From: an uncultured Chloroflexia bacterium
GTDB taxonomy: Bacteria > Chloroflexota > Anaerolineae > Anaerolineales > E44-bin32
Reading direction: 5' to 3'
DNA length: 64,000 nucleotides
Assembly: GCA_963797485.1 (NCBI GenBank)
Contig: CAWCPF010000003.1
Location: 199,957-263,956 of the forward strand
Shown: positions 1-64,000 of the stretch, piece by piece
Layout of the letters: each line of letters opens with the position of its first letter
How positions within the stretch are numbered: the first letter of the stretch is position 1
Made by a program: the position numbers and the translations under genes
The notes under the pieces: generated by a model
What the model saw: the letters and a program-made list of their open reading frames with translations, nothing else
The model's database searches: none
Told to the model about the DNA's origin: nothing

Positions 1-467
1 TGCCGATCATCGTCCGCACCACCGAGGAGATGATCAACCTCGTGCCCAAGACCCTGCGGGAAGGCTCATTGGCGCTGGGGGCGGCTGAATGGAAAACCAC
101 CCTCAGCGTTGTGATCCCCGCGGCCGCCAACGGGCTGATAACGGGCTTCTTGCTCGGCCTGGCACGCGCCTCCGGCGAGACGGCGCCGCTCCTGTTCACC
201 GCCCTGGGCAACGAGCGTCTGAACGCGTTTCAAATGGTCGCCGGGGGCATCGCCAGCGGCCAGAATCCCATTTCGGCTATCATTCAGATGATTGAGCAGC
301 CCGTGGATTCCTTGCCCCTGACGCTGTTCAAATACTCGCAGCAGCCCTACCCAGAACGGATCAATCAGGCATGGGCCGTCGCCCTGGTGCTGATGATCTT
401 GGTGCTGCTGGTCAATATCATCGCCCGGTTGTGGGTCGAGTATCGGACGGCCAAGCTACAAGGATGA
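1..467 (+). CDS. pstA: phosphate ABC transporter permease PstA, C-terminal part (5' end outside window)
   Basis: ORF 30..467 stays open in frame back to position 3. It has the permease EAA-loop-like segment GLARASGETAPLLFTALG and a hydrophobic C-terminus. pstB follows 4 nt downstream. Confidence 0.85.
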   Translation, partial: PIIVRTTEEMINLVPKTLREGSLALGAAEWKTTLSVVIPAAANGLITGFLLGLARASGETAPLLFTALGNERLNAFQMVAGGIASGQNPISAIIQMIEQPVDSLPLTLFKYSQQPYPERINQAWAVALVLMILVLLVNIIARLWVEYRTAKLQG

Positions 468-470
468 GCC

Positions 471-1376
471 ATGAGCGAAATGACCGTGGGCGACTACGAG
501 ACAGGTGGGCGCGACGTGTCTGAGGATGAATCCCCTTCCTTGATCAGCCCGGCGCGAGTCATTCGCGAGCGGACCCGGCCGGCCGATCAGTTCGCCTTGA
601 CCCCCGAGGCGGCGAAAGTCGCCGTCCAGAACCTGTCCGTGTTCTACGGAGCCTTCCGCGCCCTGTCGGATGTCAACTTGCTGGTTCCCGAACACATGAT
701 CACGGCCATCATCGGGCCGTCGGGCTGTGGCAAGTCGACCCTGCTGCGCTCCCTCAATCGGATGAACGACCTGACTCCCGGCGCCAGAATTCAGGGGAGC
801 ATCCTGCTCGACAGGCAGGATATCTATGGACCGCAGGCCGATGTGGTGGATGTCCGCCGACGCGTCGGGATGGTCTTTCAACGCCCTAATCCATTCCCCA
901 AGAGCATTTATGACAATGTCGCCTACGGACCGAGGCTCTACGGCATCCGCCGTCGCTCTGATCTCGACAGCCTGATCGAGTTCAGCTTGAGGCAGGCGGC
1001 ATTGTGGGATGAAGTCAAGGACAAGCTTCACCAATCCGGGATGGCGTTGTCCGGCGGTCAGCAGCAGCGCCTGTGCATCGCCCGTGCCCTGGCGGTCGAG
1101 CCGGAAGTGATCTTGATGGACGAACCCGCCTCGGCACTCGACCCGGTGGCCACCCTGCGCATCGAGGACCTGATGCAGGACCTGAAGCAGTCTTACACCA
1201 TCGTCATCGTCACCCATAACATGCAGCAGGCGGCGCGGGTTTCGGACTACACCGGGATGATGATGATGCGCGACGACCGCGCCGGTGAACTGATCGAGTT
1301 TGATGCGACCGAGAAGATCTTCACCCGCCCCAAGGACAAGCGCACCGAAGACTATGTCACCGGACGATTTGGTTAG
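471..1376 (+). CDS. pstB: phosphate import ATP-binding protein PstB
   Basis: Walker [10 protein letters not shown], signature [15 protein letters not shown], Walker [12 protein letters not shown]. There is a ~45-aa N-terminal extension relative to usual PstB, so the true start could be internal. Confidence 0.9.
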
Positions 1377-1388
1377 GCCAGGCGGCCG

Positions 1389-2132
1389 ATGAAGCTGGCG
1401 GTTTTCTCCGACATCCACGCCAACCTGCATGCCCTGCAGGCGGCCTGGGCAGACATCCAAACCCAGGGTGCGGATGCCGTGTACTGTCTGGGCGACCTGG
1501 TCGGGTATGGCGCCTTTCCAAACGAGGTGGTCGAGTTCATACGCCAATCCGGTGTGCCGACCATCATGGGCAACTACGACCAGGGTGTGGGCTTCAATCA
1601 GGAAGAATGCGGCTGCGCCTATCGCGACGCGGTGTCCCGCGCCCACGGCCAGGAGTCGTTGATGTGGAGCCGGCGGGTCACGCGCGACGACAACAAGGCC
1701 AGCCTGCGCCAGCTGGTGGACCATATCCGATTGAAGCCCGATGGGCTGGATCTGCTGCTGGTGCATGGCAGCCCGCGGCGGATCAATGAGTACCTGTATG
1801 AAGACCGGCCCGTGGCGTCCTTTGAACGCCTCGCCGAGCAATCGGAGGCCGATGTGCTCTTCTTCGGCCACACGCACCTGCCTTACCAAAAACAGGTCGG
1901 CCGGACGTTGTTCGTCAACACTGGCTCGGTCGGCAAACCCAAGGACGGCGATCCGCGCGCCGGCTACGTGACCATCGAGCTTGGCCAGCCAAGCCGGGTG
2001 ACTTTCCACCGCGTCGCCTACGACGTGGCCGCAGCGGCCCGAGCCATCCGTGAATCAGATCTGCCGCACGTGTTTGCGGATCAGCTCGAAGCGGGTCTCC
2101 AGCCTGCGCCGGCGGAGGCCGGTCTTGCCTGA
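1389..2132 (+). CDS. metallophosphoesterase (calcineurin-fold, MJ0936/YfcE-like)
   Basis: Motifs SDIHAN, GDLVGYG, GNYD, VHGSP, GHTH, GSVG in the canonical order. The gene sits between pstB and phoU. Confidence 0.8.
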   Translation: MKLAVFSDIHANLHALQAAWADIQTQGADAVYCLGDLVGYGAFPNEVVEFIRQSGVPTIMGNYDQGVGFNQEECGCAYRDAVSRAHGQESLMWSRRVTRDDNKASLRQLVDHIRLKPDGLDLLLVHGSPRRINEYLYEDRPVASFERLAEQSEADVLFFGHTHLPYQKQVGRTLFVNTGSVGKPKDGDPRAGYVTIELGQPSRVTFHRVAYDVAAAARAIRESDLPHVFADQLEAGLQPAPAEAGLA

Positions 2133-2814
2133 GGCCCGCGCCGCCTTCGATCGCACGCTTGAGGACATCCAGGCCCGCGTGGTGGGCCTCGGGGAGAGCG
2201 TCATCCTGGCGGTCGATTGGGCGATGGACAGCCTGGGGGGGCGCGACCTGGCGCTGGCGCAGAATGTGGTCGACGGGGACGCTGAAATCAACCGGCTGCG
2301 CTTTGACATCGAAGCCACCTGCCTGGCGACCATCGCCACGCAGCAGCCGGCCGCCGGCGACCTGCGGCGGCTGATCGCCGATTTGAACATCGTGCTCGAC
2401 CTGGAGCGCATTGGAGACTATGCCGCCGGCATTGCCAAGGTGTGCCTGCGCATGCCGGCCGGCCTGCAGTTCGCGCTGCCCGAGGCGCTGAGCCAGATGA
2501 GCGAACTGTCCTTGGACATGCTCAAGCAAGTCCTCGAGACGTTCCGGCTGCGGGATGCCGACGCCGCCCGGGCCATTGCCCGCCAGGACGATGTGATGGA
2601 CAAGCGCTACCAGCAGTTGTTCGACCAGTTCATCGGCAGAATCGGCCAGCCCGGCGCTTCTCCCGAAGAGGGCCTGTACCTGCTGTTCGTCGGCCATAAC
2701 CTGGAGCGCATCGCCGACCGGGTGACCAATATCGCCGAGCGCGTCATCTTCACCATGAGCGGGGAGATGCGCGAACTCAACCCCGAGCCCCCCGACGCGC
2801 CCGGGCCCGAATAA
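2125..2814 (+). CDS. phoU: phosphate signalling complex protein PhoU
   Basis: Two PhoU repeats (RFDIEATCLATIATQQPAAGDLRRL..; ERIADRVTNIAERVIF). The longest ORF starts at 2050 but overlaps the upstream gene by 83 nt. In-frame TTG at 2125 gives a typical ~229-aa PhoU. Confidence 0.85.
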   Translation: MPEARAAFDRTLEDIQARVVGLGESVILAVDWAMDSLGGRDLALAQNVVDGDAEINRLRFDIEATCLATIATQQPAAGDLRRLIADLNIVLDLERIGDYAAGIAKVCLRMPAGLQFALPEALSQMSELSLDMLKQVLETFRLRDADAARAIARQDDVMDKRYQQLFDQFIGRIGQPGASPEEGLYLLFVGHNLERIADRVTNIAERVIFTMSGEMRELNPEPPDAPGPE

Positions 2815-2822
2815 CCACACTT

Positions 2823-2838
2823 TGTGACAGAATTCACA
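2823..2838. promoter_or_regulatory. CRP/FNR-type palindrome TGTGA-N6-TCACA (site 1 of 8)
   Basis: TTTGTGACAGAATTCACAAT read directly, 9 nt after the phoU stop. It lies ~80 nt upstream of the TGCTATAATCC -10 box that precedes the ATPase gene. Confidence 0.5.
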
Positions 2839-2913
2839 ATCCGAGTCGGGCTCGACCGGCTGGGCCGGAGGGCCCGATGTCATCGGCCCGTCAGATACCG
2901 CCGGCGAGCCGGA

Positions 2914-2924
2914 TGCTATAATCC
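2914..2924 (+). promoter_or_regulatory. extended -10 promoter element TGCTATAATCC (ATPase gene)
   Basis: TGcTATAAT, conspicuous in a GC-rich intergenic region, ~45 nt upstream of the TTG start at 2969. The same 11-mer recurs at 60339 (+) and 47027 (-). Confidence 0.55.
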
Positions 2925-2968
2925 GCCGCGATAATCTGAGGGCACCCCTGTCTTCTTCGAGGTGGGAC

Positions 2969-5812
2969 TTGGCTCCTTCGCAGCCCGCATCCCAACCTAA
3001 CGGGCCGCCGCCCGCAGTTTCTCCGAACCGCCACAAATGGTACGACTTGTCCGCGGCCGACGCGGCCGCCGAGCTGGGGACCTCCCTGCAGGGCGGTCTG
3101 CCGGAGGCAGTGGCTGAGGAACGTCTGGCCGGCGGCGGTCCAAACGAACTGCGCGAGGCGCCGCGGCCGGGCTTCTGGCACAACCTCGTTGCCCAGTTCA
3201 ACAACTTCATCGTCATCGTGCTGATCCTGGCGTCGGTGGTCTCGGCCGTGCTGGGGGACTACTTCGAGGCCGGGGCCATCATGGCCATCGTGGTCCTTAA
3301 CGCCGCGCTGGGCGTCGTTCAGGAACGGCGCGCCGAGGCGGCGCTGGCGGCGCTGCGCAAGCTGACGGCCCCCGACGCGCAGGTGGTTCGCGGCGGGCAC
3401 CGGCGCCGGCTGGTTTCGAGCCAGTTGGTGCCGGGTGACCTGGTGCTGCTGGAAGCAGGAAACTACATCCCGGCCGACCTGCGGCTGGTTGAGGCGGTCA
3501 ACTTACGCGTGGACGAATCGGCGCTGACGGGGGAGTCGCGCACCGTCAGCAAAGAGACCGCCGCGCTGTCGATGGAGGAACCCTCGCTGGGGGATCGAAT
3601 GAACATGGCCTACTCCGGTACGCTTGTCGCCGGGGGCCGGGGCCAGGGGCTGGTGGTCGCCACCGGGATGCAGACCGAGTTGGGGCACATCGCCGGCATG
3701 ATCAGCCAGATCGAGACCGAGCAAACACCCCTCCAGAAACGGCTGGATCAGCTTGGCAAGGTCCTGGGCTGGGCCGCCCTGGGCATCTGCGGCGGCGTCT
3801 TCGTGCTGGGCTGGCTGCGCGGCTTCGACCCGTTGGACATGTTCCTGGTGGCCGTCAGCCTGGCGGTGGCGGCCGTCCCAGAGGGCCTGCCGGCGGTGGT
3901 CACCATCACCCTGGCGCTGGGGATGCGCGAGATGATCCAGCGCAACGCGCTCATCCGGCGGTTGTCGTCGGTGGAGACCCTCGGCTCGACCACGGTCATC
4001 TGCTCCGACAAGACCGGCACGCTGACTCAGAACCGGATGACGGTGACGCGGATCTGGGTGGATGGGCGCATGCTCGATGTGATCGGCCCCGGGGATGTGC
4101 CCAGCGGCGAGTTCCACACTGGCGGGAGTGCCGTCAAACTGGGCGACCATCCGGCCGTGATGACCGCCCTGTGGGTGGCGGCGCTCAACAACGATGCCGT
4201 CATCGAGCGCGACGCCTCGACCGCCGACGGTCTGCGCGTTGTGGGCGAGCCGACGGAGGCCGCCCTGGTGATAGCGGCGGCCAAGGCCGGGGTGTGGAAA
4301 GACCCCCTCCACGAAGCCTACCCCCGCATCGACGAGATTCCATTCGACTCCGGTCGAAAGCGAATGACCACCATCCACAGTCTCAAGAACCCGCGTCCCG
4401 AAGATGCCAGCCCCTTCTACGATCCAGGATTGGCCGAGTGGGAGGTGGCGGCCAGCAAAGGGGCGCCGGAGGTCATTCTTGAGCTGTGCTCCCGCTACCA
4501 GACCGAGGCTGACCAGCCGCGGCCGATGACTGAAGTTGTTCGGCAGCAGATTCTGGCAGCCAATCAGGCCATGGCCCGCCAGGCGCTGCGCGTGCTGGCC
4601 GTCGCCTATCGGCTGGAGAGGGATGTGCCTGAGGCGTCCGACCCGGAGGCGGTCGAGCGCGATCTGGTGTTCGCCGGATTGATCGGCATGATCGATCCGC
4701 CGCGCCCGGAGGTCGGTCCCGCCTTGCTCAGCGCCGACCGGGCCGGGATTCGCACGGTGATGATCACCGGCGACTATCCCGATACCGCCCGGGCGGTAGC
4801 CGAGCAAATCGGGCTATTGAAACCCGGCCACCAGCTGACCACCGGGCGCGAGCTGCTGGGCATGGACGACCAGGCGCTGCGCGAGCGCGTGATGCAAACC
4901 GATGTGTTCGCCCGGGTGTCGCCCGAGCACAAGGTGCGCATCGTCGATGCCCTCAAAGCCAACCGGCAGGTGGTGGCCATGACCGGAGACGGCGTCAACG
5001 ACGCGCCGGCGCTCAAGCGGGCCGACATCGGCGTGGCCATGGGCATCACCGGCACCGATGTCGCCAAAGAGACCGCCGACATGGTCCTCACCGACGACAA
5101 CTACGTGAGCATCGTCTCGGCAGTCGAACAGGGCCGGATCATCTACGCCAACATTCGCAAGTTTGTCTACTACCTGCTCTCGTGCAATGTGGCCGAGATC
5201 CTGATCATCTTCCTGGCCATCCTGCTAGGCCTGCCGTCGCCGCTGACGGCCATCCAGCTGCTGTGGCTCAACTTGATCACCGACGGGGCGCCGGCCCTGG
5301 CGCTGGGACTTGAAAAGGGCGACCCGGACACGATGCTCCGGCCGCCGCGCCCGCCGGACGAACCGATCATCAACCGCATGATGCGGACCGGCATCGCTGT
5401 GCAAACCGTCGCCATCACGGGTGCCACCCTGACCGCCTATTTGATCGGCTTGCGGGCCTTTCCCGAACACGCCCAGATCGCCGAAACCATGGCCTTCGCC
5501 ACGTTGTCCTTTTCTGAGCTGCTGCGGGCCTTCACCGCCCGCTCCGAGACCTTTCTGCTGTTCAAGCTGGGCATCTTCACCAACCGGGCCATGGTCCTGG
5601 CGGTGGCTTCGTCGCTGGTGCTCCTGCTGATCGTGATCTATGTTCCTTTCCTCGACCCCATCTTCGACACCTACCCGCTGACGGTGGAACAGTGGGAAAT
5701 CATCCTGCCCCTGCTGCTGATCCCCTCCGTGGCCGCCGAACTGACCAAGTTGGTCACTGCCAGGACCGCCGCCCGGCCGGCGACCGGGGCGGGCGGCCAC
5801 ATCGCCGGATAG
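2969..5812 (+). CDS. P-type ATPase, P2-type cation (Ca2+/Mg2+-like) transporter
   Basis: 947 aa. Motifs TGES, phosphorylation site [27 protein letters not shown], with about ten predicted TM segments. TTG start preceded by GAGGTGGG. Confidence 0.9.
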
Positions 5813-5872
5813 AGGCTCAAGCTGGCCGGCAAGCACGCGACACGGCATGTAAATCACGCTTGGATCAGCCGG

Positions 5873-6577
5873 GTGGCATGCTTCGGCGCGCTGGCGCTGG
5901 CTGTGGCGGGCTGCGGGGAGATGGGGACAGCCAGCCCCTCGGCCGGGGCCATCGGGCCACCGCCGCAGGCCATCGAGACCGCCGAGGACCTGGCCGCGTC
6001 TCTGGAGCAGGCGGTCGGCCCGACCACCTGGGTGGGTCCGGCCCCTCCGCGGTTTGGCGTGTCCGGACGCAGGCTGGGGATTGGCCAGGATTGGGTGGAT
6101 GTGTACACTTTCCCGGATTCCGCCGGCCGAGCGACAGCCCAATCCGAAATCGGGGCCGACGGCCGGTCGTTTCAGGGGCAACCGCTGGCGGATGTGGTCC
6201 AGCCGCGCATTTGGGGCATCGGGCGTCTGCTGGTGGTTTATGACGGTGAGGCGGGAGAGACCTTTGTGGTGTTGAGCGGGCTGCTGGGCGACCCAATGGC
6301 GATCCAGACTCCGGTGAGCGATGAACCGTACCCTCCGGCGGTGGCCGCCGCCGTCGGCGCGCTGGCGGAGGACCTGTCCGTTGAGCCGTCCGGCGTCCAG
6401 GTTGTGGACTTCCAGCCTGCCACGTGGCCGGACGGTTGTCTCGGTCTCGGGGGTCCAGATGAGGCCTGCGCCCTTGGACAGGTTTCCGGCTGGCAACTGA
6501 GCTTGCAGGCTGGGGGCCGGTCGTTTGAGGTGCGGACGGACGACCTGGGTCAGGTCGTCCGCTGGACCGAACGTTGA
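5873..6577 (+). CDS. hypothetical secreted lipoprotein
   Basis: N-terminal FGALALAVAGCGE resembles a lipobox (LAVAGC). No recognisable family. The start is uncertain. Confidence 0.5.
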   Translation: MACFGALALAVAGCGEMGTASPSAGAIGPPPQAIETAEDLAASLEQAVGPTTWVGPAPPRFGVSGRRLGIGQDWVDVYTFPDSAGRATAQSEIGADGRSFQGQPLADVVQPRIWGIGRLLVVYDGEAGETFVVLSGLLGDPMAIQTPVSDEPYPPAVAAAVGALAEDLSVEPSGVQVVDFQPATWPDGCLGLGGPDEACALGQVSGWQLSLQAGGRSFEVRTDDLGQVVRWTER

Positions 6578-7836
6578 GCGATCAAGGGTCGTCCGCCCCG
6601 GATGCCTCGATCAAGGATCAGGCGCTTGCGACTCGGAACGTATGGGCGCTCACCCTGACCAGCTTCCTCACCGACGTTTCGTCTGAGATGATCTTCAACC
6701 TGCTGCCGCTGTTCCTGTTTGACGTGCTGCGCGTCGGGACGCCCCTGATCGGCTTGATCGAAGGACTGGCCGAGACCACCGCCAGCGTGATGAAGGTCTT
6801 TTCGGGCTGGTGGTCGGATCTGTTGGGGCGGAGAAAGATCCTGGCGCTCACGGGCTACGGCCTTTCGACGCTGGCCAAGCCGTTCTTGTACCTGGCCAAT
6901 GGATGGGGGTCGGTGCTGGGCGTGCGCTTTGCCGACCGGCTGGGCAAGGGGATTCGGACCGCGCCCCGCGACGCGCTGCTGGCCGGCAGCGTGGGTGAGA
7001 ATCGCCGCGGCTGGGCCTTCGGTTTGCACCGAGCCGGGGACACGGCCGGCGCCGTGGTGGGCCTGGCCGTGGCTCTGCTGGTGGTCCTGGCATCCAGCCG
7101 TCAGGGTGGCGTCCTCGAACGGGCCACCTTTCAAACAATCGTCTTGATCAGCCTTGTCCCGGCCGTGCTGGCCGTGCTGGTCTTGGCCTTAGGCTCGCGC
7201 GAAGTGCCGTTAAGGGCCGCGGGACATGCCAGGCCGCGCTTCGGCCTGACTCAATTCGACCGACCGTTTCGGTCGTTTCTCGGCATCATGCTGATCTTCA
7301 CCCTGGGCAATTCGTCAGATGCCTTCCTGATCCTGCGGGCGCAAAACGCCGGGCTGAGCGTCGCCGGTGTGCTGGGGATGATGCTTGTCTTCAACCTGGT
7401 CTACGCTGGATTGTCGGGACCCGCCGGCAGCTTGTCCGACCGGTGGGGTCGCAAAGGCATGCTGGCAGCGGGTTGGGGGGTGTATGTGCTGGTTTATGCC
7501 GGCTTCGCCGCCGCCAATGCAGCCTGGCAGGTGGTGGCCCTCATGGCCGTCTATGGCGTGTACTACGGCCTCACGGAAGGAGTGGCCAAGGCATTTGTGG
7601 CCGATTTGGTCCGTCCCGAACATCGGGGCACGGCCTATGGCATCTACCATGCCGCCATTGGCTTGATGGCGCTGCCGGCCAGCCTGGTGGCCGGCGTGCT
7701 GTGGCAAGGATTTGGAACCTGGACGGGCTTGGGGCCATCGGCCCCGTTCTGGTTTGGGGCCGCACTGGCACTGATGGCTACCGGTCTGCTGGCCAGCCTG
7801 CGCACGCCGCCTCGGGCAGCGGAGGCCGCCGGGTGA
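6574..7836 (+). CDS. MFS transporter
   Basis: 420 aa, ~12 hydrophobic segments, MFS loop motif-like GWWSDLLGRRKIL and DRWGRKGML. It overlaps the upstream stop by 4 nt. Confidence 0.8.
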   Translation: MSDQGSSAPDASIKDQALATRNVWALTLTSFLTDVSSEMIFNLLPLFLFDVLRVGTPLIGLIEGLAETTASVMKVFSGWWSDLLGRRKILALTGYGLSTLAKPFLYLANGWGSVLGVRFADRLGKGIRTAPRDALLAGSVGENRRGWAFGLHRAGDTAGAVVGLAVALLVVLASSRQGGVLERATFQTIVLISLVPAVLAVLVLALGSREVPLRAAGHARPRFGLTQFDRPFRSFLGIMLIFTLGNSSDAFLILRAQNAGLSVAGVLGMMLVFNLVYAGLSGPAGSLSDRWGRKGMLAAGWGVYVLVYAGFAAANAAWQVVALMAVYGVYYGLTEGVAKAFVADLVRPEHRGTAYGIYHAAIGLMALPASLVAGVLWQGFGTWTGLGPSAPFWFGAALALMATGLLASLRTPPRAAEAAG

Positions 7837-8942
7837 AACGGCTCGTCAGCCAGGTTCGCAGCCCGGTCAGGCGCCAGGGGGCCGACACCTACCTGCTGGT
7901 CAGCTTGTTGAGCTTTGCCGCCTCGGTGAGCCTGACGCGGCTTTTCCTATATCTGACCGGCTACCCCCAAGTCGGCAACTCCGAGCTGCATATCGCCCAT
8001 GTGCTGTGGGGAGGGCTGATCTTGTTTGTGGCTGCCCTGCTGCCGCTCATCCTGGCCAATCGCTGGGTCTACACCACGGGAGCGGTGCTCGCCGGTGTCG
8101 GGGTAGGGTTGTTTATCGACGAAGTGGGCAAGTTCATCACCCAATCCAACGACTACTTCTATCCGGCCGCGGCGCCGATTGTCTACGCCCTATTCCTGCT
8201 GGTCGTGCTTCTATACACCCGGATCCGGCGCCCCGGCCGCCGCTCGCCGCGGGTGGAGTTGTACCGCGCCTTCGATGGTCTTCAGGAGCTGCTTGACCGG
8301 GACCTGGACGCCGATGAACGTGCCGAGCTAGAAGCGCGGTTGCAGTACGTCGTGGACCAGTCCGAATCCGGCGAGCTCTCCCATTTGGCGGAACGCTTGC
8401 TGGAGACGGTCAGCGACCGGGCGCTGAAACTTGCCCCCGACCGGACCACGCTGGTTGAGCGCCTGCAGTCCCACTGGGAGTCCATCGAGGCGCGTTGGTT
8501 TGGCCAACGCGCGCTGAAGATGATCCTGGTGCTGGGTCTGGCGCTCATCGGAGGGCTGGCGCTCTACCACACCTGGCCCCTGATTGAGCCCACCCGGGCC
8601 GCCAGCCGGCTTGAGGAGCTGATCCTGGTGGGCCGGATAGGCTCGAGCACCGGCCTGGCCTGGTACACGGCGCGTCTGGCTATGGAGGGCTGTATTGGTC
8701 TGATTGTCTGGGTGTCGGCCGGGCTGTTCATCGCCGGGAAGGATCGGGCGGCCGTGGGGCTGGCCTATCTGGGAGTGCTTCTGGCGTTGACGACCGTCGA
8801 TCTGCTGGTGTTCTATTTTGAACAGTTCGGGACGACTCTGAAGGCGCTCGGCGAGTTCGCCGTGTTGATCGGCGTGATGCGCTACCGGGCGCGATTCCTG
8901 GCCAGCTCGAGCCACGCGCCGGCTGACACGCCGGACGCATAG
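7833..8942 (+). CDS. hypothetical polytopic membrane protein
   Basis: The 499-aa ORF from 7443 overlaps the MFS gene out of frame. In-frame GTG at 7833 (GTGA overlap with the MFS stop) starts a hydrophobic protein VKRLVSQVRS...LLVSLLSFAASV. Confidence 0.6.
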   Translation: MKRLVSQVRSPVRRQGADTYLLVSLLSFAASVSLTRLFLYLTGYPQVGNSELHIAHVLWGGLILFVAALLPLILANRWVYTTGAVLAGVGVGLFIDEVGKFITQSNDYFYPAAAPIVYALFLLVVLLYTRIRRPGRRSPRVELYRAFDGLQELLDRDLDADERAELEARLQYVVDQSESGELSHLAERLLETVSDRALKLAPDRTTLVERLQSHWESIEARWFGQRALKMILVLGLALIGGLALYHTWPLIEPTRAASRLEELILVGRIGSSTGLAWYTARLAMEGCIGLIVWVSAGLFIAGKDRAAVGLAYLGVLLALTTVDLLVFYFEQFGTTLKALGEFAVLIGVMRYRARFLASSSHAPADTPDA

Positions 8943-8997
8943 GTTGAGCCTAGTACTTTCTTTAAGGTCTACTGGCGGATTTTTAAGGAGTCAGTTG

Positions 8998-9027
8998 TTG
9001 ACTCGTCGTTTTCGATGGTGCTAGTAT
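8998..9027 (+). promoter_or_regulatory. sigma-70-type promoter of the orphan RNA
   Basis: TTGACT (8998-9003), 18-nt spacer, extended -10 TGcTAGTAT (9019-9027). Confidence 0.6.
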
Positions 9028-9033
9028 GTTTCC

Positions 9034-9350
9034 ACTGAGAGGGGCCCCCTGAAGCCCAGAGACGATCTCAGGGAACGGTCGACGAAGACAAACTGAAGTT
9101 GGCGAGCGGTTCATCTCATGCAGAAGAACCGTGAGCTGGTGGAAAGGCCTTCGGGCCGGGGAAGCCAGCAAGCGAGCGGCGAGGGCCTTCGGGCACCGGC
9201 CGATTGGGAGCCAGCGTAGGCGGCTTTAGGTTCCTGGAACCTTAAGCAAGTAATCGACCTGAAACCGGGATCGGATGTAAGTTACTTGGGGTCTCTCTCA
9301 GCTCATTTAAGCTAAGTGGGGCCGCCACATGCTGGGCGGCCCCTTCTGTG
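9034..9350 (+). ncRNA. unclassified structured RNA (~300 nt) with its own promoter and terminator
   Basis: No sense ORF of 60 aa or more. A 14-bp closing helix pairs 9035-9048 with 9288-9301. Nested helices pair 9077-9082 with 9254-9259 and 9135-9139 with 9165-9169. There are UUCG-loop hairpins at 9146-9157 and ~9184-9194. A terminator hairpin pairs 9318-9326 with 9335-9343. No tmRNA, RNase P or SRP hallmark strings were seen. Confidence 0.55.
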
Positions 9351-9397
9351 TGCTTCTCTATCTTCATGCCGGATTGGCCAGAAACGCGTCCGGGTCG

Positions 9398-9530
9398 CCT
9401 CACCCCCTGGCCCCCTCCCCCTGGGTTGGCTACAAGCATGCTTGATCGACCTCATCCCAGGGGGAGGGGTCAGGGGAGGGGGTAGACATGCCACACAATT
9501 CGGGGCTCAATCGGGTAGAAGGGTTCCACC
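9398..9530. repeat. GC-rich palindromic (REP/MITE-like) intergenic repeat, copy A
   Basis: Arm CCTCACCCCCTGGCCCCCTCCCCCTGGG (9398-9425) is nearly complementary to CCCAGGGGGAGGGGTCAGGGGAGGGGG (9456-9482). The core CCCCTGGGTTGGCT...CTCATCCCAG..GGAGGGGT.AGGGG.GGGGGTAGAC recurs at 13441-13600. Confidence 0.7.
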
Positions 9531-9612
9531 AAGGCGGAGACGCCGCCTCGAAAACCGTCGAGATAGTGCCGTCGAATCGGCGGATCGTTGCTCGGCGCGG
9601 GAGCGCCAGGCC

Positions 9613-10184
9613 CTACTGCGGCAGGCGGGCGATGTACGGGCAGCTGGCGGTAGTGCCCTTGGTGTTGAAGCCCGTAGCCCACCAGGAAATCGTCGGGGGC
9701 CTCAAAGCCGACATAGGCCAGAGGAATGCGGATCAGACGTCGGTGGGGCCGGTCCAGCAGCGCGGCCACATGGATGGTAGGCCGGCTGGCGGGGAATCAG
9801 TGAGCCGATCAGATGATGCAGCGTCAAGCCGGTGTCGACAATGTCCTCGACCAGCAAAACCGGCCGACCGCGGAGATCGGCCTCCAGATCCTTGACGATT
9901 TGGACCCGAGCGGGTTCGCCATCCGGCGGCCCGAACCGGCTTAGGGCCATGGTGTCGGTTTCGACCGGGATCGACAGCTCCCGCAGCAGGTCCCCCAGAA
10001 ACAGGATCGCCCCGGGGAGCACGCCGACGATCAGGAGCGGCGCGCCGGCGTAGTCGGCCGAAATGTCCCCCGCCAGCCGGTGAATGGCGGCCTGAATCTG
10101 GTCCCGGTCGAAGACCACGGAACCCGAATCAAAATCCAACGGGCGCCCGTCGGCGCGGGTCGTAAGGTCAGAACTCTGAGGCAC
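9613..10184 (-). pseudogene. hpt: hypoxanthine phosphoribosyltransferase, interrupted by two frameshifts
   Basis: The N-terminal frame carries the PRPP loop VLLVEDIVDTGLTL. The middle frame carries IHVAALLDRPHRR...YVGFEAPDDFLVGYGL. The conserved end YRQLPYIARLPQ-stop is only reached in a third frame. Shifts lie near 9779 and 9638-9640 (GGG run). Confidence 0.85.
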
Positions 10185-10569
10185 CTAGCAAACCGGGGGC
10201 ACGATCCTGAAGTCCATACTTAATGAGCAGGCCGCGCATCTGACGCCGGTTGAGCAGACGGACTTCGACGCCGGGATACAGTTCGGTCAGACGGCGGAAC
10301 TTATGATGCTTGCGGGTTATCGAAGACTGCCGCAGGGTCGTGAGCTCGACATACAAATCGAAGGGCGGCAAGTAGAAATCGGGCGTCACAGCTTCCTTGA
10401 CCGCGCCCTGCGGGTCGTAGGCCAGCGGAAACGTTGTCGGCTCGTAGCACCAGGGGATTCCATAGTAGTCCAACAGGCGGGCGAACTCGGCCTCGATCGG
10501 GTGCGCGAAATCCTTGGGGGGGTTGGGGTTGGGAACGGGTTCCACGGTGGGTGGGGATGATACCCCCAC
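10168..10569 (-). CDS. conserved hypothetical protein (133 aa)
   Basis: Non-repetitive ORF with balanced composition. Its 3' end overlaps the hpt start by 17 nt, suggesting an operon. No family recognised with certainty. Confidence 0.55.
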   Translation of the reverse strand: MGVSSPPTVEPVPNPNPPKDFAHPIEAEFARLLDYYGIPWCYEPTTFPLAYDPQGAVKEAVTPDFYLPPFDLYVELTTLRQSSITRKHHKFRRLTELYPGVEVRLLNRRQMRGLLIKYGLQDRAPGLLGASEF

Positions 10570-10623
10570 GGGGACGGCCTGTCAAACCAGGCACCGCCAC
10601 ATCTGGGATAGCCCGATCCGACT

Positions 10624-10639
10624 TGTGAAGGACTTCACA
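10624..10639. promoter_or_regulatory. CRP/FNR-type palindrome TGTGA-N6-TCACA (site 2 of 8)
   Basis: CTTGTGAAGGACTTCACAAG, ~55 nt upstream of the start (10569, minus strand) of the 133-aa gene/hpt pair. Confidence 0.5.
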
Positions 10640-10690
10640 AGGTAATTGGGAGGTGCGGCGGCGCCATGGAGACGACCGGGCCGAAGCTGA

Positions 10691-11212
10691 TCATTCGTCG
10701 GAGGCAGGCGGGTGGAACACTTTTTCTCCGGCGCGGATCGGAACGCCGACCCGGTTTTCCGGTGGCGTGATCGGGCACGACCAGGCCTCGTTGTAGGCAC
10801 AGTACGGGTTGTAGGCCAGGTTGAAGTTGATCCGAAACCGGTTGTCGCCCAAAGGCTCCGGCTCGAGGTAGCGGCCGGCCCCGTAGGTCTCCTGGCCGCG
10901 TAGGGCGTCCACAAACGGCAGGAAGTAGCCGTGCTCGTTGTGATACACGGTTAGGCTGGCGGGGACGCCATCGACCTCGAAGTCGAAGCGGCCGAAGCGC
11001 TCATAGGTCTGAACGTCCCCGGTGGTGGTCTGCATCTGGACGGGCTGGGCCTCTTCGAACGGTGCCACCGGGACTTCCATGTCCAGGGCTGGATTCTCTG
11101 GGAAGTACTTCAGCCCCTGAAACACCTGTCGCTGGGCCAGGGTCAACGGACTTGAGAGCTCGTGCCGGAAGGTCTCGTCCTTGGATTGGCGAAAGTCGTC
11201 AAGCTCGGTCAT
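10691..11212 (-). CDS. DUF1684 domain-containing protein
   Basis: 173 aa with the family-typical segments GLKYFPxNP, GRFDFEVDG, YGAGRYLE, NLAYNPYCAYN..WSCPI. Confidence 0.75.
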   Translation of the reverse strand: MTELDDFRQSKDETFRHELSSPLTLAQRQVFQGLKYFPENPALDMEVPVAPFEEAQPVQMQTTTGDVQTYERFGRFDFEVDGVPASLTVYHNEHGYFLPFVDALRGQETYGAGRYLEPEPLGDNRFRINFNLAYNPYCAYNEAWSCPITPPENRVGVPIRAGEKVFHPPASDE

Positions 11213-11408
11213 GCATGCGCCTCCAGGTGGGCCGCGAATTCCTCGGTGACAAGCCCTGGCATGCTAGCTGACCGCCGTTGACGGGAGGTCAGCGCCCACA
11301 TGCGGTCTATGTTAACCTTCTTCTTGCGGACCGGCCGTAAGATGAACCCGATATTGTTCGACGCCCCTCTTGGGGCGATCCGAGACTTTTGAGCTGAGGT
11401 GAACAGAC

Positions 11409-13292
11409 ATGTCGAAGATTATCGGAATCGACCTTGGGACGACCAACAGTGTCGGAGCCGTGATGGAAGCCGGCGATCCGGCCGTAATCCCAACGGCCGA
11501 AGGCGGGCGGCTGGTTCCATCCATCGTCGCCTTCAACAAGAATGGCGAACGCATGGTCGGCCAAACCGCCAAGCGGCAGGCTGTGGTCAACTCTGAAAAC
11601 ACAATCTACTCGATCAAGCGCATGATCGGGCGCCGGTTCGACGAGGTCGAGCAGGAACGCAAGATGGTGTCCTACGACACCGTCGAAGGTCCGAGCAACG
11701 AGGTTCTGGTGAAGGTGCCGGCCACCGACCGCGAGTACACGCCGCAGGAGATTTCGGCCATGATCCTGGCCAAGATCAAGCAGGATGCCGAGGCCTACCT
11801 GGGCGAACCGGTGAGCAAGGCTGTCATCACCGTGCCCGCCTACTTCAACGACGCACAGCGCCAGGCCACCAAGGACGCGGGGAAGATCGCCGGCCTGGAG
11901 GTCATGCGCATCATCAACGAACCCACGGCGGCTGCCCTGGCCTACGGCCTGGACAAGAAGGAAAACGAAGTCATCCTGGTCTTCGACCTGGGTGGCGGCA
12001 CCTTCGACGTCAGCCTGCTGGAGGTCGGCGATGGCGTGATCGAGGTCAAGGCCACCAACGGTGACACTCACCTGGGCGGCGATGACTGGGATCAACGCAT
12101 CGTCAACCACATCGCCGATGAGTATAAGAAGGACCAGGGCATCGACCTGCGCGGCGACCGGCAAGCGCTCCAGCGGTTGCGCGAGGCGGCCGAGAGGGCC
12201 AAGATCGAGCTGTCCTCGGTGACCGAGACCGAGATCAACTTGCCCTTCGTGACGGCAGACGCCACCGGCCCCAAGCACCTGCAAATGAAGCTGACGCGCT
12301 CCAAGCTCGAGCAGCTGACCGAGGATTTGGTTCAGCGGCTTCGGGGACCGTTTGAATTGGTCCTCAAGGACGGCAGCGTCCTGACGCACCAATTGGACGA
12401 GGTCGTGCTCGTCGGCGGCGCCACGCGCATGCCGATGGTCCAGGATCTGGTCCGCGAGCTGACCGGTAAGGATCCCCACAAGGGTGTCAATCCGGACGAG
12501 GTCGTGGCCGTCGGCGCCGCCATCCAGGGCGGCGTGCTGGGCGGGGAGGTCAAGGATGTCCTGCTGCTCGACGTGACGCCCCTCTCCCTGGGGGTCGAAA
12601 CGCTGGGTGGCGTAATGACACCCCTGATCGAGCGCAACACGACCATCCCGGTCAAGAAATCGGAGATCTTCTCTACGGCCGAGGACAGCCAGACAGCCGT
12701 GGATATCCATGTGCTCCAGGGCGAGCGTACCATAGCCAGCGATAACATGAGCCTGGGCCGATTCCGGCTGGAAGGTATTCCGTCGGCGCCGCGCGGGGTG
12801 CCTCAGGTCGAGGTCACCTTCGACATCGACGCCAACGGGATTATCAATGTCTCGGCCAAGGATAAGGCCACCGGGCGGGAGCAAAAGGTCACCATCACCG
12901 CCTCCACCAACCTGTCCGAACAGGACATCGACCGGATGGTCAACGAGGCCAAGCAGCACCGCACCGATGATGAAAAGCGCCGTGAGCTGGTGGACGCCCG
13001 CAACGCCGGCGACAGCACCGCCTACCAGGCGGAGAAGACCCTCAAGGAGCTTGGCGACAAGGTCCCGGCCGACGATCGCAACAAGATCGAAGAGCAAATT
13101 CAATCCCTGAGGCAAGCCCTGCAGGGCGAAGACATCAGCCGGATCAAGACCTTGACCGAGCAGGTGCAGCAGGCAAGTTACGCGCTCGGCCAGCAGCTGC
13201 AGGCGGACCGCCAGTCAGCTACCCCTCCGGCGGAGGGGGCCACGGATCAGCCGGAAGGCGATGTCGTCGAAGGCGAGTTTCGAGAGGCGTGA
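11409..13292 (+). CDS. dnaK: molecular chaperone DnaK (Hsp70)
   Basis: 627 aa. [30 protein letters not shown], and a C-terminal lid ending in an acidic tail. Confidence 0.97.
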
Positions 13293-13322
13293 TAGACGCA
13301 AGGCCACACAGAGCAACCCACG

Positions 13323-13357
13323 AGGGCCGTCCCAGCAGGGGCGGCCCTTTCGCTTTC
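13323..13357 (+). terminator. rho-independent terminator downstream of dnaK
   Basis: AGGGCCGUCCC-AGCA-GGGGCGGCCCU hairpin followed by UUCGCUUUC. Confidence 0.65.
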
Positions 13358-13440
13358 ATCTCCACCGCCTGCCTCAAGTTGACCGCGAACGGAGTCAGGC
13401 CGCCCCTCGAAAACACAGGGGAGATGACGACCGCGATCGG

Positions 13441-13600
13441 CCTCACCCCCCGGCTCCTTGGACCACGATCCCCTTCCCCTGGGTTGGCTGCCAGCAGCTT
13501 AGATCCAGCTCATCCCAGACGGAGGGGTAAGGGGTGGGGGTAGACGCGCCACCCGGGTTGGAGCCCGGCCGGGAAGTGGGTTTCAATACGGAGAAGGGGC
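13441..13600. repeat. GC-rich palindromic (REP/MITE-like) intergenic repeat, copy B
   Basis: Shares the core CCCCTGGGTTGGCTGCCAGCAGCTTAGATCCAGCTCATCCCAGACGGAGGGGTAAGGGGTGGGGGTAGAC and flanks (CCTCACCCCC upstream, TCAATACGGAGAAGGGG downstream) with copy A at 9398-9530. Confidence 0.7.
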
Positions 13601-13696
13601 TGTCCCTGCAGCGTGTGAGACAGAGCCGTTCACTGATCTTGAGCCTCGCGGGCCATGTATAATCCTCCACACGCACCACGCCAGGAGGCGTCTCAC

Positions 13697-14152
13697 ATGA
13701 CCGCTGCAACCCCGCGCCCGGTTGACCCAAGAGACCTCCAGGGTCTCATTGAAGACGCCCTTTGGGACTACGAACCCGTCCGCAGCAGTGACGTCCCCCT
13801 GAAGCTGCACGTGACCGACCTTGGCCGGGTAGGCCTGCGGGGGTGGGTCCGTTCGAGGGTGATCAAGGACAACATCGAAGCCATCGTCTCCGGCGTGCCG
13901 GGGGTGGCGGCCGTTGAGAACGAGCTGCTGGCCGACTCCGATCTGGAGATCTGGGCCGCACGGGCGCTGGCCGACGCCCCCGGGCTGGGCGAGCTGCCGC
14001 CGGGGAGATTGATTGTGCGCGCTCATCTCGGCGCGGTGGGGCTGGTCGGACACATTCCGGATGAAGCCACTCGGCAGGCGGTCGCGGGAGTGGTGGGGAC
14101 GATGCCCGGGGTCCGGCGTGTGGTTGATAACATGCAGGTGAGCCAATCGTAG
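13697..14152 (+). CDS. BON domain-containing protein
   Basis: Two BON-like halves (..IEAIVSGVPGVAAVENEL.. and ..AVAGVVGTMPGVRRVVDNMQV). AGGAGG lies 8 nt upstream of ATG 13697. The longer ORF from 13655 would begin inside a TATAATCC box (13658-13665). Confidence 0.7.
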   Translation: MTAATPRPVDPRDLQGLIEDALWDYEPVRSSDVPLKLHVTDLGRVGLRGWVRSRVIKDNIEAIVSGVPGVAAVENELLADSDLEIWAARALADAPGLGELPPGRLIVRAHLGAVGLVGHIPDEATRQAVAGVVGTMPGVRRVVDNMQVSQS

Positions 14153-14173
14153 GGTAAGGGTAGGGTCGATTTC

Positions 14174-14202
14174 TTGTCACTGTCTTGGCCGGGTCTTATA
14201 AT
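14174..14202 (+). promoter_or_regulatory. sigma-70-type promoter upstream of ilvE
   Basis: TTGTCA (14174-14179), 17-nt spacer, TATAAT (14197-14202). Confidence 0.55.
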
Positions 14203-14285
14203 GAAATCGCCAGGTCGGTGTGCATGATGAACAAACGAATTTCCTCGTTCTGCCTGCAAAGGTGCCTGGTAGGAGGTATGCCAGC

Positions 14286-15230
14286 GTGACCCTTCCGAAG
14301 TATGCCTATTTCCGCGGGGACATCGTGCCCTATGATCAGGCCAAAGTCGGCATCATGAACCACACGCTGAACTACGGGACGGGTGCGTTCGGCGGTGTGC
14401 GGGGCTACTGGAACAGCGAGTCCAAACAGCTATTTGTCTTCCGGGGCCTCGACCATTTCATTCGACTGCTTGACTTGGCTAAACTGCTGGCCTGCGAGGT
14501 CAGCTTATCGGCTGAGGCGCTGCGGGATATTGCTTTGGAACTGCTGCGGACGGAGGGTTATCGGGAAGACTGCTACCTCCGTCCGCTGGTTTACAAGGCC
14601 GACGAGATCATCGGGGTGCGGCTGCATGACCTGACGGACGAGGTCGCCATGTTCGCTGTTCCCTTCGGCCGGTATGTTGAGCGCGACGAAGGTGCCCATG
14701 TCACCATTTCGGCGTGGCGGCGGATTGACGACAACATGATTCCGGCGTGTGGCAAGATCACCGGGGCGTATGTCAATTCGGCGTTGGTCAAGACCGACGC
14801 CATCCGCGGCGGGTTCGACGAAGCGCTGGTGCTGAATGTCGACGGGCACGTATCGGAGGGGAGCGCCGAAAACCTGTTCATGCTCAAGTTCGGCAAACTG
14901 GTCACCCCGCCCGTGACGGACAACATCCTCGAGGGCATCACCCGGCGCACCATCATGGTGCTGGCCAGGGACGAGCTGGGCATGGAAGTCGTCGAGCGGT
15001 CAATCGACCGAACCGAGATATACCTGGCCGATGAGCTGTTCATGACCGGCACGGCCGCTCAAGTGACGGCGATCACGCGCGTCGATCATCGCCCGGTCGG
15101 GACCGGCGTCATGGGACCGCTGACCACCAAGCTCCGCCGACTCTACGACGACACTGTTCGAGGTCGGCTGCCGGCTTACCGGGATTGGAACACGCCGGTG
15201 TATGTTGAAGAGCGTTCGACTGTCGGCTGA
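14286..15230 (+). CDS. ilvE: branched-chain amino acid aminotransferase
   Basis: Class IV aminotransferase features (..GTGAFGGVRGY.., ..EGSAENLF.., ..LEGITRRT.., ..ELFMTGTAAQV). AGGAGG is followed after 9 nt by in-frame GTG 14286. The ORF track start is 14220. Confidence 0.85.
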   Translation: MTLPKYAYFRGDIVPYDQAKVGIMNHTLNYGTGAFGGVRGYWNSESKQLFVFRGLDHFIRLLDLAKLLACEVSLSAEALRDIALELLRTEGYREDCYLRPLVYKADEIIGVRLHDLTDEVAMFAVPFGRYVERDEGAHVTISAWRRIDDNMIPACGKITGAYVNSALVKTDAIRGGFDEALVLNVDGHVSEGSAENLFMLKFGKLVTPPVTDNILEGITRRTIMVLARDELGMEVVERSIDRTEIYLADELFMTGTAAQVTAITRVDHRPVGTGVMGPLTTKLRRLYDDTVRGRLPAYRDWNTPVYVEERSTVG

Positions 15231-15336
15231 AACCGGCTCAAGCCAGGACCTCGCTGCCACCGCACATGGAATTCAAGCCCCCGCGTGCGAGGTACTCTGA
15301 TCGGGATCGGTTTTCCTGGTCGTCCTCGGCTCGGCC

Positions 15337-16171
15337 ATGGCTTTCGGTTTGGGCCGAATGGACGTCTCCCCGGTCACACCCTGGATCATCCTGTGGGTTC
15401 TCCTGCCCCTGGTCTGCCTGCCTATGGCGGGCCTGGTGATCTACCGCCTCTACGGGCTGTGGACGGCTCGTTTTCGGCTCGATGGCGAGGGCTTCTACCT
15501 GTGGTGGGGGTTGAGTTTCGAGCAGATCCCGCTGGACCAGGTTGATGCGGTCCAGCCCGTCACACCCGAGTTTGCAGGCGTGGCCTTGGCGCCGGGTCTC
15601 TGGTGGCCCGGCTGCGCCGTGACCCATGCCCAGCTTGGCCAGGGCGCGCCGGCGGAGGTCTTTGCCGGAGGCGACCCCCGCTCGGGCGTGCTGGTGCGCA
15701 CCGTCAACAAGGCCTTCCTCGTCACGCCCGCCCAATCCGATAGGTTTGTGAATTCTTTCACAGAGGCCACTCGCCAGGGATCGCTGCGCCCCATCCCCGC
15801 CCAGTCGCATCGGCCCGACTTCCTGGTGGGAAGGGTATGGTCCGATCCCTGGGCTCGAGGCTCTGATGGTATTAGGGGCGGTCATCCCGCTCCTGCTGCT
15901 GGCCTTTGTCGGCTGGCGGGCGTCGATGTTGGTCGGGCCGGTGCCGTTTGGCTTTGACCAGTTCGGCAGCCCCGATCCGTTGGCGCCCCCGGGCCGGCTG
16001 CTGCTTCTGCCGTTGATGGCCGGGTTTGTCTGGCTGGCCGATGCCATGCTCGGGATATGGCTTTATCAGGCGCCGGACCGGCGCGGCCTGGCCTATACTG
16101 TGTGGCTGGCGGCTGTAATCAGTGGTGGGCTTCTGGCGGGAGCCGCTCTCCAATTGATATCCCAAGCTTGA
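15337..16171 (+). pseudogene. membrane protein (bPH-like N-terminal region), apparent +1 frameshift
   Basis: ORF 15337..15957 and the hydrophobic ORF 15866..16171 overlap in adjacent frames. The second frame is open from 15752. A join near 15850-15865 gives one continuous membrane protein. The alternative is two separate genes. Confidence 0.45.
15747..15762. promoter_or_regulatory. CRP/FNR-type palindrome TGTGA-N6-TCACA (site 3 of 8, intragenic)
   Basis: TTTGTGAATTCTTTCACAG inside the 15337 ORF, read as F-V-N-S-F-T. Confidence 0.4.
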
Positions 16172-16232
16172 CGGGGTTCTGTCCACCGTCGGCCGACGTT
16201 TTTCCACAAGCACCCGGCAGGTTATCCACAGG

Positions 16233-17051
16233 TTGCGGGCATCACGGGGAGAGATGGGGTTACAACTTCTACTAGGTTGTGCGCTGGCGCTGGTCGTGGC
16301 GGTCGCCAGCTACCAGGCTGGGGCTCTGTCGGCTTCCGGCGCGTGGGCGGCCTGGGCGATAGGCAGCCTGACATTCGGATTGGGTGGCTGGCCGGCCGCC
16401 GCACTTCTGCTGGCCTTCTTTGTCTCGTCCAGTGCCTTGTCAGCCGTCGGCCGAGCCACCAAACAGCGCCTGGCGGAGAAATTCTCCAAAGATTCCCGCC
16501 GTGACGCCGGACAGGTCCTGGCCAACGGGAGCCTGGCGGCGGTTCTGGCGGTTGGCTTCGGGCTGCAGGGTTCCGGCCTGTGGTTGACCGCCATGGCCGG
16601 CGCGCTGGCGGCCGCTAACGCCGACACATGGGCGACCGAGTTGGGTGTGCTGTCAAACGCGCCTCCAAGGCGTATCACCGGGGGCGCGCCGGTGGAGCCT
16701 GGGACCTCGGGGGCAGTGAGCGGCCTGGGGATGCTGGCGGCCCTGGCGGGCGCAGGGCTGATCGGGTTACTGGACGGCGGCCTCCAGGGACGGCTGATGC
16801 CGGCCTTGATCGTCACGAGCGCGGGCCTGGCCGGGTCTTTGGCCGACAGCCTGCTCGGCGCCACGGTCCAGGCGATCTATTGGTGTCCGGGCTGCGGGCG
16901 GGAAACCGAGCGGCACCCGCGGCACGTGTGCGGCACGCCTACGCACCGGGTCCGCGGCTGGCGCTGGTTGGACAACGACGGGGTGAATTTCGCGGCCACG
17001 TTGGTCGGGGGCGGGCTGGGTGCTGGACTTGCGGCGTTGTTGCAGGCTTGA
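16233..17051 (+). CDS. DUF92 (TMEM19-like) integral membrane protein
   Basis: 272 aa, polytopic, with the family-like segment AAANADTWATELG. An alternative start is ATG 16254. Confidence 0.7.
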   Translation: MRASRGEMGLQLLLGCALALVVAVASYQAGALSASGAWAAWAIGSLTFGLGGWPAAALLLAFFVSSSALSAVGRATKQRLAEKFSKDSRRDAGQVLANGSLAAVLAVGFGLQGSGLWLTAMAGALAAANADTWATELGVLSNAPPRRITGGAPVEPGTSGAVSGLGMLAALAGAGLIGLLDGGLQGRLMPALIVTSAGLAGSLADSLLGATVQAIYWCPGCGRETERHPRHVCGTPTHRVRGWRWLDNDGVNFAATLVGGGLGAGLAALLQA

Positions 17052-17131
17052 AGACCCGTTTGCCAATGTCGTAATAGAATGAAAGCGCGGCGGTGGGTTG
17101 GGGCCGGATTTGGAGGCGACCCGCGGTGGGC

Positions 17132-18394
17132 ATGGATCAGGTGCTTGGGGTGGTGTTGGGGGGCGGCCGAGGGTCTCGCTTGTGGCCGCTCACCAAGCTG
17201 CGCGCCAAGCCGGCCGTGCCGATCGGCGGGAAATACCGCCTGGTGGATATCCCGGTCAGCAACTGCTTGAACTCCGGCATTCAGAGAATCGCCATTCTTA
17301 CCCAGTTCAACTCCGTCTCGCTCCATCGTCACATCGCCCAGACCTACCATTTCGATTTGTTCCATCCTGGCTGGGTGCAGATTCTGGCCGCAGAACAGAC
17401 CATGACCAGCGCCGACTGGTATCAGGGAACAGCCGACGCCGTCCGTAAGCAGTTGTTCGAAATCCGGGTGACGGGCGCCGAGGACATACTGATACTGGCC
17501 GGGGATCACCTGTACCGCATGGACTATGCTGAATTGGCGGCTTTCCATTGGGAACGCCAAGCGGACATCACCTTGGCAGCCAAGCTTGTCACCGAAGCCG
17601 ACACCGGCCGTCTGGGATTGGTGAAGCTTGACAACGACGGCCGGGTGACGGGTTTTAGAGAGAAGCCGAAAACGGCCGATCAACGCCGGCCTTACGCGGT
17701 GCCCTCCGAAGGGGGACCGCGCTATTACGGATCGATGGGCTTGTACCTTTTCAAGGCGGCTGTCCTGGAGGACTTGCTGCGCCAGACCCATGACGATTTT
17801 GGAAGCGGTATGATTCCGGCGGCCATTGACTCTCACCGGGTCTTCGCTTATCCCTTTGACGGCTACTGGGAAGATGTGGGCACGATCAGGGCCTATTACG
17901 AGGCCAATCTGGCCCTGACCGACCCGGAACCTAACTTCAGCTTCCAGGTGCGCGGCCGGCCGATTTTCACGCACCCGCGGTTTCTGCCTGGGTCACGCAC
18001 CTATGACGTGCAACTGGACCGGGCCCTGGTCTCGGAGGGCTGCATCATCAGCGGGGCCACCATCCGCCATTCCGTCGTGGGCATTCGCAGCCTCATCGGC
18101 CGCGGGGTCGAAATCCATGATTTCGTCGTCATGGGAGCCGACTACTACGAGGCCGATTCGCGTCAGTTGTCGACAGGCCTCCCGCCGCTGGGGATTGGGC
18201 CCAACACCGCCATCCGAGGCGCCATCATCGACAAAAACGCCCGTATCGGTACAGGCGTGACCATCCAGCCGTTTCCCGAAGGCGTCAGCTTCGATGCCGA
18301 GCAGTACAGCGTCCAGGATGGCATCGTGGTTGTACCCAAGCACGCTGTCCTGGAAGATGGAGCTACATTGTCGCCCGATTCTGGACCTGGCTAG
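17132..18394 (+). CDS. glgC: glucose-1-phosphate adenylyltransferase
   Basis: VLGGGRGSRLWPLTKLRAKPAVPIGGKYRLVDIPVSNCLNSG, plus a C-terminal left-handed beta-helix region. ATG 17132 fits the family N-terminus better than the track start 17093. Confidence 0.9.
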   Translation: MDQVLGVVLGGGRGSRLWPLTKLRAKPAVPIGGKYRLVDIPVSNCLNSGIQRIAILTQFNSVSLHRHIAQTYHFDLFHPGWVQILAAEQTMTSADWYQGTADAVRKQLFEIRVTGAEDILILAGDHLYRMDYAELAAFHWERQADITLAAKLVTEADTGRLGLVKLDNDGRVTGFREKPKTADQRRPYAVPSEGGPRYYGSMGLYLFKAAVLEDLLRQTHDDFGSGMIPAAIDSHRVFAYPFDGYWEDVGTIRAYYEANLALTDPEPNFSFQVRGRPIFTHPRFLPGSRTYDVQLDRALVSEGCIISGATIRHSVVGIRSLIGRGVEIHDFVVMGADYYEADSRQLSTGLPPLGIGPNTAIRGAIIDKNARIGTGVTIQPFPEGVSFDAEQYSVQDGIVVVPKHAVLEDGATLSPDSGPG

Positions 18395-18518
18395 CGAAAT
18401 GAACCCCACATTCACCAATTGTGTAGTATCAAGACAAAGACTTTTAGCCAAGGGACCCAAGGGCCGGGTGGCCCGGGGATTCCCGATATCAGGCCACTCG
18501 AGCCCTTGAGACCGGAGG

Positions 18519-18547
18519 TTGACGCTTGAATGGAGTCAGGGTAGAAT
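18519..18547 (+). promoter_or_regulatory. sigma-70-type promoter of the ABC transporter operon
   Basis: TTGACG (18519-18524), 17-nt spacer, TAGAAT (18542-18547). This implies a ~190-nt leader before GTG 18745. Confidence 0.55.
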
Positions 18548-18744
18548 TGAACCTTAAGCACGCCAGTATCCTCGGCGTGCTCCCCCAAGCCAGAGCACCC
18601 GGGACGGGCTCACCTGGCTTGTCCTACCCAGGTTGATGACATCAACTCCATGAGGAGGAGGTGGCAACCGACGACTAATCATCGATTACTTTGATATCCG
18701 AGAAATCGGCAAATCCGAAAGACCATTTTCAGGAGGAGAGAACT

Positions 18745-20460
18745 GTGAAACGCCGAAGTGTATTTACAATCGTCAGCTTGCTCGTTCTTGGAAGCATGCT
18801 GATGGTGGCATGCGGCGGCCAGCCGACGGCGGCGCCAACCACGGCGCCGACCGAGGCTGCCCAGCCGACAACCGCCCCGACCGAGGCGCCGACCCCCGCG
18901 GGCCCAGTCACCATCGTGATTGGAACCACGGATAAGCTTGCCAGCCTAGATCCGGCCGATGCCTACGCCATCTACGACTGGGAGAACATCACCAACATCA
19001 GCCAGGGCTTGCTCTCGTATGTCCCTGGCACCACCGATGTTCAACCGGAGCTGGCCACGGCGCTGCCCGAAATTTCGGCAGACGGCCTGACCTACACCTT
19101 CACCCTCAAGGACGGCGTCAAGTTCGCCGATGGCACCGATCTGACGGCGGCCATGTATGTCTCTCAGCTCAACCGCCTGCTGACCATCGGCCCGTCCTGC
19201 CCGAATGATGTGGCCGACACGCTGGCTGTGCCGTATGTCGAAAGCATCACCAACCCGAGCGGCAGCACGATCGTGTTCCAGCTCAAGGCGCCGGTCGGCT
19301 TCTTCAGCCAGATTCTGGCCCGGGCGCCCTATGTGGCTTCGGACCCGAACATCTTCACAGCCGCTGAGTGCAACCTGATCCCCGAGGCGCCTGTCTACGG
19401 GACCGGCCCGTTCTTTATCTCCCAGCTCAATCCGGACGAACAGATCGTGCTGGAGCCCAATCCGTACTACACCGGCACCTTGAAGCCCCAGGTCGACCAG
19501 GTCATCGTGCGGCACTTCTCTGACCCGCAGACGATGGCTTTGGCCGTGCAGAACGGCGAAATCGACATCGCCTGGCGCTTCCTGGGGCCGGACCTGATTG
19601 GCCAGCTCCAGGGCGTCTCGAACGTGACCGTGAGCGCGGTGAACGGCGGTTCGATCCGCTACCTGATCGTCAACCACACCATGGCTCCGGCCGACGATCC
19701 CAATGTGGCCAAGGCCATCGCCTACTCCATTGACCGCAACGAGATCTCCGACACGGTCTTCGGCGGCCAGGTGAGCCCGCTGTACTCTCAGATCCCGCCC
19801 GGTTTCGTGGGCGCTACAGAAGCCTTCGACACCATGTACGGCGCACCGGATCTGGACAAGGCCAAGGCAGCCCTGGCGGCTTCCGGCTACACGGCCGACA
19901 ACCCCCTGACGCTGCAGATGTGGTACCCGCCGGAGCACTACGGTGCGGAGACCGCCTCCTGGATGCAGGTGATCAAGCAGGAGCTTGAGGCCACCGGCGC
20001 CATCCAGGTTGACCTGCAGGCGCAGGAGTGGAGCACGTACGTCTCGGCGCTCACCGGCGGTCAGTCCTACGCCGTGGGCGTCCTCGGCTGGTTCTTCGAC
20101 TACCCCGACTCCTCGAACTATATCGACCCGTTCGTTTACAACAAGGGTCTGGGTACGAACGTGACCGAGCCGCAGGAAGGCAGTGACTTCGGCGTGCCGC
20201 TGAACGACAAGGCGGCCCAGCTGGTCGATCTGCTGGCGAAGGCCGACACCGAAAGTGACCCCGCCGCCCGCGCCGACCTGTACAGTCAGGCTCAGGATCT
20301 GTATGCCGATCTGGTGGTGACTGTCCCGCTGTTCTTCAACGCAGAACATGTGGTGTACGGCCCCAGCATTCACGGTGACAGCATGTACGCCTTGCCCGAA
20401 ACCCTGAATATTGGCCCCACGATTGACTTCAACTACGCCACCCTGAGCAAGTCTCAGTAA
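18745..20460 (+). CDS. ABC transporter substrate-binding lipoprotein, family 5 (peptide/nickel type)
   Basis: AGGAGGAG then GTG 18745. Signal/lipobox LLVLGSMLMVACGG followed by an Ala/Pro/Thr linker. ~570 aa, the size and architecture of DppA/OppA-type binding proteins. Confidence 0.85.
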   Translation: MKRRSVFTIVSLLVLGSMLMVACGGQPTAAPTTAPTEAAQPTTAPTEAPTPAGPVTIVIGTTDKLASLDPADAYAIYDWENITNISQGLLSYVPGTTDVQPELATALPEISADGLTYTFTLKDGVKFADGTDLTAAMYVSQLNRLLTIGPSCPNDVADTLAVPYVESITNPSGSTIVFQLKAPVGFFSQILARAPYVASDPNIFTAAECNLIPEAPVYGTGPFFISQLNPDEQIVLEPNPYYTGTLKPQVDQVIVRHFSDPQTMALAVQNGEIDIAWRFLGPDLIGQLQGVSNVTVSAVNGGSIRYLIVNHTMAPADDPNVAKAIAYSIDRNEISDTVFGGQVSPLYSQIPPGFVGATEAFDTMYGAPDLDKAKAALAASGYTADNPLTLQMWYPPEHYGAETASWMQVIKQELEATGAIQVDLQAQEWSTYVSALTGGQSYAVGVLGWFFDYPDSSNYIDPFVYNKGLGTNVTEPQEGSDFGVPLNDKAAQLVDLLAKADTESDPAARADLYSQAQDLYADLVVTVPLFFNAEHVVYGPSIHGDSMYALPETLNIGPTIDFNYATLSKSQ

Positions 20461-20470
20461 GACGCCTAAA

Positions 20471-20498
20471 GGGGGCGGGCCAGAGATGGCCCGCCCCC
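20471..20498 (+). promoter_or_regulatory. intercistronic perfect stem-loop between binding-protein and permease genes
   Basis: GGGGGCGGGCC-AGAGAT-GGCCCGCCCCC (11-bp perfect stem) with no U tract. Confidence 0.5.
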
Positions 20499-20514
20499 GG
20501 CTCCAACTCGCCTC

Positions 20515-21618
20515 ATGCCCCTCTCGCCGATCATCCTAATCTTCCTGGTTTTTGGGATCCCCTCGGTCCTGGGGTTGATCTATATCTTCATCCGCGGTTC
20601 GGGAGGGCTTCGAAAGTACATCCTGACCCGGCTGGGGCTGACCCTGCCGATGGTTTTCATCCTCGCCAGCCTGGTGTTCCTGGTCATGCGGGTCATCCCC
20701 GGCGATCCGGTTTCGTCCGCCCTAGGCCCCAAGGGCACGCCCCAAATGGTCGCGCACATCCGCGAGCAGCTGGGCCTGAATGACCCGCTCATCGTCCAGT
20801 ACGCCCGGTTCCTGAAAGACATCGTAACCTTTGATTTTGGCAACTCGCTGGTGGGCGGTCATAGGCCGATCGTGGATGAGATGAGTGAGCGTTTCCCGGC
20901 CACGCTCGAGTTGGTCGTCCCGGCCTCGATCCTGGCGCTGATCATCGGTGTCTTTGGGGGAGCCTTCGCTGCCTCCCGCCGCAAGCAGGCGGCTGACTAC
21001 ACCCTGCGCCTGTACTCCGTCATCATTTATTCTTTGCCCATCTTCTGGTTAGGTCTGATGCTGCAGCTTTATTTTGGAGTCCGGCTGAATGTCCTGCCCA
21101 TCTCCGGACGGATCGACGCCATCATCGGGACGACTCTGCACCACATCACGAATATCTACTCGATTGATGCCCTGATCACCGGGAATTGGCCGGCCTTCCG
21201 TTCGGTCCTGGCCCACCTGGTCCTGCCGACCGTCACTCTGGGGACGATCCTGTCGGGCGTATTCTTGCGCTTGACGCGGATCAACGTGATCGAGACCTTT
21301 CAGTCGGACTACATCGCCGCGGCGCGGGCGTGCGGCATCAGCGAAGGTGTACTGGTCTATACCCATGCCCTGAAGAATGCCTTGATCCCGGTGATCACCC
21401 TGATCGGCCTGCAGGTGGCCATTTTGTTGGCCGGAGCCGTATTGACGGAAACCGTCTTTTCCTGGCCCGGCATGGGCAGTTATCTGGTCGAGCGCATCTC
21501 CGGGCGTGACTACACTGCCGTCCAAAGCGTGATCACAGTCTTTGCTTTGTTCGTGGCTCTGATCAGCCTGGCGGTGGACATTATTTATTCCCTGGTTGAT
21601 CCGCGGGTGAGGTACTGA
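20515..21618 (+). CDS. ABC transporter permease (DppB/OppB-like)
   Basis: 367 aa. N-terminal extra TM, then RKYILTRLGLTLPMVF.. and an EAA-loop region ..SDYIAAARACGISEG. Confidence 0.85.
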   Translation: MPLSPIILIFLVFGIPSVLGLIYIFIRGSGGLRKYILTRLGLTLPMVFILASLVFLVMRVIPGDPVSSALGPKGTPQMVAHIREQLGLNDPLIVQYARFLKDIVTFDFGNSLVGGHRPIVDEMSERFPATLELVVPASILALIIGVFGGAFAASRRKQAADYTLRLYSVIIYSLPIFWLGLMLQLYFGVRLNVLPISGRIDAIIGTTLHHITNIYSIDALITGNWPAFRSVLAHLVLPTVTLGTILSGVFLRLTRINVIETFQSDYIAAARACGISEGVLVYTHALKNALIPVITLIGLQVAILLAGAVLTETVFSWPGMGSYLVERISGRDYTAVQSVITVFALFVALISLAVDIIYSLVDPRVRY

Positions 21619-21621
21619 TCC

Positions 21622-22907
21622 ATGGAAAAATCACACCCCCTCCCATCGGTCACCGAACCGGGTGAGCAGGTCTGGCGCGACGAGCTGGCGGATGTGGGTT
21701 TTGTGCGCCGCATCCTGCTCGCCCGCCGGTGGTATGGCTTGGACTGGTGGTTCGTCGCCATTTCGAGCGTGATGGTCGTGGTATTCATCGCGCTGGCGAT
21801 TGCGCCGGGATTGGTGGCGCCGTTCACCGCCGAGTCCCTGGTCGGGCCGCGCTTTCTATCCCCGGGCCAGCAGCCGGACTTACCCATCCTGGTCATTCGC
21901 AGTGATTCGAATGTGACCCAGCTACGTGATCTGGCCGTGGCGGGCGACGCGGTTCGGCCCAGCGTCGGAGTCGATGCAGGGGGTCCCCACCGCCGGCGCG
22001 CTGAACGAAGAAGCCCAAACCATCGATCAAGAGTTGAAGAACGGGCCCGAGGGCTTAAGGCTCCGGCCGCGGATTGAGCGTTATCTCACGCTGGAGGACA
22101 CCCTGCAAGCGGTGCAAGATGGCAAGGTCGCCGCAGTTGTGGTCCGCCAGCTTGAGTACCAGAGCCTGGCGGCCAGCTTCCCAGAACTCAAGGCCGGCAA
22201 TTCTCTCACCGGAGAGACGGCCACATCCGGCGGCTTCTTGCTCGGGACGAATGACATCGGTCAGGATGTATTCAGCCGGCTGATCTGGGGCACCCGAATC
22301 GCGCTCGATCATCGGCTTCAGTTCATCAATTGTGGCCCTGGTCCTGGGCGTTCCGTTGGGCCTGTTCGCCGGTTACACCGGCGGCGCGTTCGAGCGGCTT
22401 ATGTGCCTGTTGATGGACAGCATGTATGCGTTCCCGGGGCTGATCCTGGCCATTGCCATCACGGCCGTGCTGGGCCCCAGCGTCCTGAACGTCATCGTCG
22501 CCATTGCGGTCCTTTACGTTCCAACTTACTACCGGATTGTGCGCGGGCAGACCTTGGCGGTTCGAGAAGAGCTCTATGTGGACGCGGCCCGAAGTCTCGG
22601 AGCGCGGAGCATCGAAATCCTGCGCCGATATATCTTTCCGAACGTCATCCCTTCCGTGGCGATCATCTTTTCTGTCAATGTCGCCGACGCCATCCTGACC
22701 GGAGCGGGGCTGTCCTTTCTGGGTCTAGGTCTTCCGCCGACCATCGCCGACTGGGGCATTGACCTGGCCAGAGGCCAGCGGTTCATTCAGACGGCCTGGT
22801 GGATGATCACGTTCCCCGGCTTGGCGATCTTGCTCGTCGTCCTGGCGTTCAGCATGATGGGCGAAGGGCTGACCGAGATCTTCAACCCCAAGCTGCGGGA
22901 TCGCTGA
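21622..22907 (+). pseudogene. ABC transporter permease (DppC/OppC-like) with long periplasmic insert; two +1 frameshifts
   Basis: Three consecutive frames carry the protein: 21622.. (TM1), 21974.. (insert and LGTNDIGQDVFSRLIWGTRIAL), and ~22308.. (IIGFSSSIVALVLGV...EAA loop...FNPKLRDR). Shifts lie near 21970-21974 and 22307. Confidence 0.8.
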
Positions 22908-23914
22908 TGGGCGACGACCTCCTCTATTCCATTCGAGACCTGACCGTTGAGTACACGACCCGGGCTGGGGCCGTCAAGGCCGTCGACCAGGTCTCTTTGG
23001 ATGTCCGGCGCGGCGAAATCCTGGGGCTGGTGGGCGAGTCCGGCTGCGGCAAGTCGACCCTGGGCAAGGCCCTGATGCGCCTGCACTCCGGCCCAGCCCG
23101 AATCACGTCGGGGGAGTTGTGGTTCGACGGCCGCGACCTGATGTCCCTTTCCGAAGACGACATGCGCCAGGTGCGCGGCGCCGAACTGGGCATGGTCTTT
23201 CAGGACCCAATGACGTCGCTCAACCCGGTTCAACGCGTCATCGATCACCTTTCGGAAACCATCCGCACTCACGAGCCGAGCTCGGAAAGCCGGGCCCGGA
23301 TACGCGGCGAAGAGCTGTTCGAGAGCCTGGGCATCCGCTCCGAGCGGATTGACGACTATCCGCACCAAATGTCGGGCGGCATGCGCCAGCGTGTCATGAT
23401 CTCGCTGGCCCTGGCGTTGCGCGCCAAGATGGTCGTGGCCGACGAACCCACCACCTCCCTGGATGTGATCGTCGAGGCCAAGTTCTTGGATTTGCTCCGC
23501 GCGCTGCGCGACGAATTTGGGCTCACGATTTTGTTGATCACCCACAACATCGGGGTGGTGGCTGAGGTCGCTGACCGGGTGGCGGTGATGTATGCCGGCC
23601 GGATGGCCGAGGTTGGGGACGTGGGTGATGTCTTCGACCGGCCCCTGCACCCCTACACGCAAGGCCTGCTGCGTTCGGTGCCCAACATCAGCCTGACCGA
23701 GGCGGAAAACTTGTATCGCATGGGCGGAGAGCCCCCCAACCTGTTCAACCCGCCATCGGGGTGCCGATTTCATCCGCGCTGTCCCGAAGCGATGCCGATT
23801 TGTTCCAGAATGGCTCCGCACCTGCTCCCCGCCGTCGATGAGCACCTGGTCAACTGCTGGCTCTATGAGGATCATCCTGAGAAAGAACGACCCACCCTGA
23901 AGGCGGCTCCATGA
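22907..23914 (+). CDS. ABC transporter ATP-binding protein (DppD/OppD-like)
   Basis: Walker A GESGCGKST, signature MSGGMRQRVMISLAL, Walker B VVADEPTTSLD, C-terminal PPSGCRFHPRCP. ATG 22907 overlaps the permease stop (TGATG). Confidence 0.9.
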   Translation: MGDDLLYSIRDLTVEYTTRAGAVKAVDQVSLDVRRGEILGLVGESGCGKSTLGKALMRLHSGPARITSGELWFDGRDLMSLSEDDMRQVRGAELGMVFQDPMTSLNPVQRVIDHLSETIRTHEPSSESRARIRGEELFESLGIRSERIDDYPHQMSGGMRQRVMISLALALRAKMVVADEPTTSLDVIVEAKFLDLLRALRDEFGLTILLITHNIGVVAEVADRVAVMYAGRMAEVGDVGDVFDRPLHPYTQGLLRSVPNISLTEAENLYRMGGEPPNLFNPPSGCRFHPRCPEAMPICSRMAPHLLPAVDEHLVNCWLYEDHPEKERPTLKAAP

Positions 23915-24945
23915 GCCAGAGCACGACCGCGAAGCCCATCGAACGCCCCAGCCTGGTGGATGTCATCGGGGTAAAGAAGTGGTTTCCGGTTCAAACCGGA
24001 TTCGTCGAGCGCCTGATGTCCGGCCACACCGACTTCGTCAAGGCCGTAGATGGGGTGACGTTTTCCATCCGCAAAGGTGAAGTATTCGGCCTGGCCGGCG
24101 AAAGCGGCAGCGGCAAGACCACCACCGGCCGCCTGGTCATCCGGCTCGAAGAGCCGACCGACGGCAAGGTCCTGTTCGACGGAACCGACCTGGCGGAGTT
24201 GCACCCGGAGGCCCTGCGCCTGCTCCGGCGCCGCATGCAGGTCATTTATCAGGACCCCATGGCGTCACTCAATCCCAGAATGTCGGTCGGCGAAGCGCTG
24301 ACCCACCCGCTGGAAATCCACTATCCGGATCGAAAGGACGAATATCGCGACCTGGCGGTCGGAATGCTGGAGAGGGTCGGCTTGAGCCCGGCCGTCTATT
24401 TCCTTGACAAGTACCCGCATCAGATATCCGGCGGACAGCGGCAGAGGGTGGTCATCGCCCGCGCGCTGATCACACGGCCGGACCTGATCCTGGCGGACGA
24501 ACCCATCGCCATGGCGGATGTGAGCGTGCGCTCGCTGCTGCTGGATCTGATGAAGGAGCTGCGAAAAGAGTTCGACCTGACCTATCTGTTCATCACCCAT
24601 GACCTGGCGACGGCCAAGTACATCTGTGACCGAATTGGGGTGATGTACCTGGGCAAGCTGGTCGAGGTCGGTGATCTGCGCGAAGTCTACGGACATGCGC
24701 TGCATCCTTACACCCGGGCCCTGCTGGCGGCCGTGCCGGTGCCTGACCCCAAAGAGCGCCGCCAGACGCCGCTGCCCGAAGGCGAAATCCCCAGCGCCAT
24801 CAACCCGCCCTCCGGCTGCCGCTTCCACCCCCGCTGTCCGGTGGCCAGGCTGCCGCACTGCTCGCAGGAAGAGCCGGAGCTGCGCGAGTTGCGACCAGGT
24901 CACCAGGTCGCTTGTCACTACGCCGAGGATTTCCTCAACACCTAG
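23911..24945 (+). CDS. ABC transporter ATP-binding protein (DppF/OppF-like)
   Basis: Walker A GESGSGKTT, signature ISGGQRQRVVIARAL, Walker B ILADEP, C-terminal PPSGCRFHPRCP. ATGA overlap with the upstream gene. Confidence 0.9.
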   Translation: MSQSTTAKPIERPSLVDVIGVKKWFPVQTGFVERLMSGHTDFVKAVDGVTFSIRKGEVFGLAGESGSGKTTTGRLVIRLEEPTDGKVLFDGTDLAELHPEALRLLRRRMQVIYQDPMASLNPRMSVGEALTHPLEIHYPDRKDEYRDLAVGMLERVGLSPAVYFLDKYPHQISGGQRQRVVIARALITRPDLILADEPIAMADVSVRSLLLDLMKELRKEFDLTYLFITHDLATAKYICDRIGVMYLGKLVEVGDLREVYGHALHPYTRALLAAVPVPDPKERRQTPLPEGEIPSAINPPSGCRFHPRCPVARLPHCSQEEPELRELRPGHQVACHYAEDFLNT

Positions 24946-24974
24946 CCGTCGTCGAGCACAGCCCAAGGAGCCAT

Positions 24975-26123
24975 ATGGAAGCGTTCCAGGCGCGCGTGCA
25001 AGCATTCCAGACCCAGCTGAAGGACTCGGCCGAAGCGGCGTTCTTTCCGCTTTCGGCGGATATGCAGTATTTGACCGGGATCGAGCGCCCCTTTCCCAAT
25101 TTCGGGGCCACGCATCACCCGGGCGCCTGGCTTGAAGGCGTGTGGGTGGGGCTGACCGGAGAACCCGTCGTCACCCTGACCCGCATGTCGCGGGAGTTGA
25201 GCGGCGTCGTCGGCCAGGGGGCCTTCGAGACGAAAATCCTGGGAGACTGGGATGACCCGTCCGAGTTGGTTGGCGGAATCCTGACCAGGCTGGGCTGGAA
25301 GGACGGCGGAAGGCTGGCCATTGGCGAGGCAACCGCCGGAGAAACGGTGGTGGCCCTGTGTAAACTGCTGCCCGGGGTGATCTTTGTCGCGGCCACCGAG
25401 GTGCTGGCGACCCAGCGCCGAATTAAATCGGAAGACGAAATCGCCATCATGCGCCAGGCGGGGGCCATCACCGAGGCGGCCTTTGCGGCGGTCCTGGGCC
25501 AGCTGCAGCATGGCATGACCGAGCTGGACGTTGTGGCTGAAATCGACCTGCAGCTAAGGCGCGCCGGGGGACAGGGTCCGTCCTTCACCACCTCACTCTA
25601 TTGTTCCGGCCCCGAGCATCCGCTGGTCTTCGGACACACCGTCGAATCGATGCAGCGAGCGCTGGATCCGCCGGTGTGTGTCCTGTTCGATTTTGGGGCC
25701 ATTCACAAGGGCTACTGCTATGACTTTGGCCGGACGGTTTTCTTCGGCAGCCCGGCACCGGAAATGATCGAGATTCACCGGCTGGTAATGGACGCCCAGG
25801 CGGCCGGGATCGCCGCGCTGCAAGCGGGAGCCATGACCGCCGAGCAGGCTGATGCGGCGGCAAGGAAGGTGATCGAGCGGGCCGGCTACGGCGCGGCCTT
25901 CCGGCACCGGCTGGGGCATGCCATCGGGCTCGACGTGCATGAGGCCCCCTTCCTGACTTCCGGCGATCACACGCCCTTGGAACGTGGCATGCTCTTCACG
26001 GTCGAACCGAGCATCATGCACGACCAGGGGTTTTCGGCCCGAGTGGAAGACGTTGTGGCCGTCGAGGTCGGGGGCGGGGCGCCGCTGACACGCGGCCACC
26101 CCGGGCTCATCGTCATCGACTGA
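24975..26123 (+). CDS. M24 family metallopeptidase (Xaa-Pro aminopeptidase-like)
   Basis: Pita-bread-fold metal-ligand segments ..LFDFGAIHKGYCYDFGRT.., HRLGHAIGLDVHE, FTVEPS, and E near the C-terminus. AAGGAG precedes ATG 24975. Confidence 0.8.
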   Translation: MEAFQARVQAFQTQLKDSAEAAFFPLSADMQYLTGIERPFPNFGATHHPGAWLEGVWVGLTGEPVVTLTRMSRELSGVVGQGAFETKILGDWDDPSELVGGILTRLGWKDGGRLAIGEATAGETVVALCKLLPGVIFVAATEVLATQRRIKSEDEIAIMRQAGAITEAAFAAVLGQLQHGMTELDVVAEIDLQLRRAGGQGPSFTTSLYCSGPEHPLVFGHTVESMQRALDPPVCVLFDFGAIHKGYCYDFGRTVFFGSPAPEMIEIHRLVMDAQAAGIAALQAGAMTAEQADAAARKVIERAGYGAAFRHRLGHAIGLDVHEAPFLTSGDHTPLERGMLFTVEPSIMHDQGFSARVEDVVAVEVGGGAPLTRGHPGLIVID

Positions 26124-26202
26124 GCCGCGCCCCATCGGTCGCCGGCCGCCAGGCTTCTCCTTCACCCGTTCAACGCCGGTGTGAGCTTATAAGGAGCGAC
26201 AT

Positions 26203-27231
26203 TTGCCAGCCCAGGTGGCGGTGGTCATGCCTTGTCACAACGCCGGCCAGACCGTCGATCAGGCAATTGAGTCGATTGTCACCGGATCGATGGGCGACTT
26301 CGAGATTATCGTCGTTGACGACGGGTCGACCGATGACACCGTCGCCAGGCTGCAGGCATGGGCGGGCCGGGATGCCCGGCTGCATCTCATCCAGCTGCCC
26401 AGGGTTGGCCTGGTGCGGGCCCTGAATGCCGGCGTGAGCGCGGCCACGGCGCCGCTGCTGGCACGGATGGACGCCGACGATATCGCCATGCCTACGCGTC
26501 TCGAGAAACAGCTCGCGCTTTTGAATGCCCATCCGGGCCTGGCGGTGGTGGGATCATGGGTGCGCCCTTTCCCGGAGGAAGACGTCCGGGAGGGGTTTCG
26601 GTTGTACGTGGACTGGCTCAACAGCCTGGTGACGCCGAACTCCATGGCGCGTGAGATCTTCGTGGAGAGCCCGCTGGCGCACCCGAGCGTGGTCATGCGC
26701 GCCGAGTGGATCAAACGCGTCGGCGGCTATCAGGACCACGGCTGGCCGGAGGACTATGACCTGTGGCTGCGGCTGTATCTCGAAGGGGCAGCCTTCGGGA
26801 AAGTGCCCGAGGTCCTGCTATTGTGGCGAGAACACCCGGCTCGGGCGACGCGCACCGACAGCCACTATTCGGTTGAGAACTTCCTGCGAGCCAAAGCCGC
26901 GTACCTGGCTCAAGGGCCGCTGGCCGGCTGCGACGGCGTGATCGTATGGGGGGCGGGTCAGATGGGCAAGCGCCTTTCGAAGCATCTGCTCAAGCACCAA
27001 GTTCCGCTGGCGGTCTTTATCGACATCGACCCAAAGAAGATCGGCCGGGAGCGGCGGGGACTTCCCGTCGAGCCGGTCGAGGCGCTCGAGCGCTGGTGGG
27101 GCTCCTTTGAGCACCCGGCTGTGCTGGCGGCGGTCGGCTCGCGCGGTGCGCGGGCCTTGATCCGCGAGCAGCTTAACGCGCGGCGGGCTGGTCGAAGGTC
27201 GGGACTGGTGGGCCGTGGCCTGACCAACTGA
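26203..27231 (+). CDS. family 2 glycosyltransferase with C-terminal Rossmann-like domain
   Basis: VVMPCHNAGQTVDQAIESI, VVDDGSTDDT and RMDADD, then VIVWGAGQMGKRL. The last ~15 codons may be affected by an indel near 27183; the alternative frame ends ..GLVEGRDWWAVA at 27223. Confidence 0.75.
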   Translation: MPAQVAVVMPCHNAGQTVDQAIESIVTGSMGDFEIIVVDDGSTDDTVARLQAWAGRDARLHLIQLPRVGLVRALNAGVSAATAPLLARMDADDIAMPTRLEKQLALLNAHPGLAVVGSWVRPFPEEDVREGFRLYVDWLNSLVTPNSMAREIFVESPLAHPSVVMRAEWIKRVGGYQDHGWPEDYDLWLRLYLEGAAFGKVPEVLLLWREHPARATRTDSHYSVENFLRAKAAYLAQGPLAGCDGVIVWGAGQMGKRLSKHLLKHQVPLAVFIDIDPKKIGRERRGLPVEPVEALERWWGSFEHPAVLAAVGSRGARALIREQLNARRAGRRSGLVGRGLTN

Positions 27232-27234
27232 GTT

Positions 27235-27250
27235 TGTGAAGGATTTCACA
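27235..27250. promoter_or_regulatory. CRP/FNR-type palindrome TGTGA-N6-TCACA (site 4 of 8)
   Basis: TTTGTGAAGGATTTCACAT in the 43-nt gap between two convergent stop codons (27231 and 27275). Confidence 0.4.
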
Positions 27251-27274
27251 TGAAAGCCGCGATGGCGGCGGGCA

Positions 27275-27883
27275 TCAAACCCGATCGAGATGAGCGGAGC
27301 GCCATGGGCGCGGGATAAAGCGCGGGACCTGCGCCTGGTAGCGCCGGTAGGGCTCGCCGAAGCTTCGAAGCAGTTTGCGCTCTTCGAACAGGCTGCCGAT
27401 GTAGAGATAGGCGGTCAGGCCGAGGTCCAGGGCCAGCACGCTGCTGGTCATCAGGGGCGTGAACCAGATGAACAGCAGGCCCCCGGTGTACAGCGGGTGG
27501 CGCATGTAGCGGTACAGGCCCGACGCCACGAGCTGGTCCCCTCCGGTGTCATCCACCAGCTGGCTCAGCCCGAGGAAGTCCATCGGGCCCGTCTGGAGCA
27601 GCCCGATCACGACCAGCCCGGCGCCCACGGCTTGCAGCGCCAGGCTCCCGAGCACCCAGGGCATCTCAATCCGGTACAAGGTCGTCCCCGGCGCCAGCGC
27701 GGGCACTGCCAACACCGGCAGCAGGGTGAGGCCCGCCAGCAGATTGAAGAACAGGCGATAGCCGCGCTGGGCGGTCTTTCCCCAGCGGCGGGTCGCCTGC
27801 TGCTTGGCCCACGTGCCGGCCAACAGACTGTGAAAGGCGCCGTAAGCGGCGACGGCGAACAGAGTGAGCGCAAAACCGGCCAT
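27275..27883 (-). CDS. isoprenylcysteine carboxyl methyltransferase / PEMT-family membrane methyltransferase
   Basis: 202 aa from ATG 27883. Polytopic, with GLYRYMRHPLYTGGLLF and EERKLLRSFGEPYRRY. The 398-aa track ORF upstream of 27883 is antisense to the DinB-like gene. Confidence 0.75.
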   Translation of the reverse strand: MAGFALTLFAVAAYGAFHSLLAGTWAKQQATRRWGKTAQRGYRLFFNLLAGLTLLPVLAVPALAPGTTLYRIEMPWVLGSLALQAVGAGLVVIGLLQTGPMDFLGLSQLVDDTGGDQLVASGLYRYMRHPLYTGGLLFIWFTPLMTSSVLALDLGLTAYLYIGSLFEERKLLRSFGEPYRRYQAQVPRFIPRPWRSAHLDRV

Positions 27884-28003
27884 GAACCTCTGGCCTCCGG
27901 GCCCTTGCCGACGGGTTGGAACGGGCAGATCGATGATACTCGATTGGCGGGAAGCGCGCCCTTCAGGGACCCCATGGTAGAATGCGCGCTGGAGGGTTGT
28001 CCT

Positions 28004-28468
28004 ATGAACGCCGACCAGTACTTCGACCACTGGCAGGTGGTCTGGCGTGACCTGATGCGGGCCGTCGCCATGCTCAAAGATTCCGATCTGGACGTGCGCC
28101 CGGCACAGGCCTATCCGCGCACGGTCGGTGACATCTTGAGGCACATGATCCGCCTGGAGAACGGGTGGATTCACTTCGTGATCCGGCGTGAGCTCCCCGC
28201 CTGGCCGGATGCCAATCCAAGCCAGCCCCAGACGGTCGCCGAGTTGCGCCTGGCCCTGGAGGAAACCCACAAGCGGACTTTTGACTATCTGGCCACCGTC
28301 CCGGTTGAGGATTTCAACCGCATCATCCAGGTCCCGGGAGATGGCACGCCGAAGCTCGGCTGGATCTTGTGGCACGTGTTGGAACAACAGATACACCACC
28401 GGGGCGAGCTGTTCCTTTGCCTGAGCCTGTTGGGATACGACCGCCCGAAGACCGACCGCCCACAGTAG
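28004..28468 (+). CDS. DinB-family (DinB_2/YfiT-like) protein
   Basis: 154 aa from ATG 28004, with spaced His residues typical of the four-helix bundle (..ILRHMIRLE.., ..WHVLEQQIHHRGEL). Confidence 0.65.
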   Translation: MNADQYFDHWQVVWRDLMRAVAMLKDSDLDVRPAQAYPRTVGDILRHMIRLENGWIHFVIRRELPAWPDANPSQPQTVAELRLALEETHKRTFDYLATVPVEDFNRIIQVPGDGTPKLGWILWHVLEQQIHHRGELFLCLSLLGYDRPKTDRPQ

Positions 28469-28491
28469 CACCAGACCATAAGGACGGGCGC

Positions 28492-29712
28492 TTGAGCGAC
28501 CCCATACGCCTGCTCCACTTTGCCGATTTGCACGTCGGCATGGAGAACTACGGGCGACTGGACCCGGCCACCGGGACGTCGACGCGCGTGCGCGATTTCC
28601 TCGACCGCCTGGACGAGGTGATCGACTACGGCCTCGAACATGGCGCCGACCTGGCCATCTTCGCCGGGGATGCTTTCAAGAACCGCGACCCCGATCCAAC
28701 CCAGCAGCGCGAGTTCGCCAGCCGCATTAAGCGGCTGGCAGACGCCGTGCCGACCCTGCTCCTGGTCGGCAATCATGACATGCCGGGTATGGCCGCCAGG
28801 GCCAGCAGCCTCGACATCTTCCGGGCGCTGGACGTGCCCGGGGTGATGGTTGGACACACCCCCGGCGGGCAGGTGATCGAGACAAGGCGGGGCCCGGTCT
28901 ATCTCGCATGGCTGCCTTACCCGATGCGCAACCGGCTGCTATCGCAAGAGGAAAACCGCGGCAAGACCCTGGAGGAGTTGGAGGCCGCGCTCAAGGAAAC
29001 TGTCTCGCTTATCTTGCGCGACCTGGCGCACGAGGCCGGCGCGCACGCCATGCCCCGCGTGCTGGCCGCACACCTCTCGGTCGCCGAGGCCAAACTGGGC
29101 TCAGAACGGAGCGTGATGCTTGGCCGGGACGTCGCCGTCACGACGTCGGGCCTGGCCGATGAGGTCTGGGACTACGTGGCCCTGGGCCACATTCACAAGC
29201 ATCAAGCCCTCAACGCCGGCGGCAGGCCGCCGGTGGTCTACAGCGGGTCTTTGGAGCGCATCGACTTTGGCGAGGAGGCCGAGGAAAAGGGCTTCTGCTG
29301 GGTCGAGCTGAAACGTGAGGCCACACAATGGCGTTTTGTGCCCGTCCGGGCGCGGCCTTTCCACACCTTGCGGGTCGATGTGCGCCAGGCTGAGGAGCCG
29401 ACGTCGGCCGTCATCGCCGCCCTGGACAAGACCCCGGACGGCGCCGTCGTGCGTGTGATCGTCCGGCTGCGGTCATCGCAACAGGCCGGGCTGCGAGACC
29501 GCGATATCCACGCCGCGCTGCCAGACGCCGCCAGCGTCGTCGTGATTCGTGAAGTGGACACAGAGCTGCGAGCGCGTCTGGGCAACCTGGCCCCGGAGGC
29601 GCTGTCGCCGATCGAGCTGGTGCGAGCTTACTTGGAAGCCCGCTCCGTCGAGCCGGATCGGCTCTCGGCCCTGCTGGCCGAGGCCGCCGAGCTGTTCAGC
29701 CTAACCGGCTAG
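28492..29712 (+). CDS. sbcD: exonuclease SbcD (Mre11-type nuclease subunit)
   Basis: LLHFADLHVG, FAGDAFK, GNHD and GHIH phosphoesterase motifs. TTG 28492 is preceded by AAGGACGGG. The track start 28369 would overlap the DinB-like gene. Confidence 0.85.
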   Translation: MSDPIRLLHFADLHVGMENYGRLDPATGTSTRVRDFLDRLDEVIDYGLEHGADLAIFAGDAFKNRDPDPTQQREFASRIKRLADAVPTLLLVGNHDMPGMAARASSLDIFRALDVPGVMVGHTPGGQVIETRRGPVYLAWLPYPMRNRLLSQEENRGKTLEELEAALKETVSLILRDLAHEAGAHAMPRVLAAHLSVAEAKLGSERSVMLGRDVAVTTSGLADEVWDYVALGHIHKHQALNAGGRPPVVYSGSLERIDFGEEAEEKGFCWVELKREATQWRFVPVRARPFHTLRVDVRQAEEPTSAVIAALDKTPDGAVVRVIVRLRSSQQAGLRDRDIHAALPDAASVVVIREVDTELRARLGNLAPEALSPIELVRAYLEARSVEPDRLSALLAEAAELFSLTG

Positions 29713-29718
29713 CCGTCC

Positions 29719-29862
29719 ATGATGGTTGAAAAGGCGCAACCATAATGGTTGAGAAGGCGCAACCACTTGGACCAGCGCAGGTGCTGGCATAATGGTTGAG
29801 AAGGCGCAACCACCTGTACCAGCGCAGGTGCTGGCATAATGGTTGAGAAGGCGCAACCATGA
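29719..29862 (+). repeat. tandem 47-bp repeat array of hairpins / overlapping micro-ORFs between sbcD and sbcC
   Basis: ATGGTTGA(A/G)AAGGCGCAACCA occurs four times (29722, 29745, 29792, 29839). Two full 47-bp units also carry CCAGCGCAGGTGCTGG. The array reads as MMVEKAQP*, MVEKAQPLGPAQVLA*, MVEKAQPPVPAQVLA*, MVEKAQP*, linked by TAATG/ATGA overlaps into the sbcC ATG at 29859. Confidence 0.9.
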
Positions 29863-31952
29863 TCCCCGTCGAACTCCAGGTTTGGAACTTCCTGGCCTAT
29901 CGAGACCCCGGGCCATTGCGGCTGGATGGGATTCACGTGGCCTGCCTGGTCGGGCCGAACGGCGCCGGAAAGTCGTCGCTCCTGGATGCCATCACCTGGT
30001 GCGTCTGGGGCAAAGCGCGTAGTAACACAGCCGACGAGCTCATCCACCAGGGCCAGGACGAGATGCGGGTCAGTTTGACGTTCGACCAGGCCGGGGCGCG
30101 CTATCGCGTCATGCGCCAGAGGAAGAGCGGCAAACGAGGCGCGTCACTGCTCGAATTTCAAGCTTGGGACGCAGCCGCCGAGGTGTGGGTGCCCATGTCG
30201 GAGGGGTCCATCCGCGAGACCCAGGACAAGATCGACCAGACGCTCAGACTGGACTACGACACGTTTGTCAACTCGGCCTTTCTGGTGCAGGGGCGGGCGG
30301 ACGAGTTCACCACCAAAACCCCCAGCCAGCGCAAGCAGGTGCTGGCGAATGTGCTTGGGCTGTCCGTCTGGGAGGTGTACGAGGCGAGGGCCAAAGAGCG
30401 CATCCAGGCCACCCGCGATCAGATTCACCGCATCGAAGGCCGGCTGGAGGAAGTCGAGCGTGACCTGGCCCGGCGGGACGAGCATTCCACCGAACTGACG
30501 GCGGCCGAGGCGGCCGCAGTGCAGGCGGCCGCCAAGCTGAGCGCGGCCGAGAAGCAGTGGACGGATCAGGAGCACACTCGCAGCCAGCTGCTCAGCATGC
30601 AGCGTCAGATGGAGGATCTTTCACGCCGCATAGACGGCCGCACGAAGGATCTGCGTGAGGCGCAGGACGAACTGGCCGGAGCACGGGCGCGCGCGGACAA
30701 GGCCGCATTGGAGGCCGCCATCGCCGAAAGCCGCCGCGAGTTGGACCAGCTGGCTCAAGTCCAGCAGGCCGTGGACGAGGCCCAACGGCAGCGCTCAACC
30801 GCAGCCGAAGAATCGGCCAGGCTCAAGGGCATCAATCAGTTGCTTGGACCCGAAACGGAGCCGATGAAATCCAGGGCGCAGACTCTGGAGAGCGCCCGCG
30901 AGCCTATTTGCCCGACCTGCGGACAGACCCTGACCGACGACCACCGTCACCAGTTGGTGGCCGACCTGAAGCGTGAAATCGAGATGCGGCGCGAAAGCTA
31001 TCGGGCCAATCTCGATCTGATCAAGGCCCTGGACGATGAGCAGGCGCGCCTCGAGACCGGCCTGAAAGACCTGCAGGCCCGGGCGGCACGCCGAGGCCAG
31101 GTGGAGCGGCAGCTTGCCGCGGCCGAGGCCGACTTGAAACATGCCGATGAAAGCCATGTGCGGGCCGACCGGCTGGCGGCCCGGGCGGCCGAGTGGCAGG
31201 GGCAGCTGGCCGAGGATGAGGCGGCCCGCGCCGAGCTCCGCCGCCAGATAGAGGCGACGGAAGCCCAACTGAAGACCGTATCGGCGAGCGCCGCGGAAGT
31301 CGAGCGGCTGCGGCTTGAAAAGCGATTGGCCGATGAACGCGTCGGCGGGGCGCGCCAGCAGCTGGCCGCCCTGACTTCGATGGACGCACAGCGCGTGGAG
31401 CTGCGGAAGACATGGGATCAGGAAGCAGCCGCCTTGGCCGCGCTGGAAGAACTTCGTGAGGCCTTCAGCAAGCGCGGGGTTCCGGCCATGATCATCGAGA
31501 CGGTCGTTCCGGAGCTTGAGCGCCACGCCAATGAACTGCTCTCACGCCTTACCGACGGCCGGCTGAATGTGCGCATTGAGACCCAGCGTGAGATCAAGAC
31601 CGGGGACCTGCGCGAGGCCCTGGATATCATCATTTCCGATGAGCTGGGGAGTCGCCCATACGAACTCTACTCGGGCGGCGAGGCGTTCCGGATTAACTTC
31701 GCCATCCGGATTGCATTGTCCCGGTTGCTGGCCAACCGCTCCGGGGCACAGCTCCGGAGTTTGTTCATGGACGAGGGGTTTGGCACGCAGGACGCCGGAG
31801 GCCGCGAGCACCTGATTGAGGCCCTTAACAGCATCCAGGAAAGCTTTGATCGGATCCTGGTCATCACGCACATCGAAGAGTTGAAGGATGCCTTTCCGGC
31901 GCGGATCGAAGTCCGGAAAACCCCCCAGGGTTCAGTATTCAGCCTGAGTTGA
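29859..31952 (+). CDS. sbcC: exonuclease SbcC (Rad50/SMC-type ATPase subunit, short form)
   Basis: Walker A GPNGAGKSS, long coiled coil with zinc hook CPTCGQ, signature YSGGEAFRINFAIRIAL, Walker B LFMDEGFG. Confidence 0.85.
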   Translation: MIPVELQVWNFLAYRDPGPLRLDGIHVACLVGPNGAGKSSLLDAITWCVWGKARSNTADELIHQGQDEMRVSLTFDQAGARYRVMRQRKSGKRGASLLEFQAWDAAAEVWVPMSEGSIRETQDKIDQTLRLDYDTFVNSAFLVQGRADEFTTKTPSQRKQVLANVLGLSVWEVYEARAKERIQATRDQIHRIEGRLEEVERDLARRDEHSTELTAAEAAAVQAAAKLSAAEKQWTDQEHTRSQLLSMQRQMEDLSRRIDGRTKDLREAQDELAGARARADKAALEAAIAESRRELDQLAQVQQAVDEAQRQRSTAAEESARLKGINQLLGPETEPMKSRAQTLESAREPICPTCGQTLTDDHRHQLVADLKREIEMRRESYRANLDLIKALDDEQARLETGLKDLQARAARRGQVERQLAAAEADLKHADESHVRADRLAARAAEWQGQLAEDEAARAELRRQIEATEAQLKTVSASAAEVERLRLEKRLADERVGGARQQLAALTSMDAQRVELRKTWDQEAAALAALEELREAFSKRGVPAMIIETVVPELERHANELLSRLTDGRLNVRIETQREIKTGDLREALDIIISDELGSRPYELYSGGEAFRINFAIRIALSRLLANRSGAQLRSLFMDEGFGTQDAGGREHLIEALNSIQESFDRILVITHIEELKDAFPARIEVRKTPQGSVFSLS

Positions 31953-31990
31953 GGCCGATCGCATCCGGGGAGATGGCAGCCCGGACGAGA

Positions 31991-34900
31991 CTACACCGCT
32001 TGCTGCCCGCTGGCGGGGCGTTCGCCTCGCAGGTCCGCCACCAGCGGAAGCCATACGGTGACCTTGGTGCCTCGGTCATCGTTGGGCTCGACCGTGATCT
32101 GTCCGCCGTGGATCTCGGCGATCTCTTTGCAGATCGCCAGGCCCAGGCCCGTCCCGGGCGCTCCCGTAGACACGCTGGCCTTGCCCCGAAAGAATCGATC
32201 GAAGATTCGGCCACGCTCTTCGGAGGCGATGCCCAATCCGGTGTCCTCGAAGGCCGCCGTGATCCAGGCCTGGCCGGAACGTGCCTTGGAATGCGTTCGC
32301 AGCGTGATGCGTCCACCCGAAGGAGTGTAGTTCATGGCGTTGGTGAGCAGGTTGGTGAAAACCTGTGTGAGCAAACGGGCATCACCCATCGCTGGCGGCA
32401 GGTCAGGCGAGGCTTCCATGATCATCATCAGACCCTTCCTGGCTGCCAGCGCCCGCCGATCGTCGTAAAGCGCCTGCAGGATCCCGTTCAAATCAAACGG
32501 CCGTGGCTGGAAGGGCGTTGAGCCCGATTCGAGTCTCGACAGCGACAACAGATCATCGATCAGGTGCGCCAGGCGCTCGCTTTCGCGCGTCAGGGTTGCG
32601 ATGTAGGTGGATGAACGCTCAGGGTCATGCGTCTCCCGGAGCAGATCGACATACAGGCGGATGTTGGTGAGGGGGGTGCGCAGCTCGTGAGAGACATCCG
32701 AGACGAACTGTGACTTGAGCCGGTCGAGCTCCTTCAGCGCGCTGATGTCGTGCTGCACGGCGACGAAGTTGACCACCGCCTTGGTATCCCCCATGACGGG
32801 GGTGATGGCCACGGCGACTTCGTAGGTTCGGCCGTCCTTGTGGCGGTTGACCAGCTCGCCGTGCCAGGCCCTGCCGGCGCGCAAAGTATCCCACAGGTCG
32901 CTTACGACCTGGGCCGGGTTGAATGCATCGTCCACCAGCCCGACCTCGCCGGCAACCACCTCCGAGCGCCGGTAGCCGCTGATGCGCTCCCACGCCGGGT
33001 TGACATACTCAATGCCGCCTTTCGGATCGGTGACCAGGACAGCATCACCGATGTTTTTCAAGATGGTGTCCAGGCGGTCACGCTCGGAGCGGAGAGCGGT
33101 TTCCAGTGCCTTGCGTTCGGAGATGTCGAGCACCAGGATGGTGATGCCCTGAGGCTGGCCCTGGTCGTCAACGATCCGGTTGACGGCAAAGATGACCGGA
33201 ATCGACTGGCTTTCGGAGCCCAGCACTTCAACCTCATAGATCTCCTGCGCCGGCAGGCCGAACGAGGCCTGGGGCCGCAAGCGGTCGATCATCACCCCGC
33301 GCAGAGCCTCGGGGAAGATGCGCTCGGCGGCCTTCTCGATGCCGGTGCCGCGCAGATCTTCGACATCCAGCCCGAGCAGGCCGGTGAAGACATGGTTGAC
33401 GAAGGACAACGTCCCCTGGCTGTCGATGTGGGCGATTCCGGCCAGCGACGTCTCCAACAAGCCGCGGTAGCGGGCTTCAGACAGGGCCAGATCACGCGTG
33501 CGCTCGACGACTTCGCCTTCCAGCCGCTGCGCCTGGGATTCGATCTGGCCGTACAAATCGGCGTTCTCGATGGCGACGGCCGCCTGGGCGGCGAAGGCGG
33601 TCAGGAGATCAAGATCGGACGGTGTGAACGGGCGCTCGACACCCAGGCGGCGAACCGCCATGACGCCCACCGTCCGTTGCCGCGCCACCAGGGGTGCCAT
33701 GGCCAGGCATTCGGGCTCATTGCTGGGTGTGCCCGGCACCTGCAGGCTCCGCGGGTCGGTGTTCGGGTCGTTGATCACCAGAGGCTTGCTGGTGGCCATG
33801 ACGTGCCCGGCTAGGCCGGTGCCGGGTTCGAGTTCGAGCGCCATAAGGGATTCGGCATCGGGATCCAGGGCCACCAGGCAGCGCAACGTGCCTCGCTGTG
33901 GGTCGAGCATATGGATGCGACTGCCGTCGGCTTCAAACAGGTCCTTGGCCTGTTCGGCGATCAGGCGCAGCACCGTTTCCAGGTCCAGCGAGCCCGAAAT
34001 GGAGTGTGACGTGCGGATCAGCGCCTGGGATTCTTCGGCTCGAAGACGGATCTCGTCGTACAGACGAGCGTTTTTGATTGCCAGCGCCGACATGTTGGCG
34101 ATCGCCTGGGTCATTTCGACCTGGTCCTTGCGAAAGGCATCGCCCTGTCGGGTCTTGAACAGTCCCATGGCACCCACCGGATCATCGCCGGCGTAGAGCG
34201 GCACCCCGAGGAACGCGTGCAGGCCGGCGCCGGCCCATTCGGACAGGGCCTGCATGTGAGCGCCGTACTCGTCGAGCAGGATGGGTTCCGCCTTATCGAT
34301 CAGCAGCCAGGCGATGCCCTGCCCGCGCGGCGAGGGTTTCAACCTGAGATGGTCCGGCAGCCCAAAGGTGTAGGGGTAGGTCAGGCTCTGCCCGTCAGGA
34401 TCGATCAGGGCCAAAGCGCCGGCGTCGGCGTCGGTAACCTCGACGGCCACGCGGATGACGCGCTCGAGGATGGTCGACTGATCGAAGGCGCTGGCCACCG
34501 CCTCGGCCACCTGGTTGCGCAACCGCTCCCGGCTGAGCGCCAGCTGCATTTCCTCGCGCGAGCGGACATGGCTGATGGCAATCGCCACGTGGTCGGCCAA
34601 CGAACCCATGATGGGCAGATCATCCGAAGTCAGCCAATGGGCATTGACCGTAATGATTCCCAGCGGCTGGTCCGACACACTCAAGGGGGCCACGATGGTC
34701 GGGGTATCGCCGCCGATCAGGCGCAGGATAGCCGGCAGCAGGGCGTGCAGGCGTCCGGGCAGCAGGTCGGCGAGCGTTTGTCGGCGGTCGGTGATGAAGA
34801 TCGGCTCGCCGCGGGCCATGGCGGTCTGGAAAGGCGACACGCCGTTCGGCTCGAAGCGGTAGCCCAGCAGATCGATCCCGGTCAAGCGGCGGATAGTGTG

Positions 34901-35164
34901 CTCGACTACCGGGCTCAAGACGCGGCTGCGCACCACCAGCATCCCCTGGTCGTCGAGTAAGAAGACGCCGCCGATGAGCCTGAGCTTGCGGAGCTCTTCC
35001 GACACAGCGCGCAAGACGTCGGCTTCGGAGGAGGTAGCGCGCCGAGCGACGGCTGCGGCCGCATGCAGCACCGAGAGCATGCTGACTTGGAATGAGGATG
35101 GCTGGCGATCGGAGCCCCCGCGACGCAGCCACTTGGGCCAGGGCATGTGCACACCTGCCGCCAT
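31991..35164 (-). CDS. multi-sensor (GAF/PAS) histidine kinase
   Basis: 1057 aa. Several GAF- and PAS-like modules, H-box SHELRTPLT, and N/G1/G2 boxes (NLLTNAMNY, DTGLGI, GTGLGLAI). No response regulator gene is adjacent. Confidence 0.85.
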   Translation of the reverse strand: MAAGVHMPWPKWLRRGGSDRQPSSFQVSMLSVLHAAAAVARRATSSEADVLRAVSEELRKLRLIGGVFLLDDQGMLVVRSRVLSPVVEHTIRRLTGIDLLGYRFEPNGVSPFQTAMARGEPIFITDRRQTLADLLPGRLHALLPAILRLIGGDTPTIVAPLSVSDQPLGIITVNAHWLTSDDLPIMGSLADHVAIAISHVRSREEMQLALSRERLRNQVAEAVASAFDQSTILERVIRVAVEVTDADAGALALIDPDGQSLTYPYTFGLPDHLRLKPSPRGQGIAWLLIDKAEPILLDEYGAHMQALSEWAGAGLHAFLGVPLYAGDDPVGAMGLFKTRQGDAFRKDQVEMTQAIANMSALAIKNARLYDEIRLRAEESQALIRTSHSISGSLDLETVLRLIAEQAKDLFEADGSRIHMLDPQRGTLRCLVALDPDAESLMALELEPGTGLAGHVMATSKPLVINDPNTDPRSLQVPGTPSNEPECLAMAPLVARQRTVGVMAVRRLGVERPFTPSDLDLLTAFAAQAAVAIENADLYGQIESQAQRLEGEVVERTRDLALSEARYRGLLETSLAGIAHIDSQGTLSFVNHVFTGLLGLDVEDLRGTGIEKAAERIFPEALRGVMIDRLRPQASFGLPAQEIYEVEVLGSESQSIPVIFAVNRIVDDQGQPQGITILVLDISERKALETALRSERDRLDTILKNIGDAVLVTDPKGGIEYVNPAWERISGYRRSEVVAGEVGLVDDAFNPAQVVSDLWDTLRAGRAWHGELVNRHKDGRTYEVAVAITPVMGDTKAVVNFVAVQHDISALKELDRLKSQFVSDVSHELRTPLTNIRLYVDLLRETHDPERSSTYIATLTRESERLAHLIDDLLSLSRLESGSTPFQPRPFDLNGILQALYDDRRALAARKGLMMIMEASPDLPPAMGDARLLTQVFTNLLTNAMNYTPSGGRITLRTHSKARSGQAWITAAFEDTGLGIASEERGRIFDRFFRGKASVSTGAPGTGLGLAICKEIAEIHGGQITVEPNDDRGTKVTVWLPLVADLRGERPASGQQAV

Positions 35165-35255
35165 GCGAACCTAGAGGGCAGGGACTGGCCGCCCTCCATC
35201 AGGCATCGAACGATAGTGTACCCCGCCTGACCGGGCGTGCAATCAACCGAACGGT

Positions 35256-36263
35256 TCAGGGCAGGCTGGCTTCGTTCGCCTTGAACCAGGCCACGGCCTG
35301 CTGGATGCCGTCGGCCACGCTGTGGCCGGGTTCAAAACCCAGCTCGTTTGTGGCGCGCGACGTATCGTAGTAGAAATGAACACCCGCCAGAGGGAAAAGG
35401 CTCAACCAGTTCGGCAGGGGCACCCATCGGCTGAGCGCGATGGCCGCGCCTCCCAGCGCGCGCAAGGGGAAAGGCGGCATATCGAGGCGCGGGCCGGGAC
35501 GTCCCAGGATGCGGGCGGTCATGGCCAACAGGGCGTGATGAGTCATGTTCTCGGCCCCAAGGATGTAACGGCGGCCTGGCTTCCCGCGCTCGAGCGCGGC
35601 GACGTGGCCCGCAACAACGTCGTCAATGTGAATGGCGTTCAGGCCGCCTGAAGCCCCCAGTGGGGGGAGCCGACCGGAAAGCAGACGGCCGACAATGCTG
35701 GCCCGGTAGCGGTACACGTCGCCGGGGCCGAAGATCACCGAGGGGTTGACGATCACGGCCGGGAGCCCGGCCTTCACGGCCTGCAGGACCTCGGCTTCAG
35801 CGCGGTCCTTGGCGAAGCCATAGGGCCAGATGCGGGCGGACGTATTCCAGGCGTGGGTCTCATCGAGCAACGGCGCGTCCGCGCCATCCGGGCCCGGGTC
35901 TCTATCCGGCACCCCAAGGGCCGCCACTGAAGACGTGTGCACAAAACGGCCGACACCGGCCTTCAAAGCCGCCGACAGGACGTGGCGCGTTCCGGCGACA
36001 TGGCTGGCGATCATGTGCTCGGGTTTCTTCCAGCGGGTGACTTCGCCGGCGCAATGGAAGATGACCTCTTGCGCATGCGCCGCCGCCTCGAGCGAGGGCG
36101 GGTCCATCAGGTCGCCCAGCACAACCTCAACTGCCAGGCCGTCGAGGGCCAGGCGGCTGCTGGTGGGCCGGACCATGGCGCGAACCGCGTGCCCATGGAG
36201 ACTGAGGGCCCGGCAGATGCGTGACCCGAGGAAGCCGGAGGCGCCGGTGACGAGAACCCTCAT
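35256..36263 (-). CDS. NAD-dependent epimerase/dehydratase family protein
   Basis: VLVTGASGFLGSRI Rossmann motif, 335 aa, extended SDR architecture. Confidence 0.8.
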   Translation of the reverse strand: MRVLVTGASGFLGSRICRALSLHGHAVRAMVRPTSSRLALDGLAVEVVLGDLMDPPSLEAAAHAQEVIFHCAGEVTRWKKPEHMIASHVAGTRHVLSAALKAGVGRFVHTSSVAALGVPDRDPGPDGADAPLLDETHAWNTSARIWPYGFAKDRAEAEVLQAVKAGLPAVIVNPSVIFGPGDVYRYRASIVGRLLSGRLPPLGASGGLNAIHIDDVVAGHVAALERGKPGRRYILGAENMTHHALLAMTARILGRPGPRLDMPPFPLRALGGAAIALSRWVPLPNWLSLFPLAGVHFYYDTSRATNELGFEPGHSVADGIQQAVAWFKANEASLP

Positions 36264-36278
36264 GAACAGTTCACCGGG

Positions 36279-37501
36279 TCAGTCGAGCCACTCGATGATG
36301 GTGGCTTCGCCCTGCCCCACGCCGACGCACAGGGTGGCCAGGCCGTAGAACGGGCGAGGCTGGTTGGGGGCACGCCGCCGCATTTCGTGGACCAGCGTGG
36401 TGAGAATCCGGGCCCCCGAGCATCCCAGGGGGTGGCCCAAGGCGATGGCGCCGCCGTTGACGTTGGTGATCTCGTGGCGCATGCCTAATTCACGCATGAC
36501 CGCCAGCGATTGCACGGCGAAGGCTTCGTTCAACTCAATGAGCCCAATGTCATCCAGAAGTCAAGCCGGCGCGCGCCAGGGCCTTACGGGTGGCCGGGAT
36601 GGGGCCCAGGCCCATCGTGCGCGGGGCGACGCCGGCGGCGGCCGAAGCCACCACCCGCGCCATCGGACGCACGCCGATGTCGTCGGCCCGTTCGGCGCTG
36701 AGGAGCACCAGGGCGGCCGCCCCGTCGTTGATCCCGGAGGAGTTGCCGGCCGTCACCGTGCCGCCGGAGCGGAAAGCAGGCCGAAGCTTGGCCAGCGCTT
36801 CCAGGGATGTATCGCGGCGCGGCCGTTCGTCGGTGTCGACCACAACCGCATCGCCCTTGCGTTGGGGAACGTGCACCGGGACGATCTCCTCGGCGAAGCG
36901 TCCCAGAGTCTATGGCGGCAACGGCGCGGCGGTGGCTTTCGAAGGCAAACGCGTCCTGGTCCTGGCGGCTGATGTCGCGTGTGAGCTCGTACACGTTTTC
37001 AGCAGTCTCGCCCATGGATTCGTTGCCGACCAACTCCTTGAGGCGCGGATTAGGGAAGCGCCACCCGAGCGTCGTGTCCCAGGCGGTCAAGTCGCCCCAC
37101 GGGTAGGCCGGCTCCGGTTTGGGGAGGGCGTAGGGTGCCCGGGACATGCTTTCGACGCCCCCGGCGACATAGGCTTGGCCCTCACCGGCCTTGATGGCTC
37201 GGTGGGCGGCGTTGACCGCCTGCAAGCCGGAGGCACACAGGCGGTTGAAAGTCACCGCCGCCACCTCGACCGGGAGGCCGGCCAGCAGGGCGGCCATGCG
37301 GGCCACGTTGCGGTTGTCCTCGCCGGCCTGATTGGCGCACCCGAGGTAAACTTCTTCCAGGATTGAGGCGTCCACGCCGGCCAAGCGCACAGCCTCAGCT
37401 ATCACCCGAGCGGCTAGATCATCCGGGCGAACAGCCGCCAGGGCCCCGCCATGGGCACCGATGGGGGTGCGGACGGCCGAGACGATCACGGCTTCGGGCA
37501 T
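36279..37501 (-). pseudogene. acetyl-CoA acetyltransferase (thiolase), two +1 frameshifts
   Basis: The N-terminal frame has [10 protein letters not shown] (active Cys). The middle frame has [17 protein letters not shown]...[17 protein letters not shown]. The C-terminal frame has NEAFAVQ...[17 protein letters not shown]...CVGVGQG. Shifts lie near 36901 and 36552-36558. Confidence 0.85.
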
Positions 37502-37535
37502 GTCTTGCCTCCCAGAGGACGAATGCGCGTCGGGG

Positions 37536-37544
37536 ATTTTACCA
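37536..37544 (-). promoter_or_regulatory. extended -10 element TGgTAAAAT upstream of thiolase
   Basis: Reverse complement of ATTTTACCA, ~35 nt upstream of ATG 37501. GGGAGG lies in the short leader. Confidence 0.45.
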
Positions 37545-37620
37545 TCCGACTTTGTTCGCCCTTTTCAGCCCGCGTGCGGATGGGGGTCGGTCGTGGCCGA
37601 GAGCGCCGGGTCAACTTGAA

Positions 37621-38654
37621 ATGACGGAGCGGAGTATGTCCCTGATCGCCAACTGGAAAGAGATCATCGATACCGCCAACTTGTCCCCAGACAAGCATAT
37701 GGACCCCGTCAGCCGATGGCTGATTATCACCCGGTCGGCGGTGTTCAGCATGACTATGACGTCGGGGCTGATAGGCGGACTGCTGGCGGCACAGCTTTCG
37801 CCGACGGTGTCTTGGGGTCGGTTCGCCCTGGCCTTCGTGGGGCTGGTCCTGGCCCACACGGCCAACAACATGATCAACGACTACTTCGATCTCAAAGGCG
37901 GCGTAGACACCGACGAGTACACACCGCGCTGTATGCGCCGCATCCGGTGCTGGCGGGTTTGATCTCCAAGCGCGGGCTAGTGGCGGCGATCCTGGCCGTG
38001 AATGTGATCGACGCCGCCATCCTGGCTTGGCTGGCCGTGCAGACCGGCTGGCCGGTGGTGGCCTTTGCGCTGGCAGGCCTGTTCATCAGCGTGTTTTATG
38101 TCGCCCCGCCCATCAAGCTGAAGCACCGCGGCCTGGGCGAGCCCGCGGTGTTTATCGTGTGGGGGCCGCTGATGATAGGCGGGACGTATTTCGCCGTATC
38201 GGGGAGCCTGCCGCCGGCAAGCGTGTGGCTGGCGTGTGTCCCGTACGCTCTGGTAGTGACGACGGTGCTGATGGGCAAGCATATCGACAAGATCGAAGTC
38301 GACAAGCAGAAAGGCATCCGTACCCTTCCTGTTTTATTGGGGGACTCCACTTCACGGGCCTTGAATGTCGGCTTGATGGCGGCCTATTACGCGGCCGTGG
38401 TGGCGCTGGTGCTGGTGGGGGAGGTTGGAGCCTGGGTGCTGCTGGTGTTCCTGGCGGTGCCCCGGCTGCTCTCGGTGGTGAAGACCTATCGGGCGCCCAA
38501 GCCTTCCCAACCGCCCGACAATTACCCGGTTTGGCCGCTGTGGTATGTCTCGGCCGCCTTTTATCACAACAAGCTGGCCGGTGGTTTGTTTGTGCTGGGG
38601 CTGGCGCTCAATTGGCTCGTTCCGGCGGCCATGCACGCCTTGGGGCTGGGATGA
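37621..38654 (+). pseudogene. UbiA-family prenyltransferase (MenA-like), frameshifted
   Basis: The N-terminal frame has NNMINDYFD (NxxxDxxxD). The remainder (ALYAPHPVLAGLIS... with 7+ TM) is in another frame. The shift near 37919-37923 (ACAC) is consistent with a 2-nt insertion or a 1-nt deletion. Confidence 0.75.
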
Positions 38655-38689
38655 CTGTTGCGAGGAGTCTTGACGTACGGGGAGGATGT

Positions 38690-38795
38690 GGCCTTGGATA
38701 AAGAACCATGGGTGGCCGAGTTCGCGGGCACGTTTGGGCCGGTGCTCGTCGGGGCGGGTGCAGTGGCGATGGGAAGCGGCGGCGGGGTCGAGGCC
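38690..38795 (+). pseudogene. 5' fragment of an aquaporin gene (paralogous to 40329..40961)
   Basis: 38704-38790 matches 40339-40425 at roughly 90 percent identity by eye and encodes KEPWVAEFAGTFGPVLVGAGAVAMGSGG. Similarity ends abruptly, and no NPA motifs follow. Confidence 0.75.
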
Positions 38796-38953
38796 GCGTC
38801 TACCCGTCGAATTCATCTTGAATGCGAGCGCGGTCATCTTGGAGGTGGCACTTTGAGACAAGGCCAATCCTGCTGCGCGCCGGTGACCACTGCCGGAGGC
38901 CTTATACTGGCGCCTGCTATCGGACGACCACGAGAGTTCCTTGAGGGACGGCC

Positions 38954-40060
38954 ATGAGCGCTGACGCCAAGACCCTACCCGGGTCTCCGCGTGCAAGAGG
39001 CAGTGGCAGGACCCTGTCACTCATCGACCGCTATCTCACGCTCTGGATTTTCGGGGCCATGGCGGTCGGGGTATTCCTGGGCTATTCTCTCCCCGCCCAG
39101 GTCCAAACCCTCAATCGCCTTGTTTCGACGGGCACGACAAACATACCCATTGCTGTCGGCCTGATTCTGATGATGTACCCACCTCTGGCCAAGGTCCATT
39201 ACGACGATTTGCCCCGCGTGTTTCGCGACTGGCGAATTCTCGGTCTTTCGCTGATTCAGAACTGGCTGGTCGGCCCCGTGGTCATGTTTGTGCTGGCGGT
39301 GGTTTTTCTTCGTGGCTACCCCGAATACATGGTGGGCTTGATCCTCATCGGACTTGCTCGCTGTATCGCCATGGTGATTGTCTGGAACGACTTGGCTGAC
39401 GGAGACACCGAATACGCTGCCGGCCTTGTCGCATTCAACAGTGTCTTTCAGGTCCTCTTCTATAGCCTGTATGCTTACATCTTCATCACCCTCCTGCCTT
39501 CCATGCTCCATCTCGGAGGTTCAGAGTACGTCGTCAATATCACCATTGGGGAGATCGCCAAGAGCGTCTTCATCTACCTGGGCATTCCGTTTCTGGCCGG
39601 GTTTGCCACCAACCGCGCGCTAATTCGCACCAAGGGGAAGGACTGGTACTACGGTCAGTTCGTCCGCAAGCTGAGTCCCTAGACTCTCGCGGCGTTGCTC
39701 TTTACCATTGTGGTGATGTTCAGCCTCAAAGGCGAGCTCATCGTCACGATCCCCGGCGACGTGCTGAGAATCGCTGTTCCGCTGGTCATCTACTTCATCG
39801 TCATGTTTTTGGTCAGCTTCTATATGGGCCGGCGAGTGGGCGCTGACTATGGCAAGACCGTCACTTTGTCTTTCACTGCCGCCAGCAACAATTTCGAACT
39901 TGCCATTGCGGTGGCCGTTGCGGTTTTTGGCATCGGCTCCGGAGTGGCCTTCGCTGCGGTCATAGGTCCCCTAATCGAGGTCCCGGTCATGATTGGCTTA
40001 GTGAGTGTGGCCTTTGGCCTGCAGAAGAGGTACTTCCGACCGATATCGACAATCTCCTAG
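38954..40060 (+). pseudogene. acr3: ACR3-family arsenite efflux transporter with in-frame TAG
   Basis: ORFs 38954..39682 and 39695..40060 are in the same frame, separated only by TAG 39680-39682 (..[25 protein letters not shown]..). ACR3 hallmarks include RCIAMV and [13 protein letters not shown]. Confidence 0.8.
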
Positions 40061-40328
40061 CTGGACCGTGCAACAGACGCCGATGATTTGTTCAACGTCT
40101 CCCCGGCCCTGCGGCGTAATCCCCGGGGAAACCCGATGTGAGTTGCAGTGTTCTTGGGCCGAGCATTTGGCCTGACCTGTAAGCGTTAGCCACGCTAGGC
40201 GGACGTCATGTGAGCCGCCGCTCTGATCGTGGCCGGTGTGATCCCCCATCGGATCCACTCACTGGCGTGCACACTTTCGTGCTTGGATGGTGGTCAGCGA
40301 GATCATTTGACCGAATGAGGAGGCTGTT

Positions 40329-40961
40329 GTGGACACAAAACCATGGGTTGCCGAGTTTGCGGGCACGTTCGGGCTGGTGTTCGTCGGGGCAGGTGCAGTG
40401 GCGGTGGGAAGCGGCGGGCTGGTCGGTGCAGCGTTGGCCCACGGCCTGATTCTGGCAGCGATCGTGGCGGCCCTGGGGGCAACCTCGGGAGCCCATGTCA
40501 ATCCGGCTGTCACGCTCGCGGTCTGGATTCGCCGAGGTATCGAAACTCGAGTGGCCGCGGCCTATTGGGTGGTTCAGCTCTTAGGAGCAATTGCGGCGGG
40601 ATTCGCCCTTCGCTGGGTTCTGGGCGGCACCGACAGCGGGTTGGGAGCAACGACTTTGGGCTCGGTGTCGCCCATACAGGGTGCGTTGGTCGAAGCGATC
40701 CTGACCTGCCTTTTGGCCACCGTCGTCTTGCGCACGGCCTTACGCAAGAGTCTTGGCAAGTCTGGCCCGCTGGCGATCGGGTTCACTCTGGGGGCCGCCA
40801 TCTTGATGGCCGGCCCTTTGACTGGTGGGTCTTTAAATCCAGCTCGGACCCTCGGTCCGGCCATCGCTAGCGGCCAATTCGCCGATCTGTGGGTCTACCT
40901 GGTCGGGCCGGCCGCCGGCGCGGGTCTGGCGGCGCTGCTCGATTGGGCGCTTGAGCGCTGA
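40329..40961 (+). CDS. MIP-family channel (aquaporin/aquaglyceroporin)
   Basis: 210 aa, GTG start, two NPA boxes (SGAHVNPAVT, GGSLNPARTLGPA), six hydrophobic segments. Confidence 0.85.
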   Translation: MDTKPWVAEFAGTFGLVFVGAGAVAVGSGGLVGAALAHGLILAAIVAALGATSGAHVNPAVTLAVWIRRGIETRVAAAYWVVQLLGAIAAGFALRWVLGGTDSGLGATTLGSVSPIQGALVEAILTCLLATVVLRTALRKSLGKSGPLAIGFTLGAAILMAGPLTGGSLNPARTLGPAIASGQFADLWVYLVGPAAGAGLAALLDWALER

Positions 40962-40967
40962 GCTGGT

Positions 40968-42077
40968 TTAAGCGCGGGGAGGGGCGGCGGCCTCGTGGTG
41001 CCACGGCTGCCGGGGGGTGCGCAAGTCGCGCAAGGAGCGGTCTGAGACCCAGGGCGCATACGGCGCCATCGTCAGACCGGCCAGGGCCAAGAGCGGGGTG
41101 TCGTAGTTGACGCGCCAACCATGGTAGTCCTGCCAGGCCTGGTCGAGATCGGCCTTAACCGGCACCCCCTGTTCGGACAGCTCACGACAGGCGGCGTCAA
41201 ACTCGGCGCGTGAAATGCTGATCGGGTCGGTCGGTTTGGGGTCGGCGTCGTAGCGGATCTCAAAGAAGTCGGCAATCCGGCGCAGGGCCAGGTAGCCCGA
41301 ACGGAGGCACAGATCTGCCTGGACGTCGCGGGGGATTTCCAGCGTCGAGGCGGCCAGGGCGGCTGCATCCAGTACGACGCCGGCGGCCGTGACCCACGAG
41401 CGATCGCCTTGCGGTGATCGAAAGAAGACCAGTGCCGAAAGCGAGGTGTGGGTCTCCTCGATTTCAGTGAACCAGTATTCCCAGTTGGCCCACAGATCGG
41501 TCAAGCGGTTGAGGCGCCCCAGGCGGTTGGCCCGGGCGATCAACGTAGTCGCCGCCGGCGGAGAGCCGGCCCGGATTTCGAGCATCGCCACGGCGGTCTC
41601 GCGCCGCGAGAAGGCCGTATAGATGGCCGGCAGATAGGCGATCAAGAGCGCGATCAGGCCCAGGCCGATGGTGGCCTCGGTGAAGGTCAGTATCGTGGCC
41701 CCAAGGCCGGTGGGGCTGGTCGAGCCCAGGGTGAGCAGCGACGAACCGCTCAGGCGAAAGGCCTCCCCCCAACTCAGCGGGCCCAAGGCCCAGTACATCG
41801 CCATGTAGCCCAACAGCACCAAGGTCACCCACACGACCGGCTGCGCCAGCAAGCCGAGCGGACCATACAGCGCCATCACCCGGTCGCGGTCCTCATAGGA
41901 TTGGCTGCGGTCGGCGCGCCAGCGGAAAGGAATATACAGGCCGCGCACGATCCAGCGCGTCAGGCGGACATTGGCGGCGCGCGGCAGGACGAAGGTCATC
42001 ACGGCGGCGCTTAAGGTCATCAGCACCAGATAGGCGCCTACGAGGAAAGCTGCCAGCCGTTCGATTGTGAAAATCGT
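40968..42077 (-). CDS. hypothetical membrane protein
   Basis: The ORF is open to 42218, but its first ~45 codons are Pro/Arg-rich and unlikely to be coding. GTG 42077 (..LVTIFTIERLAAFLVGAYLVL..) begins at the first TM segment. Soluble C-terminal half. No family recognised. Confidence 0.55.
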   Translation of the reverse strand, partial: TIFTIERLAAFLVGAYLVLMTLSAAVMTFVLPRAANVRLTRWIVRGLYIPFRWRADRSQSYEDRDRVMALYGPLGLLAQPVVWVTLVLLGYMAMYWALGPLSWGEAFRLSGSSLLTLGSTSPTGLGATILTFTEATIGLGLIALLIAYLPAIYTAFSRRETAVAMLEIRAGSPPAATTLIARANRLGRLNRLTDLWANWEYWFTEIEETHTSLSALVFFRSPQGDRSWVTAAGVVLDAAALAASTLEIPRDVQADLCLRSGYLALRRIADFFEIRYDADPKPTDPISISRAEFDAACRELSEQGVPVKADLDQAWQDYHGWRVNYDTPLLALAGLTMAPYAPWVSDRSLRDLRTPRQPWHHEAAAPPRA

Positions 42078-42081
42078 CACA
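42066..42081. promoter_or_regulatory. CRP/FNR-type palindrome TGTGA-N6-TCACA (site 5 of 8)
   Basis: ATTGTGAAAATCGTCACAAG, overlapping the proposed GTG start of the 40968 gene. Confidence 0.4.
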
Positions 42082-42164
42082 AGAACATCCCCGATTGAAC
42101 TCCGGCGAGCGCCATGGGAGCAGGCCCCTATGGTACTTGGCGGGGAAGGGCGCGGCAAGGGTTC

Positions 42165-42194
42165 TTGTGCACGGGGGTTGAGCGGCCGTATAAT
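42165..42194 (+). promoter_or_regulatory. candidate promoter of the serS T-box leader
   Basis: TTGTGC (42165-42170), 18-nt spacer, TATAAT (42189-42194). Confidence 0.45.
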
Positions 42195-42200
42195 GCCGGG

Positions 42201-42475
42201 GACCAACACAAGCACCATGGCGAGCGCGGAGACACACCATCAACTGCAGCCTCTCCCAGAGAGCCGGTCCAGGGTGAGAGCCGGCGAGGCAGGTTGGTGG
42301 ATCCCCTCCGCCGGTCCCGCAAACCGCGCGACCGCGCCGAGCCCGGAGGGACGGCCAGCGTGCCGCCGTAAGGGCCAGGGTCCGCCCGATACAGCGGTCT
42401 GAGGCCGGCAAGCCGGCGAATGCAGGTGGCACCACGAGCGCCCCCTCGTCCTGCGGAGGAGAGGGCGCTTTTGAT
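42201..42475 (+). promoter_or_regulatory. T-box riboswitch leader of serS
   Basis: Stem I-like AGAGAG (about 42258-42263) and GGUUGGUGG (42292-42300). T-box sequence GGUGGCACCACG (42425-42436). Terminator AGCGCCCCCUC...GAGGAGAGGGCGCU plus UUUU (42437-42472), 20 nt before serS. Confidence 0.7.
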
Positions 42476-42493
42476 TGGCCGAGGAGGTGGACC

Positions 42494-43786
42494 ATGCTGG
42501 ACCTGCGCCTGATACGTGAGCAGCCCGAGGTGGTGAAAGCGGCCATGGCCAGGCTGCATGTCGACGCGCCGATCGAAGACATCCTGAGCCTGGACGAATC
42601 CCGCCGCCTGCTCCTGACCGAGCTGGAGGGTCTCCGACACGAGCGCAAGGTGACCTCCGAGCAGATCGGCCGCATGCAGGACAAGGCTGAGCGCCAGGCG
42701 CAGATCGAGGCCATGCGCGGGGTGAACGAACACATCGGAGAACTCGAAGCCCGGCTGCGCGAGATCGACCAGTCACTCGAGCAGCTCATGTACCAGGTGC
42801 CGAACCTGCCGCACGCCAGTGTGCCGGATGGCGAGGACGAGAGCCAGAACGCCGTCATCCGGCAGGAGGGCGAGCCGGCCACAGTCGACCAGCTTGGTTT
42901 TGAGCCCCGCCCGCATTGGGAGCTCGGCCCATCCCTTGGAATTCTCGATTTCGAGCGCGGAGTCAAGCTGGCCGGGAGCCGGTTTTACGTGCTGTATGGC
43001 GCCGGGGCGCGCCTCGAGCGGGCGCTGATCAGCTGGATGCTGGACACCCACACGCGGCAGCATGGCTACCTGGAGGTCTATCCGCCCTTCGTGGTCAAGG
43101 AGGCGGCCATGTGGGGCGCCGGGCAGCTTCCCAAATTCCGCGACAACATCTATCACGATGCCGAGGAGGACCTGTGGTGGGTGGGGACAGCCGAGATCCC
43201 TCTGACCAACCTGCACCGAGACGAAATCCTGGGCCTCGACGACCTGCCGCGCCACTATGTGGCCTACACCCCCTGCTTCCGGCGCGAGAAGTTCTCGGCC
43301 GGGCGAGATGTGCGCGGGATCAAGCGCGGCCACCAGTTCGACAAGGTCGAGATGTACAAATTCACCACGCCGGAGACGTCGTATGACGAGCTGGAGACTT
43401 TGCTGGACAACGCCGAAGACATCTGCCGGGCGCTGGAGATCCCCCATCGGGTCGTGGAAATGGTCACCGGCGACCTGGGGTTCGTGGCCGCCAAGAAATT
43501 CGACGTCGAGCTGTGGGCTCCCGGCTCAGCCGAATGGCTGGAGGTCAGCTCGTGCAGCAACTGCGAGGCCTTTCAGGCCCGGCGGGCGAACGTCCGCTAC
43601 CGGCCGGCCCCCGACGCCAAGCCGGAATTCGTGCACACCTTGAACGGCTCGGGCCTGGCACTGCCGCGGACGATGATCGCCGTCCTGGAGAACTTCCAGC
43701 AGGCGGACGGCAGCGTGCGGGTGCCGGATGTCCTGCAGCCCTGGATGGGGGGGATCAAGCTCATCGAACCCCAGGCGCTGCCTTGA
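42494..43786 (+). CDS. serS: serine--tRNA ligase
   Basis: 430 aa. N-terminal coiled-coil arm, class II motifs (..[11 protein letters not shown].., ..[11 protein letters not shown].., ..[13 protein letters not shown]..). Confidence 0.95.
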
Positions 43787-44271
43787 ACGAGACGGCCGTG
43801 ATCGTGGTCGTGGCCGGGGTCATGCTGGTCGGCCTGATCGGCACCCTGGTCCCAGTGATGCCGGACCTGAGCCTGATCTGGCTGGGCGGGCTGGCGTACG
43901 GCCTGCTGGCGGGTTGGGGGGACGTCGGCGGCTGGGTGTTGGCCGGCATCACGGTGCTGGGTCTCATCGGCGCGCTGGCGGAGATCTTGACCAGCAGCAT
44001 GGGGGCGCGGGTTGGGGGCGCGTCGCTGTGGGGGATTTTGGGTGGCCTGGCGCTCGGCCTGGTGGGCCTGATTCTCTTTCCACCCTTCGGAGCCGTGATC
44101 GGCCTGCTGGCAGGGACCTTCCTGGTGGAGGCCTGGCGCCTCCGCGATCTGGGCAAGGCCGCCCGCGGGACCTTGGGGATGGGTGTGGGTTACGGCCTGT
44201 CGTTTGTCGTCAAGCTGGGCATGGGGCTGGGGATGATCGGCTTGTGGGTGTTCTGGGTCGTCAGGGGCTGA
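43783..44271 (+). CDS. DUF456 family membrane protein
   Basis: The Gly-rich hydrophobic protein (..[20 protein letters not shown]..) starts at TTG 43783, overlapping the serS stop. GTG 43798 is an alternative. The track ORF from 43513 overlaps serS out of frame. Confidence 0.6.
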
Positions 44272-44839
44272 AAAACACCATCCCGATCCCCAGGCGATCG
44301 AGACCCTCCTCGGCCCAATGGGTCACCAGGCTCGAGCTGTCGTCGATGCACTTGAACAAGGGGGCGATGGCGTCTGGATGGCGCGTCTCCGCCAGAGCTC
44401 GAACCGCCTCGATCCGTACGGCCGGGTCAGAATCCTGAGACGCTTCGGCGAGATAGGGGATCGCCGGCGCGCCGAGCACCGCCAGCGCGTCGCCGGCCAG
44501 ACGGGCCGTGAGCCGGTCGGGTGAGCGCAACGTCCGCGCCAAAGCCGGCATGGCTTCGCTAGAGGGGTTGTGCTTGAGGCTGAGCGCGGCGCACTGCTGC
44601 ACCGCGCCGTCCAAGTCCCGCAGGGACATCATCAGCGCCCGCTGAGCAGTTGGGTTGCCTTTGAAAGCCGACAGCGCGTAGGTCGCCCACCAGCGCCGAT
44701 CGGCGATTGGGGATTGCAGGAGCCGGATCAAAGCCTCCACGGCCGGCTGGCCGTGGACCGAGAGCGCCGGAATGGCCGCCTGTGCCCGGGCCTCATCCTC
44801 GGATGACAGATCTTCGAGGAGTTGGTCAACATCCGCCAT
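44261..44839 (-). CDS. HEAT-repeat protein
   Basis: 192 aa of repeated ~30-aa helical units with ..D.D..VR..A..AL.. periodicity (PBS-lyase HEAT-like). Confidence 0.65.
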   Translation of the reverse strand: MADVDQLLEDLSSEDEARAQAAIPALSVHGQPAVEALIRLLQSPIADRRWWATYALSAFKGNPTAQRALMMSLRDLDGAVQQCAALSLKHNPSSEAMPALARTLRSPDRLTARLAGDALAVLGAPAIPYLAEASQDSDPAVRIEAVRALAETRHPDAIAPLFKCIDDSSSLVTHWAEEGLDRLGIGMVFFSP

Positions 44840-44850
44840 GAGGGTTCGGC

Positions 44851-45075
44851 TCAGCTTGCAGGGGGCGGGACGGGGAGGTCGTCCTCAGATACCTTGATCC
44901 ACTTGTCCCCTTCGTCGATCAGCATGACGGGGATATCGTCCCGGATCGGGTACTTGCGGCCGCAGTCCGGTTCCTGGCACACTAACCACAAATCCTTGAC
45001 CAGCTTGAGCAGGCCTTCTTTCTCCTGGACGCAGTGGGGGCAACGCAGGATTTCCAGCAGGTCGTCGCTGATCAT
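44851..45075 (-). CDS. Trm112 family zinc-ribbon protein
   Basis: 74 aa, LRCPHC...CQEPDCGRKYPIRDDIPVMLIDE. Confidence 0.75.
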   Translation of the reverse strand: MISDDLLEILRCPHCVQEKEGLLKLVKDLWLVCQEPDCGRKYPIRDDIPVMLIDEGDKWIKVSEDDLPVPPPAS

Positions 45076-45155
45076 GCCGTCCTCCTCGATCGGGCCGATT
45101 TTACCATGCGGGTCCTAACCGCTCACGCTGCGGCAGGTCCGGGTCGGGCCGGGGG

Positions 45156-47003
45156 TCAATCGTCGGTCTTGGCGTCGTCCGGCAAGTGGGTGCCTGGACC
45201 GTATTCGTAGACAGCCTGCCAGGGTAGGTAGTGGGTCTTGATGACGTCCTTGTCGATCACCTGGCCGTCGCGGGTGACGGTGCGGTAGACGGTGACATCC
45301 ATGCCGTCCGCCTGATAGTCAACCTGTTCGATCTTGCCCTTGGGAAGATCCGGGTTCTTCTTGTACACGGAATCCGGCGCCTTGACCACATTCTGCGGGC
45401 CGGTCGATGACCAATCCACGCTTCGGCCATCTTTGGTGGAGTAGAACTTCCAGACCAGTTGATTACCATACATGTACGTTTCCATCAGCAGCCAGTAAGG
45501 CGTGTCATTGGTGAACTTGAAGTCCACCAGGGGCACAAACACGGTCGCGTCGAGGCCCGGCCCGGGCGAGTTCGGTCCCTGCTCGTAGTACAGCACCCGG
45601 TAGGCATGCGGGTTGCGCTCCACGATGGGATAGCCGCCGAAGAAGGCCGCCCGAAACAGGGTCGTGCTGACCTGGCACACCCCGCCGCCCACACCTTTGA
45701 TGGTCTGTTTGCCGTAGATGATCAGAGCCTCGGCGTAACCTTTGTCCAGGCTGATGTCGCCCAGCACGTCGGCCATGGACAGTGTGGCTCCCGGCGGGAT
45801 GAGCAGCCCGTGAAAGGCCGATGAGGCCGTCTTGATGTTTTGAATCCGTTCAGGGCTGGAGCCGTTGAAATACGTGGCCACCGTGATCACGTTCTCGGTT
45901 ATGCCGAGCTGCTCACCGGTGGCATCGTCAGTCACCGACGGATTGGTCGTCTGGAAAGCCATGGCAACCGAGTGCCTCCCGGCGGCCAGGCTCTGCTGAA
46001 GCGCCTCGAGCGTGCCGGGCAGATCGAGCGAGCGTCCAATGACGGCCGGTTGAATCAAATCAAGCTGGCGGGTGTCATCGTTGAACACGAAGCGGGCGTT
46101 TTGGGGAGTGCGCTCAAGACCGGGGGCGATGGGTTCCAGGATATCGGTCAGTTGCTGCTGGTCAAGATTGACCACGAAGTGGCTCGATCCACCCTCCTGG
46201 CTCGCGTCGAAGCGCAACAATCCAGCCAGTTGCTTGGGCGTGAGCTGCCATGGGCCGGCGCCGTCGGCCGTCAAGGTCAGCGGCGCGCTCAGGATGCTGC
46301 GGGCGGTAGAGGCGGCGAACTCGGAGTCCAGCACATACGGATAAGACTCGTGGACGACCAGGGTGATCTGCGCGTCGTGGAGCTGTGAGACGGGCGGGTT
46401 GAGCAGCCGGAGGCTGGCGGGTAAATCGACCTGCAGGCCAATCTGACCGGATTGGCTGAGCACATCGGTGCCGTCCACCTGGAGGCTGGCTTCGCGAGCC
46501 GGCCGATCGATTTGAGCTGCCACACGTTCGAGGTAAGCCCGGGCCTGGCGCTCGTCGAAGACGACTACCGGGGCAAGTTGGTGGCCGCTGAACCAGGCTT
46601 CGAACTGCCCGGACAGCCGCTCGGGCAGGCTCCCCTGACGACCCCAGGCGATGGCGCGGCCGGCCATGGAAGGAACGTCAATCACCACGCCCAATTCTTG
46701 CGGGCGGGCCATCCACACCCGGCCCTGCGCCGAAAAGACGATCGTGCCGGTCTGCGGATAGGCATACTGGTCGCCCAGCGCGGCTTCGATTTGTGCGGTG
46801 TTCATGCCTGTGAGATCGATCCCGGCGGCCTGGACGCCCGGCAGAGCGCGGTTGATGTAGACCAGGCGCAGGCCGATGACGAAGACCAGCATCCCGATGA
46901 CCAAGGCCGCCAGGGCCGCGGCCGCCGCCATCAACAGGCGCTCGAGCCACAGCTCCGGATCGAACTTGCGCTTTAGCGTTACCCCGTGCCAATCCATACG
47001 CAT
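45156..47003 (-). CDS. VanW-domain (YoaR-like) cell-envelope protein
   Basis: 615 aa, N-terminal TM anchor, and a C-terminal VanW-like core (..GGGVCQVSTTLFRAAFFGGYPIVERNPHAYRV..). Confidence 0.75.
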   Translation of the reverse strand: MRMDWHGVTLKRKFDPELWLERLLMAAAAALAALVIGMLVFVIGLRLVYINRALPGVQAAGIDLTGMNTAQIEAALGDQYAYPQTGTIVFSAQGRVWMARPQELGVVIDVPSMAGRAIAWGRQGSLPERLSGQFEAWFSGHQLAPVVVFDERQARAYLERVAAQIDRPAREASLQVDGTDVLSQSGQIGLQVDLPASLRLLNPPVSQLHDAQITLVVHESYPYVLDSEFAASTARSILSAPLTLTADGAGPWQLTPKQLAGLLRFDASQEGGSSHFVVNLDQQQLTDILEPIAPGLERTPQNARFVFNDDTRQLDLIQPAVIGRSLDLPGTLEALQQSLAAGRHSVAMAFQTTNPSVTDDATGEQLGITENVITVATYFNGSSPERIQNIKTASSAFHGLLIPPGATLSMADVLGDISLDKGYAEALIIYGKQTIKGVGGGVCQVSTTLFRAAFFGGYPIVERNPHAYRVLYYEQGPNSPGPGLDATVFVPLVDFKFTNDTPYWLLMETYMYGNQLVWKFYSTKDGRSVDWSSTGPQNVVKAPDSVYKKNPDLPKGKIEQVDYQADGMDVTVYRTVTRDGQVIDKDVIKTHYLPWQAVYEYGPGTHLPDDAKTDD

Positions 47004-47026
47004 GAGTTTTCAACCACCCCAGGCGG

Positions 47027-47037
47027 GGATTATAGCA
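47027..47037 (-). promoter_or_regulatory. extended -10 promoter element TGCTATAATCC (VanW gene)
   Basis: Reverse complement of GGATTATAGCA, ~25 nt upstream of ATG 47003. The 11-mer is identical to those at 2914 and 60339. Confidence 0.55.
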
Positions 47038-47142
47038 AACCCGTGACGACGGCTGCGTCGGAATGGTTCCCAGCGCGCAGGCTCGCGGCTCGGTCCATCA
47101 ACCGGCGGCCCGGCCCGTTAGGCTCGCGTCAAGCCCCGATGA

Positions 47143-48062
47143 CTAAGGCTGCAAGTAAACCTCGACGCTGGAAAGATGCACGATGTAGGCACCGGTCGGG
47201 TCGCGTTCGGTGAGCATGATCCGAGCATACTGCGAGATGGGGGTGGTGTAGCCGAGCGTGAGCGTGAAGATGCCAAGCTGACCGCTGGCCGGCAAATCGA
47301 ACCTGGCCTGGGAAGTGGCCAGGACCTCGCCCTGCGTGTCTACCAGGTCAACACTGATCGGGACGTCGGCGTCTACCCAGCCCGCAGCCCGGACCTGCAG
47401 CGAGCCACCCGTCACCGTCAGGCCGTCGCGGGGTGACAGGATAGCCAACTTTTCCGGAGTCTGAAGCTGCGGGTGAACCAGCGGCTGGCCAACCGAAAGC
47501 AGGACCAGATTCTCGGTTGCGATGTGGGCGACGCGGTTGAAACGCCGGTCGAATGAGGCAATTTCCAGCCGACCGGCCTCAGCCACCCCTTGAATCTGGA
47601 ACGAGAGTTGAGAGACAAACCGGCCGGCATTGCCGGGGTAGGCGAACAGAATGGTGGTGTGATCCGCCAGCATGCGGCCGTCTTCCCCATACAGGCGCAA
47701 GCGGATGCGCTCGTTGAAGCTCGGCCCGCCGCGGCCGGAGATACGGAACGGGCTGGTCATTTGAGAACCGGGGCCCGGGGAGACGAGCGTGAGCGTTTCG
47801 GGCGGAAGGTTGACGGGAGGCGTGCGCTGGGTGGCCGTAGGAGGCAGGTCGGGCGGTTCGAGGACGATCGGGCGGGTGGCCTCGGTCAGGGGGCCGGGTG
47901 TCGATGATCCGGCGGCAGGCCCGGTCGAACTCGGCCAGGCCGGCCGTCGGATTGACCGATGTGGTCGCCTGCGGCGAGACTGAGGCGGAATCCCGGGATT
48001 GGCCCGCAGCTGGTGAGGGCGATGAGCAGCAGGGCAGTTCCTGCCCGGAGGCGCCCGATCAT
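47143..48062 (-). pseudogene. secreted lipoprotein with Ig-like (Gmad2/GerMN-type) domains, two +1 frameshifts
   Basis: ATG 48062 encodes the lipobox signal MIGRLRAGTALLLIALTSCG in one frame. A middle frame reads ..SVSPQATTSVNPTAGLAEFDRACRRIIDT.. A third frame (no stop back to 48060) carries the Pro/Thr linker and ORF 47143..47760. Shifts lie near 47990-47998 and 47888-47900. Confidence 0.5.
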
Positions 48063-48063
48063 G

Positions 48064-48429
48064 TCAGCCGCCGGTGGCAGCTGCGCGCAGAAAGACGCCG
48101 GCCAGGAAGATGCACAAGAAGCCGTACGTCAGCGCGGTCCGGCGGTCGTCGTGGCCATGGCTCAATCGGAAGTAGGCGGGCAGGGTGAGGACACCGACCG
48201 AGGCGTAGATCCAATGAATCCATTCGGCAGGCAGCGACCCGGTCAGCCACAGCCACAACCCGAGAACGACCTCGACAAGAATCAGGGCTTCGGCTGCGAC
48301 CAGGGCACCCCAGTAGCTGCCGCTCATCCCACGGCGAAGGAAATACAGGACGATCCCCCAGCCGCCAAGAATCAGGGCGAAGAGGAAGACGCTTACGGCC
48401 ACGCGTTGATGAACGAAGGCCAAGGTCAT
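48064..48429 (-). CDS. small integral membrane protein (4 TM)
   Basis: 121 aa, four hydrophobic segments. Its stop abuts the lipoprotein start codon. Confidence 0.55.
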   Translation of the reverse strand: MTLAFVHQRVAVSVFLFALILGGWGIVLYFLRRGMSGSYWGALVAAEALILVEVVLGLWLWLTGSLPAEWIHWIYASVGVLTLPAYFRLSHGHDDRRTALTYGFLCIFLAGVFLRAAATGG

Positions 48430-48476
48430 GACGCCAGCTCGTGATCAGGGCGCCGCTGGATCGGGGTCACGTTGAT

Positions 48477-49983
48477 TCAGGCCAGGCCGTACAAACGGCC
48501 AAACTTGGCCTGCAGATAGCGTAGATAGGGCTCGGCGGTGAGATCCTGCCCCGTCACGCTTCTCAACAGATCCACGGATCCGAACTTGGCCCCGTGCCGA
48601 TGGATATGCTGGCGCAGCCAGCTCAGCAGCGGCTCAAACTCACCCCGGCCGATTTGGTCGTCCAGGTCCGGCATTTCGGAAGCAATCTTCTCCCAAATCT
48701 GGCACGCAATCAGGTTGCCCAGGGCGTAGGTGGGGAAGTAGCCGATGTATCCGCTCGACCAATGGATGTCCTGCAGCACGCCGAGGCGATCGTCCGGGGG
48801 CCGTATGCCCAGATAGGCCTCGTAAGCGTCGTTCCAGGCAAGGGGGAGATCGTCGATGGCCAGATCACCGGAGAGCAAGGCACGCTCGAGCTCGAAACGG
48901 ACCATGATGTGCAGGTTATAGGTGGCCTCGTCGGCCTCGACCCGAATCAGGGAGGGCTGGACCTTGTTGATGGCGCGGTAGAAAGCGTCGGCCTCCTCAT
49001 CCTGCAAGCTGCCGGGGAACGTCTGCCGCAGATCAGGGTAGAACCGGGTCCAAAAGGGCCGGCTCCGGCCCACCAGGTTTTCCCACAGGCGGGATTGGGA
49101 CTCGTGCATGCCAAGCGAGGCGCCGTCAGCCAGCGGTGTGCGGGCCAGGCTGGCTGGAAAGCCCTGTTCGTACATGCCATGCCCGGCTTCGTGCAGGGTG
49201 GCGAAGAGGCCGGGCGGCAGAAAATCCTCCTGGAAGCGAGTGGTGATGCGCACGTCTCCCGAGCCGAAGGAGGTCGTGAAAGGATGGCTCGAACTCATCC
49301 TGCCGCCCGCGCTCGAAATCGTATCCAAAGGCGCGGATCACCTTCTCGCCAAAGGCCCTTTGGCCCTCGACCGGGAAGTGACGGTGCATGACCGAATCGT
49401 CGATGATGGGCTGTTGGGCGATGGCCTTGACCAGGGCGGTTTGGGACGTTCGCAGCTCGGAGAAGACGGCCGCCACCTGCGAGGATTTCATGCCGCGCTC
49501 GTAGTCATCCAGCTGCGGGTCGTAGATGTGTTCGTAGGGTTCGAAAAAGCCGGCGTATTCGCGCCGGAGCTCAATCACCCGGGCGAGATCGGGTTTGAAA
49601 GCCGCGAAATCCGAGGCCTGCTTGGCGCCCATCCAGGCTTGCTGAGCCAGGGTGGTGACGCGCGCGAGTTCGGCCACGAAATCCGCCGGGATGCGCGACT
49701 GCTTCTCCAGATCGTAGCCGACGCGCCACACCAGGCGGGCGCTGTCCGAGTCGGGGTCCATGTCGGCGGCGGCCGAGCGGGCGGCCTCCAACGCGTCGGC
49801 CAGCTCCGGGCTCGTGTTTTTCTCGTGGGCCAGGCGCCTCAACGTGGCCACCTGGCTCGATCGCGCTTCAGCCCCGCCGCTTGGCATGTACGTCTGCTGG
49901 TCCCACTCCAGCAGCGCCGCCGCCTGGGAGAGGTCCACCACCTCGCCAATCAGGTCCTTGAGGGTGTCGATGGAATCAGGCAT
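48477..49983 (-). pseudogene. carboxypeptidase M32 (Taq-type), +1 frameshift
   Basis: The N-terminal frame ends ..[12 protein letters not shown]. The C-terminal frame continues [10 protein letters not shown]...[14 protein letters not shown] (HEXXH). The shift is at the doubled base 49292-49293. Confidence 0.85.
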
Positions 49984-50003
49984 GAAAGGGCCTCCGGGTG
50001 GAT

Positions 50004-50927
50004 TCAGGCGACGCGCCAGCGCAGCGATTTGGCCTGCAGGGCGGCCAGGACCTCGTCGGCGATGTCGATGGCGGCCCGGGCCTGGGCCTCGACCGTCTGC
50101 GCGCCCAGATGCGGCGTGGCAATCAGGTGGGGATGCTCGAGCAGCGGAGACGTGCCGGGCGGCTCGTGTTCAAAGACATCCAGCGCCGCTGCGGCGACCT
50201 GCCCGCTTTCCAGGGCCTGGAGCAGCGCGGCCTCGTCGACCACCCCGCCCCGGGCGGCGCACACCAGGCGCACGCCAGGCTGCATGCGCGCCATGGCGTC
50301 GACGCCAATCAAGCCGCGCGTGTCGTCGGTCAGGGGCACATGCAGGCTGATGTAGTCCGACGCCTCCAGCAGGGCTGCCTGGGTCACCGGGCGGGCGCCG
50401 CGGCGCTGGATCTCGTCGGCCGGGATGAGCGGATCATAGCCAATGACCGTCATGTCCATGGCCAGCGCCCGCTGGGCCACGGCGGCACCGATGCGCCCCA
50501 TGCCGAACACGCCCAGCGTTTTGCCAGCCAGCTCCGAGCCTTTGAAGGCTTTCTTATCCCAGCGGCCGGCGTGCATGCCGGCGTTGGCCTGTGGGATCTC
50601 GCGAGCCATGGCGAGCATCAAACCCAGGGTCAGCTCGGCGACAGCATTGGTCGCCGCCAGCGGCGCGTTGACCACTACCACGCCCAGGTCGCGCGCCGCG
50701 TCGAGATCGATGTTATCGACACCCACACCGGCCCGGCCGACGACTTTCAACCTCGGCGCGCCGCCCTGAAGGACCGCTCGGGTGACCTGCGTGGCGCTGC
50801 GGACGATCAATGCGTCGGCCTCACCCAGCGCGGAGAGCTCGGGGTCGTCCACGACCTCGGCTTCGGCGGCCAGGCGCTCCCGGCCGACGGCTTCCAATCC
50901 ATCGCTGATGACAATGCGCCAGTTCAT
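50004..50927 (-). CDS. D-isomer-specific 2-hydroxyacid dehydrogenase (phosphoglycerate dehydrogenase-like)
   Basis: ATG 50927 ([11 protein letters not shown]..). NAD motif [13 protein letters not shown], and a catalytic region with ..PHLGAQT. Confidence 0.8.
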
Positions 50928-50961
50928 AGGCGTGACAGGACTCCGTGGCTCGATCGAGGCT

Positions 50962-51513
50962 TCATTGTACCTTGAGGCCCGGACGAGCTGCGCCCACAAG
51001 GCGCCGCGGAGAGCTTGTGATGAAATTCACAAATCGGATTTGGACCCCGAGGGGGCTGTGCAGGGGACGAGCATAGGCGCGTTCGAGCTCGGTCACGGCG
51101 GCCAGACAGGCCTCGTCTTCTGGATTGGGCGAGTAGGTCGTGCTGAACCAGGCGTCGAGGATGTCCCGGGCGACCGGCTCCGAGGTGGTCCGAAGCGAAA
51201 GGCACAGGAGGTTGGGGTTGTTCCAGCGCCGGGCCAGGCTGGCCGTCGTCGCGTCGGCGCACAAGGCGGCCCGGATGCCCGGGACCTTGTTGGCCGCCAG
51301 GCTCACGCCGGTGCCGGTCCAGCAGAACAAGACCCCTTCATCGGCCTCGCCTCGCACCACAGCTTCGGCCACGTTGCGCGCCACCTGGGGCCACGTGCCG
51401 GGCGCGCCGGCCAATGGCCCATACACGCTCACGCGATGACCGCGCCGCTCCAGGTCTTCGATGACCGCCTGGGTGAGATGGGTCTTCTCATCCGAGCCAA
51501 CCGCCAGGTTCAT
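50962..51513 (-). CDS. rpiB: ribose-5-phosphate isomerase B / LacAB-family sugar-phosphate isomerase
   Basis: MNLAVGSDE..., GVLFCWTGTGVSLAANKVPGIRAA. The ~30-aa C-terminal tail beyond the usual family length includes palindrome site 6 and may not be genuine coding sequence. Confidence 0.75.
   Translation of the reverse strand: MNLAVGSDEKTHLTQAVIEDLERRGHRVSVYGPLAGAPGTWPQVARNVAEAVVRGEADEGVLFCWTGTGVSLAANKVPGIRAALCADATTASLARRWNNPNLLCLSLRTTSEPVARDILDAWFSTTYSPNPEDEACLAAVTELERAYARPLHSPLGVQIRFVNFITSSPRRLVGAARPGLKVQ
51016..51031. promoter_or_regulatory. CRP/FNR-type palindrome TGTGA-N6-TCACA (site 6 of 8)
   Basis: CTTGTGATGAAATTCACAAA, ~90-105 nt upstream of the dehydrogenase start (50927, minus strand), within the rpiB 3' tail. 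Confidence 0.5.
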
Positions 51514-51557
51514 GCCAGACCTCCTATTCCGCGTCCGAAGGGTTTGAGTGCCTCGCC

Positions 51558-53540
51558 TCAGCGCGCCTGATCGAGGACGACGACCAAAGGCCGATGGTCG
51601 GAGGCTGCCGTGACCGGCACCTCGGCCGAGACGGCCTGGAGGTCGGGGCTGTGCCAGATCCAGTCGATGCGCTCATAGGGGTCGGTCGATGAGAAGGTCC
51701 AGCCGTCTCCCGTGCCGGCCTCGGCCCATGAATCCACCAGGCCGGCGTCATCGAACAGCGCCATCTCCGGATCGCCGGGTTGGGCGTTCATGTCGCCCAG
51801 AATGAGGCTGTTGGACTGGCCGGCCCAGGTGTCCACCAGAACCGGCACCTGGAGCAGGCGAATGTCGTGATCGGCCTCGAGTTGGTGCAGGTGGGTGCTG
51901 ATCACCAGCCAGGGCTCCGGGCCGCCCGTGTCGATCCGGGCCCACACAAAGCCGCGTGGAATCAGGGCGTGGCTCAAAGGCAGGCTGCCCGAGCCGGTCT
52001 GAAGCATCGGGTCGCGGCTCAGGATGGCGTTGCCCCAGACGGGGTCGGCGGTGCCCTTGAAGACGATCGGCATCCCCAGCCGCCGGGAGAACCAGAAGAC
52101 CAGGTCGGTGGAGCCGTCAATCAGCCAACCGCGCGAGATTTCATTCAGGGCCACGATGTCCGCACCGCTGGCCTGGATGGCCTGTGCCACCGCCTCGGGG
52201 TCCTGGAGCCCATTGGCGGCAAAGGCGGAGTGGATGTTGTACGTCATCACCGTGACCGGTCCGTTGGCCGGGGGGGAGGCCGCTGGAGCCGGGCCGTAGA
52301 TCCCCAGCGCGGCCAGGGGGACGGCGAGCAGCAGCGCGCCGGCGGTGAACGGCGAGAGCTCGCTCCAGGGAGATTCGAGGCGCCCCCGGCTCGAGACAAC
52401 CGCCCAAACCGCTGCCAGGCCGAGCAAGCCGGCCGCCAGGGCCGGGATGAGGCTGCGCGGCACGCCAAGACTGATGTCCAGGGCGGCGTAGTAGACAAAC
52501 GCCAACAGGACAAACAGGATCAGGCCGCCTGTCAGGCTTGCGGCGGTGGGGAGCAGGCCGTTTCGGCTGGGAGCGCGGCTGACCGTGGCGATCAGCGCAC
52601 TCATCCAGCCCAACAGGAACTGACCGATGGCGAGGACGGCCAGGAAGGCTGGGCCCGGCTGATCGGCGGTGGTGATGCCGAAGACGACATAAATCCCGGC
52701 CGCCAAAACCGGCAGCCAGCGGAACACATACGGACGGGAGAATCCCCACAGGGCGCCGAGGATCGCCAAGAGGTTGCCCAAGCCGACGACCAGGAAGGCC
52801 ACCGGCTCAGGCAGGCCCGCCACCTCGGCGGTCCAGCCCAGGTTTTGAAAGATCAGCAGCTCGATCAGCAGCAGGGGGCCGAGGCCGATCAGCGAGAGGG
52901 CCGAGCGCCAGTCAGTCTCGCAGGGTGGCCGTTCAACCGAGGCGGGTTCGCGGCTCAAACTCCACAAGGCCACGGCTGCCAGCCCGGCCGTGACCAGCGT
53001 GGCCCAGGCGCTGGTGGACCAACTTAGATCCAGGCTGGCATTGGCGCCTTTGATGGCTGTGTCCAGAGCCAGCCCGAGCCATAGTCCAAACGTCCAGCGC
53101 GGGCCGACATCCGGACTTGAGTAGGAGCGCAGCTGCCCCAGCCAAAGCGGCAGGAACAGGGCCAACATGGCCGTGCCAGCCAGGCTCAGCCACAAATCGA
53201 CCGCCGGGCTCCGGCTCAACTGCTCTACCAGCCTGAGCAGGATGACACCGCCGGCGCTCAGCCAAAGCGCCCGCCGGCCGCCGAGGCCTCTCCAGACCAG
53301 CGGAGACAGGAACCCCACCCCAAGGGTGGCCAGGGCCAGTACAGCCAGGGTCGTGGAAGGCAACCCGACCGTGTCTTTCAAGTACCAGGCCAGGCTGGGA
53401 AAGAAAACCCGAAGTGTCTGCAGACCGAGGGTGACCACCAGGGCCGGCAATACATAGCCGGCCAGGAGCTGCCGATCCGCCAGCTTGCGCCACGGGTTGC
53501 CCATGCGAAGATCCTCCAAGCGGTCCGCAGAGCGTATCAA
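51558..53540 (-). CDS. polytopic membrane protein fused to an endonuclease/exonuclease/phosphatase (EEP) domain
   Basis: 660 aa. About 400 aa of TM segments, then an EEP-like domain (VMTYNIH..., LNEISR.., ..HLHQLE.., ..LGDMN.., ..SDHRP). Confidence 0.7.
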   Translation of the reverse strand: MIRSADRLEDLRMGNPWRKLADRQLLAGYVLPALVVTLGLQTLRVFFPSLAWYLKDTVGLPSTTLAVLALATLGVGFLSPLVWRGLGGRRALWLSAGGVILLRLVEQLSRSPAVDLWLSLAGTAMLALFLPLWLGQLRSYSSPDVGPRWTFGLWLGLALDTAIKGANASLDLSWSTSAWATLVTAGLAAVALWSLSREPASVERPPCETDWRSALSLIGLGPLLLIELLIFQNLGWTAEVAGLPEPVAFLVVGLGNLLAILGALWGFSRPYVFRWLPVLAAGIYVVFGITTADQPGPAFLAVLAIGQFLLGWMSALIATVSRAPSRNGLLPTAASLTGGLILFVLLAFVYYAALDISLGVPRSLIPALAAGLLGLAAVWAVVSSRGRLESPWSELSPFTAGALLLAVPLAALGIYGPAPAASPPANGPVTVMTYNIHSAFAANGLQDPEAVAQAIQASGADIVALNEISRGWLIDGSTDLVFWFSRRLGMPIVFKGTADPVWGNAILSRDPMLQTGSGSLPLSHALIPRGFVWARIDTGGPEPWLVISTHLHQLEADHDIRLLQVPVLVDTWAGQSNSLILGDMNAQPGDPEMALFDDAGLVDSWAEAGTGDGWTFSSTDPYERIDWIWHSPDLQAVSAEVPVTAASDHRPLVVVLDQAR

Positions 53541-53630
53541 CCCTGGCTGAAAAGGTCAACCGACGATCGGCGGCGGACAGCTGAGACAGTCGATTGTGGG
53601 ATAATGGACGCCTCAACCCGGGAGGTCCCA

Positions 53631-54916
53631 TTGGAGTTCAACCGGATCTGCGTCCTTGGGCTGGGCTACATTGGCCTGCCGACGGCCAGCACGTTTGCGA
53701 ACCAAGGCGTCAAAGTCTTGGGGGTGGATGTCCAACCGGACATCGTGCGCCGGCTCCGGCAGGGCCAGCCGCACATTCAGGAGCCGGGCTTGCGCGCCCT
53801 GGTGCAGGCGGCGCTGGCTTCGGGGAATCTGGACCTCGGCGAGCGCCCGGCCGGGGCGGATGCCTTCATCATCGCGGTTCCCACCCCGTTCTTAGAGGAC
53901 AAAACCGCTGATCTGAGCTATGTCCGGGCGGCCGCCGAATCGATTGCCCCCGAGCTTCGGGCCGGTAATCTGGTCGTACTTGAATCAACCTGTCCCCCGC
54001 GAACGACCGCCGATGTCGTGGGGCCGCTGCTGGCCAAGTCCGGGTTGACGCCCGGGAAGGACTTCTACCTGGCTTACACGCCGGAACGGGTGCTGCCCGG
54101 CCAGATCCTGCGCGAGCTGGTCGAGAACCCGCGGATCATCGGCGGGATCGACCCGGCGTCGGCGGAGGCCGGGCGCGATTTGTATCGCCTGTTCGTCCAG
54201 GGCGATATCCTGCTCACGGATGCCACCACCGCCGAGCTGGTCAAACTCATGGAAAACACCTACCGCGACGTCAACATCGCCGCCGCCAACGAGTTCTCTC
54301 GCCTGGCGGAGCGGTTGGGGGTGGACGTGTGGCAGGCTATCGATCTCGCCAGCCGCCATCCCCGGGTCAAGATCCTGCGCCCCGGACCCGGTGTGGGCGG
54401 ACATTGCATCAGCATCGACCCCTGGTTTTTGGTGGAGGCCGCCCCGGATCTCACGCCCCTGATTTCAGGCCGCCCGGCGGGTCAACGACGACCAGCCGGG
54501 CCACGTCACCGAGATCATCCGCCAGGCCCTCGGCGGCCGGCTGGAAGGCGCAAAGATTGCCGCGCTTGGCCTGGCTTACAAGGCTGACGTCGACGACCTG
54601 CGCCAGAGCCCGGCTGTGGAGGTGGTTCGCCAACTGGCGGCCGCCGGCGCACAGGTTCGGACTTACGAACCTATGGCGCCGCAGGCTGTCATTGAAGGGG
54701 CACAGGCGGCAGAATCGCTGGAGGCGGTTTTGGATGGGGCTGAGGCTGTTGTGCTGCTCGTGGATCACCATGCCTGCGTAGCGCTGGACCCCGGTCTGGC
54801 GGCGGGTCGTATGGCCGGGCGCATCGCCGTCGACACGCGGCGGGGTCTGGGATCGGGACGGCTGGACGCAAGCCGGATTCGACCTGTTCATCCTGGGTGT
54901 CGGTCGGCATGCCTGA
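53631..54916 (+). pseudogene. wecC: UDP-N-acetyl-D-mannosamine dehydrogenase (WecC-type), two +1 frameshifts
   Basis: ICVLGLGYIGLPTA, then the catalytic region ..GPGVGGHCISIDPWF. The frame changes at TTT 54463-54465 (..LIQAARRVNDDQP..) and near 54839-54845 (..DTRGVWDRDGWTQAGFDLFILGVGRHA-stop 54916). Start proposed at TTG 53631 after GGGAGG; the track start is 53604. Confidence 0.8.
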
Positions 54917-56052
54917 CGCTCGCCTCAAGGTCATGACGATCTTTGGGACACGGCCGGAAGCCGTGAAAATGGCTCCGGTGATCCAGGTGCTCCAGTCGCA
55001 TCCGCGCATTCTCAGCCGCGTCTGCGTGACGGCCCAACATCGGCAAATGCTGGATCAGGTCTTAGATCTGTTCGACCTGCATCCGGATTTCGATCTGGAT
55101 CTGATGCGCCCGGACCAGAGCCTGGCGGAGCTGACGGCGGGTGTGTTCACCGGGTTGGAGCCGGTCCTCGAGGACGAGGCCCCCGACTGGATCATGGTCC
55201 AGGGGGACACGACCACCGTGATGGCGGCCGCGCTCCTGGCCTTCTATCATCACATCCGCGTCGGGCATGTCGAGGCCGGCCTGCGCACGGGCGACAAATG
55301 GCATCCCTTTCCCGAGGAGATCAACCGGCGCGTGGCCGGGGCGGTGGCCGATCTGCATTTTGCCCCGACCGAACAAGCCCGCCAGAATCTGCTTCGCGAG
55401 GGGGTCGTCGAAGGGCGCATCATCGTCACCGGCAACCCGGTCATCGACGCGCTCCAGCAGATCGCCGCCCGCCCATACGATTTCAGCCAGGGGCCGTTGG
55501 CGAGCGTCGATTTCGACCGGCGGGTCGTGCTGGTCACCGCCCATCGGCGAGAGAGCCTGGGCCGGCCGATGGAGCTCATTTTCACCATGCTGCGCGAGCT
55601 GGCCGAGGACTACGCCGATGACATCTACCTGGTGTACCCCGTGCATCTCAACCCACGCGTGCAGGAGCCGGCGCACCGTATTCTGGGCGGATTGCCCAAT
55701 CTGAAACTGGTGAAGCCACTCGACTACCTGCCGATGGTCCATCTCATGCAGCCGCGCCGCCCTGATCCTGACCGACTCGGGCGGTATCCAGGAGGAGGCG
55801 ACCGCTCTGGGCGTACCCGTTCTGGTCATGCGCGACACGACCGAACGGCCGGAGGCCATCGCCGCCGGCAACGCGCGGCTGGCGGGCACCGATCCACACG
55901 CCATCCTGGCCGAAGCTCACCGGGTTCTGGACGACCCGCAGGTCCAGGCAGACATGTCGCGGCGCTCCGACCTGTTCGGCGACGGCCACGCCTCGGAGCG
56001 GATCGTCGAGGGCCTGCTGTCGGCCGCTGATCCAGCCCCTGGCGCGGCATGA
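54909..56052 (+). pseudogene. wecB: UDP-N-acetylglucosamine 2-epimerase (non-hydrolysing), +1 frameshift
   Basis: VMTIFGTRPEAVKMAP, HVEAGLRT. After the doubled C at 55752-55753 the protein continues in the next frame ([34 protein letters not shown]...). 8-nt overlap with wecC. Confidence 0.85.
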
Positions 56053-56080
56053 GGCCGGCCCCCAGGCCTGACGAGGACCG

Positions 56081-57113
56081 GTGACGAACTCGGCTTTGCG
56101 GCGCCTGTGCCTCATCCCGGATGTCCCGGGATATGCCGGCCCGGCGGCCTTCCAAAGACGCCTGGTTCAGGGTCTCCACCAGCGCGGGGTGGAGGTCGTG
56201 TTCGACCCCGGCGAGCATGACCTGGGAGCTGTCCTGGTCAACGGCGGGACGCGCCGGCTGGGCGCGCTCCGCCGACTGCGCGCGCGCGGCGTGCCGATCC
56301 TTCAGCGTTTGAATGGCATGAATTGGATTCACCGCCGCCGCCGAACCGGGTGGCGCCACGCCTTGCGCGCCGAGCTGGCGAACTTCAACCTGCGCCTGAT
56401 CCGGCGCCGGTGGTGTGACGCCGTTGTCTATCAAAGTCAATTCTCCCAGTCGTGGTGGGACCGTCAGGCCGGGGAGCTGTCCAAGCCAACCAGCGTGGTC
56501 TACAACGGCGTTCCGCTGGAGGTCTTCTCGCCCGGGGACGACGACCGGCGCATGAGCGATCGCGTGCGGCTGGCGGTGGTCGAGGGCCGGCTGGGCGGGG
56601 GTTATGAAATTGGACTGGATTGGGCGCTTGACCTGGCGGCGGGCCTGCACGCAGCCATGCGGCGGCCGGTGGACGTCCTGGTGGCCGCTTCGGCCGGGCC
56701 GGAGGTGAAACCACCGCCACCCATCCCGGGAGTGGAGCTGCATTGGCTGGGGCGGGTGCCGCCTGAGACCGTCCCGGAATTGGACCGCTCCGCCCACCTG
56801 CTGTTCGCCGCCGATCTGCACCCCGCCTGTCCTAACAGCGTGCTCGAGGCGCTGGCGTGCGGTCTGCCCGGTGGTCTCGTATGACACCGGCGCGCTGCCT
56901 GAGTTGGTGGTTGGCGATGCCGGGCGATTGGCCAGGTACGGGGCCGACGCGTGGAAGGTCGAGCCGCCGGACGTGCGAGCGCTGGTGGAGGCCGCCCGGG
57001 AGGTGGTGGAGGACCAGTGGCGCTTTCGCGCCGGCGCCCGGCAGCGGGCTGAGGCCGCCTTTGGCTTGGACCACATGATCGACGGCTACATGCACGCCCT
57101 GGGATGGGAGTAG
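56081..57113 (+). pseudogene. GT4-family glycosyltransferase, +1 frameshift
   Basis: ..CPNSVLEALACGLP then a shift at GG 56870-56871 to VVSYDTGALPELV.. (the E-x7-E region of GT-B retaining transferases). Confidence 0.75.
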
Positions 57114-57120
57114 GCGTCGC

Positions 57121-58000
57121 ATGCGGCGCACATGGTTGTCGTTGGCCGCGTGGATGGCCGGGAAACTGCCGGCGGGCGTGCGTCTCAGGCTGTACCACCT
57201 TGGGCCGCTGACCCGGGCTATCCGGGGTTCCCTCAACCGGGCGGCGCCCTCGGAGAGGGTGGAAGTGGCGGTTGCCAGCGGCCCGCTTCAGGGCGTGCGC
57301 CTGAAGCTCGACCTGCAGTCGGAGAAAGACCTTTGGCTGGGCAACTACGAACCCGAACTGTTGTCGACCCTGCGCAAAGTCACACCCGCGGGCAGCACAG
57401 CTTATGACGTGGGAGCCAACATTGGGCTGATCAGCCTTGGCCTGGCAGAGTGGGTTGGGGCCGACGGACGGGTGGTCGCCTTCGAGGCCCTGCCGGAGAA
57501 TGTCGAGCGCCTGCGGGACAATCTGGCTCTCAACCCGATCGGCACCCGCGTGACCGTCGTCTCAGCCGCCGTGGGCCGGGAGGACGGACAGGCGGAGTTC
57601 CTTGCGCATGCTTCGGGCGGTATGGGCAAGTTGGGCGGCTCAGCCGGGCGTGAGGCAGGTTACGCCGGCGAGCCTGCGCGTGCCCGTCGTGCGGCTGGAC
57701 GGTTACGTGTATGACGGGGGCGGACCGCCGCCGGCGGTGATCAAGATTGATGTGGAAGGCGGAGAAGGGATGGTCCTGGAGGGAGCCGAGCGTGTGCTTG
57801 AGGCTTGCAGGCCATTGCTGATGCTGGAACTGCATGGGGCGCAGGCGGCCGACCAGGTGTGGGGCATCCTCCAGCGGCATGGTTATCAGCTGCGGCGGCT
57901 GGCCGCGGGCTTTCCCGTGATCAGACAGGCGGCCGAACTGGGATGGAAGGCGTACGTAATTGCCGGGGAGCCGAGTGTGCTGGGGGTGCGGCTGGCATGA
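57121..58000 (+). pseudogene. FkbM-family methyltransferase, +1 frameshift
   Basis: AYDVGANIGLISLGLA (SAM motif I), then after CC 57673-57674 the next frame gives ..LRVPVVRLDGYV...VIKIDVEGGEGMVLEGA. Confidence 0.75.
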
Positions 58001-59097
58001 GCGCCGACGCGCCGAGGTTCCCCGGCCGATTAGCTATCCAGCAGCGGGTCCTGCCCGCCTACCGGGCGGCGTTTTTCGAGGCGCTGGGTGAGATGTGCGC
58101 CGGCGGGCTGACCGTCTTGGCGGGAGGTCCCCGGCCGGGAGAAGCCATTTCAGCGGCGGATCGACTGCGCGAGGTCGAGCGGATCGAGTTGAGCAATCGA
58201 CACTGGCTTTCGGGCGCCCTGTACCTATGCCAGCAGCCGGGCCTGCTTCCCTGGCTGCGCGATCATCCCCCGGACGCGCTGATCCTGGAGGCCAACCCTC
58301 GCTATCCGAGCAACTGGCGCGCCCGGGCCTGGGCGCGGAATCGGGGCCTGCCCGTGATTGGCTGGGGTTTGGGGACGCCCACCCAGGGCGGGCTTGGGAG
58401 ATGGGCCCGGCGGCGCTTCCTGGCTGGGTTCGACGCGCTGATTGCCTACAGCACGCACGGCGCCGAGGCCTACCGCCAGATGGGTATGGCGCCCGAGCGA
58501 GTCTTCGTGGCCGTCAACGCTGTCAGCCCGGCGCCGGCGCGTCTGCCGGCCCGACCCCCGAAAGTCAGCGGGCCGCTGCGGGTCCTATACGTGGGCCGCT
58601 TGCAGCCCCGCAAGCGGCTGGATGTGCTCATCCGGGCCTGCGCCTCGCTCCTGCCGCCGGCGGAGCTGGTCATTGCCGGGGACGGCCCTGCGCGCAAGCA
58701 GCTCGAAGCGCAGGCGGCGCAGGCCTCGGCGTGGGTCAGCTTCCGGGGCCACCTCAGCGGCCAGGCCCTCGAAGACTTATACGGCTGGGCGGAGGTGTTT
58801 GCGCTTCCCGGCACCGGCGGCCTGGCTGTGCAGCAGGCGATGGCTCATGGTCTGCCGGTGATCGTCGGCGAAGGCGACGGCACGGCCCCGGACCTGGTGC
58901 GGCCGGGCAACGGCTGGCGGGTCGAGCCGGGCGACGAGGCGGGTTTGGCGGCAATTCTCAACCAGGCGCAGGCCGACCGGCCGCGCCTGGCCGCCATGGG
59001 CGACGCCTCGGCGCGAATCGTGACCGAAGAGATCAATATCCAGACCATGGCGGCCACATTTGTGAAGGCCGTCACAAGCTTGGCCGGGAGGGCCTGA
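57997..59097 (+). CDS. GT4-family glycosyltransferase
   Basis: ATG 57997 (ATGA overlap with the upstream stop). C-terminal ..FALPGTGGLAVQQAMAHGLPVIVGEGDGTAPDLV.. The track ORF start 57805 overlaps the previous gene. Confidence 0.8.
   Translation: MSADAPRFPGRLAIQQRVLPAYRAAFFEALGEMCAGGLTVLAGGPRPGEAISAADRLREVERIELSNRHWLSGALYLCQQPGLLPWLRDHPPDALILEANPRYPSNWRARAWARNRGLPVIGWGLGTPTQGGLGRWARRRFLAGFDALIAYSTHGAEAYRQMGMAPERVFVAVNAVSPAPARLPARPPKVSGPLRVLYVGRLQPRKRLDVLIRACASLLPPAELVIAGDGPARKQLEAQAAQASAWVSFRGHLSGQALEDLYGWAEVFALPGTGGLAVQQAMAHGLPVIVGEGDGTAPDLVRPGNGWRVEPGDEAGLAAILNQAQADRPRLAAMGDASARIVTEEINIQTMAATFVKAVTSLAGRA
59061..59076. promoter_or_regulatory. CRP/FNR-type palindrome TGTGA-N6-TCACA (site 7 of 8, intragenic)
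   Basis: TTTGTGAAGGCCGTCACAAG in the last 12 codons of the 57997 gene (read F-V-K-A-V-T), 23 nt upstream of the next GT start. Confidence 0.4.
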
Positions 59098-59098
59098 G

Positions 59099-60310
59099 GT
59101 GCGCATCCTGTATGTGGCCGATGGGAGAAGTCCGATCAGCCGGAGTTGGATGGCGCATTTCATCCAGGCGGGCGACGACGTCCATTTGGCTTCGACCTTT
59201 GAGTGCGAGCCCGTGGACGGTTTGGCCTCGTATCGGTTTGTGCCTGTCGGGCTGAGCCGCCGGCAAAGGACAGGCAGGCAAGCCCGGGCCGGCGGGCGTG
59301 GGCGGCGGCCATGGGGCGGGGTGAGGTTTCGGACCTGGGCTCGCGACTGGCTGGGTCCGTTGACGGTCGGCGCGGCGGCGCGCCGGTTGAGCCAGGTCCT
59401 GGACGAGGTGCAGCCTGAACTGGTGCATGCCATGCGCATCCCCTTCGAGGGCATTCTGGCGGCGGCGGCCGGGCCGCAGGCGCCGCTGCTGATTTCGTCG
59501 TGGGGCAATGACTTCACCCTGCATGCCGGTGCCGGTCCCCTGCTGTCCCGGCAAACACGCCAGACGCTGCAGCGCGCCGACGGATTGCATACCGATTGCC
59601 AGCGGGACCTGCGCCTGGCGTGGCGCTGGGGCTTCCCTCGCAACCGGCTGCAGGTGGTGCTTCCCGGCAATGGGGGCGTGCCGCGCCAGATTTTCCATCC
59701 TGGCGACTCGTTGTCGGACCAGGATGGATCGCCCCTGGCGCAGATCCTGGGTCATATTCCGCCCGCCGCGCCGGTGGTGGTCAACCCGCGTGGGCTTCGA
59801 GCCTATGTGCGCCAGGACACGTTCTTTGCCTCGATTCCCATCATCCTGGAACGCCATCCCCAATGCATGTTTGTGTGTCCGGCCATGGCGGATGAGCCCG
59901 AGGCCGCCGAATGGGTGAGCCGGATGGGGATCGCGGAGCATGTCCGTCTGCTGCCTCGCTTGTCGCCCGAGGGAATGGCGGCGGTGTTCAGGCGGGCGCA
60001 AGTGGCCGTCTCACCCAGCCAGCATGACGGGACACCCAACACCCTGCTCGAGGCCATGGCCTGTGGCTGCTTCCCCGTGGCCGGCGATCTGGAATCGGTG
60101 CGCGAATGGATCGAGCCTGGTGAAAACGGCCTGCTGGTTGACGCGTCGGACCCCAGGGCTCTGGCCCGCGCCACGGCCGATGCGCTGGACGACGCTGGAT
60201 TGCGCGAACGAGCTGCTCACCGGAACCAGGCTCTGGTGGCTGGCCGCGCGGACCGGATCCAGGTTATGAAGGCGGCACAGGCCTTCTACCGCCAATTGGC
60301 CTCAGCCTAG
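59099..60310 (+). CDS. GT4-family glycosyltransferase
   Basis: GTG start 2 nt after the upstream stop. 403 aa. ..SPSQHDGTPNTLLEAMACGCFPVAGDLESVREWI.. Confidence 0.8.
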   Translation: MRILYVADGRSPISRSWMAHFIQAGDDVHLASTFECEPVDGLASYRFVPVGLSRRQRTGRQARAGGRGRRPWGGVRFRTWARDWLGPLTVGAAARRLSQVLDEVQPELVHAMRIPFEGILAAAAGPQAPLLISSWGNDFTLHAGAGPLLSRQTRQTLQRADGLHTDCQRDLRLAWRWGFPRNRLQVVLPGNGGVPRQIFHPGDSLSDQDGSPLAQILGHIPPAAPVVVNPRGLRAYVRQDTFFASIPIILERHPQCMFVCPAMADEPEAAEWVSRMGIAEHVRLLPRLSPEGMAAVFRRAQVAVSPSQHDGTPNTLLEAMACGCFPVAGDLESVREWIEPGENGLLVDASDPRALARATADALDDAGLRERAAHRNQALVAGRADRIQVMKAAQAFYRQLASA

Positions 60311-60338
60311 CCGCTCATCCTGGCCGAAAGGGCCCCGA

Positions 60339-60349
60339 TGCTATAATCC
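60339..60349 (+). promoter_or_regulatory. extended -10 promoter element TGCTATAATCC (oxidoreductase gene)
   Basis: Identical 11-mer to 2914 and 47027; the shared block with 2914 is GATGCTATAATCCG. It lies ~60 nt upstream of ATG 60410. Confidence 0.55.
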
Positions 60350-60409
60350 GAACGCCCGGGCTTGCGCCGCTGGCGTATGGGTGCCCAGGCCGCCACTCGG
60401 ATCCGGCAG

Positions 60410-62577
60410 ATGAAACAGCTTATCCAGGATATGCGTTCAGGCGAAACCCACCTTGTCGACGTGCCCGTGCCTCAGCCTGGGCCCGGCGCCGCGTTGGTCC
60501 GGACGGCCGCCTCGGTGGTTTCCGCGGGCACCGAGCGGGCCACCACCAGCTTTGGGGAGAAGAGCCTGCTGGGTAAGGCCCGCTCACGGCCGGACCTCGT
60601 CAGTCAACTGGTCGACAAGGCACGGCAGGAGGGTCCGCTGGCTGCCCTTGAGACCGTGCGCACCCGGCTGGGACAGCCCATGACGCTGGGCTACAGCTCG
60701 TCGGGAACGGTGGTGGCCGTCGGACCCGGGTTGACCGAGTTTCACCCTGGTGACCGCGTGGTTTGCGCCGGAGGCGGCCATGCCGTCCATGCCGAGTATG
60801 CGCAAGTGCCAAGGCACCTGTTGGCGCATCTGCCGGACAACGTCAACTTCGAATCCGGCGCGTTTGCGACCCTTGGCGCCATCGCACTGCACGGCTTCAG
60901 ACTGTGCGGGGTTCAAGTGGGCGAGCAAGTGGCTGTGATCGGAATGGGGCTCCTGGGCCAGCTGGCCCTGGCCATCATCCAGGCATCCGGGGCGCGCGCC
61001 CTTGGGGTCGACCTGGCGCCCGAGCGAGTGGCGCTGGGGCGGGAACAGGGATTTGAGGCCGTCGTCCGGGCGGAAGCTGAATCGGCCGGTTTGGCTTTCA
61101 CACGAGGCGCCGGCTTTGACGCCGTGCTGATCTGCGCCGACACGACCGACGATGATCCGGTCGAACTGGCCGGGGAGCTGGCCCGGGACCGGGCGCATGT
61201 GGCCGTCATCGGCGCTGTCGGGATGAACCTGCCGCGGCGCCTGTACTACGCAAAGGAACTCCAGCTCGTGGTGTCGCGGTCCTACGGGCCCGGCCGCTAC
61301 GATCCGTCCTACGAAGACGCCGGCCACGACTACCCCGTTGGCTATGTGCGCTGGACGGAAGCCCGCAATCTTGAAGCCTTTGTGGCGCTCTTGGCCGGCG
61401 GCCTCGTCGACGTCACCCCCCTCATCAGCCATCGCATCCCCATTGACCAGGCTGCCGACGCCTACCGAGTGATTCGAGACCGCGAGTCCAGGTCACTGGG
61501 GGTCGTCTTGACCTACCCGGAGGCCGGAGTCCCCAGCCGATATGCCCGGCCGGCGGATCGAGTTGAAATCGCCTGCCGCCACCCACGCCGGCGGTCCGGC
61601 TCGGCGTGCTGGGCGCGGGTAATTTCGCCACCTCGACCGTTTTCCCAATCCTCGGCCGGCTCAAAGGCGTCGAAAAGGTCGGGCTGGCCTCGGCGGGCGG
61701 GCTGCGTGGGGCCGAAGCCGGACGGCGTTACGGTTTTGCGTACGCCACCAGCGACGAGCATGAGGTCTTCAACGATCCGAATATCAACACCGTCGCCATC
61801 CTGACCCGCCATGATCTGCATGCGCAGCAGGCGGTCGAGGGGCTGTCGGCCGGCAAGCACGTGCTGTGTGAGAAGCCGCCGGCGCTCACCCAGGCCGAGT
61901 TGAAAGAACTGCACGCGGCGCTTCAAACGGCTCACACACTGTACAGCGTCGGCTACAACCGGCGTTTCGCGCCCTTTGTCAAGGAGTTGAAAGCCCACTT
62001 CGACCCGGCCGGCGAGCCGCTGGCCTGTTTAATCCGGGTCAATGCCGGCTGGATCCCGGAAGACCACTGGGTGCAGGACCCGGAAGAGGGCGGCGGACGG
62101 CTGTTGGGCGAGGCCTGCCATTTCGTGGATTTGATGCTGGCCATCACCGGATCGCTGCCCGCCGAAGTCTGGGCCGGTGGGCTTCCCGATGCGGGCCGTT
62201 ACCGAGGCGACAATTTTGGACTGCAGGTTCGATTCGAAAACGGATCGCTTGGGACGCTGATCTACGTTGCCAACGGGGACCGCGGGGCCGGGAAGGAGCG
62301 CATCGAGGTCTTCGGCGGGGGCCGCTCCGGCGTGCTTGACGACTTCCGGACCTTGAAGCTGTTTGCAGGCAACACGCGCAAGTCTCGCCGGGCATGGCTG
62401 CGCCAGGACAAGGGACACCGCGCCCTGTGGGAGCAGTTTGTGAATTCTGTCACAAACCATGGCCAGCCGCCAATCCCTTACGAGCAAATCCTGGCCACGT
62501 CCATGACCACCTTTGCCGCCCTCGAATTGCTCCAGACTGGCGAGCCGGTGACCGTTCACAGCCTGCCCTTGGAGTGA
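60410..62577 (+). pseudogene. bi-domain oxidoreductase (Zn-ADH/MDR domain fused to Gfo/Idh/MocA domain), frameshifted
   Basis: The N-terminal part is an MDR-type dehydrogenase (..GYSSSGTVVAVG.., VAVIGMGLLGQLA). After a frame change near 61570-61600 the sequence reads VRLGVLGAGNFA...EKP (Gfo/Idh/MocA Rossmann). ATG 60410 is preferred to the track start 60362. Confidence 0.75.
62439..62454. promoter_or_regulatory. CRP/FNR-type palindrome TGTGA-N6-TCACA (site 8 of 8, intragenic)
   Basis: TTTGTGAATTCTGTCACAAA inside the oxidoreductase gene (read F-V-N-S-V-T), ~125 nt upstream of the heparinase-like gene start. Confidence 0.4.
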
Positions 62578-64000
62578 TGCTTTCCCCCAGCGCAGCGGTC
62601 GAAGCTGTCCGTCGCCTCGGCCTGAGGCCGCTGGCCCACTATGCCTGGTATCAACTGAAGCTGCGCAGCGGTTGGCTCCGCGTGCGCACCCCCGCGGGGA
62701 AGTGGACGGGCCAACTGCCGATGGCTTACAGGCAAGCCGCTCGGCCGGATGCTTTTCCAATGCCGGTCGATCACGTGCTGCAGGAGCGCCTGATGAGCCT
62801 GCCGGGGTCGAGCCGCGATCAGGCGGTCAGGGTTGCCGAGGACATTCTCGCCGGTCGATTTCGAGCTCTTCGGCCGCGTGCCGGTGAATTTGGGCATGCC
62901 GCCGAACTGGGGCAGGTTTGTGCCCCTCGGCGATGCGCTCTCGTCCCTCACCGTCGGCTCGGACCGTCATTGGTCGATGTACCGCCTGGACGCGCTGGGT
63001 GACGACGTCAAGCTGATTTGGGAGCCTTCGCGTTTCGGCTGGGTGTACGGCTTGGGACGCGCCTTCACCTGGACGGGCGACGCCCGCTTCGCCTCGGGTT
63101 TCTCGACCTTGTTGGCATCCTGGCTTGACTCGAACCCGCCCAACCTGGGGCCGCAGTGGATCTCAGGTCAGGAAGTGGCCATGCGCTTGATGGCGCTCAT
63201 CTTTGCCTGGCGCGCCTTCGGGTCGTGGCTCGATGGGCGTGAGAGCCAGCGGGCGGCGTTGGCCGAAGTCATAGCCGTGCACTGGCGCCGGCTTCCGCCG
63301 ACCCTGAACTACGCGCAAGCCCAGGACAACAATCACCTGCTGGTCGAAGCTGCGGCCCTGTTTGTCACTGGGCTGTGTTTCCCGGGTTGGTCCGAGGCCG
63401 CGAGATGGCGCAGCCTGGGCAGGGATTTGCTGGCCGGCGCGGCAGCCCGCCAGTTTTATCCCGATGGCGGTTATGTCCAACACTCGGTCAACTATGCTCG
63501 GTTGGCGCTTGAGACTCTGTTGTGGGCGGCCGCGGCCAGCCAGCGCGCCGGAGAACCGCTCCCCGAGGCGGCGCTGGCCGCCCTGGATCGCGGCGCCGAT
63601 TGGCTTGAGGCGATGACACTTGGCGCCGCCGGCCGGGCACCGAATTTCGGGCCCAATGACGGCGCCTATCTCCTGCCGCTGACGGCCTGCGACTACGCGG
63701 ATTTTCGCCCGACGCTTGACGCCATCCGGCGTTTCCGCGGCCGGTCGCGTCTGCCATTGGGTGCCTGGTCCGAACTGGGCCATTGGCTCGGGCTGCCGGT
63801 GGGGGCCGATTCGGAAGCCGCCAGGCCGTCCACTGCCCTGGATGACCGCCCTCTGGCCGGGCAGTACTTCCAGGGCTCTGGGCGCCTGAGGACCGTCTTG
63901 CGTTGTGCCCGCTTCGACCGCCGCCCCGGGCACGCCGATCAGCTGCACCTGGACGTTTGGTACGACGGGCAGGCCGTGACCCTGGATCCTGGCACCTATC
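62577..64000 (+). pseudogene. heparinase II/III-like (alginate-lyase-fold) protein, +1 frameshift, 3' end outside window
   Basis: ATG 62577 (TGATG overlap). After an extra C at 62862 the next frame reads ..ELFGRVPVNLGMPPNWG...WISGQEVAMRLMAL...QDNNHLLVEAAAL...HADQLHLDVW.. and stays open to the window end. Confidence 0.7.

Follow-up and report, generated by a model that had tools for sequence, protein, structure and literature searches.

The known function of Rex is the regulation of a few dozen genes for redox and fermentation. CRP regulons consist mostly of imperfect sites. The consensus of E. coli CRP is AAATGTGATCTAGATCACATTT, and in CRP-DNA structures an Arg-Glu pair of the protein reads the GTG of the half-site. 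Palindromes with a function in chromosome architecture are scattered whatever the gene context, tolerated in frame and conserved between species. DUS/USS, REP and HIP1-type sequences are over-represented, clade-specific exact words, also in coding DNA. Genomes normally avoid the targets of restriction-modification systems, and individual target sites are not conserved. The Rex systems compared here are those of Streptomyces coelicolor, Staphylococcus aureus (genome size 2.8 Mb), Bacillus, Thermus and Thermotoga. The Rex operator consensus in S. aureus is TTGTGAAW4TTCACAA. A perfect core is found upstream of genes at 16 sites, and the candidates number 54 if as many as three mismatches are allowed; ddh, of the D-2-hydroxyacid dehydrogenase family, is a strong target (PMC2883068). 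The overall Rex operator consensus is given as TTGTGAANNNNTTCACAA (PMC6391272, citing Ravcheev 2012).

The window analyzed here is a 64-kb stretch of DNA from an uncultured Anaerolineales (Chloroflexota) clade at the genus level, with a G+C content of 62–69%. It contains eight exact copies of TGTGA-N6-TCACA, at positions 2823, 10624, 15747, 27235, 42066, 51016, 59061 and 62439. The original prediction had listed these eight sites with a hand estimate of about 0.02 by chance. The search confirmed every site, and the estimate is sound: in 100 dinucleotide-preserving shuffles, the mean was 0.03 and the maximum 1. The palindrome is hugely over-represented, as had been claimed. Copies with exactly one mismatch are absent from the window, where 0.86 matches in total are expected by chance. 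T precedes TGTGA at every site, and the full TTGTGA-N6-TCACAA, into which most sites were said to extend, is seen at six of them. The pentamers are found only inverted and with exactly 6 nt between them; other spacings over 0–20 nt, as well as everted and direct arrangements, are absent from the window. The flanks of the eight sites share no similarity outside 18 bp. TTGTGAA/TTCACAA appears 11 times in the window against 3.6 expected. The count agrees with the palindromes, 11 of whose 16 half-sites are of this type, indicating that solitary half-sites are not enriched. Overall, TGTGA is seen 65 times in the window, against 81 expected.

The extended consensus of the eight sites is tTGTGAa-N4-tTCACAa, 18 bp in length. 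TGTGA is perfect in 42 of 42 half-sites, and variation is confined to the outer T and the inner A, the latter being present in 67% of half-sites. The central N4 is 56–60% A+T, compared with 35% for the genome. Every mismatch to the Rex consensus is at operator positions 1/18 or 7/12, which are the outermost or innermost base of the half-site. Mutational data on S. aureus Rex agree with these mismatch positions, with the A+T-rich N4 and with the invariant spacer length (PMC2883068). At 0 to 6 mismatches to the 14 positions of the Rex consensus, the window contains 1, 7, 0, 1, 4, 38 and 240 matches, while 0, 0, 0.07, 0.56, 5.5, 37 and 206 are expected under a second-order Markov model. The histogram is thus bimodal: all eight sites are at most one mismatch away from the Rex consensus, and the matches with 2–6 mismatches are at chance level. 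The likeness to the Rex operator comprises the identical 18-bp consensus, the tolerance only at positions 1 and 7, the A/T-rich centre and the strict spacer. By its sequence, the palindrome matches the published Rex operator, and not specifically a CRP site. The interpretation in the original prediction is thereby supported in part. A site for a dimeric protein and its over-representation stand. The label CRP/FNR-type is not supported as it was put, as the footprint is that of Rex and the only CRP/FNR gene found in the clade is in a sister species, outside the window.

Table 1. Palindromic sites and conserved promoter elements, in coordinates of the window.
Feature	Position	Strand	Sequence	Context
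Site 1	2822..2839	.	TTGTGACAGAATTCACAA	9 nt past phoU stop
Extended -10 (TGcTATAAT) of P-type ATPase gene	2917..2922	+	GATGCTATAATCC	Invariant block, three-species alignment
Promoter TTGACA-17-TATCAT of operon of 125/133-aa ORF and hpt	10557..10585	-		11/12 match; invariant, three-species alignment
Site 2	10623..10640	.	TTGTGAAGGACTTCACAA	Sole 14/14 match to Rex consensus; 52 nt past DUF1684 stop
Site 3	15746..15763	.	TTGTGAATTCTTTCACAG	In frame (F-V-N-S-F-T), mid-gene in bPH_5 membrane-protein gene
Site 4	27234..27251	.	TTGTGAAGGATTTCACAT	4 nt past GT2 stop, between convergent GT2 (forward) and PEMT (reverse)
Site 5	42065..42082	.	TTGTGAAAATCGTCACAA	5' end of minus-strand membrane-protein gene (40968-), divergent from serS
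-10 (TACAAT) of D-2-hydroxyacid dehydrogenase gene	50964..50969	-	ATTGTACCTTG	Invariant block
Site 6	51015..51032	.	TTGTGATGAAATTCACAA	Between minus-strand rpiB and D-2-hydroxyacid dehydrogenase gene
Site 7	59060..59077	.	TTGTGAAGGCCGTCACAA	In frame (F-V-K-A-V-T), last 12 codons of GT1 gene
Site 8	62438..62455	.	TTGTGAATTCTGTCACAA	In frame (F-V-N-S-V-T), C-terminal part of ADH/GFO-IDH-MocA oxidoreductase gene

Six of the eight sites either coincide with a start codon or precede one by no more than about 150 nt; the others are the convergent site and the mid-gene site (Table 1). The placement relative to genes, including promoter proximity, had been described essentially correctly. The account of the site at 51016 is to be revised: it lies between rpiB and the serA-like gene, the start of which is the ATG near 50925 and not 50999. 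Three sites are at conserved distances upstream of conserved sigma-70-type promoters, the transcription starts being predicted from sequence. The centre of site 1 is at about -98.5 from the putative start of the P-type ATPase gene, and its distances to the conserved TGcTATAAT in three species are -98.5, -100.5 and -99.5. Site 2 is centred at -81.5 from the putative start of the minus-strand small-ORF/hpt operon. Site 6 is centred at -66.5 from that of the D-2-hydroxyacid dehydrogenase gene, with the same distance to the conserved TACAAT in each of three species. None of the sites overlaps a -35 or -10 element among the predicted promoters. Site 7 is centred about 30 nt upstream of the next GT1 start, and site 8 is about 125 nt upstream of the start of a heparinase-like gene. 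In three species, the GTG of the motif at site 5 is in frame with the 40968 membrane-protein gene, for which it may serve as start codon. The distance of this site to the serS promoter varies (-127.5, -142.5 and -143.5).

The sister assemblies are CAWDZQ01 (MFD05684.bin.1.112), CAVSID01 (MFD02416.bin.2.77) and ERZ25039500 contig_7897. For each of the eight sites, one or more of three sister species has a perfect orthologue; of the 13 orthologous comparisons, 11 are perfect. Over the 13 comparisons, the identity is about 40% in the flanks, 100% at T(-1), 97–98% in the cores, 53% in the spacer and 85% at A(+1). The frame of the three coding sites is xTT GTG Axx xxx xTC ACA, and site 5 shares it if it is coding. 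Two rare codons are kept across species in coding sites: ACA, which makes up 7.8% of Thr codons, and TTT, which makes up 26% of Phe codons. As judged from these alignments, the sites are kept by purifying selection on the DNA itself.

The orthologues of site 1, at L104:284 and L106:290, are perfect with differing spacers. Site 2 is perfect in L106:7912 and L117:5509, and is decayed to two mismatches in L104:7897. Site 3 has perfect orthologues at L104:14112, L106:14124 and L110:4885, whose three spacers all differ, and is missing from L117 and L111, whose peptide differs there. The orthologue of site 4 at L114:13137 is perfect and 22 nt past the GT2 stop, and the right-hand convergent gene there is a multicopper oxidase. 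Site 5 is perfect at L001:9546 and L002:9547 and deleted in L017, while site 6 is perfect at L002:18799 and has one mismatch at L001:19053. Site 7 has a perfect orthologue at L113:7464, at the equivalent position of the orthologous gene, and site 8 has one at L113:10889. Every copy seen in the relatives occupies an orthologous position, and no species has one of its own. Within the clade, the sites were accumulated stepwise. The clade extends to genomes whose DnaK is 84% identical or more; in relatives at 81% DnaK identity, the sites are absent. The site-free relatives are CAYSDB01 and CAVPZJ01. Only two sites were found in about 1.25 Mb of other sequence. A metagenome scan with the P-type ATPase, in which all relatives were at most 69% identical, supplied 0.9 Mb of background. 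A literature search for the motif in Chloroflexi or Anaerolineae returned nothing relevant.

In the preferred reading, the eight palindromes are predicted operators to which a dimeric regulator, most likely Rex, would bind with high affinity, and the set of such sites is unusually large in this clade; we consider this reading about equally likely to be right or wrong. Since the 18-bp footprint TTGTGAA-N4-TTCACAA is the Rex operator, Rex or a protein of the same specificity is the most likely mechanism. Rex, a repressor that senses NADH/NAD+, or such a protein would occupy the sites at a low NADH/NAD+ ratio, and rising NADH would release them. The neighbouring genes, namely those for the P-type ATPase, the hpt operon, the D-2-hydroxyacid dehydrogenase, the membrane protein and the polysaccharide genes, would thereby be tied to the redox state. 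The site set would have been expanded far past known Rex regulons in this clade. Because the roughly 195 kb of clade DNA covered contains neither a rex nor a crp gene, the binding protein is one that we infer, as are repression and NADH as the signal. Searches by phmmer with B. subtilis and Thermus Rex as queries yielded no rex gene (PF06971 plus PF02629), either in the window or in this clade DNA, and this speaks against Rex. A weak Rex match in the GT2 protein proved to be a NeuD/PglD-type Rossmann domain.

Two observations speak for Rex in particular. A D-isomer 2-hydroxyacid dehydrogenase is among the neighbouring targets, and the motif is seen at the start of a type-II NADH dehydrogenase gene in an unrelated contig (L079:9064); ndh is a Rex target elsewhere. 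Together with the D-2-hydroxyacid dehydrogenase, the ADH/GFO oxidoreductase is a neighbour that fits Rex, whereas the ATPase, the hpt operon, the bPH_5 gene and the glycosyltransferases do not. Also against Rex, the majority of neighbouring genes fall outside classic redox metabolism and fermentation, the core is common to CRP-type sites, and the positions (-66.5, -81.5 and about -99, one convergent and one mid-gene) are unusual for a repressor. Unlike known Rex operators, the sites are upstream of the predicted core promoters and not over them, and are also found in a convergent intergenic region and, under selection, inside genes. Compared with S. aureus Rex, the density here, about one site per 8–10 kb, is about 20-fold higher, and there is no tail of weaker sites.

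The same palindrome could serve a global regulator of the CRP family, which would recognize TGTGA-N6-TCACA and activate or repress a very large regulon. The core, with its 5+6+5 geometry, is identical to the CRP consensus and is shared by CRP/GlxR/Vfr-type sites, and the three promoter distances resemble the placement of an upstream activator more than that of a repressor. Such factors can have very many sites, intragenic ones included, as in the NtcA ChIP paper entitled "exceptionally wide distribution of DNA binding sites" (PMC3898017). Here, however, the preferred flanking and inner bases match Rex and every core is perfect; the lack of a degenerate tail is also unusual for a CRP regulon. 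The conserved flanking T and inner A form the Rex extension and are unlike the E. coli CRP consensus. The three distances are also out of helical register with one another, so that a common phasing was rejected. In species A, a CRP/FNR gene (L114:14946-15689) does lie near the orthologue of site 4, at a distance of about 1.8 kb. This gene, the only one of its kind in the clade loci, has TLYTVSR where CRP has SRETVGR, that is, Leu-Tyr instead of Arg-Glu, and the genome of the window is without it at the syntenic position, yet all sites are kept. CRP-family genes with an Arg-Glu...Arg recognition helix are absent from the window and the clade loci examined. No CRP/FNR gene was detected in the window, in agreement with the original statement, by phmmer with E. 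coli and M. tuberculosis CRP and by Pfam scans of about 60 ORFs. Regulation by a CRP-family protein is unlikely. Alternatively, the palindromes could be genome-wide, non-promoter anchors bound by a nucleoid or insulator protein with sequence specificity, perhaps one of Rex- or CRP-like type that was recruited to this role, and we regard this as doubtful. Such a protein, rather improbable as it is, would block read-through at the ends of transcription units or organize the chromosome, as at parS, Noc-binding and matS sites. The likeness to parS/ParB, Noc-binding, matS/MatP and SlmA sites is in short perfect palindromes that are all-or-none, scattered, tolerated in frame and shared across species. 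The stepwise accumulation in the clade and the presence of perfect or absent sites only are in favor of anchors. So is the range of contexts, including the convergent region in two species with different right-hand neighbours, and the mid-gene site 3, which arose by changing the protein sequence. Four sites are 4–52 nt past a stop codon and a fifth is in the last 12 codons of a gene, and canonical terminator-like hairpins in the window are at chance level only.

The spacing of the sites points in the same direction, being more even than random (CV 0.45, P about 0.02), in a test that is post hoc and weak. On the other side, many ends of transcription units are without a site, six of the eight sites fit an ordinary regulatory position, and most copies are promoter-proximal, different from architectural palindromes. 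In a genome this compact, a place directly behind a stop codon is at the same time about 100 nt ahead of the next start. The sequence is unlike the parS consensus, and anchors would be without a known candidate protein. GC skew is monotonic across the window, without a sign of an origin or terminus domain. It can also be speculated, at a similarly low level of confidence, that a Rex/CRP-type operator was multiplied into a lattice of anchors over the genome, as insulator, roadblock or nucleoid organizer for a redox-sensing or other dimeric protein. The palindrome would then hardly constitute an ordinary regulon, and copies might have been fixed at orthologous positions in any context, with amino-acid changes accepted; this too we hold to be rather doubtful. 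A repeat-type or self-propagating origin (a REP/MITE-like element, a DNA-uptake sequence, or a restriction-modification or methylation target) is largely refuted and very improbable. As in DUS/USS, REP and HIP1-type palindromes, the word is over-represented, perfect and clade-specific, and is found in coding and non-coding DNA at fairly even spacing. However, it is a bipartite dyad with a free spacer, and its copies are orthologous and stable, not dispersed or private. The flanks are unlike past 18 bp, even between orthologues, three copies are in frame in genes, and the relatives' copies are all orthologous to those in the window. The lack of enrichment of solitary half-sites also argues against a single-word uptake signal.

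Near-consensus Rex-type operators every 8–10 kb, shared across species and built into coding sequence, would be new under either the Rex or the anchor reading. Should the density be the same across the genome, each genome would carry several hundred copies. In line with the original prediction, such a density suggests either a very large regulon or a genome-wide role. In this uncultured group of Chloroflexota, which is abundant in the environment, Rex might then have become as global a regulator as CRP, or else a chromosome-wide function might have taken over a classical operator. In either case, TGTGA-N6-TCACA should not be taken as a CRP site by default.

Several other features around the sites were considered. 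An RNA-level explanation was rejected: no Rfam family is found over any site, and the hairpin stems are without compensatory variation. A larger stem around site 2 (z = -3.8) is not kept in relatives, and a second motif, ATCCGA, near four sites of the window is not conserved in the orthologues. In L107 and L108, the gene call corresponding to the 133-aa ORF is 125 aa in length and begins about 5 nt past the predicted transcription start. The 133-aa ORF is probably this 125-aa, nearly leaderless gene.

The window contains exactly the eight perfect copies of TGTGA-N6-TCACA named in the original prediction. Dinucleotide-preserving shuffles average 0.03 copies, which bears out the predicted rarity. 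T precedes TGTGA at all eight sites, and the full TTGTGA-N6-TCACAA, noted for most of them, is seen at six, in DNA of 62-69% G+C along its length. Allowing one mismatch in the core across the whole window gave no extra site (chance expectation, 0.86 matches in total). The sole arrangement found is the inverted one with a 6-nt gap; at every other spacing between 0 and 20, and in the everted and direct arrangements, the window has zero matches. Lone half-sites are not enriched in the window. TGTGA occurs 65 times (81 expected), and the 11 occurrences of TTGTGAA/TTCACAA (3.6 expected) equal the 11 of 16 palindrome half-sites with that form. The unenriched half-sites and the single geometry indicate that the functional unit is the intact dyad, the pattern that a rigid homodimer binding double-stranded DNA should give.

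The symmetrised half-site of 21 sites from the window and its relatives is t-T-TGTGA-A. Among the 42 half-sites, the core is invariant (42/42), 83% have the outer T, and 67% have the inner A. The resulting consensus, TTGTGAA-N4-TTCACAA, is at the sequence level the published operator of Rex, the NADH/NAD+-sensing repressor: TTGTGAAW4TTCACAA in S. aureus (PMC2883068). The overall Rex consensus is given as TTGTGAANNNNTTCACAA in PMC6391272, which cites Ravcheev et al. 2012. The sites had been labeled CRP/FNR-type; the core agrees with that label, but the outer T and inner A are those of the Rex operator. Window matches to the 14 Rex positions at 0 to 6 mismatches number 1, 7, 0, 1, 4, 38, and 240, against second-order Markov expectations of 0, 0, 0.07, 0.56, 5.5, 37, and 206. 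The window holds eight near-perfect Rex-consensus sites, and all else is pure background. In the S. aureus operator, positions 1 and 7 are commonly mismatched whereas 4-5 are critical; the spacer must be A/T-rich, and its length also matters (PMC2883068). Likewise, the clade sites vary only at operator positions 1/18 and 7/12, their central N4 is 56-60% A+T in DNA of 35% A+T, and their spacer length is invariant.

SerS and DnaK place the host among uncultured Anaerolineales (Chloroflexota), and the closest species representatives are Microflora-Danica-type MAGs (SerS 85% and 83%, DnaK 85-87% identical). Syntenic DNA was assembled from four sister species: A (loci L001, L114, and L104; 54 kb contiguous), B (L106 to L110), C (L002 and L113; 40 kb), and D (L117 to L119). 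In these loci, each of the eight window sites is matched by a perfect orthologue from one or more of the other species, and no site is present in relatives yet missing from the window. In 13 orthologous comparisons covering species A-C, the flanks are about 40% identical and the spacer 53%; the pentamers reach 97-98%, the outer T 100%, and the outer A 85%. The roughly 195 kb of clade DNA contains 20 perfect sites in total. The syntenic loci L111 and L112 (DnaK 81% identical) and L017 contain no site with one mismatch allowed, and about 1.25 Mb of other retrieved DNA contains two perfect sites. Sequence comparison firmly establishes the palindromes as selected and clade-specific dyads, putatively bound with high affinity by a dimeric DNA-binding protein.

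One of the two non-clade sites, TTGTGAAAATTATCACAA, sits at the start of a type-II NADH dehydrogenase gene on an unrelated metagenome contig of 55% G+C. Its context looks like an ordinary Rex-type one. The gene ndh is a Rex target in other organisms.

Positions of the palindromes, their orthologues, and other features (Lnnn:number, position in a retrieved relative locus)
Feature	Window position (strand)	Position in relatives	Remarks
Site 2823	2823	L104:284, L106:290	ATPase gene promoter TGcTATAAT; centre at -98.5 to -100.5
Site 10624	10624	L106:7912, L117:5509	Small-ORF/hpt operon promoter TTGACA-17-TATCAT; centre at -81.5 in two species; species A copy decayed (two mismatches)
Site 15747	15747	L104:14112, L106:14124	Mid-gene in bPH_5
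Site 27235	27235	L114:13137	4 nt after GT2 stop
Site 42066	42066	L001:9546, L002:9547	On probable GTG start of membrane-protein gene
Site 51016	51016	L002:18799	D-2-hydroxyacid dehydrogenase promoter TACAAT; centre at -66.5 in three species; species A copy with one mismatch
Site 59061	59061	L113:7464	Polysaccharide operon; centred about 30 nt upstream of next gene start
Site 62439	62439	L113:10889	Polysaccharide operon; centred about 125 nt upstream of next gene start
GTCATC-N5-GTCAG	2885-2905 (+)		
125/133-aa ORF	10168-10569 (-)		
bPH_5 gene	15301-16207 (+)		Frameshifted
GT2 glycosyltransferase	26203-27231 (+)		
Species A block	missing (about 27251-27275)	L114:13230-15689	2.5 kb
Hairpin		L114:13191-13217	
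Thiolase	36279-37501 (-)		Frameshifted, three ORFs
T-box leader	42238-42453 (+)		
serS	42494-43786		
M32 carboxypeptidase	48477-49983 (-)		Frameshifted
rpiB-like ORF	50962-51513 (-)		
UDP-glucose dehydrogenase	53604-54587 (+)		Frameshifted
Fused ADH/GFO oxidoreductase	60362-62577 (+)		Frameshifted
Non-clade site		L079:9064-9079	

The predicted promoter-proximal, convergent, and intragenic placements were essentially borne out. Six of the eight sites are promoter-proximal and none overlaps a core promoter; phylogenetic footprinting revealed conserved sigma-70-type promoters downstream of three. Measured from the upstream stop codon instead, the same sites follow it by 4-52 nt, and the compactness of the genome makes the two descriptions inseparable. 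The distance from site 42066 to the serS promoter varies between species. Site 27235 lies between convergent genes both in the window and in species A, with a different right-hand neighbour. Sites 15747, 59061, and 62439 are in frame within genes. These three, and site 42066 if coding, share the frame xTT GTG Axx xxx xTC ACA (F/L-V-x-x-F/V-T). Across species the codons ACA (7.8% of those for Thr) and TTT (26% of those for Phe) are kept, and spacer codons vary. The membrane-protein gene bPH_5 of species D, like that of a remoter relative, encodes a different peptide and has no site, which indicates that site 15747 arose within the clade and was then held.

Several neighbouring features were also observed. 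GTCATC-N5-GTCAG, between site 2823 and the ATPase -10 element, is kept in three species and is a possible operator for another regulator. The 125/133-aa protein upstream of hpt is conserved, has no Pfam or NCBIfam match, and contains a D...E-x-T/K-like motif (PDFYLPPFDLYVELT) reminiscent of PD-(D/E)xK nucleases; from the inferred promoter position, its mRNA would be nearly leaderless. A divergent T-box leader, strongly conserved in four species, precedes serS with a conserved TTGAGC/TATAAT promoter; its matches to Rfam RF00230 stay under the gathering score (26 and 19 bits; E = 6.5e-4 and 0.044). The rpiB-like ORF runs through site 51016 and ends in the next gene's -10 element; its counterparts in two sister species terminate 10-12 nt ahead of the orthologous site. 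The read-through reflects an assembly error or else a genuine C-terminal extension. That several genes are split by frameshifts points to indel errors from long-read MAG assembly and not to pseudogenes.

Rex, proposed solely from the operator match, is the best-supported candidate for the dimer, at roughly even chances. Homologue searches found no Rex in the window or the clade loci. Three traits are unusual for Rex: the lack of weaker sites, selection for sites in non-promoter contexts, and a density of about 1 site per 8-10 kb in the DNA examined. The S. aureus genome is 2.8 Mb. In S. aureus COL, the perfect core sites that precede genes number 16 (PMC2883068). Binding by a CRP-family protein, to which the core would be suited, is unlikely. 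As predicted, the window encodes no CRP/FNR-family regulator, and the clade loci encode one, in species A. Its recognition helix, TLYTVSR, aligns to SRETVGR of CRP, in which the Arg-Glu pair reads GTG in CRP-DNA structures. This pair is missing, so the protein is a poor candidate binder.

An architectural or insulator role, whatever the protein, is similarly doubtful. The inter-site distances (3.4-14.8 kb; CV 0.45) are evener than random placement (P about 0.02, about 2% of simulations being as even; a post hoc test on seven intervals). Half-site counts, flank divergence, and RNA-structure/Rfam checks essentially exclude repeat elements, uptake sequences, RM sites, and RNA structures.

The species A regulator is encoded with a multicopper oxidase and a DUF1858 protein in a block between the site 27235 orthologue and the PEMT gene. 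A perfect 12-bp G+C-rich hairpin, whose counterpart is absent from the window, lies 39 nt past the palindrome in the gap separating GT2 from the convergent multicopper-oxidase gene and is likely a bidirectional terminator. The GT2 glycosyltransferase, conserved in species A, has a Rossmann domain at its C terminus that weakly matches the CoA_binding, Rex, and NeuD models.

Follow-up and report, generated by a model that had tools for sequence, protein, structure and literature searches.

According to our analysis, positions 8998-9352 of the forward strand of the window (the whole 64,000-nt stretch of DNA analysed) probably carry a gene, passed on by vertical descent and transcribed independently, whose product is a structured non-coding RNA (ncRNA) of an undescribed family that acts in trans. 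As far as the sequence allows one to judge, this is a genuine ncRNA gene. A sequence scan of the segment revealed a complete small transcription unit on the + strand, consisting of a promoter, an RNA core and a terminator.

The promoter (8998-9027) is composed of the -35 hexamer TTGACT (8998-9003), an 18-nt spacer and the extended -10 element TGcTAGTAT (9019-9027), in which TAGTAT occupies 9022-9027. It was the only sigma-70-like site detected by a consensus scan within 8700-9800, an interval for which shuffled sequences gave an expectation of 0.1 sites. In all homologs (described below) the -35 hexamer is identical and the extended -10 element has the form TGCTAG(G/T)AT, whereas the spacer of 17-18 nt is variable; with its fixed hexamers and changing spacer, the alignment carries what is, by its pattern, the phylogenetic footprint of a promoter. 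The predicted start of transcription is approximately A9034, which lies 7 nt past the -10 element and one to two bases before the first helix, P1. The conserved RNA core, which spans 9034-9301, has a length of about 267 nt (about 317 nt if the terminator is counted), and its 5' and 3' ends are paired with each other. It is joined by a linker (9302-9317) with a conserved UUUAA at 9306-9310 to an intrinsic terminator (9318-9352), which has a 9-bp all-GC stem, an 8-nt loop and then TTCTGTGTG; in the hairpin, GGGGCCGCC (9318-9326) pairs with GGCGGCCCC (9335-9343), and TTCTGTGT follows. The terminator stems of the homologs share almost no sequence, and in each homolog the same place is taken by a GC-rich hairpin with a T run behind it. 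Promoter and terminator had been proposed in an earlier note on this DNA, and all of their coordinates were reproduced. The unit is also conserved in the homologous loci L008 and L015, where a promoter and terminator scan found matching promoter hexamers at an equal distance and a terminator in the equivalent place. Thus, the RNA possesses its own promoter and its own intrinsic terminator, both conserved in position among the relatives, as is expected of an ncRNA gene.

The DNA preceding the promoter is distinctive as well. The segment 8943-9033 has a GC content of 43%, versus 65% for the whole window. An A/T-rich block, CTAGTACTTTCTTTAAGGT (8950-8968, + strand; approximately -85 to -66 from the predicted start), is nearly invariant in every homolog, with the exception of two C/T changes in L015. 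It contains a TTTAAGG box (8961-8967) that is identical in all homologs, and a second TTTAAGG box is found at 8982-8988, 21 bp after the first and 10 bp before the -35 hexamer. The heptamer occurs only twice in the 64-kb window, both times upstream of this promoter. The two boxes may represent an UP element or the site of an activator, and together with the A/T-rich block they suggest high or activator-dependent expression of the RNA.

The RNA is located between a gene for a membrane protein and hpt, the latter being convergent. The earlier note had placed the RNA before the 3' end of hpt, which is correct, and the position of that end could be refined. Since hpt contains two frameshifts in the window in comparison with the intact gene of a 95%-identical relative, its true 3' end is at about 9615 and the gap extends over 8943-9614. 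An exact look-up of the hpt gene of the window gave no match because the gene is frameshifted. The window thus seems to carry indel errors; the RNA core has zero indels relative to the same 95%-identical relative. The upstream open reading frame (ORF), with a true start near 7836, encodes a membrane protein of 368 aa in which no Pfam domain was detected; it has over 5,600 relatives, of which those that are named stem from Anaerolineae MAGs. The relatives of the locus share one gene order: an MFS gene, the membrane-protein gene, the gap with the RNA, hpt on the opposite strand, an ORF of 125-133 aa and a DUF1684 gene, with dnaK further along wherever the contig reaches it. The gap is approximately 410-420 nt long in the relatives and 845 nt in L001.

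In total, eight distinct full-length sequences and three truncated ones were collected, and all of them belong to one clade of uncultured Anaerolineae, the members of which are listed in NCBI as "uncultured Chloroflexia bacterium." Each homolog is found in the same syntenic context, with the MFS and membrane-protein genes on one side and hpt on the other, and the RNA is present as a single copy per locus. The contigs examined for the closest relatives of the membrane protein (95, 69, 63, and 62% amino acid identity) have intergenic gaps that align with the window from the promoter through the terminator. Seven variants were scored by nhmmer at 328-342 bits and L015 at 221 bits, and the contig L032 contains the first ~85 nt of the RNA. 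When 185,579 species genomes were scanned for an invariant 20-mer, three true species were recovered, and one further match (L021) was a chance hit. Scanning of JGI metagenomes with a degenerate 3' pattern yielded four contigs, all from the same clade. Among the MAGs with the RNA are the assemblies that include contigs CAWDZQ010000004.1, CAWAND010000010.1, and CAVSID010000001.1, and the metagenome loci derive from runs and samples such as SRR18214510, SRR11829268, Ga0307440, and Ga0315556. The apparent restriction to one clade is based on synteny and on exact-word scans, and more divergent homologs may exist. Where the membrane protein is a more distant relative (53-59% identity), a different gene follows the membrane-protein gene at this locus, and the RNA was missing from the gaps of L012, L013, L014, L018, and L027-L031 when they were searched with nhmmer --max at E ≤ 100 and read by eye.

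No other segment of the locus is as conserved as the RNA. The DNA identity of its core to the window was 90.9, 89.8, and 81.4% in L002, L008, and L015, respectively, which places it above dnaK (81%, compared in L002 and L008 only). The neighboring genes reach 64-77% overall, including 73-74% for the MFS gene, 68% for the membrane-protein gene and 64-70% for hpt. The ranking of the relatives by RNA identity tracks that of the flanking protein, which argues for vertical descent rather than recent transfer. The earlier note had stated that the gap contains no credible ORF. Mechanical ORFs of 45-65 aa do overlap it, and none of them survives comparison with the relatives, in agreement with this statement. 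On either strand, no frame is open in all homologs, each frame being interrupted by stop codons in some of them, and 3-base periodicity is absent among the variable columns of the homolog alignment. The lack of a conserved reading frame is likewise expected of an ncRNA gene.

Thermodynamic folding agrees with a structured transcript. The minimum free energy (MFE) of 9030-9350 on the + strand is -144.3 kcal/mol (z = -4.4), and none of 100 dinucleotide shuffles was as stable; the reverse strand folds less stably (z = -3.0), and the fold of the L015 homolog has a z of -3.3. The layout of helices P1-P7 given below was derived from RNAalifold and from counting of pairs over the eight full-length sequences. 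Its topology leads from P1 through two strongly conserved 28-nt joining strands to P2, then to a junction with P7 and P3, and from P3 to the junction of P4, P5, and P6. All coordinates refer to the + strand.

P1 is formed by the 5' arm UGAGAGGGGCCCC (9036-9048) and the 3' arm GGGGUCUCUCUCA (9288-9300), and all 13 of its pairs are kept in all eight sequences, two of them varying through single changes compatible with G-U pairing. The earlier note had proposed a helix of 14 bp (9035-9048 with 9288-9301), and the MFE structure of the window does contain it; however, the outermost pair, C9035-G9301, is limited to the window and its closest relative, so that 13 bp are conserved. The 5' joining strand (9049-9076) includes 24 consecutive invariant bases, UGAAGCCCAGAGACGAUCUCAGGG (9050-9073), within which an invariant 19-nt segment, CCCAGAGA-CGA-UCUCAGGG (9055-9073), is a candidate local hairpin with a conserved A·A mismatch. 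A hairpin at 9059-9069 was among the earlier proposals; it does not appear in the MFE structure of the window, and it lies within the 9055-9073 hairpin that is chosen in the MFE structure of L015. The 3' joining strand, UGAAACCGGGAUCGGAUGUAAGUUACUU (9260-9287), has invariant GAAAC, GGG and GUAAGUUACU. Pairing of the two joining strands with each other, as drawn by RNAalifold and in the MFE structure, was rejected, as changes in the 3' strand are left uncompensated by the invariant 5' strand and break two of the predicted pairs. A CGAUC/GAUCG pairing was also rejected, being broken in L002-type sequences.

P2 consists of 6 bp between GGUCGA (9077-9082) and UCGACC (9254-9259). This helix, too, had been foreseen and is present in the MFE structure. 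In L015 it reads GGUCAC/GUGGCC, with two double compensatory changes and one change from U-A to U-G. The junction strand CGAAGACAAA (9083-9092) follows and contains an invariant GAA (9084-9086). On the opposite side, the 3' arm of P2 is preceded by the invariant AAGUAA (9248-9253), the two together making up the segment 9248-9259. The invariant GAA appears to face the invariant AGUA (9249-9252) in the orientation of a loop E, or sarcin-ricin, motif. An alternative to this putative module is also conceivable, since AAGUAA at 9248-9253 could form a pseudoknot with UUACUU at 9282-9287, and both of these segments are invariant.

P3 pairs CUG-AA-GUUGGC (9093-9103) with GCCAGC-G-UAG (9210-9219) and closes the P4-P5-P6 junction; its nine pairs are 100% paired in the alignment, two with G-U-compatible changes. 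P4 (9107-9131) is a hairpin of CGGUUC-A-UCU, the loop CAUGC and AGA-A-GAACCG, with nine pairs that are also 100% paired, two of them showing single-sided compatible changes. P5 (9135-9169) has 10 pairs, with a GCUGGU/GCCAGC stem, a purine-rich internal loop (GGAAA/GGGGAA) and a GGCC-UUCG-GGCC tip at 9146-9157; one double change, from U-A to C-G, occurs in L015. P6 (9173-9206), a variable peripheral element of 10 pairs with a UUCG loop at 9188-9191, shows one double change from A-U to C-G, and its lower stem is partly disrupted in L015. The most variable element is P7, GCUUUAGGUUC-CUG-GAACCUUAAGC (9223-9247; 9-11 pairs), in which three positions carry double changes: two sequences have G-C in place of A-U, and one has C-G in place of U-A. 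Read by eye, P7 of L015 has a different stem sequence, GCUC-UCU-GAGC, and a GA-rich internal loop. Most of the variation thus falls within P5-P7 and their connecting linkers. As for the hairpins that had been drawn by eye in this part of the molecule, the MFE structure includes the pairing of GCUGG (9135-9139) with CCAGC (9165-9169) around the GGCC-UUCG-GGCC element, as well as those at 9107-9131, ~9184-9194 (~9183-9197 in the MFE structure) and 9228-9242 (9223-9247).

Over the eight-sequence alignment, standard pairs account for 97.3% of the pair cells. Double changes were found at six pairs, a number reached by none of 500 shuffles, and slid controls gave 0-1. A further ~15 pairs vary one-sidedly, mostly through G-U intermediates. 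Many of the pairs are G-U or alternate between G-U and Watson-Crick and would be mismatched on the opposite strand, which fixes the + strand as the RNA. The covariation should be taken as suggestive and falls short of statistical proof: its support is modest because there are eight sequences from one narrow clade and nearly all of the double changes come from L015. In addition, most positions of the core are invariant, and an invariant pair is no evidence either way on pairing. At this depth of eight sequences, a conserved secondary structure with compensatory changes was found, as would be expected for an ncRNA gene. The earlier note had named a significant Rfam match, a lack of homologs and a lack of compensatory changes as outcomes that would count against its proposal; both homologs and compensatory changes were present, and Rfam gave no significant match.

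The comparison with known RNA families was made at several levels. With Rfam 15 (4,227 families), the whole window gave zero matches at the gathering score. With relaxed filters and E ≤ 10, a scan of 8900-9520 gave nothing on the RNA itself, and a scan of 4100-4475 of L015, which holds its copy, gave no match of any kind. ARAGORN found neither tRNA nor tmRNA in the whole window, and our search of the literature on the discovery of structured bacterial RNAs yielded no description of this RNA. These results are in line with the earlier view that the RNA belongs to no recognizable class; of the two options considered there, it is the "undescribed large structured RNA" that the evidence backs. RNase P RNA, tmRNA, and SRP RNA are similar to it in size range and in sequence conservation, but neither Rfam nor ARAGORN detected a match to them, and their signature motifs are absent, as the earlier note had pointed out.

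Other large RNAs also offer partial parallels. OLE RNA, which is about 600 nt long and occurs in Bacillota, is a large structured ncRNA of anaerobes and resembles the RNA described here in adjoining a membrane-protein gene; there is, however, no match to its model, and the adjacency in our case is probably incidental, because the membrane protein is one of more than 5,600 family members and the RNA was lacking next to the distant ones inspected. The raiA motif RNA (RF03072) is widespread in Bacillota and Actinomycetota. Like the RNA of the Anaerolineae, it exceeds 200 nt, is highly conserved and independently transcribed, and has many invariant nucleotides. The putative loop-E-like GAA/AGUA arrangement would be one more point of resemblance, as the raiA motif often has an E-loop (PMC10861870). 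The raiA motif has helices P1-P6, two pseudoknots and approximately 51 conserved positions, and few if any copies in Anaerolineae (PMC10861870). The RNA of the window differs from it in its helix layout and in the absence of a raiA gene nearby, and the raiA model gave no match at E ≤ 10. A role as a CsrA sponge, with GGA displayed in loops, was considered and rejected, since L015 has not kept the GGA motifs of the loops.

Taking these data together, we favor an RNA that would work in trans by virtue of its folded shape and would be the stable partner of a protein or some other macromolecule. This component of our reading is argued from analogy and from the pattern of conservation, and we hold it less firmly than the reading as a whole, at close to even chances and perhaps slightly below. 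Conservation extends over junctions, joining strands, and helices, with no single seed, from which action through the folded shape can be inferred. The molecule also has stabilizing hairpins with UUCG, internal loops rich in purines and a putative module resembling loop E, and the pattern as a whole is typical of RNAs that act by shape. The RNA would then be neither a cis regulator nor a short antisense RNA. Its functional core would be formed by P1, the two joining strands, P2, the loop-E-like GAA/AGUA, P3, and P4, all of which are invariant or nearly so, while P5, P6, and P7, two of which end in UUCG loops, would constitute a variable structural periphery.

A bolder form of this proposal, to which we give a minor share of our confidence, is that the RNA represents the first member of a new class of large structured RNAs in bacteria and has a biochemical role of its own. 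If so, it might be a lineage-specific regulator associated with RNA polymerase or the ribosome, replacing, e.g., 6S RNA in these Anaerolineae, or alternatively a ligand-binding or catalytic RNA, and the invariant 28-nt joining strands and the loop-E-like module could be its active or binding site.

Somewhat less probable still is a functional analogue of 6S (RF00013) or Ms1 RNA, that is, an RNA that binds RNA polymerase by mimicking an open promoter. Under this reading, P1 would represent the downstream DNA, the joining strands the "bubble," and a stack of P2, the loop-E module and P7 the upstream arm. Such an assignment would suit a stand-alone, stable-looking RNA with a strong-looking promoter, the ends of which form a 13-bp helix next to a large invariant internal loop with a covarying helix beyond it. 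The length is close to that of the Ms1 RNA of Actinobacteria, which is about 300 nt. Since P7, AAGUAA, and P2 follow one another directly on one strand, an arm of ~22 layers is geometrically possible, and, speculatively, the CUGAGA of the P1 5' arm could pair with UCUCAG (9066-9071) in a way that recalls the rearrangements of 6S RNA. However, neither model scored at E ≤ 10 on the two copies examined (the window and L015), so there is no covariance-model similarity to either family. The architecture differs as well: instead of the rod of 6S RNA, an extended irregular hairpin, the covariation-supported P2 encloses a multi-branch domain of ~170 nt (P3-P7), the distal half being branched into five hairpins and helices, and the internal loop measures 28 by 28 nt and has its own hairpin. 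Finally, a housekeeping 6S RNA should be widespread, whereas this RNA is known from one narrow clade and was not found in distant relatives; its absence from them is weak evidence, as it comes from this locus and from word scans.

A base-pairing small regulatory RNA, with an invariant single-stranded seed and with the UUUAA and the terminator as a chaperone-binding 3' module, appears quite improbable to us. An independent unit of promoter and terminator would be in keeping with such an RNA, as would the conserved A/U stretch directly before the terminator; nevertheless, it is the whole 267 nt that are conserved, helices and junctions included, rather than one seed, and the molecule is far larger and has a more elaborate fold than typical seed-type small RNAs. 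We regard with even more doubt the explanation that the segment is a cis element, either the 3' UTR and terminator of the operon of the MFS and membrane-protein genes or a leader or riboswitch. Throughout the clade the RNA stays linked to the membrane-protein gene, and a terminator scan detected no separate terminator in the stretch from the stop codon at 8942 to the RNA. This also tells against our own reading: as the upstream operon has no obvious terminator, part of the RNA could come from read-through and processing. On the other hand, a conserved promoter lies between the gene and the RNA, and all five inspected distant members of the large membrane-protein family lack the RNA. A leader is ruled out by the convergent orientation of hpt, which leaves nothing downstream to regulate.

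The idea that the RNA belongs to a mobile or defense system (the omega RNA or reRNA of IscB/TnpB, the bridge RNA of IS110 elements, or the ncRNA of a retron or DRT) is largely refuted. Such RNAs have a similar size and an ornate fold, and the paired ends are reminiscent of the a1/a2 regions of retrons, but no cognate nuclease, recombinase or reverse-transcriptase gene was found adjacent to the RNA at any of the loci inspected, the RNA occurs once, in a syntenic neighborhood of housekeeping genes, and searches of plasmids, phages, and viral contigs revealed no relative of it. Matches of 41 nt inside phage baseplate genes were dismissed as chance. The reading that there is no functional RNA here, and that a GC-rich spacer merely folds by chance or a small protein gene was missed in annotation, is refuted, for although GC-rich sequence folds readily and short mechanical ORFs overlap the gap, the stability exceeds that of the dinucleotide shuffles, conservation is higher than that of dnaK, pairs change in a compensatory manner and no frame stays open across the homologs.

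To our knowledge, there are few large, highly conserved bacterial RNAs of unknown function, and we know of almost no RNA biology on record for the Anaerolineae, which are mostly uncultured and poorly studied. The solved cases, 6S, OLE, raiA, and GOLLD/ROOL, each brought unexpected biology. The importance of the present RNA is limited by its narrow known distribution and by neighbors that give no functional clue. Its practical value lies in annotation: about 400 nt labeled as intergenic in these genomes are a gene. The eight sequences can serve as a seed alignment for a covariance-model search, and the clean limits of the RNA (promoter, start, paired ends, and terminator) make direct synthesis and probing feasible.

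Apart from the RNA and unrelated to it, the gap contains a GC palindrome at 9393-9488, which drew all of the weak Rfam matches at E ≤ 10, chance ones that came exclusively from miRNA models.

Two TTTAAGG heptamers, 21 bp apart, lie immediately upstream of the promoter of the structured RNA gene (8961-8967 and 8982-8988). The motif occurs only twice in the whole 64 kb, both times at this promoter, and both heptamers are unchanged across all homologs; a related UUUAA (9306-9310) is kept between P1, the helix closing the RNA core, and the terminator. These elements could be an UP element or the binding site of a regulator. At the 3' end of the RNA, the 3' arm of P1 can fold on itself in most homologs (L002, L008, and L015), giving GGGG-UCUCUCUCA-CCCC followed by UUUUAA (for example, L008 7445-7461), which resembles a small terminator. 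This alternative hairpin is impossible in the window and in the homologous locus L001, because GCUC stands in place of CCCC.

A GC-rich palindrome of ~90 nt with the pattern …CCTCACCCCC…CCCTGGGTTGGCT…CTCATCCCAG…GGGGTAGAC was found in two copies in the window, one 3' of the RNA terminator (9394-9487) and the other 3' of dnaK (13442-13545), with an identity of ~80% between them; a further copy is located in L001 (~4160-4260). The palindrome is REP- or MITE-like, and its presence accounts for the greater spacer length of the window and L001, as well as for spurious matches to miRNA models in the relaxed Rfam scan. Across the window (1-64000), no tRNA genes and no riboswitch or other Rfam family at threshold were revealed.

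The multi-pass membrane protein encoded upstream of the RNA (368 aa, 7836-8942, + strand) contains no Pfam domain and belongs to a large uncharacterised family with >5,600 homologs, the majority of which come from Anaerolineae metagenomes. In most of the inspected loci, its start either overlaps the stop of an MFS transporter gene or lies shortly after it. In the more distant Anaerolineaceae locus L012 (CP070708.1), the gap 3' of the membrane-protein homolog (6160-6560) has no homolog of the RNA; it is occupied by a series of differing GC-rich perfect hairpins, which look REP-like, and then by a masked run of N.

On the other side of the RNA, the convergent hpt gene of the window (9615-10184, - strand) is interrupted when compared with the intact hpt of L001 (a 95%-related locus) and of L002: it carries two frameshifts, one close to 9770 and the other close to 9640. 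They stem from an error in the sequence of the window (assembly or indel), or else hpt is a recent pseudogene here; the true hpt stop codon is probably at 9615-9617. The start of hpt is overlapped by an ORF of 133 aa (10168-10569, - strand) with no match in Pfam. The ORF adjoining hpt is kept in all syntenic loci with a length of 125-133 aa, and it is an uncharacterised, conserved partner of hpt.

Follow-up and report, generated by a model that had tools for sequence, protein, structure and literature searches.

A tandem array of overlapping micro-ORFs fills the sbcD-sbcC spacer of an Anaerolineales genome and probably arose by recent expansion of the sbcC initiation cassette

The array described here lies between the two genes of an operon for a DNA-repair nuclease, the SbcCD complex, on the plus strand of the window, by which we mean the whole 64-kb stretch of DNA analyzed. 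sbcD (28492 to 29712, 406 amino acids) encodes the Mre11-type nuclease subunit, and sbcC (29859 to 31952, 697 amino acids) encodes the Rad50-type ATPase subunit. The Pfam Metallophos domain of the former and the AAA_23 domain, Rad50 zinc hook and SbcC Walker B motif of the latter agree with the gene identities given in a preliminary description of this DNA. In the ORF listing the longest sbcD ORF runs from 28369 to 29712; the true start is probably the TTG at 28492, which matches the 406-aa gene call in a relative with 97% identity (contig L081). The sbcD gene ends with TAG at 29710 to 29712, and the sbcC ATG at 29859 follows after a spacer of 146 nt (29713 to 29858, plus strand), the coordinates that had been given before. 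Nearly all of this spacer is repeat array. The N-terminus of SbcC (MIPVEL...) is kept in all relatives, and an N-terminal extension of the protein through the array is ruled out by in-frame stops at 29790 to 29792 and 29844 to 29846, the second of which makes any upstream in-frame sbcC start impossible.

The spacer is built from a 21-nt module, ATGGTTGA(A/G)AAGGCGCAACCA, with four copies at 29722, 29745, 29792 and 29839, and from a second element, CCAGCGCAGGTGCTGG, which is found at two sites only in the window, 29772 and 29819, and is carried by two 47-nt units. The preliminary description had placed all of these correctly. TRF reports the array as 2.5 copies of a 47-nt period (97% match, score 224) and, as a second period, 2.1 copies of 23 nt (92% match); it is by far the strongest tandem repeat of the window, where the next ones score 67 and 54. 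The module copies lie head to tail and in register on the plus strand, and they are 92 to 100% identical to one another (0 to 2 nt differences). Copy 1 (CATGATGGTTGAAAAGGCGCAACCA, 29718 to 29742) has the ATGATGG form of the single-copy relative L081, and it is followed by copy 2 (CATAATGGTTGAGAAGGCGCAACCA, 29741 to 29765), copy 3 (29788 to 29812) and copy 4 (29835 to 29859). Copy 4 is the working translation-initiation region of sbcC, with the same Shine-Dalgarno-to-ATG layout in L081. Two copies of a 24-nt insert, a (CACTTGGACCAGCGCAGGTGCTGG, 29764 to 29787) and b (CACCTGTACCAGCGCAGGTGCTGG, 29811 to 29834), complete the array on the same strand and are 92% identical to each other; the insert contains CCAGC/GCTGG and CACYTG/CAGGTG inverted repeats and is absent from L081. 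Between the two 47-nt units, 2 positions differ.

Two other classes of repeat were considered for this arrangement and rejected. A CRISPR array does not fit, given that the 24-nt "spacers" are near-identical (92%), that there are only four repeats and that they lie inside an operon. Descent of the spacer from a duplicated and since diverged 5' end of the sbcC coding sequence does not fit either: inspection by eye gives identity at 10 of 23 positions, five of them in the fixed ATGAT, which is not above chance.

Read as coding sequence, the array consists of four micro-ORFs on the plus strand, each closed by a stop codon that overlaps the start of the next ORF. Micro-ORF 1, (PS)MMVEKAQP (29719 to 29745), starts 6 nt past the sbcD stop and shares the reading frame of sbcD beyond the TAG; its own TAA overlaps the ATG of micro-ORF 2 (MVEKAQPLGPAQVLA, 29745 to 29792). 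Micro-ORF 3 (MVEKAQPPVPAQVLA, 29792 to 29839) and micro-ORF 4 (MVEKAQP, 29839 to 29862) follow, and the TGA of the last overlaps the sbcC ATG as ATGA. From sbcD to sbcC the stop-to-start spacings are +6 nt, then -1, -1, -1 and -4, and both the translations and the junctions (three times TAATG, then ATGA) are as first described. We also considered that the micro-ORF is what remains of an ancestral C-terminal tail of SbcD, which we rejected: the tails of the SbcD proteins of L001 and L002 are unlike MVEKAQP. The regularity of the chain has a simple arithmetic basis. The period of 23 nt is 2 modulo 3, so each extra copy automatically brings one more micro-ORF with a stop that overlaps the start after it. 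Only one property of the chain is not automatic: the length of the insert is divisible by three and the insert has no in-frame stop, for which we estimate a prior of about 1 in 4.

The history of the array can be read from its closest relative. By its SbcD relatives the window belongs to the Anaerolineales, phylum Chloroflexota. The SbcC homologues comprise the window's own protein (P0001), P0002 at 97% identity, from contig L081 of a Logan assembly, and P0003 at 79%; a further search with the N-terminal 213 amino acids of SbcC as the query, chosen for contig fragments, returned no other relative above 73% identity, which leaves L081 as the sole close one. L081 has the gene order of the window, with DinB, sbcD and sbcC followed by a GAF/PAS histidine kinase on the opposite strand. 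In a pairwise alignment it is approximately 95% identical in nucleotide sequence to positions 24743 to 36954 over 12.2 kb. Of the five indels that separate the two sequences, four are 1 to 2 nt long; in the other, the window has an additional 117 nt at the array. The segment absent from L081 (29722 to 29838, plus strand) corresponds to 23 + 47 + 47 nt, its exact placement being arbitrary by repeat register.

The L081 spacer has 29 nt and contains one 23-nt module, with the junction ...accggcTAGccgcccATGATGGTTGAGAAGGCGCAAGCATGatcccc. The cassette reads ATGATGGTTGAGAAGGCGCAAGC, and in L081 CATGATCCCC comes directly after the 23-nt unit CATGATGGTTGAGAAGGCGCAAG. CATGAT direct repeats 23 nt apart bracket the unit, and the second of them is the sbcC start. 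Within the unit, the Shine-Dalgarno-like GAGAAGG lies 7 nt before the sbcC ATG and an ATGATG start lies 6 nt past the sbcD stop; the unit encodes the 8-codon MMVEKAQA, the TGA of which overlaps the sbcC ATG (ATGA). Compared with the window, 2 of the 29 spacer positions differ, which is about the neutral rate; at third codon positions of sbcD and sbcC the two genomes are 9 to 10% different. One 31-mer of L081 covers unique upstream bases as well as the ATGATC of sbcC. If the contig, as assumed here for Logan contigs, comes from a k=31 assembly, the single copy is real and does not represent a collapsed repeat. More distant relatives at 79% identity, L082 and L083, have a 7-nt spacer without the module. 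According to the preliminary description, relatives with variable, frame-breaking copies and no conserved junctions would point to a neutral tandem duplication; as regards copy number, the comparison revealed such variability, with four modules in the window and one in L081. The array is not conserved, and its copy number varies between near-identical genomes under either of the histories discussed below.

A wrong copy number in the window itself, produced during assembly, is very unlikely. The copies are non-identical (2 differences between the 47-nt units, and the A/G position in copy 1), which assembler stutter would not make, the 146-nt array is short enough for single reads to span, and the source contig has 1.46 Mb.

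We think that the array is probably a young, lineage-specific and near-neutral VNTR that originated from tandem duplication of the sbcC initiation cassette. The last of the alternatives in the preliminary description, a slipped tandem duplication of the sbcC ribosome-binding site and start region, is the one that the evidence supports, the 97% relative having a single module. In such an expansion the 23-nt cassette at the sbcC start codon would have been duplicated by a slipped-strand or unequal-recombination event, for which the CATGAT direct repeats at the unit borders would have been the slippage substrate. One copy would have acquired a G-to-A change, from ATGATG to ATAATG, which converts ATGA to TAATG and leaves the overlap intact; the internal copies of the window share this change. 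One copy would also have taken up a 24-nt insertion (CACYTGKACCAGCGCAGGTGCTGG), a multiple of 3 without an in-frame stop, and the resulting 47-nt unit would have been duplicated again. With the sbcC initiation region left intact by the last copy, such an expansion would be tolerated. The unit in L081 already ends with ATGA on the sbcC start, and duplication hence reproduces the chain by construction. The chain of overlapping micro-ORFs possibly lets some ribosomes be handed on despite a gap that by itself would put an end to termination-reinitiation coupling. We infer the slippage mechanism, the near-neutrality and any residual coupling. Copies that differ by 0 to 2 nt, against a third-position divergence of 9 to 10%, are consistent with a recent origin and neutral drift. 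Mild selection for variants that preserve coupling may have contributed: the ATGA micro-ORF is kept in both genomes, and the periods of 23 and 47 nt and the 24-nt insert preserve the chain.

The junctions of more distant relatives place this expansion in a longer series of changes. Among 137 resolved sbcD-sbcC junctions in relatives, 61 overlap, 49 of them by 14 nt (GTGATCCCGGTTGA type) and 12 by 4 nt (ATGA); 17 have a spacer shorter than 20 nt, and 59 have one of 20 nt or longer. The sbcD and sbcC genes of E. coli overlap by 4 nt as well. On a neighbor-joining tree of SbcD, the window (146 nt) pairs with L081 (29 nt), followed by L082 (7 nt), then L001 and L002 (both at -4) and then clades at -14. 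Judged from this branching order, the change would have run from an overlap through 7 nt and 29 nt to 146 nt. The array could instead be older, with L081 representing a contraction, as one close relative was compared.

Unrelated arrays occupy the same junction in other lineages. L005, L090, L096 and L105, which lie within 88 to 100% SbcD identity, have 2.5 to 5.3 copies of a 24-nt unit, and their relatives L004 and L091 have 24 nt. In L018 and L159 the unit has 44 nt, and a decoy start copy is part of it (GGGGTGACCCC vs GGGGTGATCCC); in L159 the sbcD stop itself lies inside a repeat copy, and in the sisters L017 and L136 the genes overlap by 4 nt. Both types are unrelated in sequence to the array of the window, and in both the 3' end is the sbcC start. 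Arrays that share this end point without sharing sequence, with sister lineages that are compact or overlapping, arose independently. It looks as though, in the L005 and L018 types, an overlapping junction was duplicated in tandem, which would have parted the stop from the start and seeded further slippage.

These families also bear on the question of whether the chain is a selected device. The preliminary description had suggested a termination-reinitiation relay that sets the SbcD:SbcC stoichiometry. In such a relay ribosomes would be passed from sbcD through the micro-ORFs to sbcC, and the number of modules would set, and could retune, the SbcC:SbcD ratio. [quoted passage not shown] 2019, 2023; PMC6728339, PMC10666635). 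The ancestral sbcD-sbcC junction of the clade, an overlap of 4 or 14 nt, resembles these cases, and the array re-creates overlaps of -1 and -4 at all of its internal junctions; the difference is that in the known cases two real genes are coupled without intermediates. Across 146 nt, direct coupling would be lost because reinitiation drops by 80 to 100% at +38 nt (PMC10666635). Since direct reinitiation is already largely lost at gaps of about 20 to 38 nt, coupling would need a bridge, and among heteromeric complexes short overlaps are over-represented (PMC10666635). In the window the chain runs unbroken between the sbcD stop and the sbcC start, the single-copy L081 retains a bridging upstream ORF that ends with ATGA, and it is a recognized idea, with MIRUs as the example, that short coupled ORFs can deliver ribosomes (PMC12548453). 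We found no description in the literature of a multi-step relay via several micro-ORFs outside the MIRU proposal.

Against selection for such a relay stands the fact that the chain is the automatic product of duplicating a unit that ends with ATGA. In a relay model where a ribosome, after each stop, may resume at any ATG or GTG lying between 4 nt upstream and 10 nt downstream, a complete chain to the sbcC start formed in 17% of dinucleotide shuffles of the window spacer, and across 60 spacers of at least 20 nt we observed 18 chains against 12.0 expected, a weak excess. The L018 and L159 arrays, the 44-nt period of which is also 2 modulo 3, do form chains; in the L005-type family one of the four members does (L005), and L090, L096 and L105 do not. 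Five hand-ons would multiply the losses, and the first would have to cross +6 nt without a Shine-Dalgarno motif. Among the relatives, the coupling arrangement is not conserved beyond chance, the array being absent from L082 and even from the 97% relative L081. The relay thus stands as anatomically possible and with a precedent in MIRUs, and its selection is unsupported (17% of shuffles, one of four in the L005 family, Shine-Dalgarno motifs at background level). We conclude that the relay is possible as an automatic by-product of duplication and unsupported as a selected device, and we regard the latter as unlikely.

The Shine-Dalgarno-like motifs deserve a closer look. GAGAAGG at 29845 to 29851 lies 7 nt ahead of the sbcC ATG at 29859, and the 3' hairpin arm of module copy 4 adjoins the sbcC start codon. 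Hybridization to the anti-Shine-Dalgarno sequence, which was assumed to be canonical, is weak, with energies of -4.6 kcal/mol at sbcC, -3.6 to -4.0 at the internal ATGs and -1.7 at the first one. By the same measure 35% of all ATGs of the window score -4 or lower, and the motifs before the micro-ORFs are of background strength.

The modules can also fold, and the array might be a cis-regulatory element of sbcC, consisting either of candidate protein sites (the palindrome ATGGTTG-N8-CAACCAT) or of a structured RNA. Isolated modules form a hairpin with an AUGGUUG/CAACCAU stem (6 to 7 bp) and an 8-nt loop, AGAAGGCG, at -6.5 to -8.1 kcal/mol. Of the two hairpins in the preliminary description this one is real and modest; the folding of the CCAGC/GCUGG hairpin does not exceed that of shuffled sequence. 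A regulatory role would be in keeping with the 7-bp inverted repeat, which is present four times, and with the folding of the 181-nt region, which is somewhat better than that of shuffles (z = -2.4). Such a value is, however, expected because repeats of a palindromic unit inflate the folding energy trivially. In L081 the stem is mismatched (CAAGCAT; -5.3 kcal/mol, z = -0.8), and the palindrome is not conserved beyond the two genomes. Rfam returned nothing relevant, either for 29400 to 30200 at E values up to 10 or for the whole window at the gathering score, and a scan of the spacer identified no promoter-like or terminator-like sites. A cis-regulatory array is accordingly the least probable of the readings considered here, and we give it hardly any credence. 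It had also been remarked that a hairpin array sits inside the operon of a hairpin-cleaving nuclease. With stems of 5 to 7 bp, of which the module stem is imperfect in L081, this is best seen as a coincidence. The substrates of SbcCD are much longer palindromes than these stems, and we rejected the hairpins as substrates of the complex on account of their shortness and of the lack of conservation in the module stem.

By analogy, the array is an intergenic VNTR with coupled micro-ORFs that resembles a MIRU. The mycobacterial MIRUs, reportedly described by Supply et al. in 1997, are its closest known analogue, and we suggest that the array works like a MIRU-VNTR locus, without classing it as a member of a dispersed family. 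Our comparison rests on published MIRU descriptions. MIRUs insert at start codons, where their internal ORF is coupled to the gene at -4 nt with little effect on expression (PMC12548453). They have units of 40 to 100 bp in 40 to 50 copies per genome, lie inside polycistrons, contain ORFs that overlap the adjacent genes as well as internal inverted repeats, and have short direct repeats at filled sites (PMC3184786). The array shares with MIRUs and MIRU-VNTR loci a small ORF per unit with a stop that overlaps the next start (by -4 or -1 nt), a unit length of 2 modulo 3, an internal inverted repeat and direct repeats flanking the filled site. It fills the sbcD-sbcC spacer with its last copy ending on the sbcC ATG, its copy number differs between close relatives, and its insertion or expansion presumably does little harm to downstream translation. 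It differs in its occurrence in Chloroflexota (Anaerolineales), in its unit of 23/47 nt, which falls below the MIRU range of 40 to 100 bp or near its lower limit, and in the lack of dispersal within 64 kb of this genome, compared with about 40 to 50 copies per mycobacterial genome.

These likenesses raise the possibility of a MIRU-like mobile mini-element, a dispersed 23-nt cassette that inserts at start codons with duplication of an ATGAT target and then expands in tandem. The junctions of L082 (...TGAgacgagcATGATcccc) and L081 (...TAGccgcccATGAT[ggttgagaaggcgcaagcATGAT]cccc) do resemble an empty and a filled site, with the insert flanked by ATGAT, and, as in MIRUs (PMC12548453, PMC3184786), the inserted stretch contains an inverted repeat together with an ORF that is coupled at -4 nt. 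However, the relative that supplies the "empty" site is only 79% identical, and the 23-nt unit is far below the size of a MIRU. Furthermore, a second copy is missing: we found no further module in the 64-kb window at up to 4 mismatches (shuffles, tested at up to 3 mismatches, expect 0), none in 1.14 Mb of related loci and, by exact search, 0 matches in JGI metagenomes. The window part of this search is a weak test, 64 kb being less than the mean MIRU spacing in M. tuberculosis. A dispersed repeat of the REP or MITE type is rejected likewise, as the array is a single locus in the available sequence. No donor of the 24-nt insert or the 23-nt unit was found within the window; the best candidate, a 12-nt exact match in sbcC at 30335, has an E value of 0.056 and was treated as chance. 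We consider a mobile element rather improbable, somewhat more so than a selected relay. These two are the most plausible of the rivals, and both are minority views.

Recent tandem expansion, the reading that we prefer, places the array close to ordinary slipped-strand VNTRs, with which it shares head-to-tail copies of 92 to 100% identity, CATGAT microhomology at the borders of the single-copy unit, a copy number that differs between near-identical genomes and a function that is not conserved. The difference lies in its unit, a full initiation cassette with a Shine-Dalgarno-like motif, a start, a micro-ORF and an overlapping stop. The array looks designed because what is repeated is a whole translation-initiation region. 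As a single locus, a recent copy-number variant without a sign of conserved function, it carries little weight. It does provide a natural example of how overlapping, coupled genes can be separated with the downstream start retained, by means of a cassette that is inserted or duplicated at the start codon. The underlying cassette logic, a Shine-Dalgarno-like motif with a micro-ORF and an ATGA overlap, was proposed for mycobacterial MIRUs and is here found in Chloroflexota.

The most interesting residue is the recurrence of unrelated arrays at the sbcD-sbcC junction. TRF arrays with scores of at least 50 were present in 10 of 46 sbcD-sbcC spacers and in 11 of 438 other intergenic gaps of the same loci (odds ratio 10.8), a comparison that is based on crude ORF calls and on lineages that are not independent and amount to about 4 to 5 clades. 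The excess is most simply explained by the spacers being young insertions in a formerly overlapping junction, in which repeats are still recognizable; there may also be a functional cause. We hypothesize, and consider it doubtful, that the sbcD-sbcC junction of Anaerolineae is a recurrent birthplace and site of expansion of start-anchored repeat cassettes that are kept as tunable bridges or attenuators of translational coupling between the two subunits. These cassettes have no sequence relationship to one another; examples would be the 23/47-nt unit of the window, the 24-nt unit of the L005 type, the 44-nt unit of the L018 type and heptamer arrays. If the recurrence reflects selection and not the youth of the spacers, the number of repeat copies would give evolution a simple dial with which to adjust the stoichiometry of a heteromeric complex. 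If the reading as tunable bridges is true, a MIRU-like principle would operate outside mycobacteria, and on a complex whose substrates are slipped or hairpin DNA. Heptamer arrays occur at the sbcD-sbcC junction of other clades as well (L035, L120, L135, L137 and L142). They recall the TAACTGA-type heptamer direct repeats upstream of start codons (MacGregor 2015; PMC4679880), tandem repeats that likewise reach the start codon and are present at this junction in other Anaerolineae; the window differs from them in having no heptamer repeats and a unit of 23/47 nt.

The sbcD-sbcC spacers of a separate Anaerolineae clade, to which the loci L005, L090, L096 and L105 belong, are filled by a 24-nt tandem array that differs from the array of the window (L005, 5246-5378; L090, 3746-3878; L096, about 1808-1916; L105, in a 61-nt spacer). 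This array is older than that of the window. Its repeat unit is roughly CTGAGCRAWGYCGAAGCACYTGTR, and the final, partial copy ends at the sbcC ATG. The copy number ranges from 2.5 to 5.3 across genomes sharing 88-100% SbcD identity, and several substitutions within the array distinguish L005 from L090 despite their identical SbcD.

A 44-nt tandem unit is present in two further relatives (L018, 5275-5381; L159, about 1186-1277). It includes a decoy sbcC start, which reads GGGGTGACCCC versus GGGGTGATCCC at the true start, and a perfect 9-bp hairpin, GCGCAGGGG-TGA-CCCCTGCGC; in L159, one of the repeat copies contains the sbcD stop itself. In L017 and L136, which represent sister lineages, sbcD and sbcC overlap by 4 nt. 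The array of L018 and L159 looks as though it arose when a GTGA/ATGA junction, at which the genes overlapped in the ancestor, was duplicated.

Other relatives have heptamer direct repeats that end at the sbcC ATG (L035, 4866-4946; L120, 3732-3870; and the spacers of L121, L127, L135, L137, L142 and L144). Three types occur, namely (CAGTGAY)n, (TAACTGA)n and (CYGACCA)n, and the number of copies varies. The TAACTGA heptamer has been reported to precede start codons in Beggiatoaceae, Cyanobacteria and Bacteroidetes (MacGregor 2015, PMC4679880); the words "Chloroflexi" and "Anaerolinea" are both absent from the text of that paper. Heptamers occupy both ends of the 135- to 223-nt spacers of L060-L064, L066-L068, L071, L072 and L122. 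At the sbcD end, (GACCATN)n or (GGTGGTC)n starts at the stop codon or just past it, and at the sbcC end the heptamers recur in inverted orientation, as (ATGGTCN)n or (GACCACC)n, just ahead of the start codon. Because the copies at the opposite ends are inverted, the two ends could pair into a long stem, which would bring the sbcD stop and the sbcC start together.

In a low-GC clade, sbcD is not followed by sbcC (L047, 5325-5600; L052, 5335-5620; L054, 5325-5602; L070, 5318-5590; L045, 4240-4472). Here, sbcD is followed by a promoter-like TTGACA-17-TATATT and then by a conserved element about 130 nt long, AGTCGGTTAAGGTCAA...GTTCACCGGCGATGCATCAGATAGGCCCGAA...TATCTGCCGACC...CATCGCTTGTGACGGGAGTTGCC; 3' of this element lie a hairpin adjoining the Shine-Dalgarno motif and, next, a gene carrying GTPGGPPAGEG-type repeats. 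RNAalifold gave 36 pairs, of which 2 show compensatory changes, and Rfam yielded no match, whether at the gathering score or at E-values up to 10. We consider the element a candidate leader or riboswitch of an undescribed type. In one relative, L076, the gap from sbcD to sbcC measures 1,117 nt (3851-4967) and appears to hold an additional gene inserted into the operon, with a histidine-rich, membrane-protein-like sequence. The record of another locus, L022 (JAIWHF010000016.1), is labelled as a Methanosarcinales archaeon, and its sbcDC locus is almost identical to that found, with a 12-nt spacer, across a group of MAGs from Anaerolineales (L020-L028); the mismatch between label and locus probably reflects bin contamination or mislabelling.

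Within the window, the palindrome TTTGTGAA-N4-TTCACA (equivalent to TGTGA-N6-TCACA) occurs in three copies (15729-15762, 27217-27250 and 62421-62454). The palindrome is putatively of the CRP/FNR type, resembling the CRP consensus, and the three copies are probably binding sites of a Crp-family regulator. There are also two dispersed direct-repeat pairs of about 115 nt, one with 75% identity (9412-9526 and 13470-13584), in which the G-rich motif CATCCCAGGGGGAGGGG is present, and one with 81% identity (38682-38799 and 40317-40434). At position 27882, the probable start codon of a minus-strand PEMT-family gene, the sequence is CATG in the window and CATATG in its closest relative, L081; here too, a start codon is the site of a small tandem indel that separates the two genomes.
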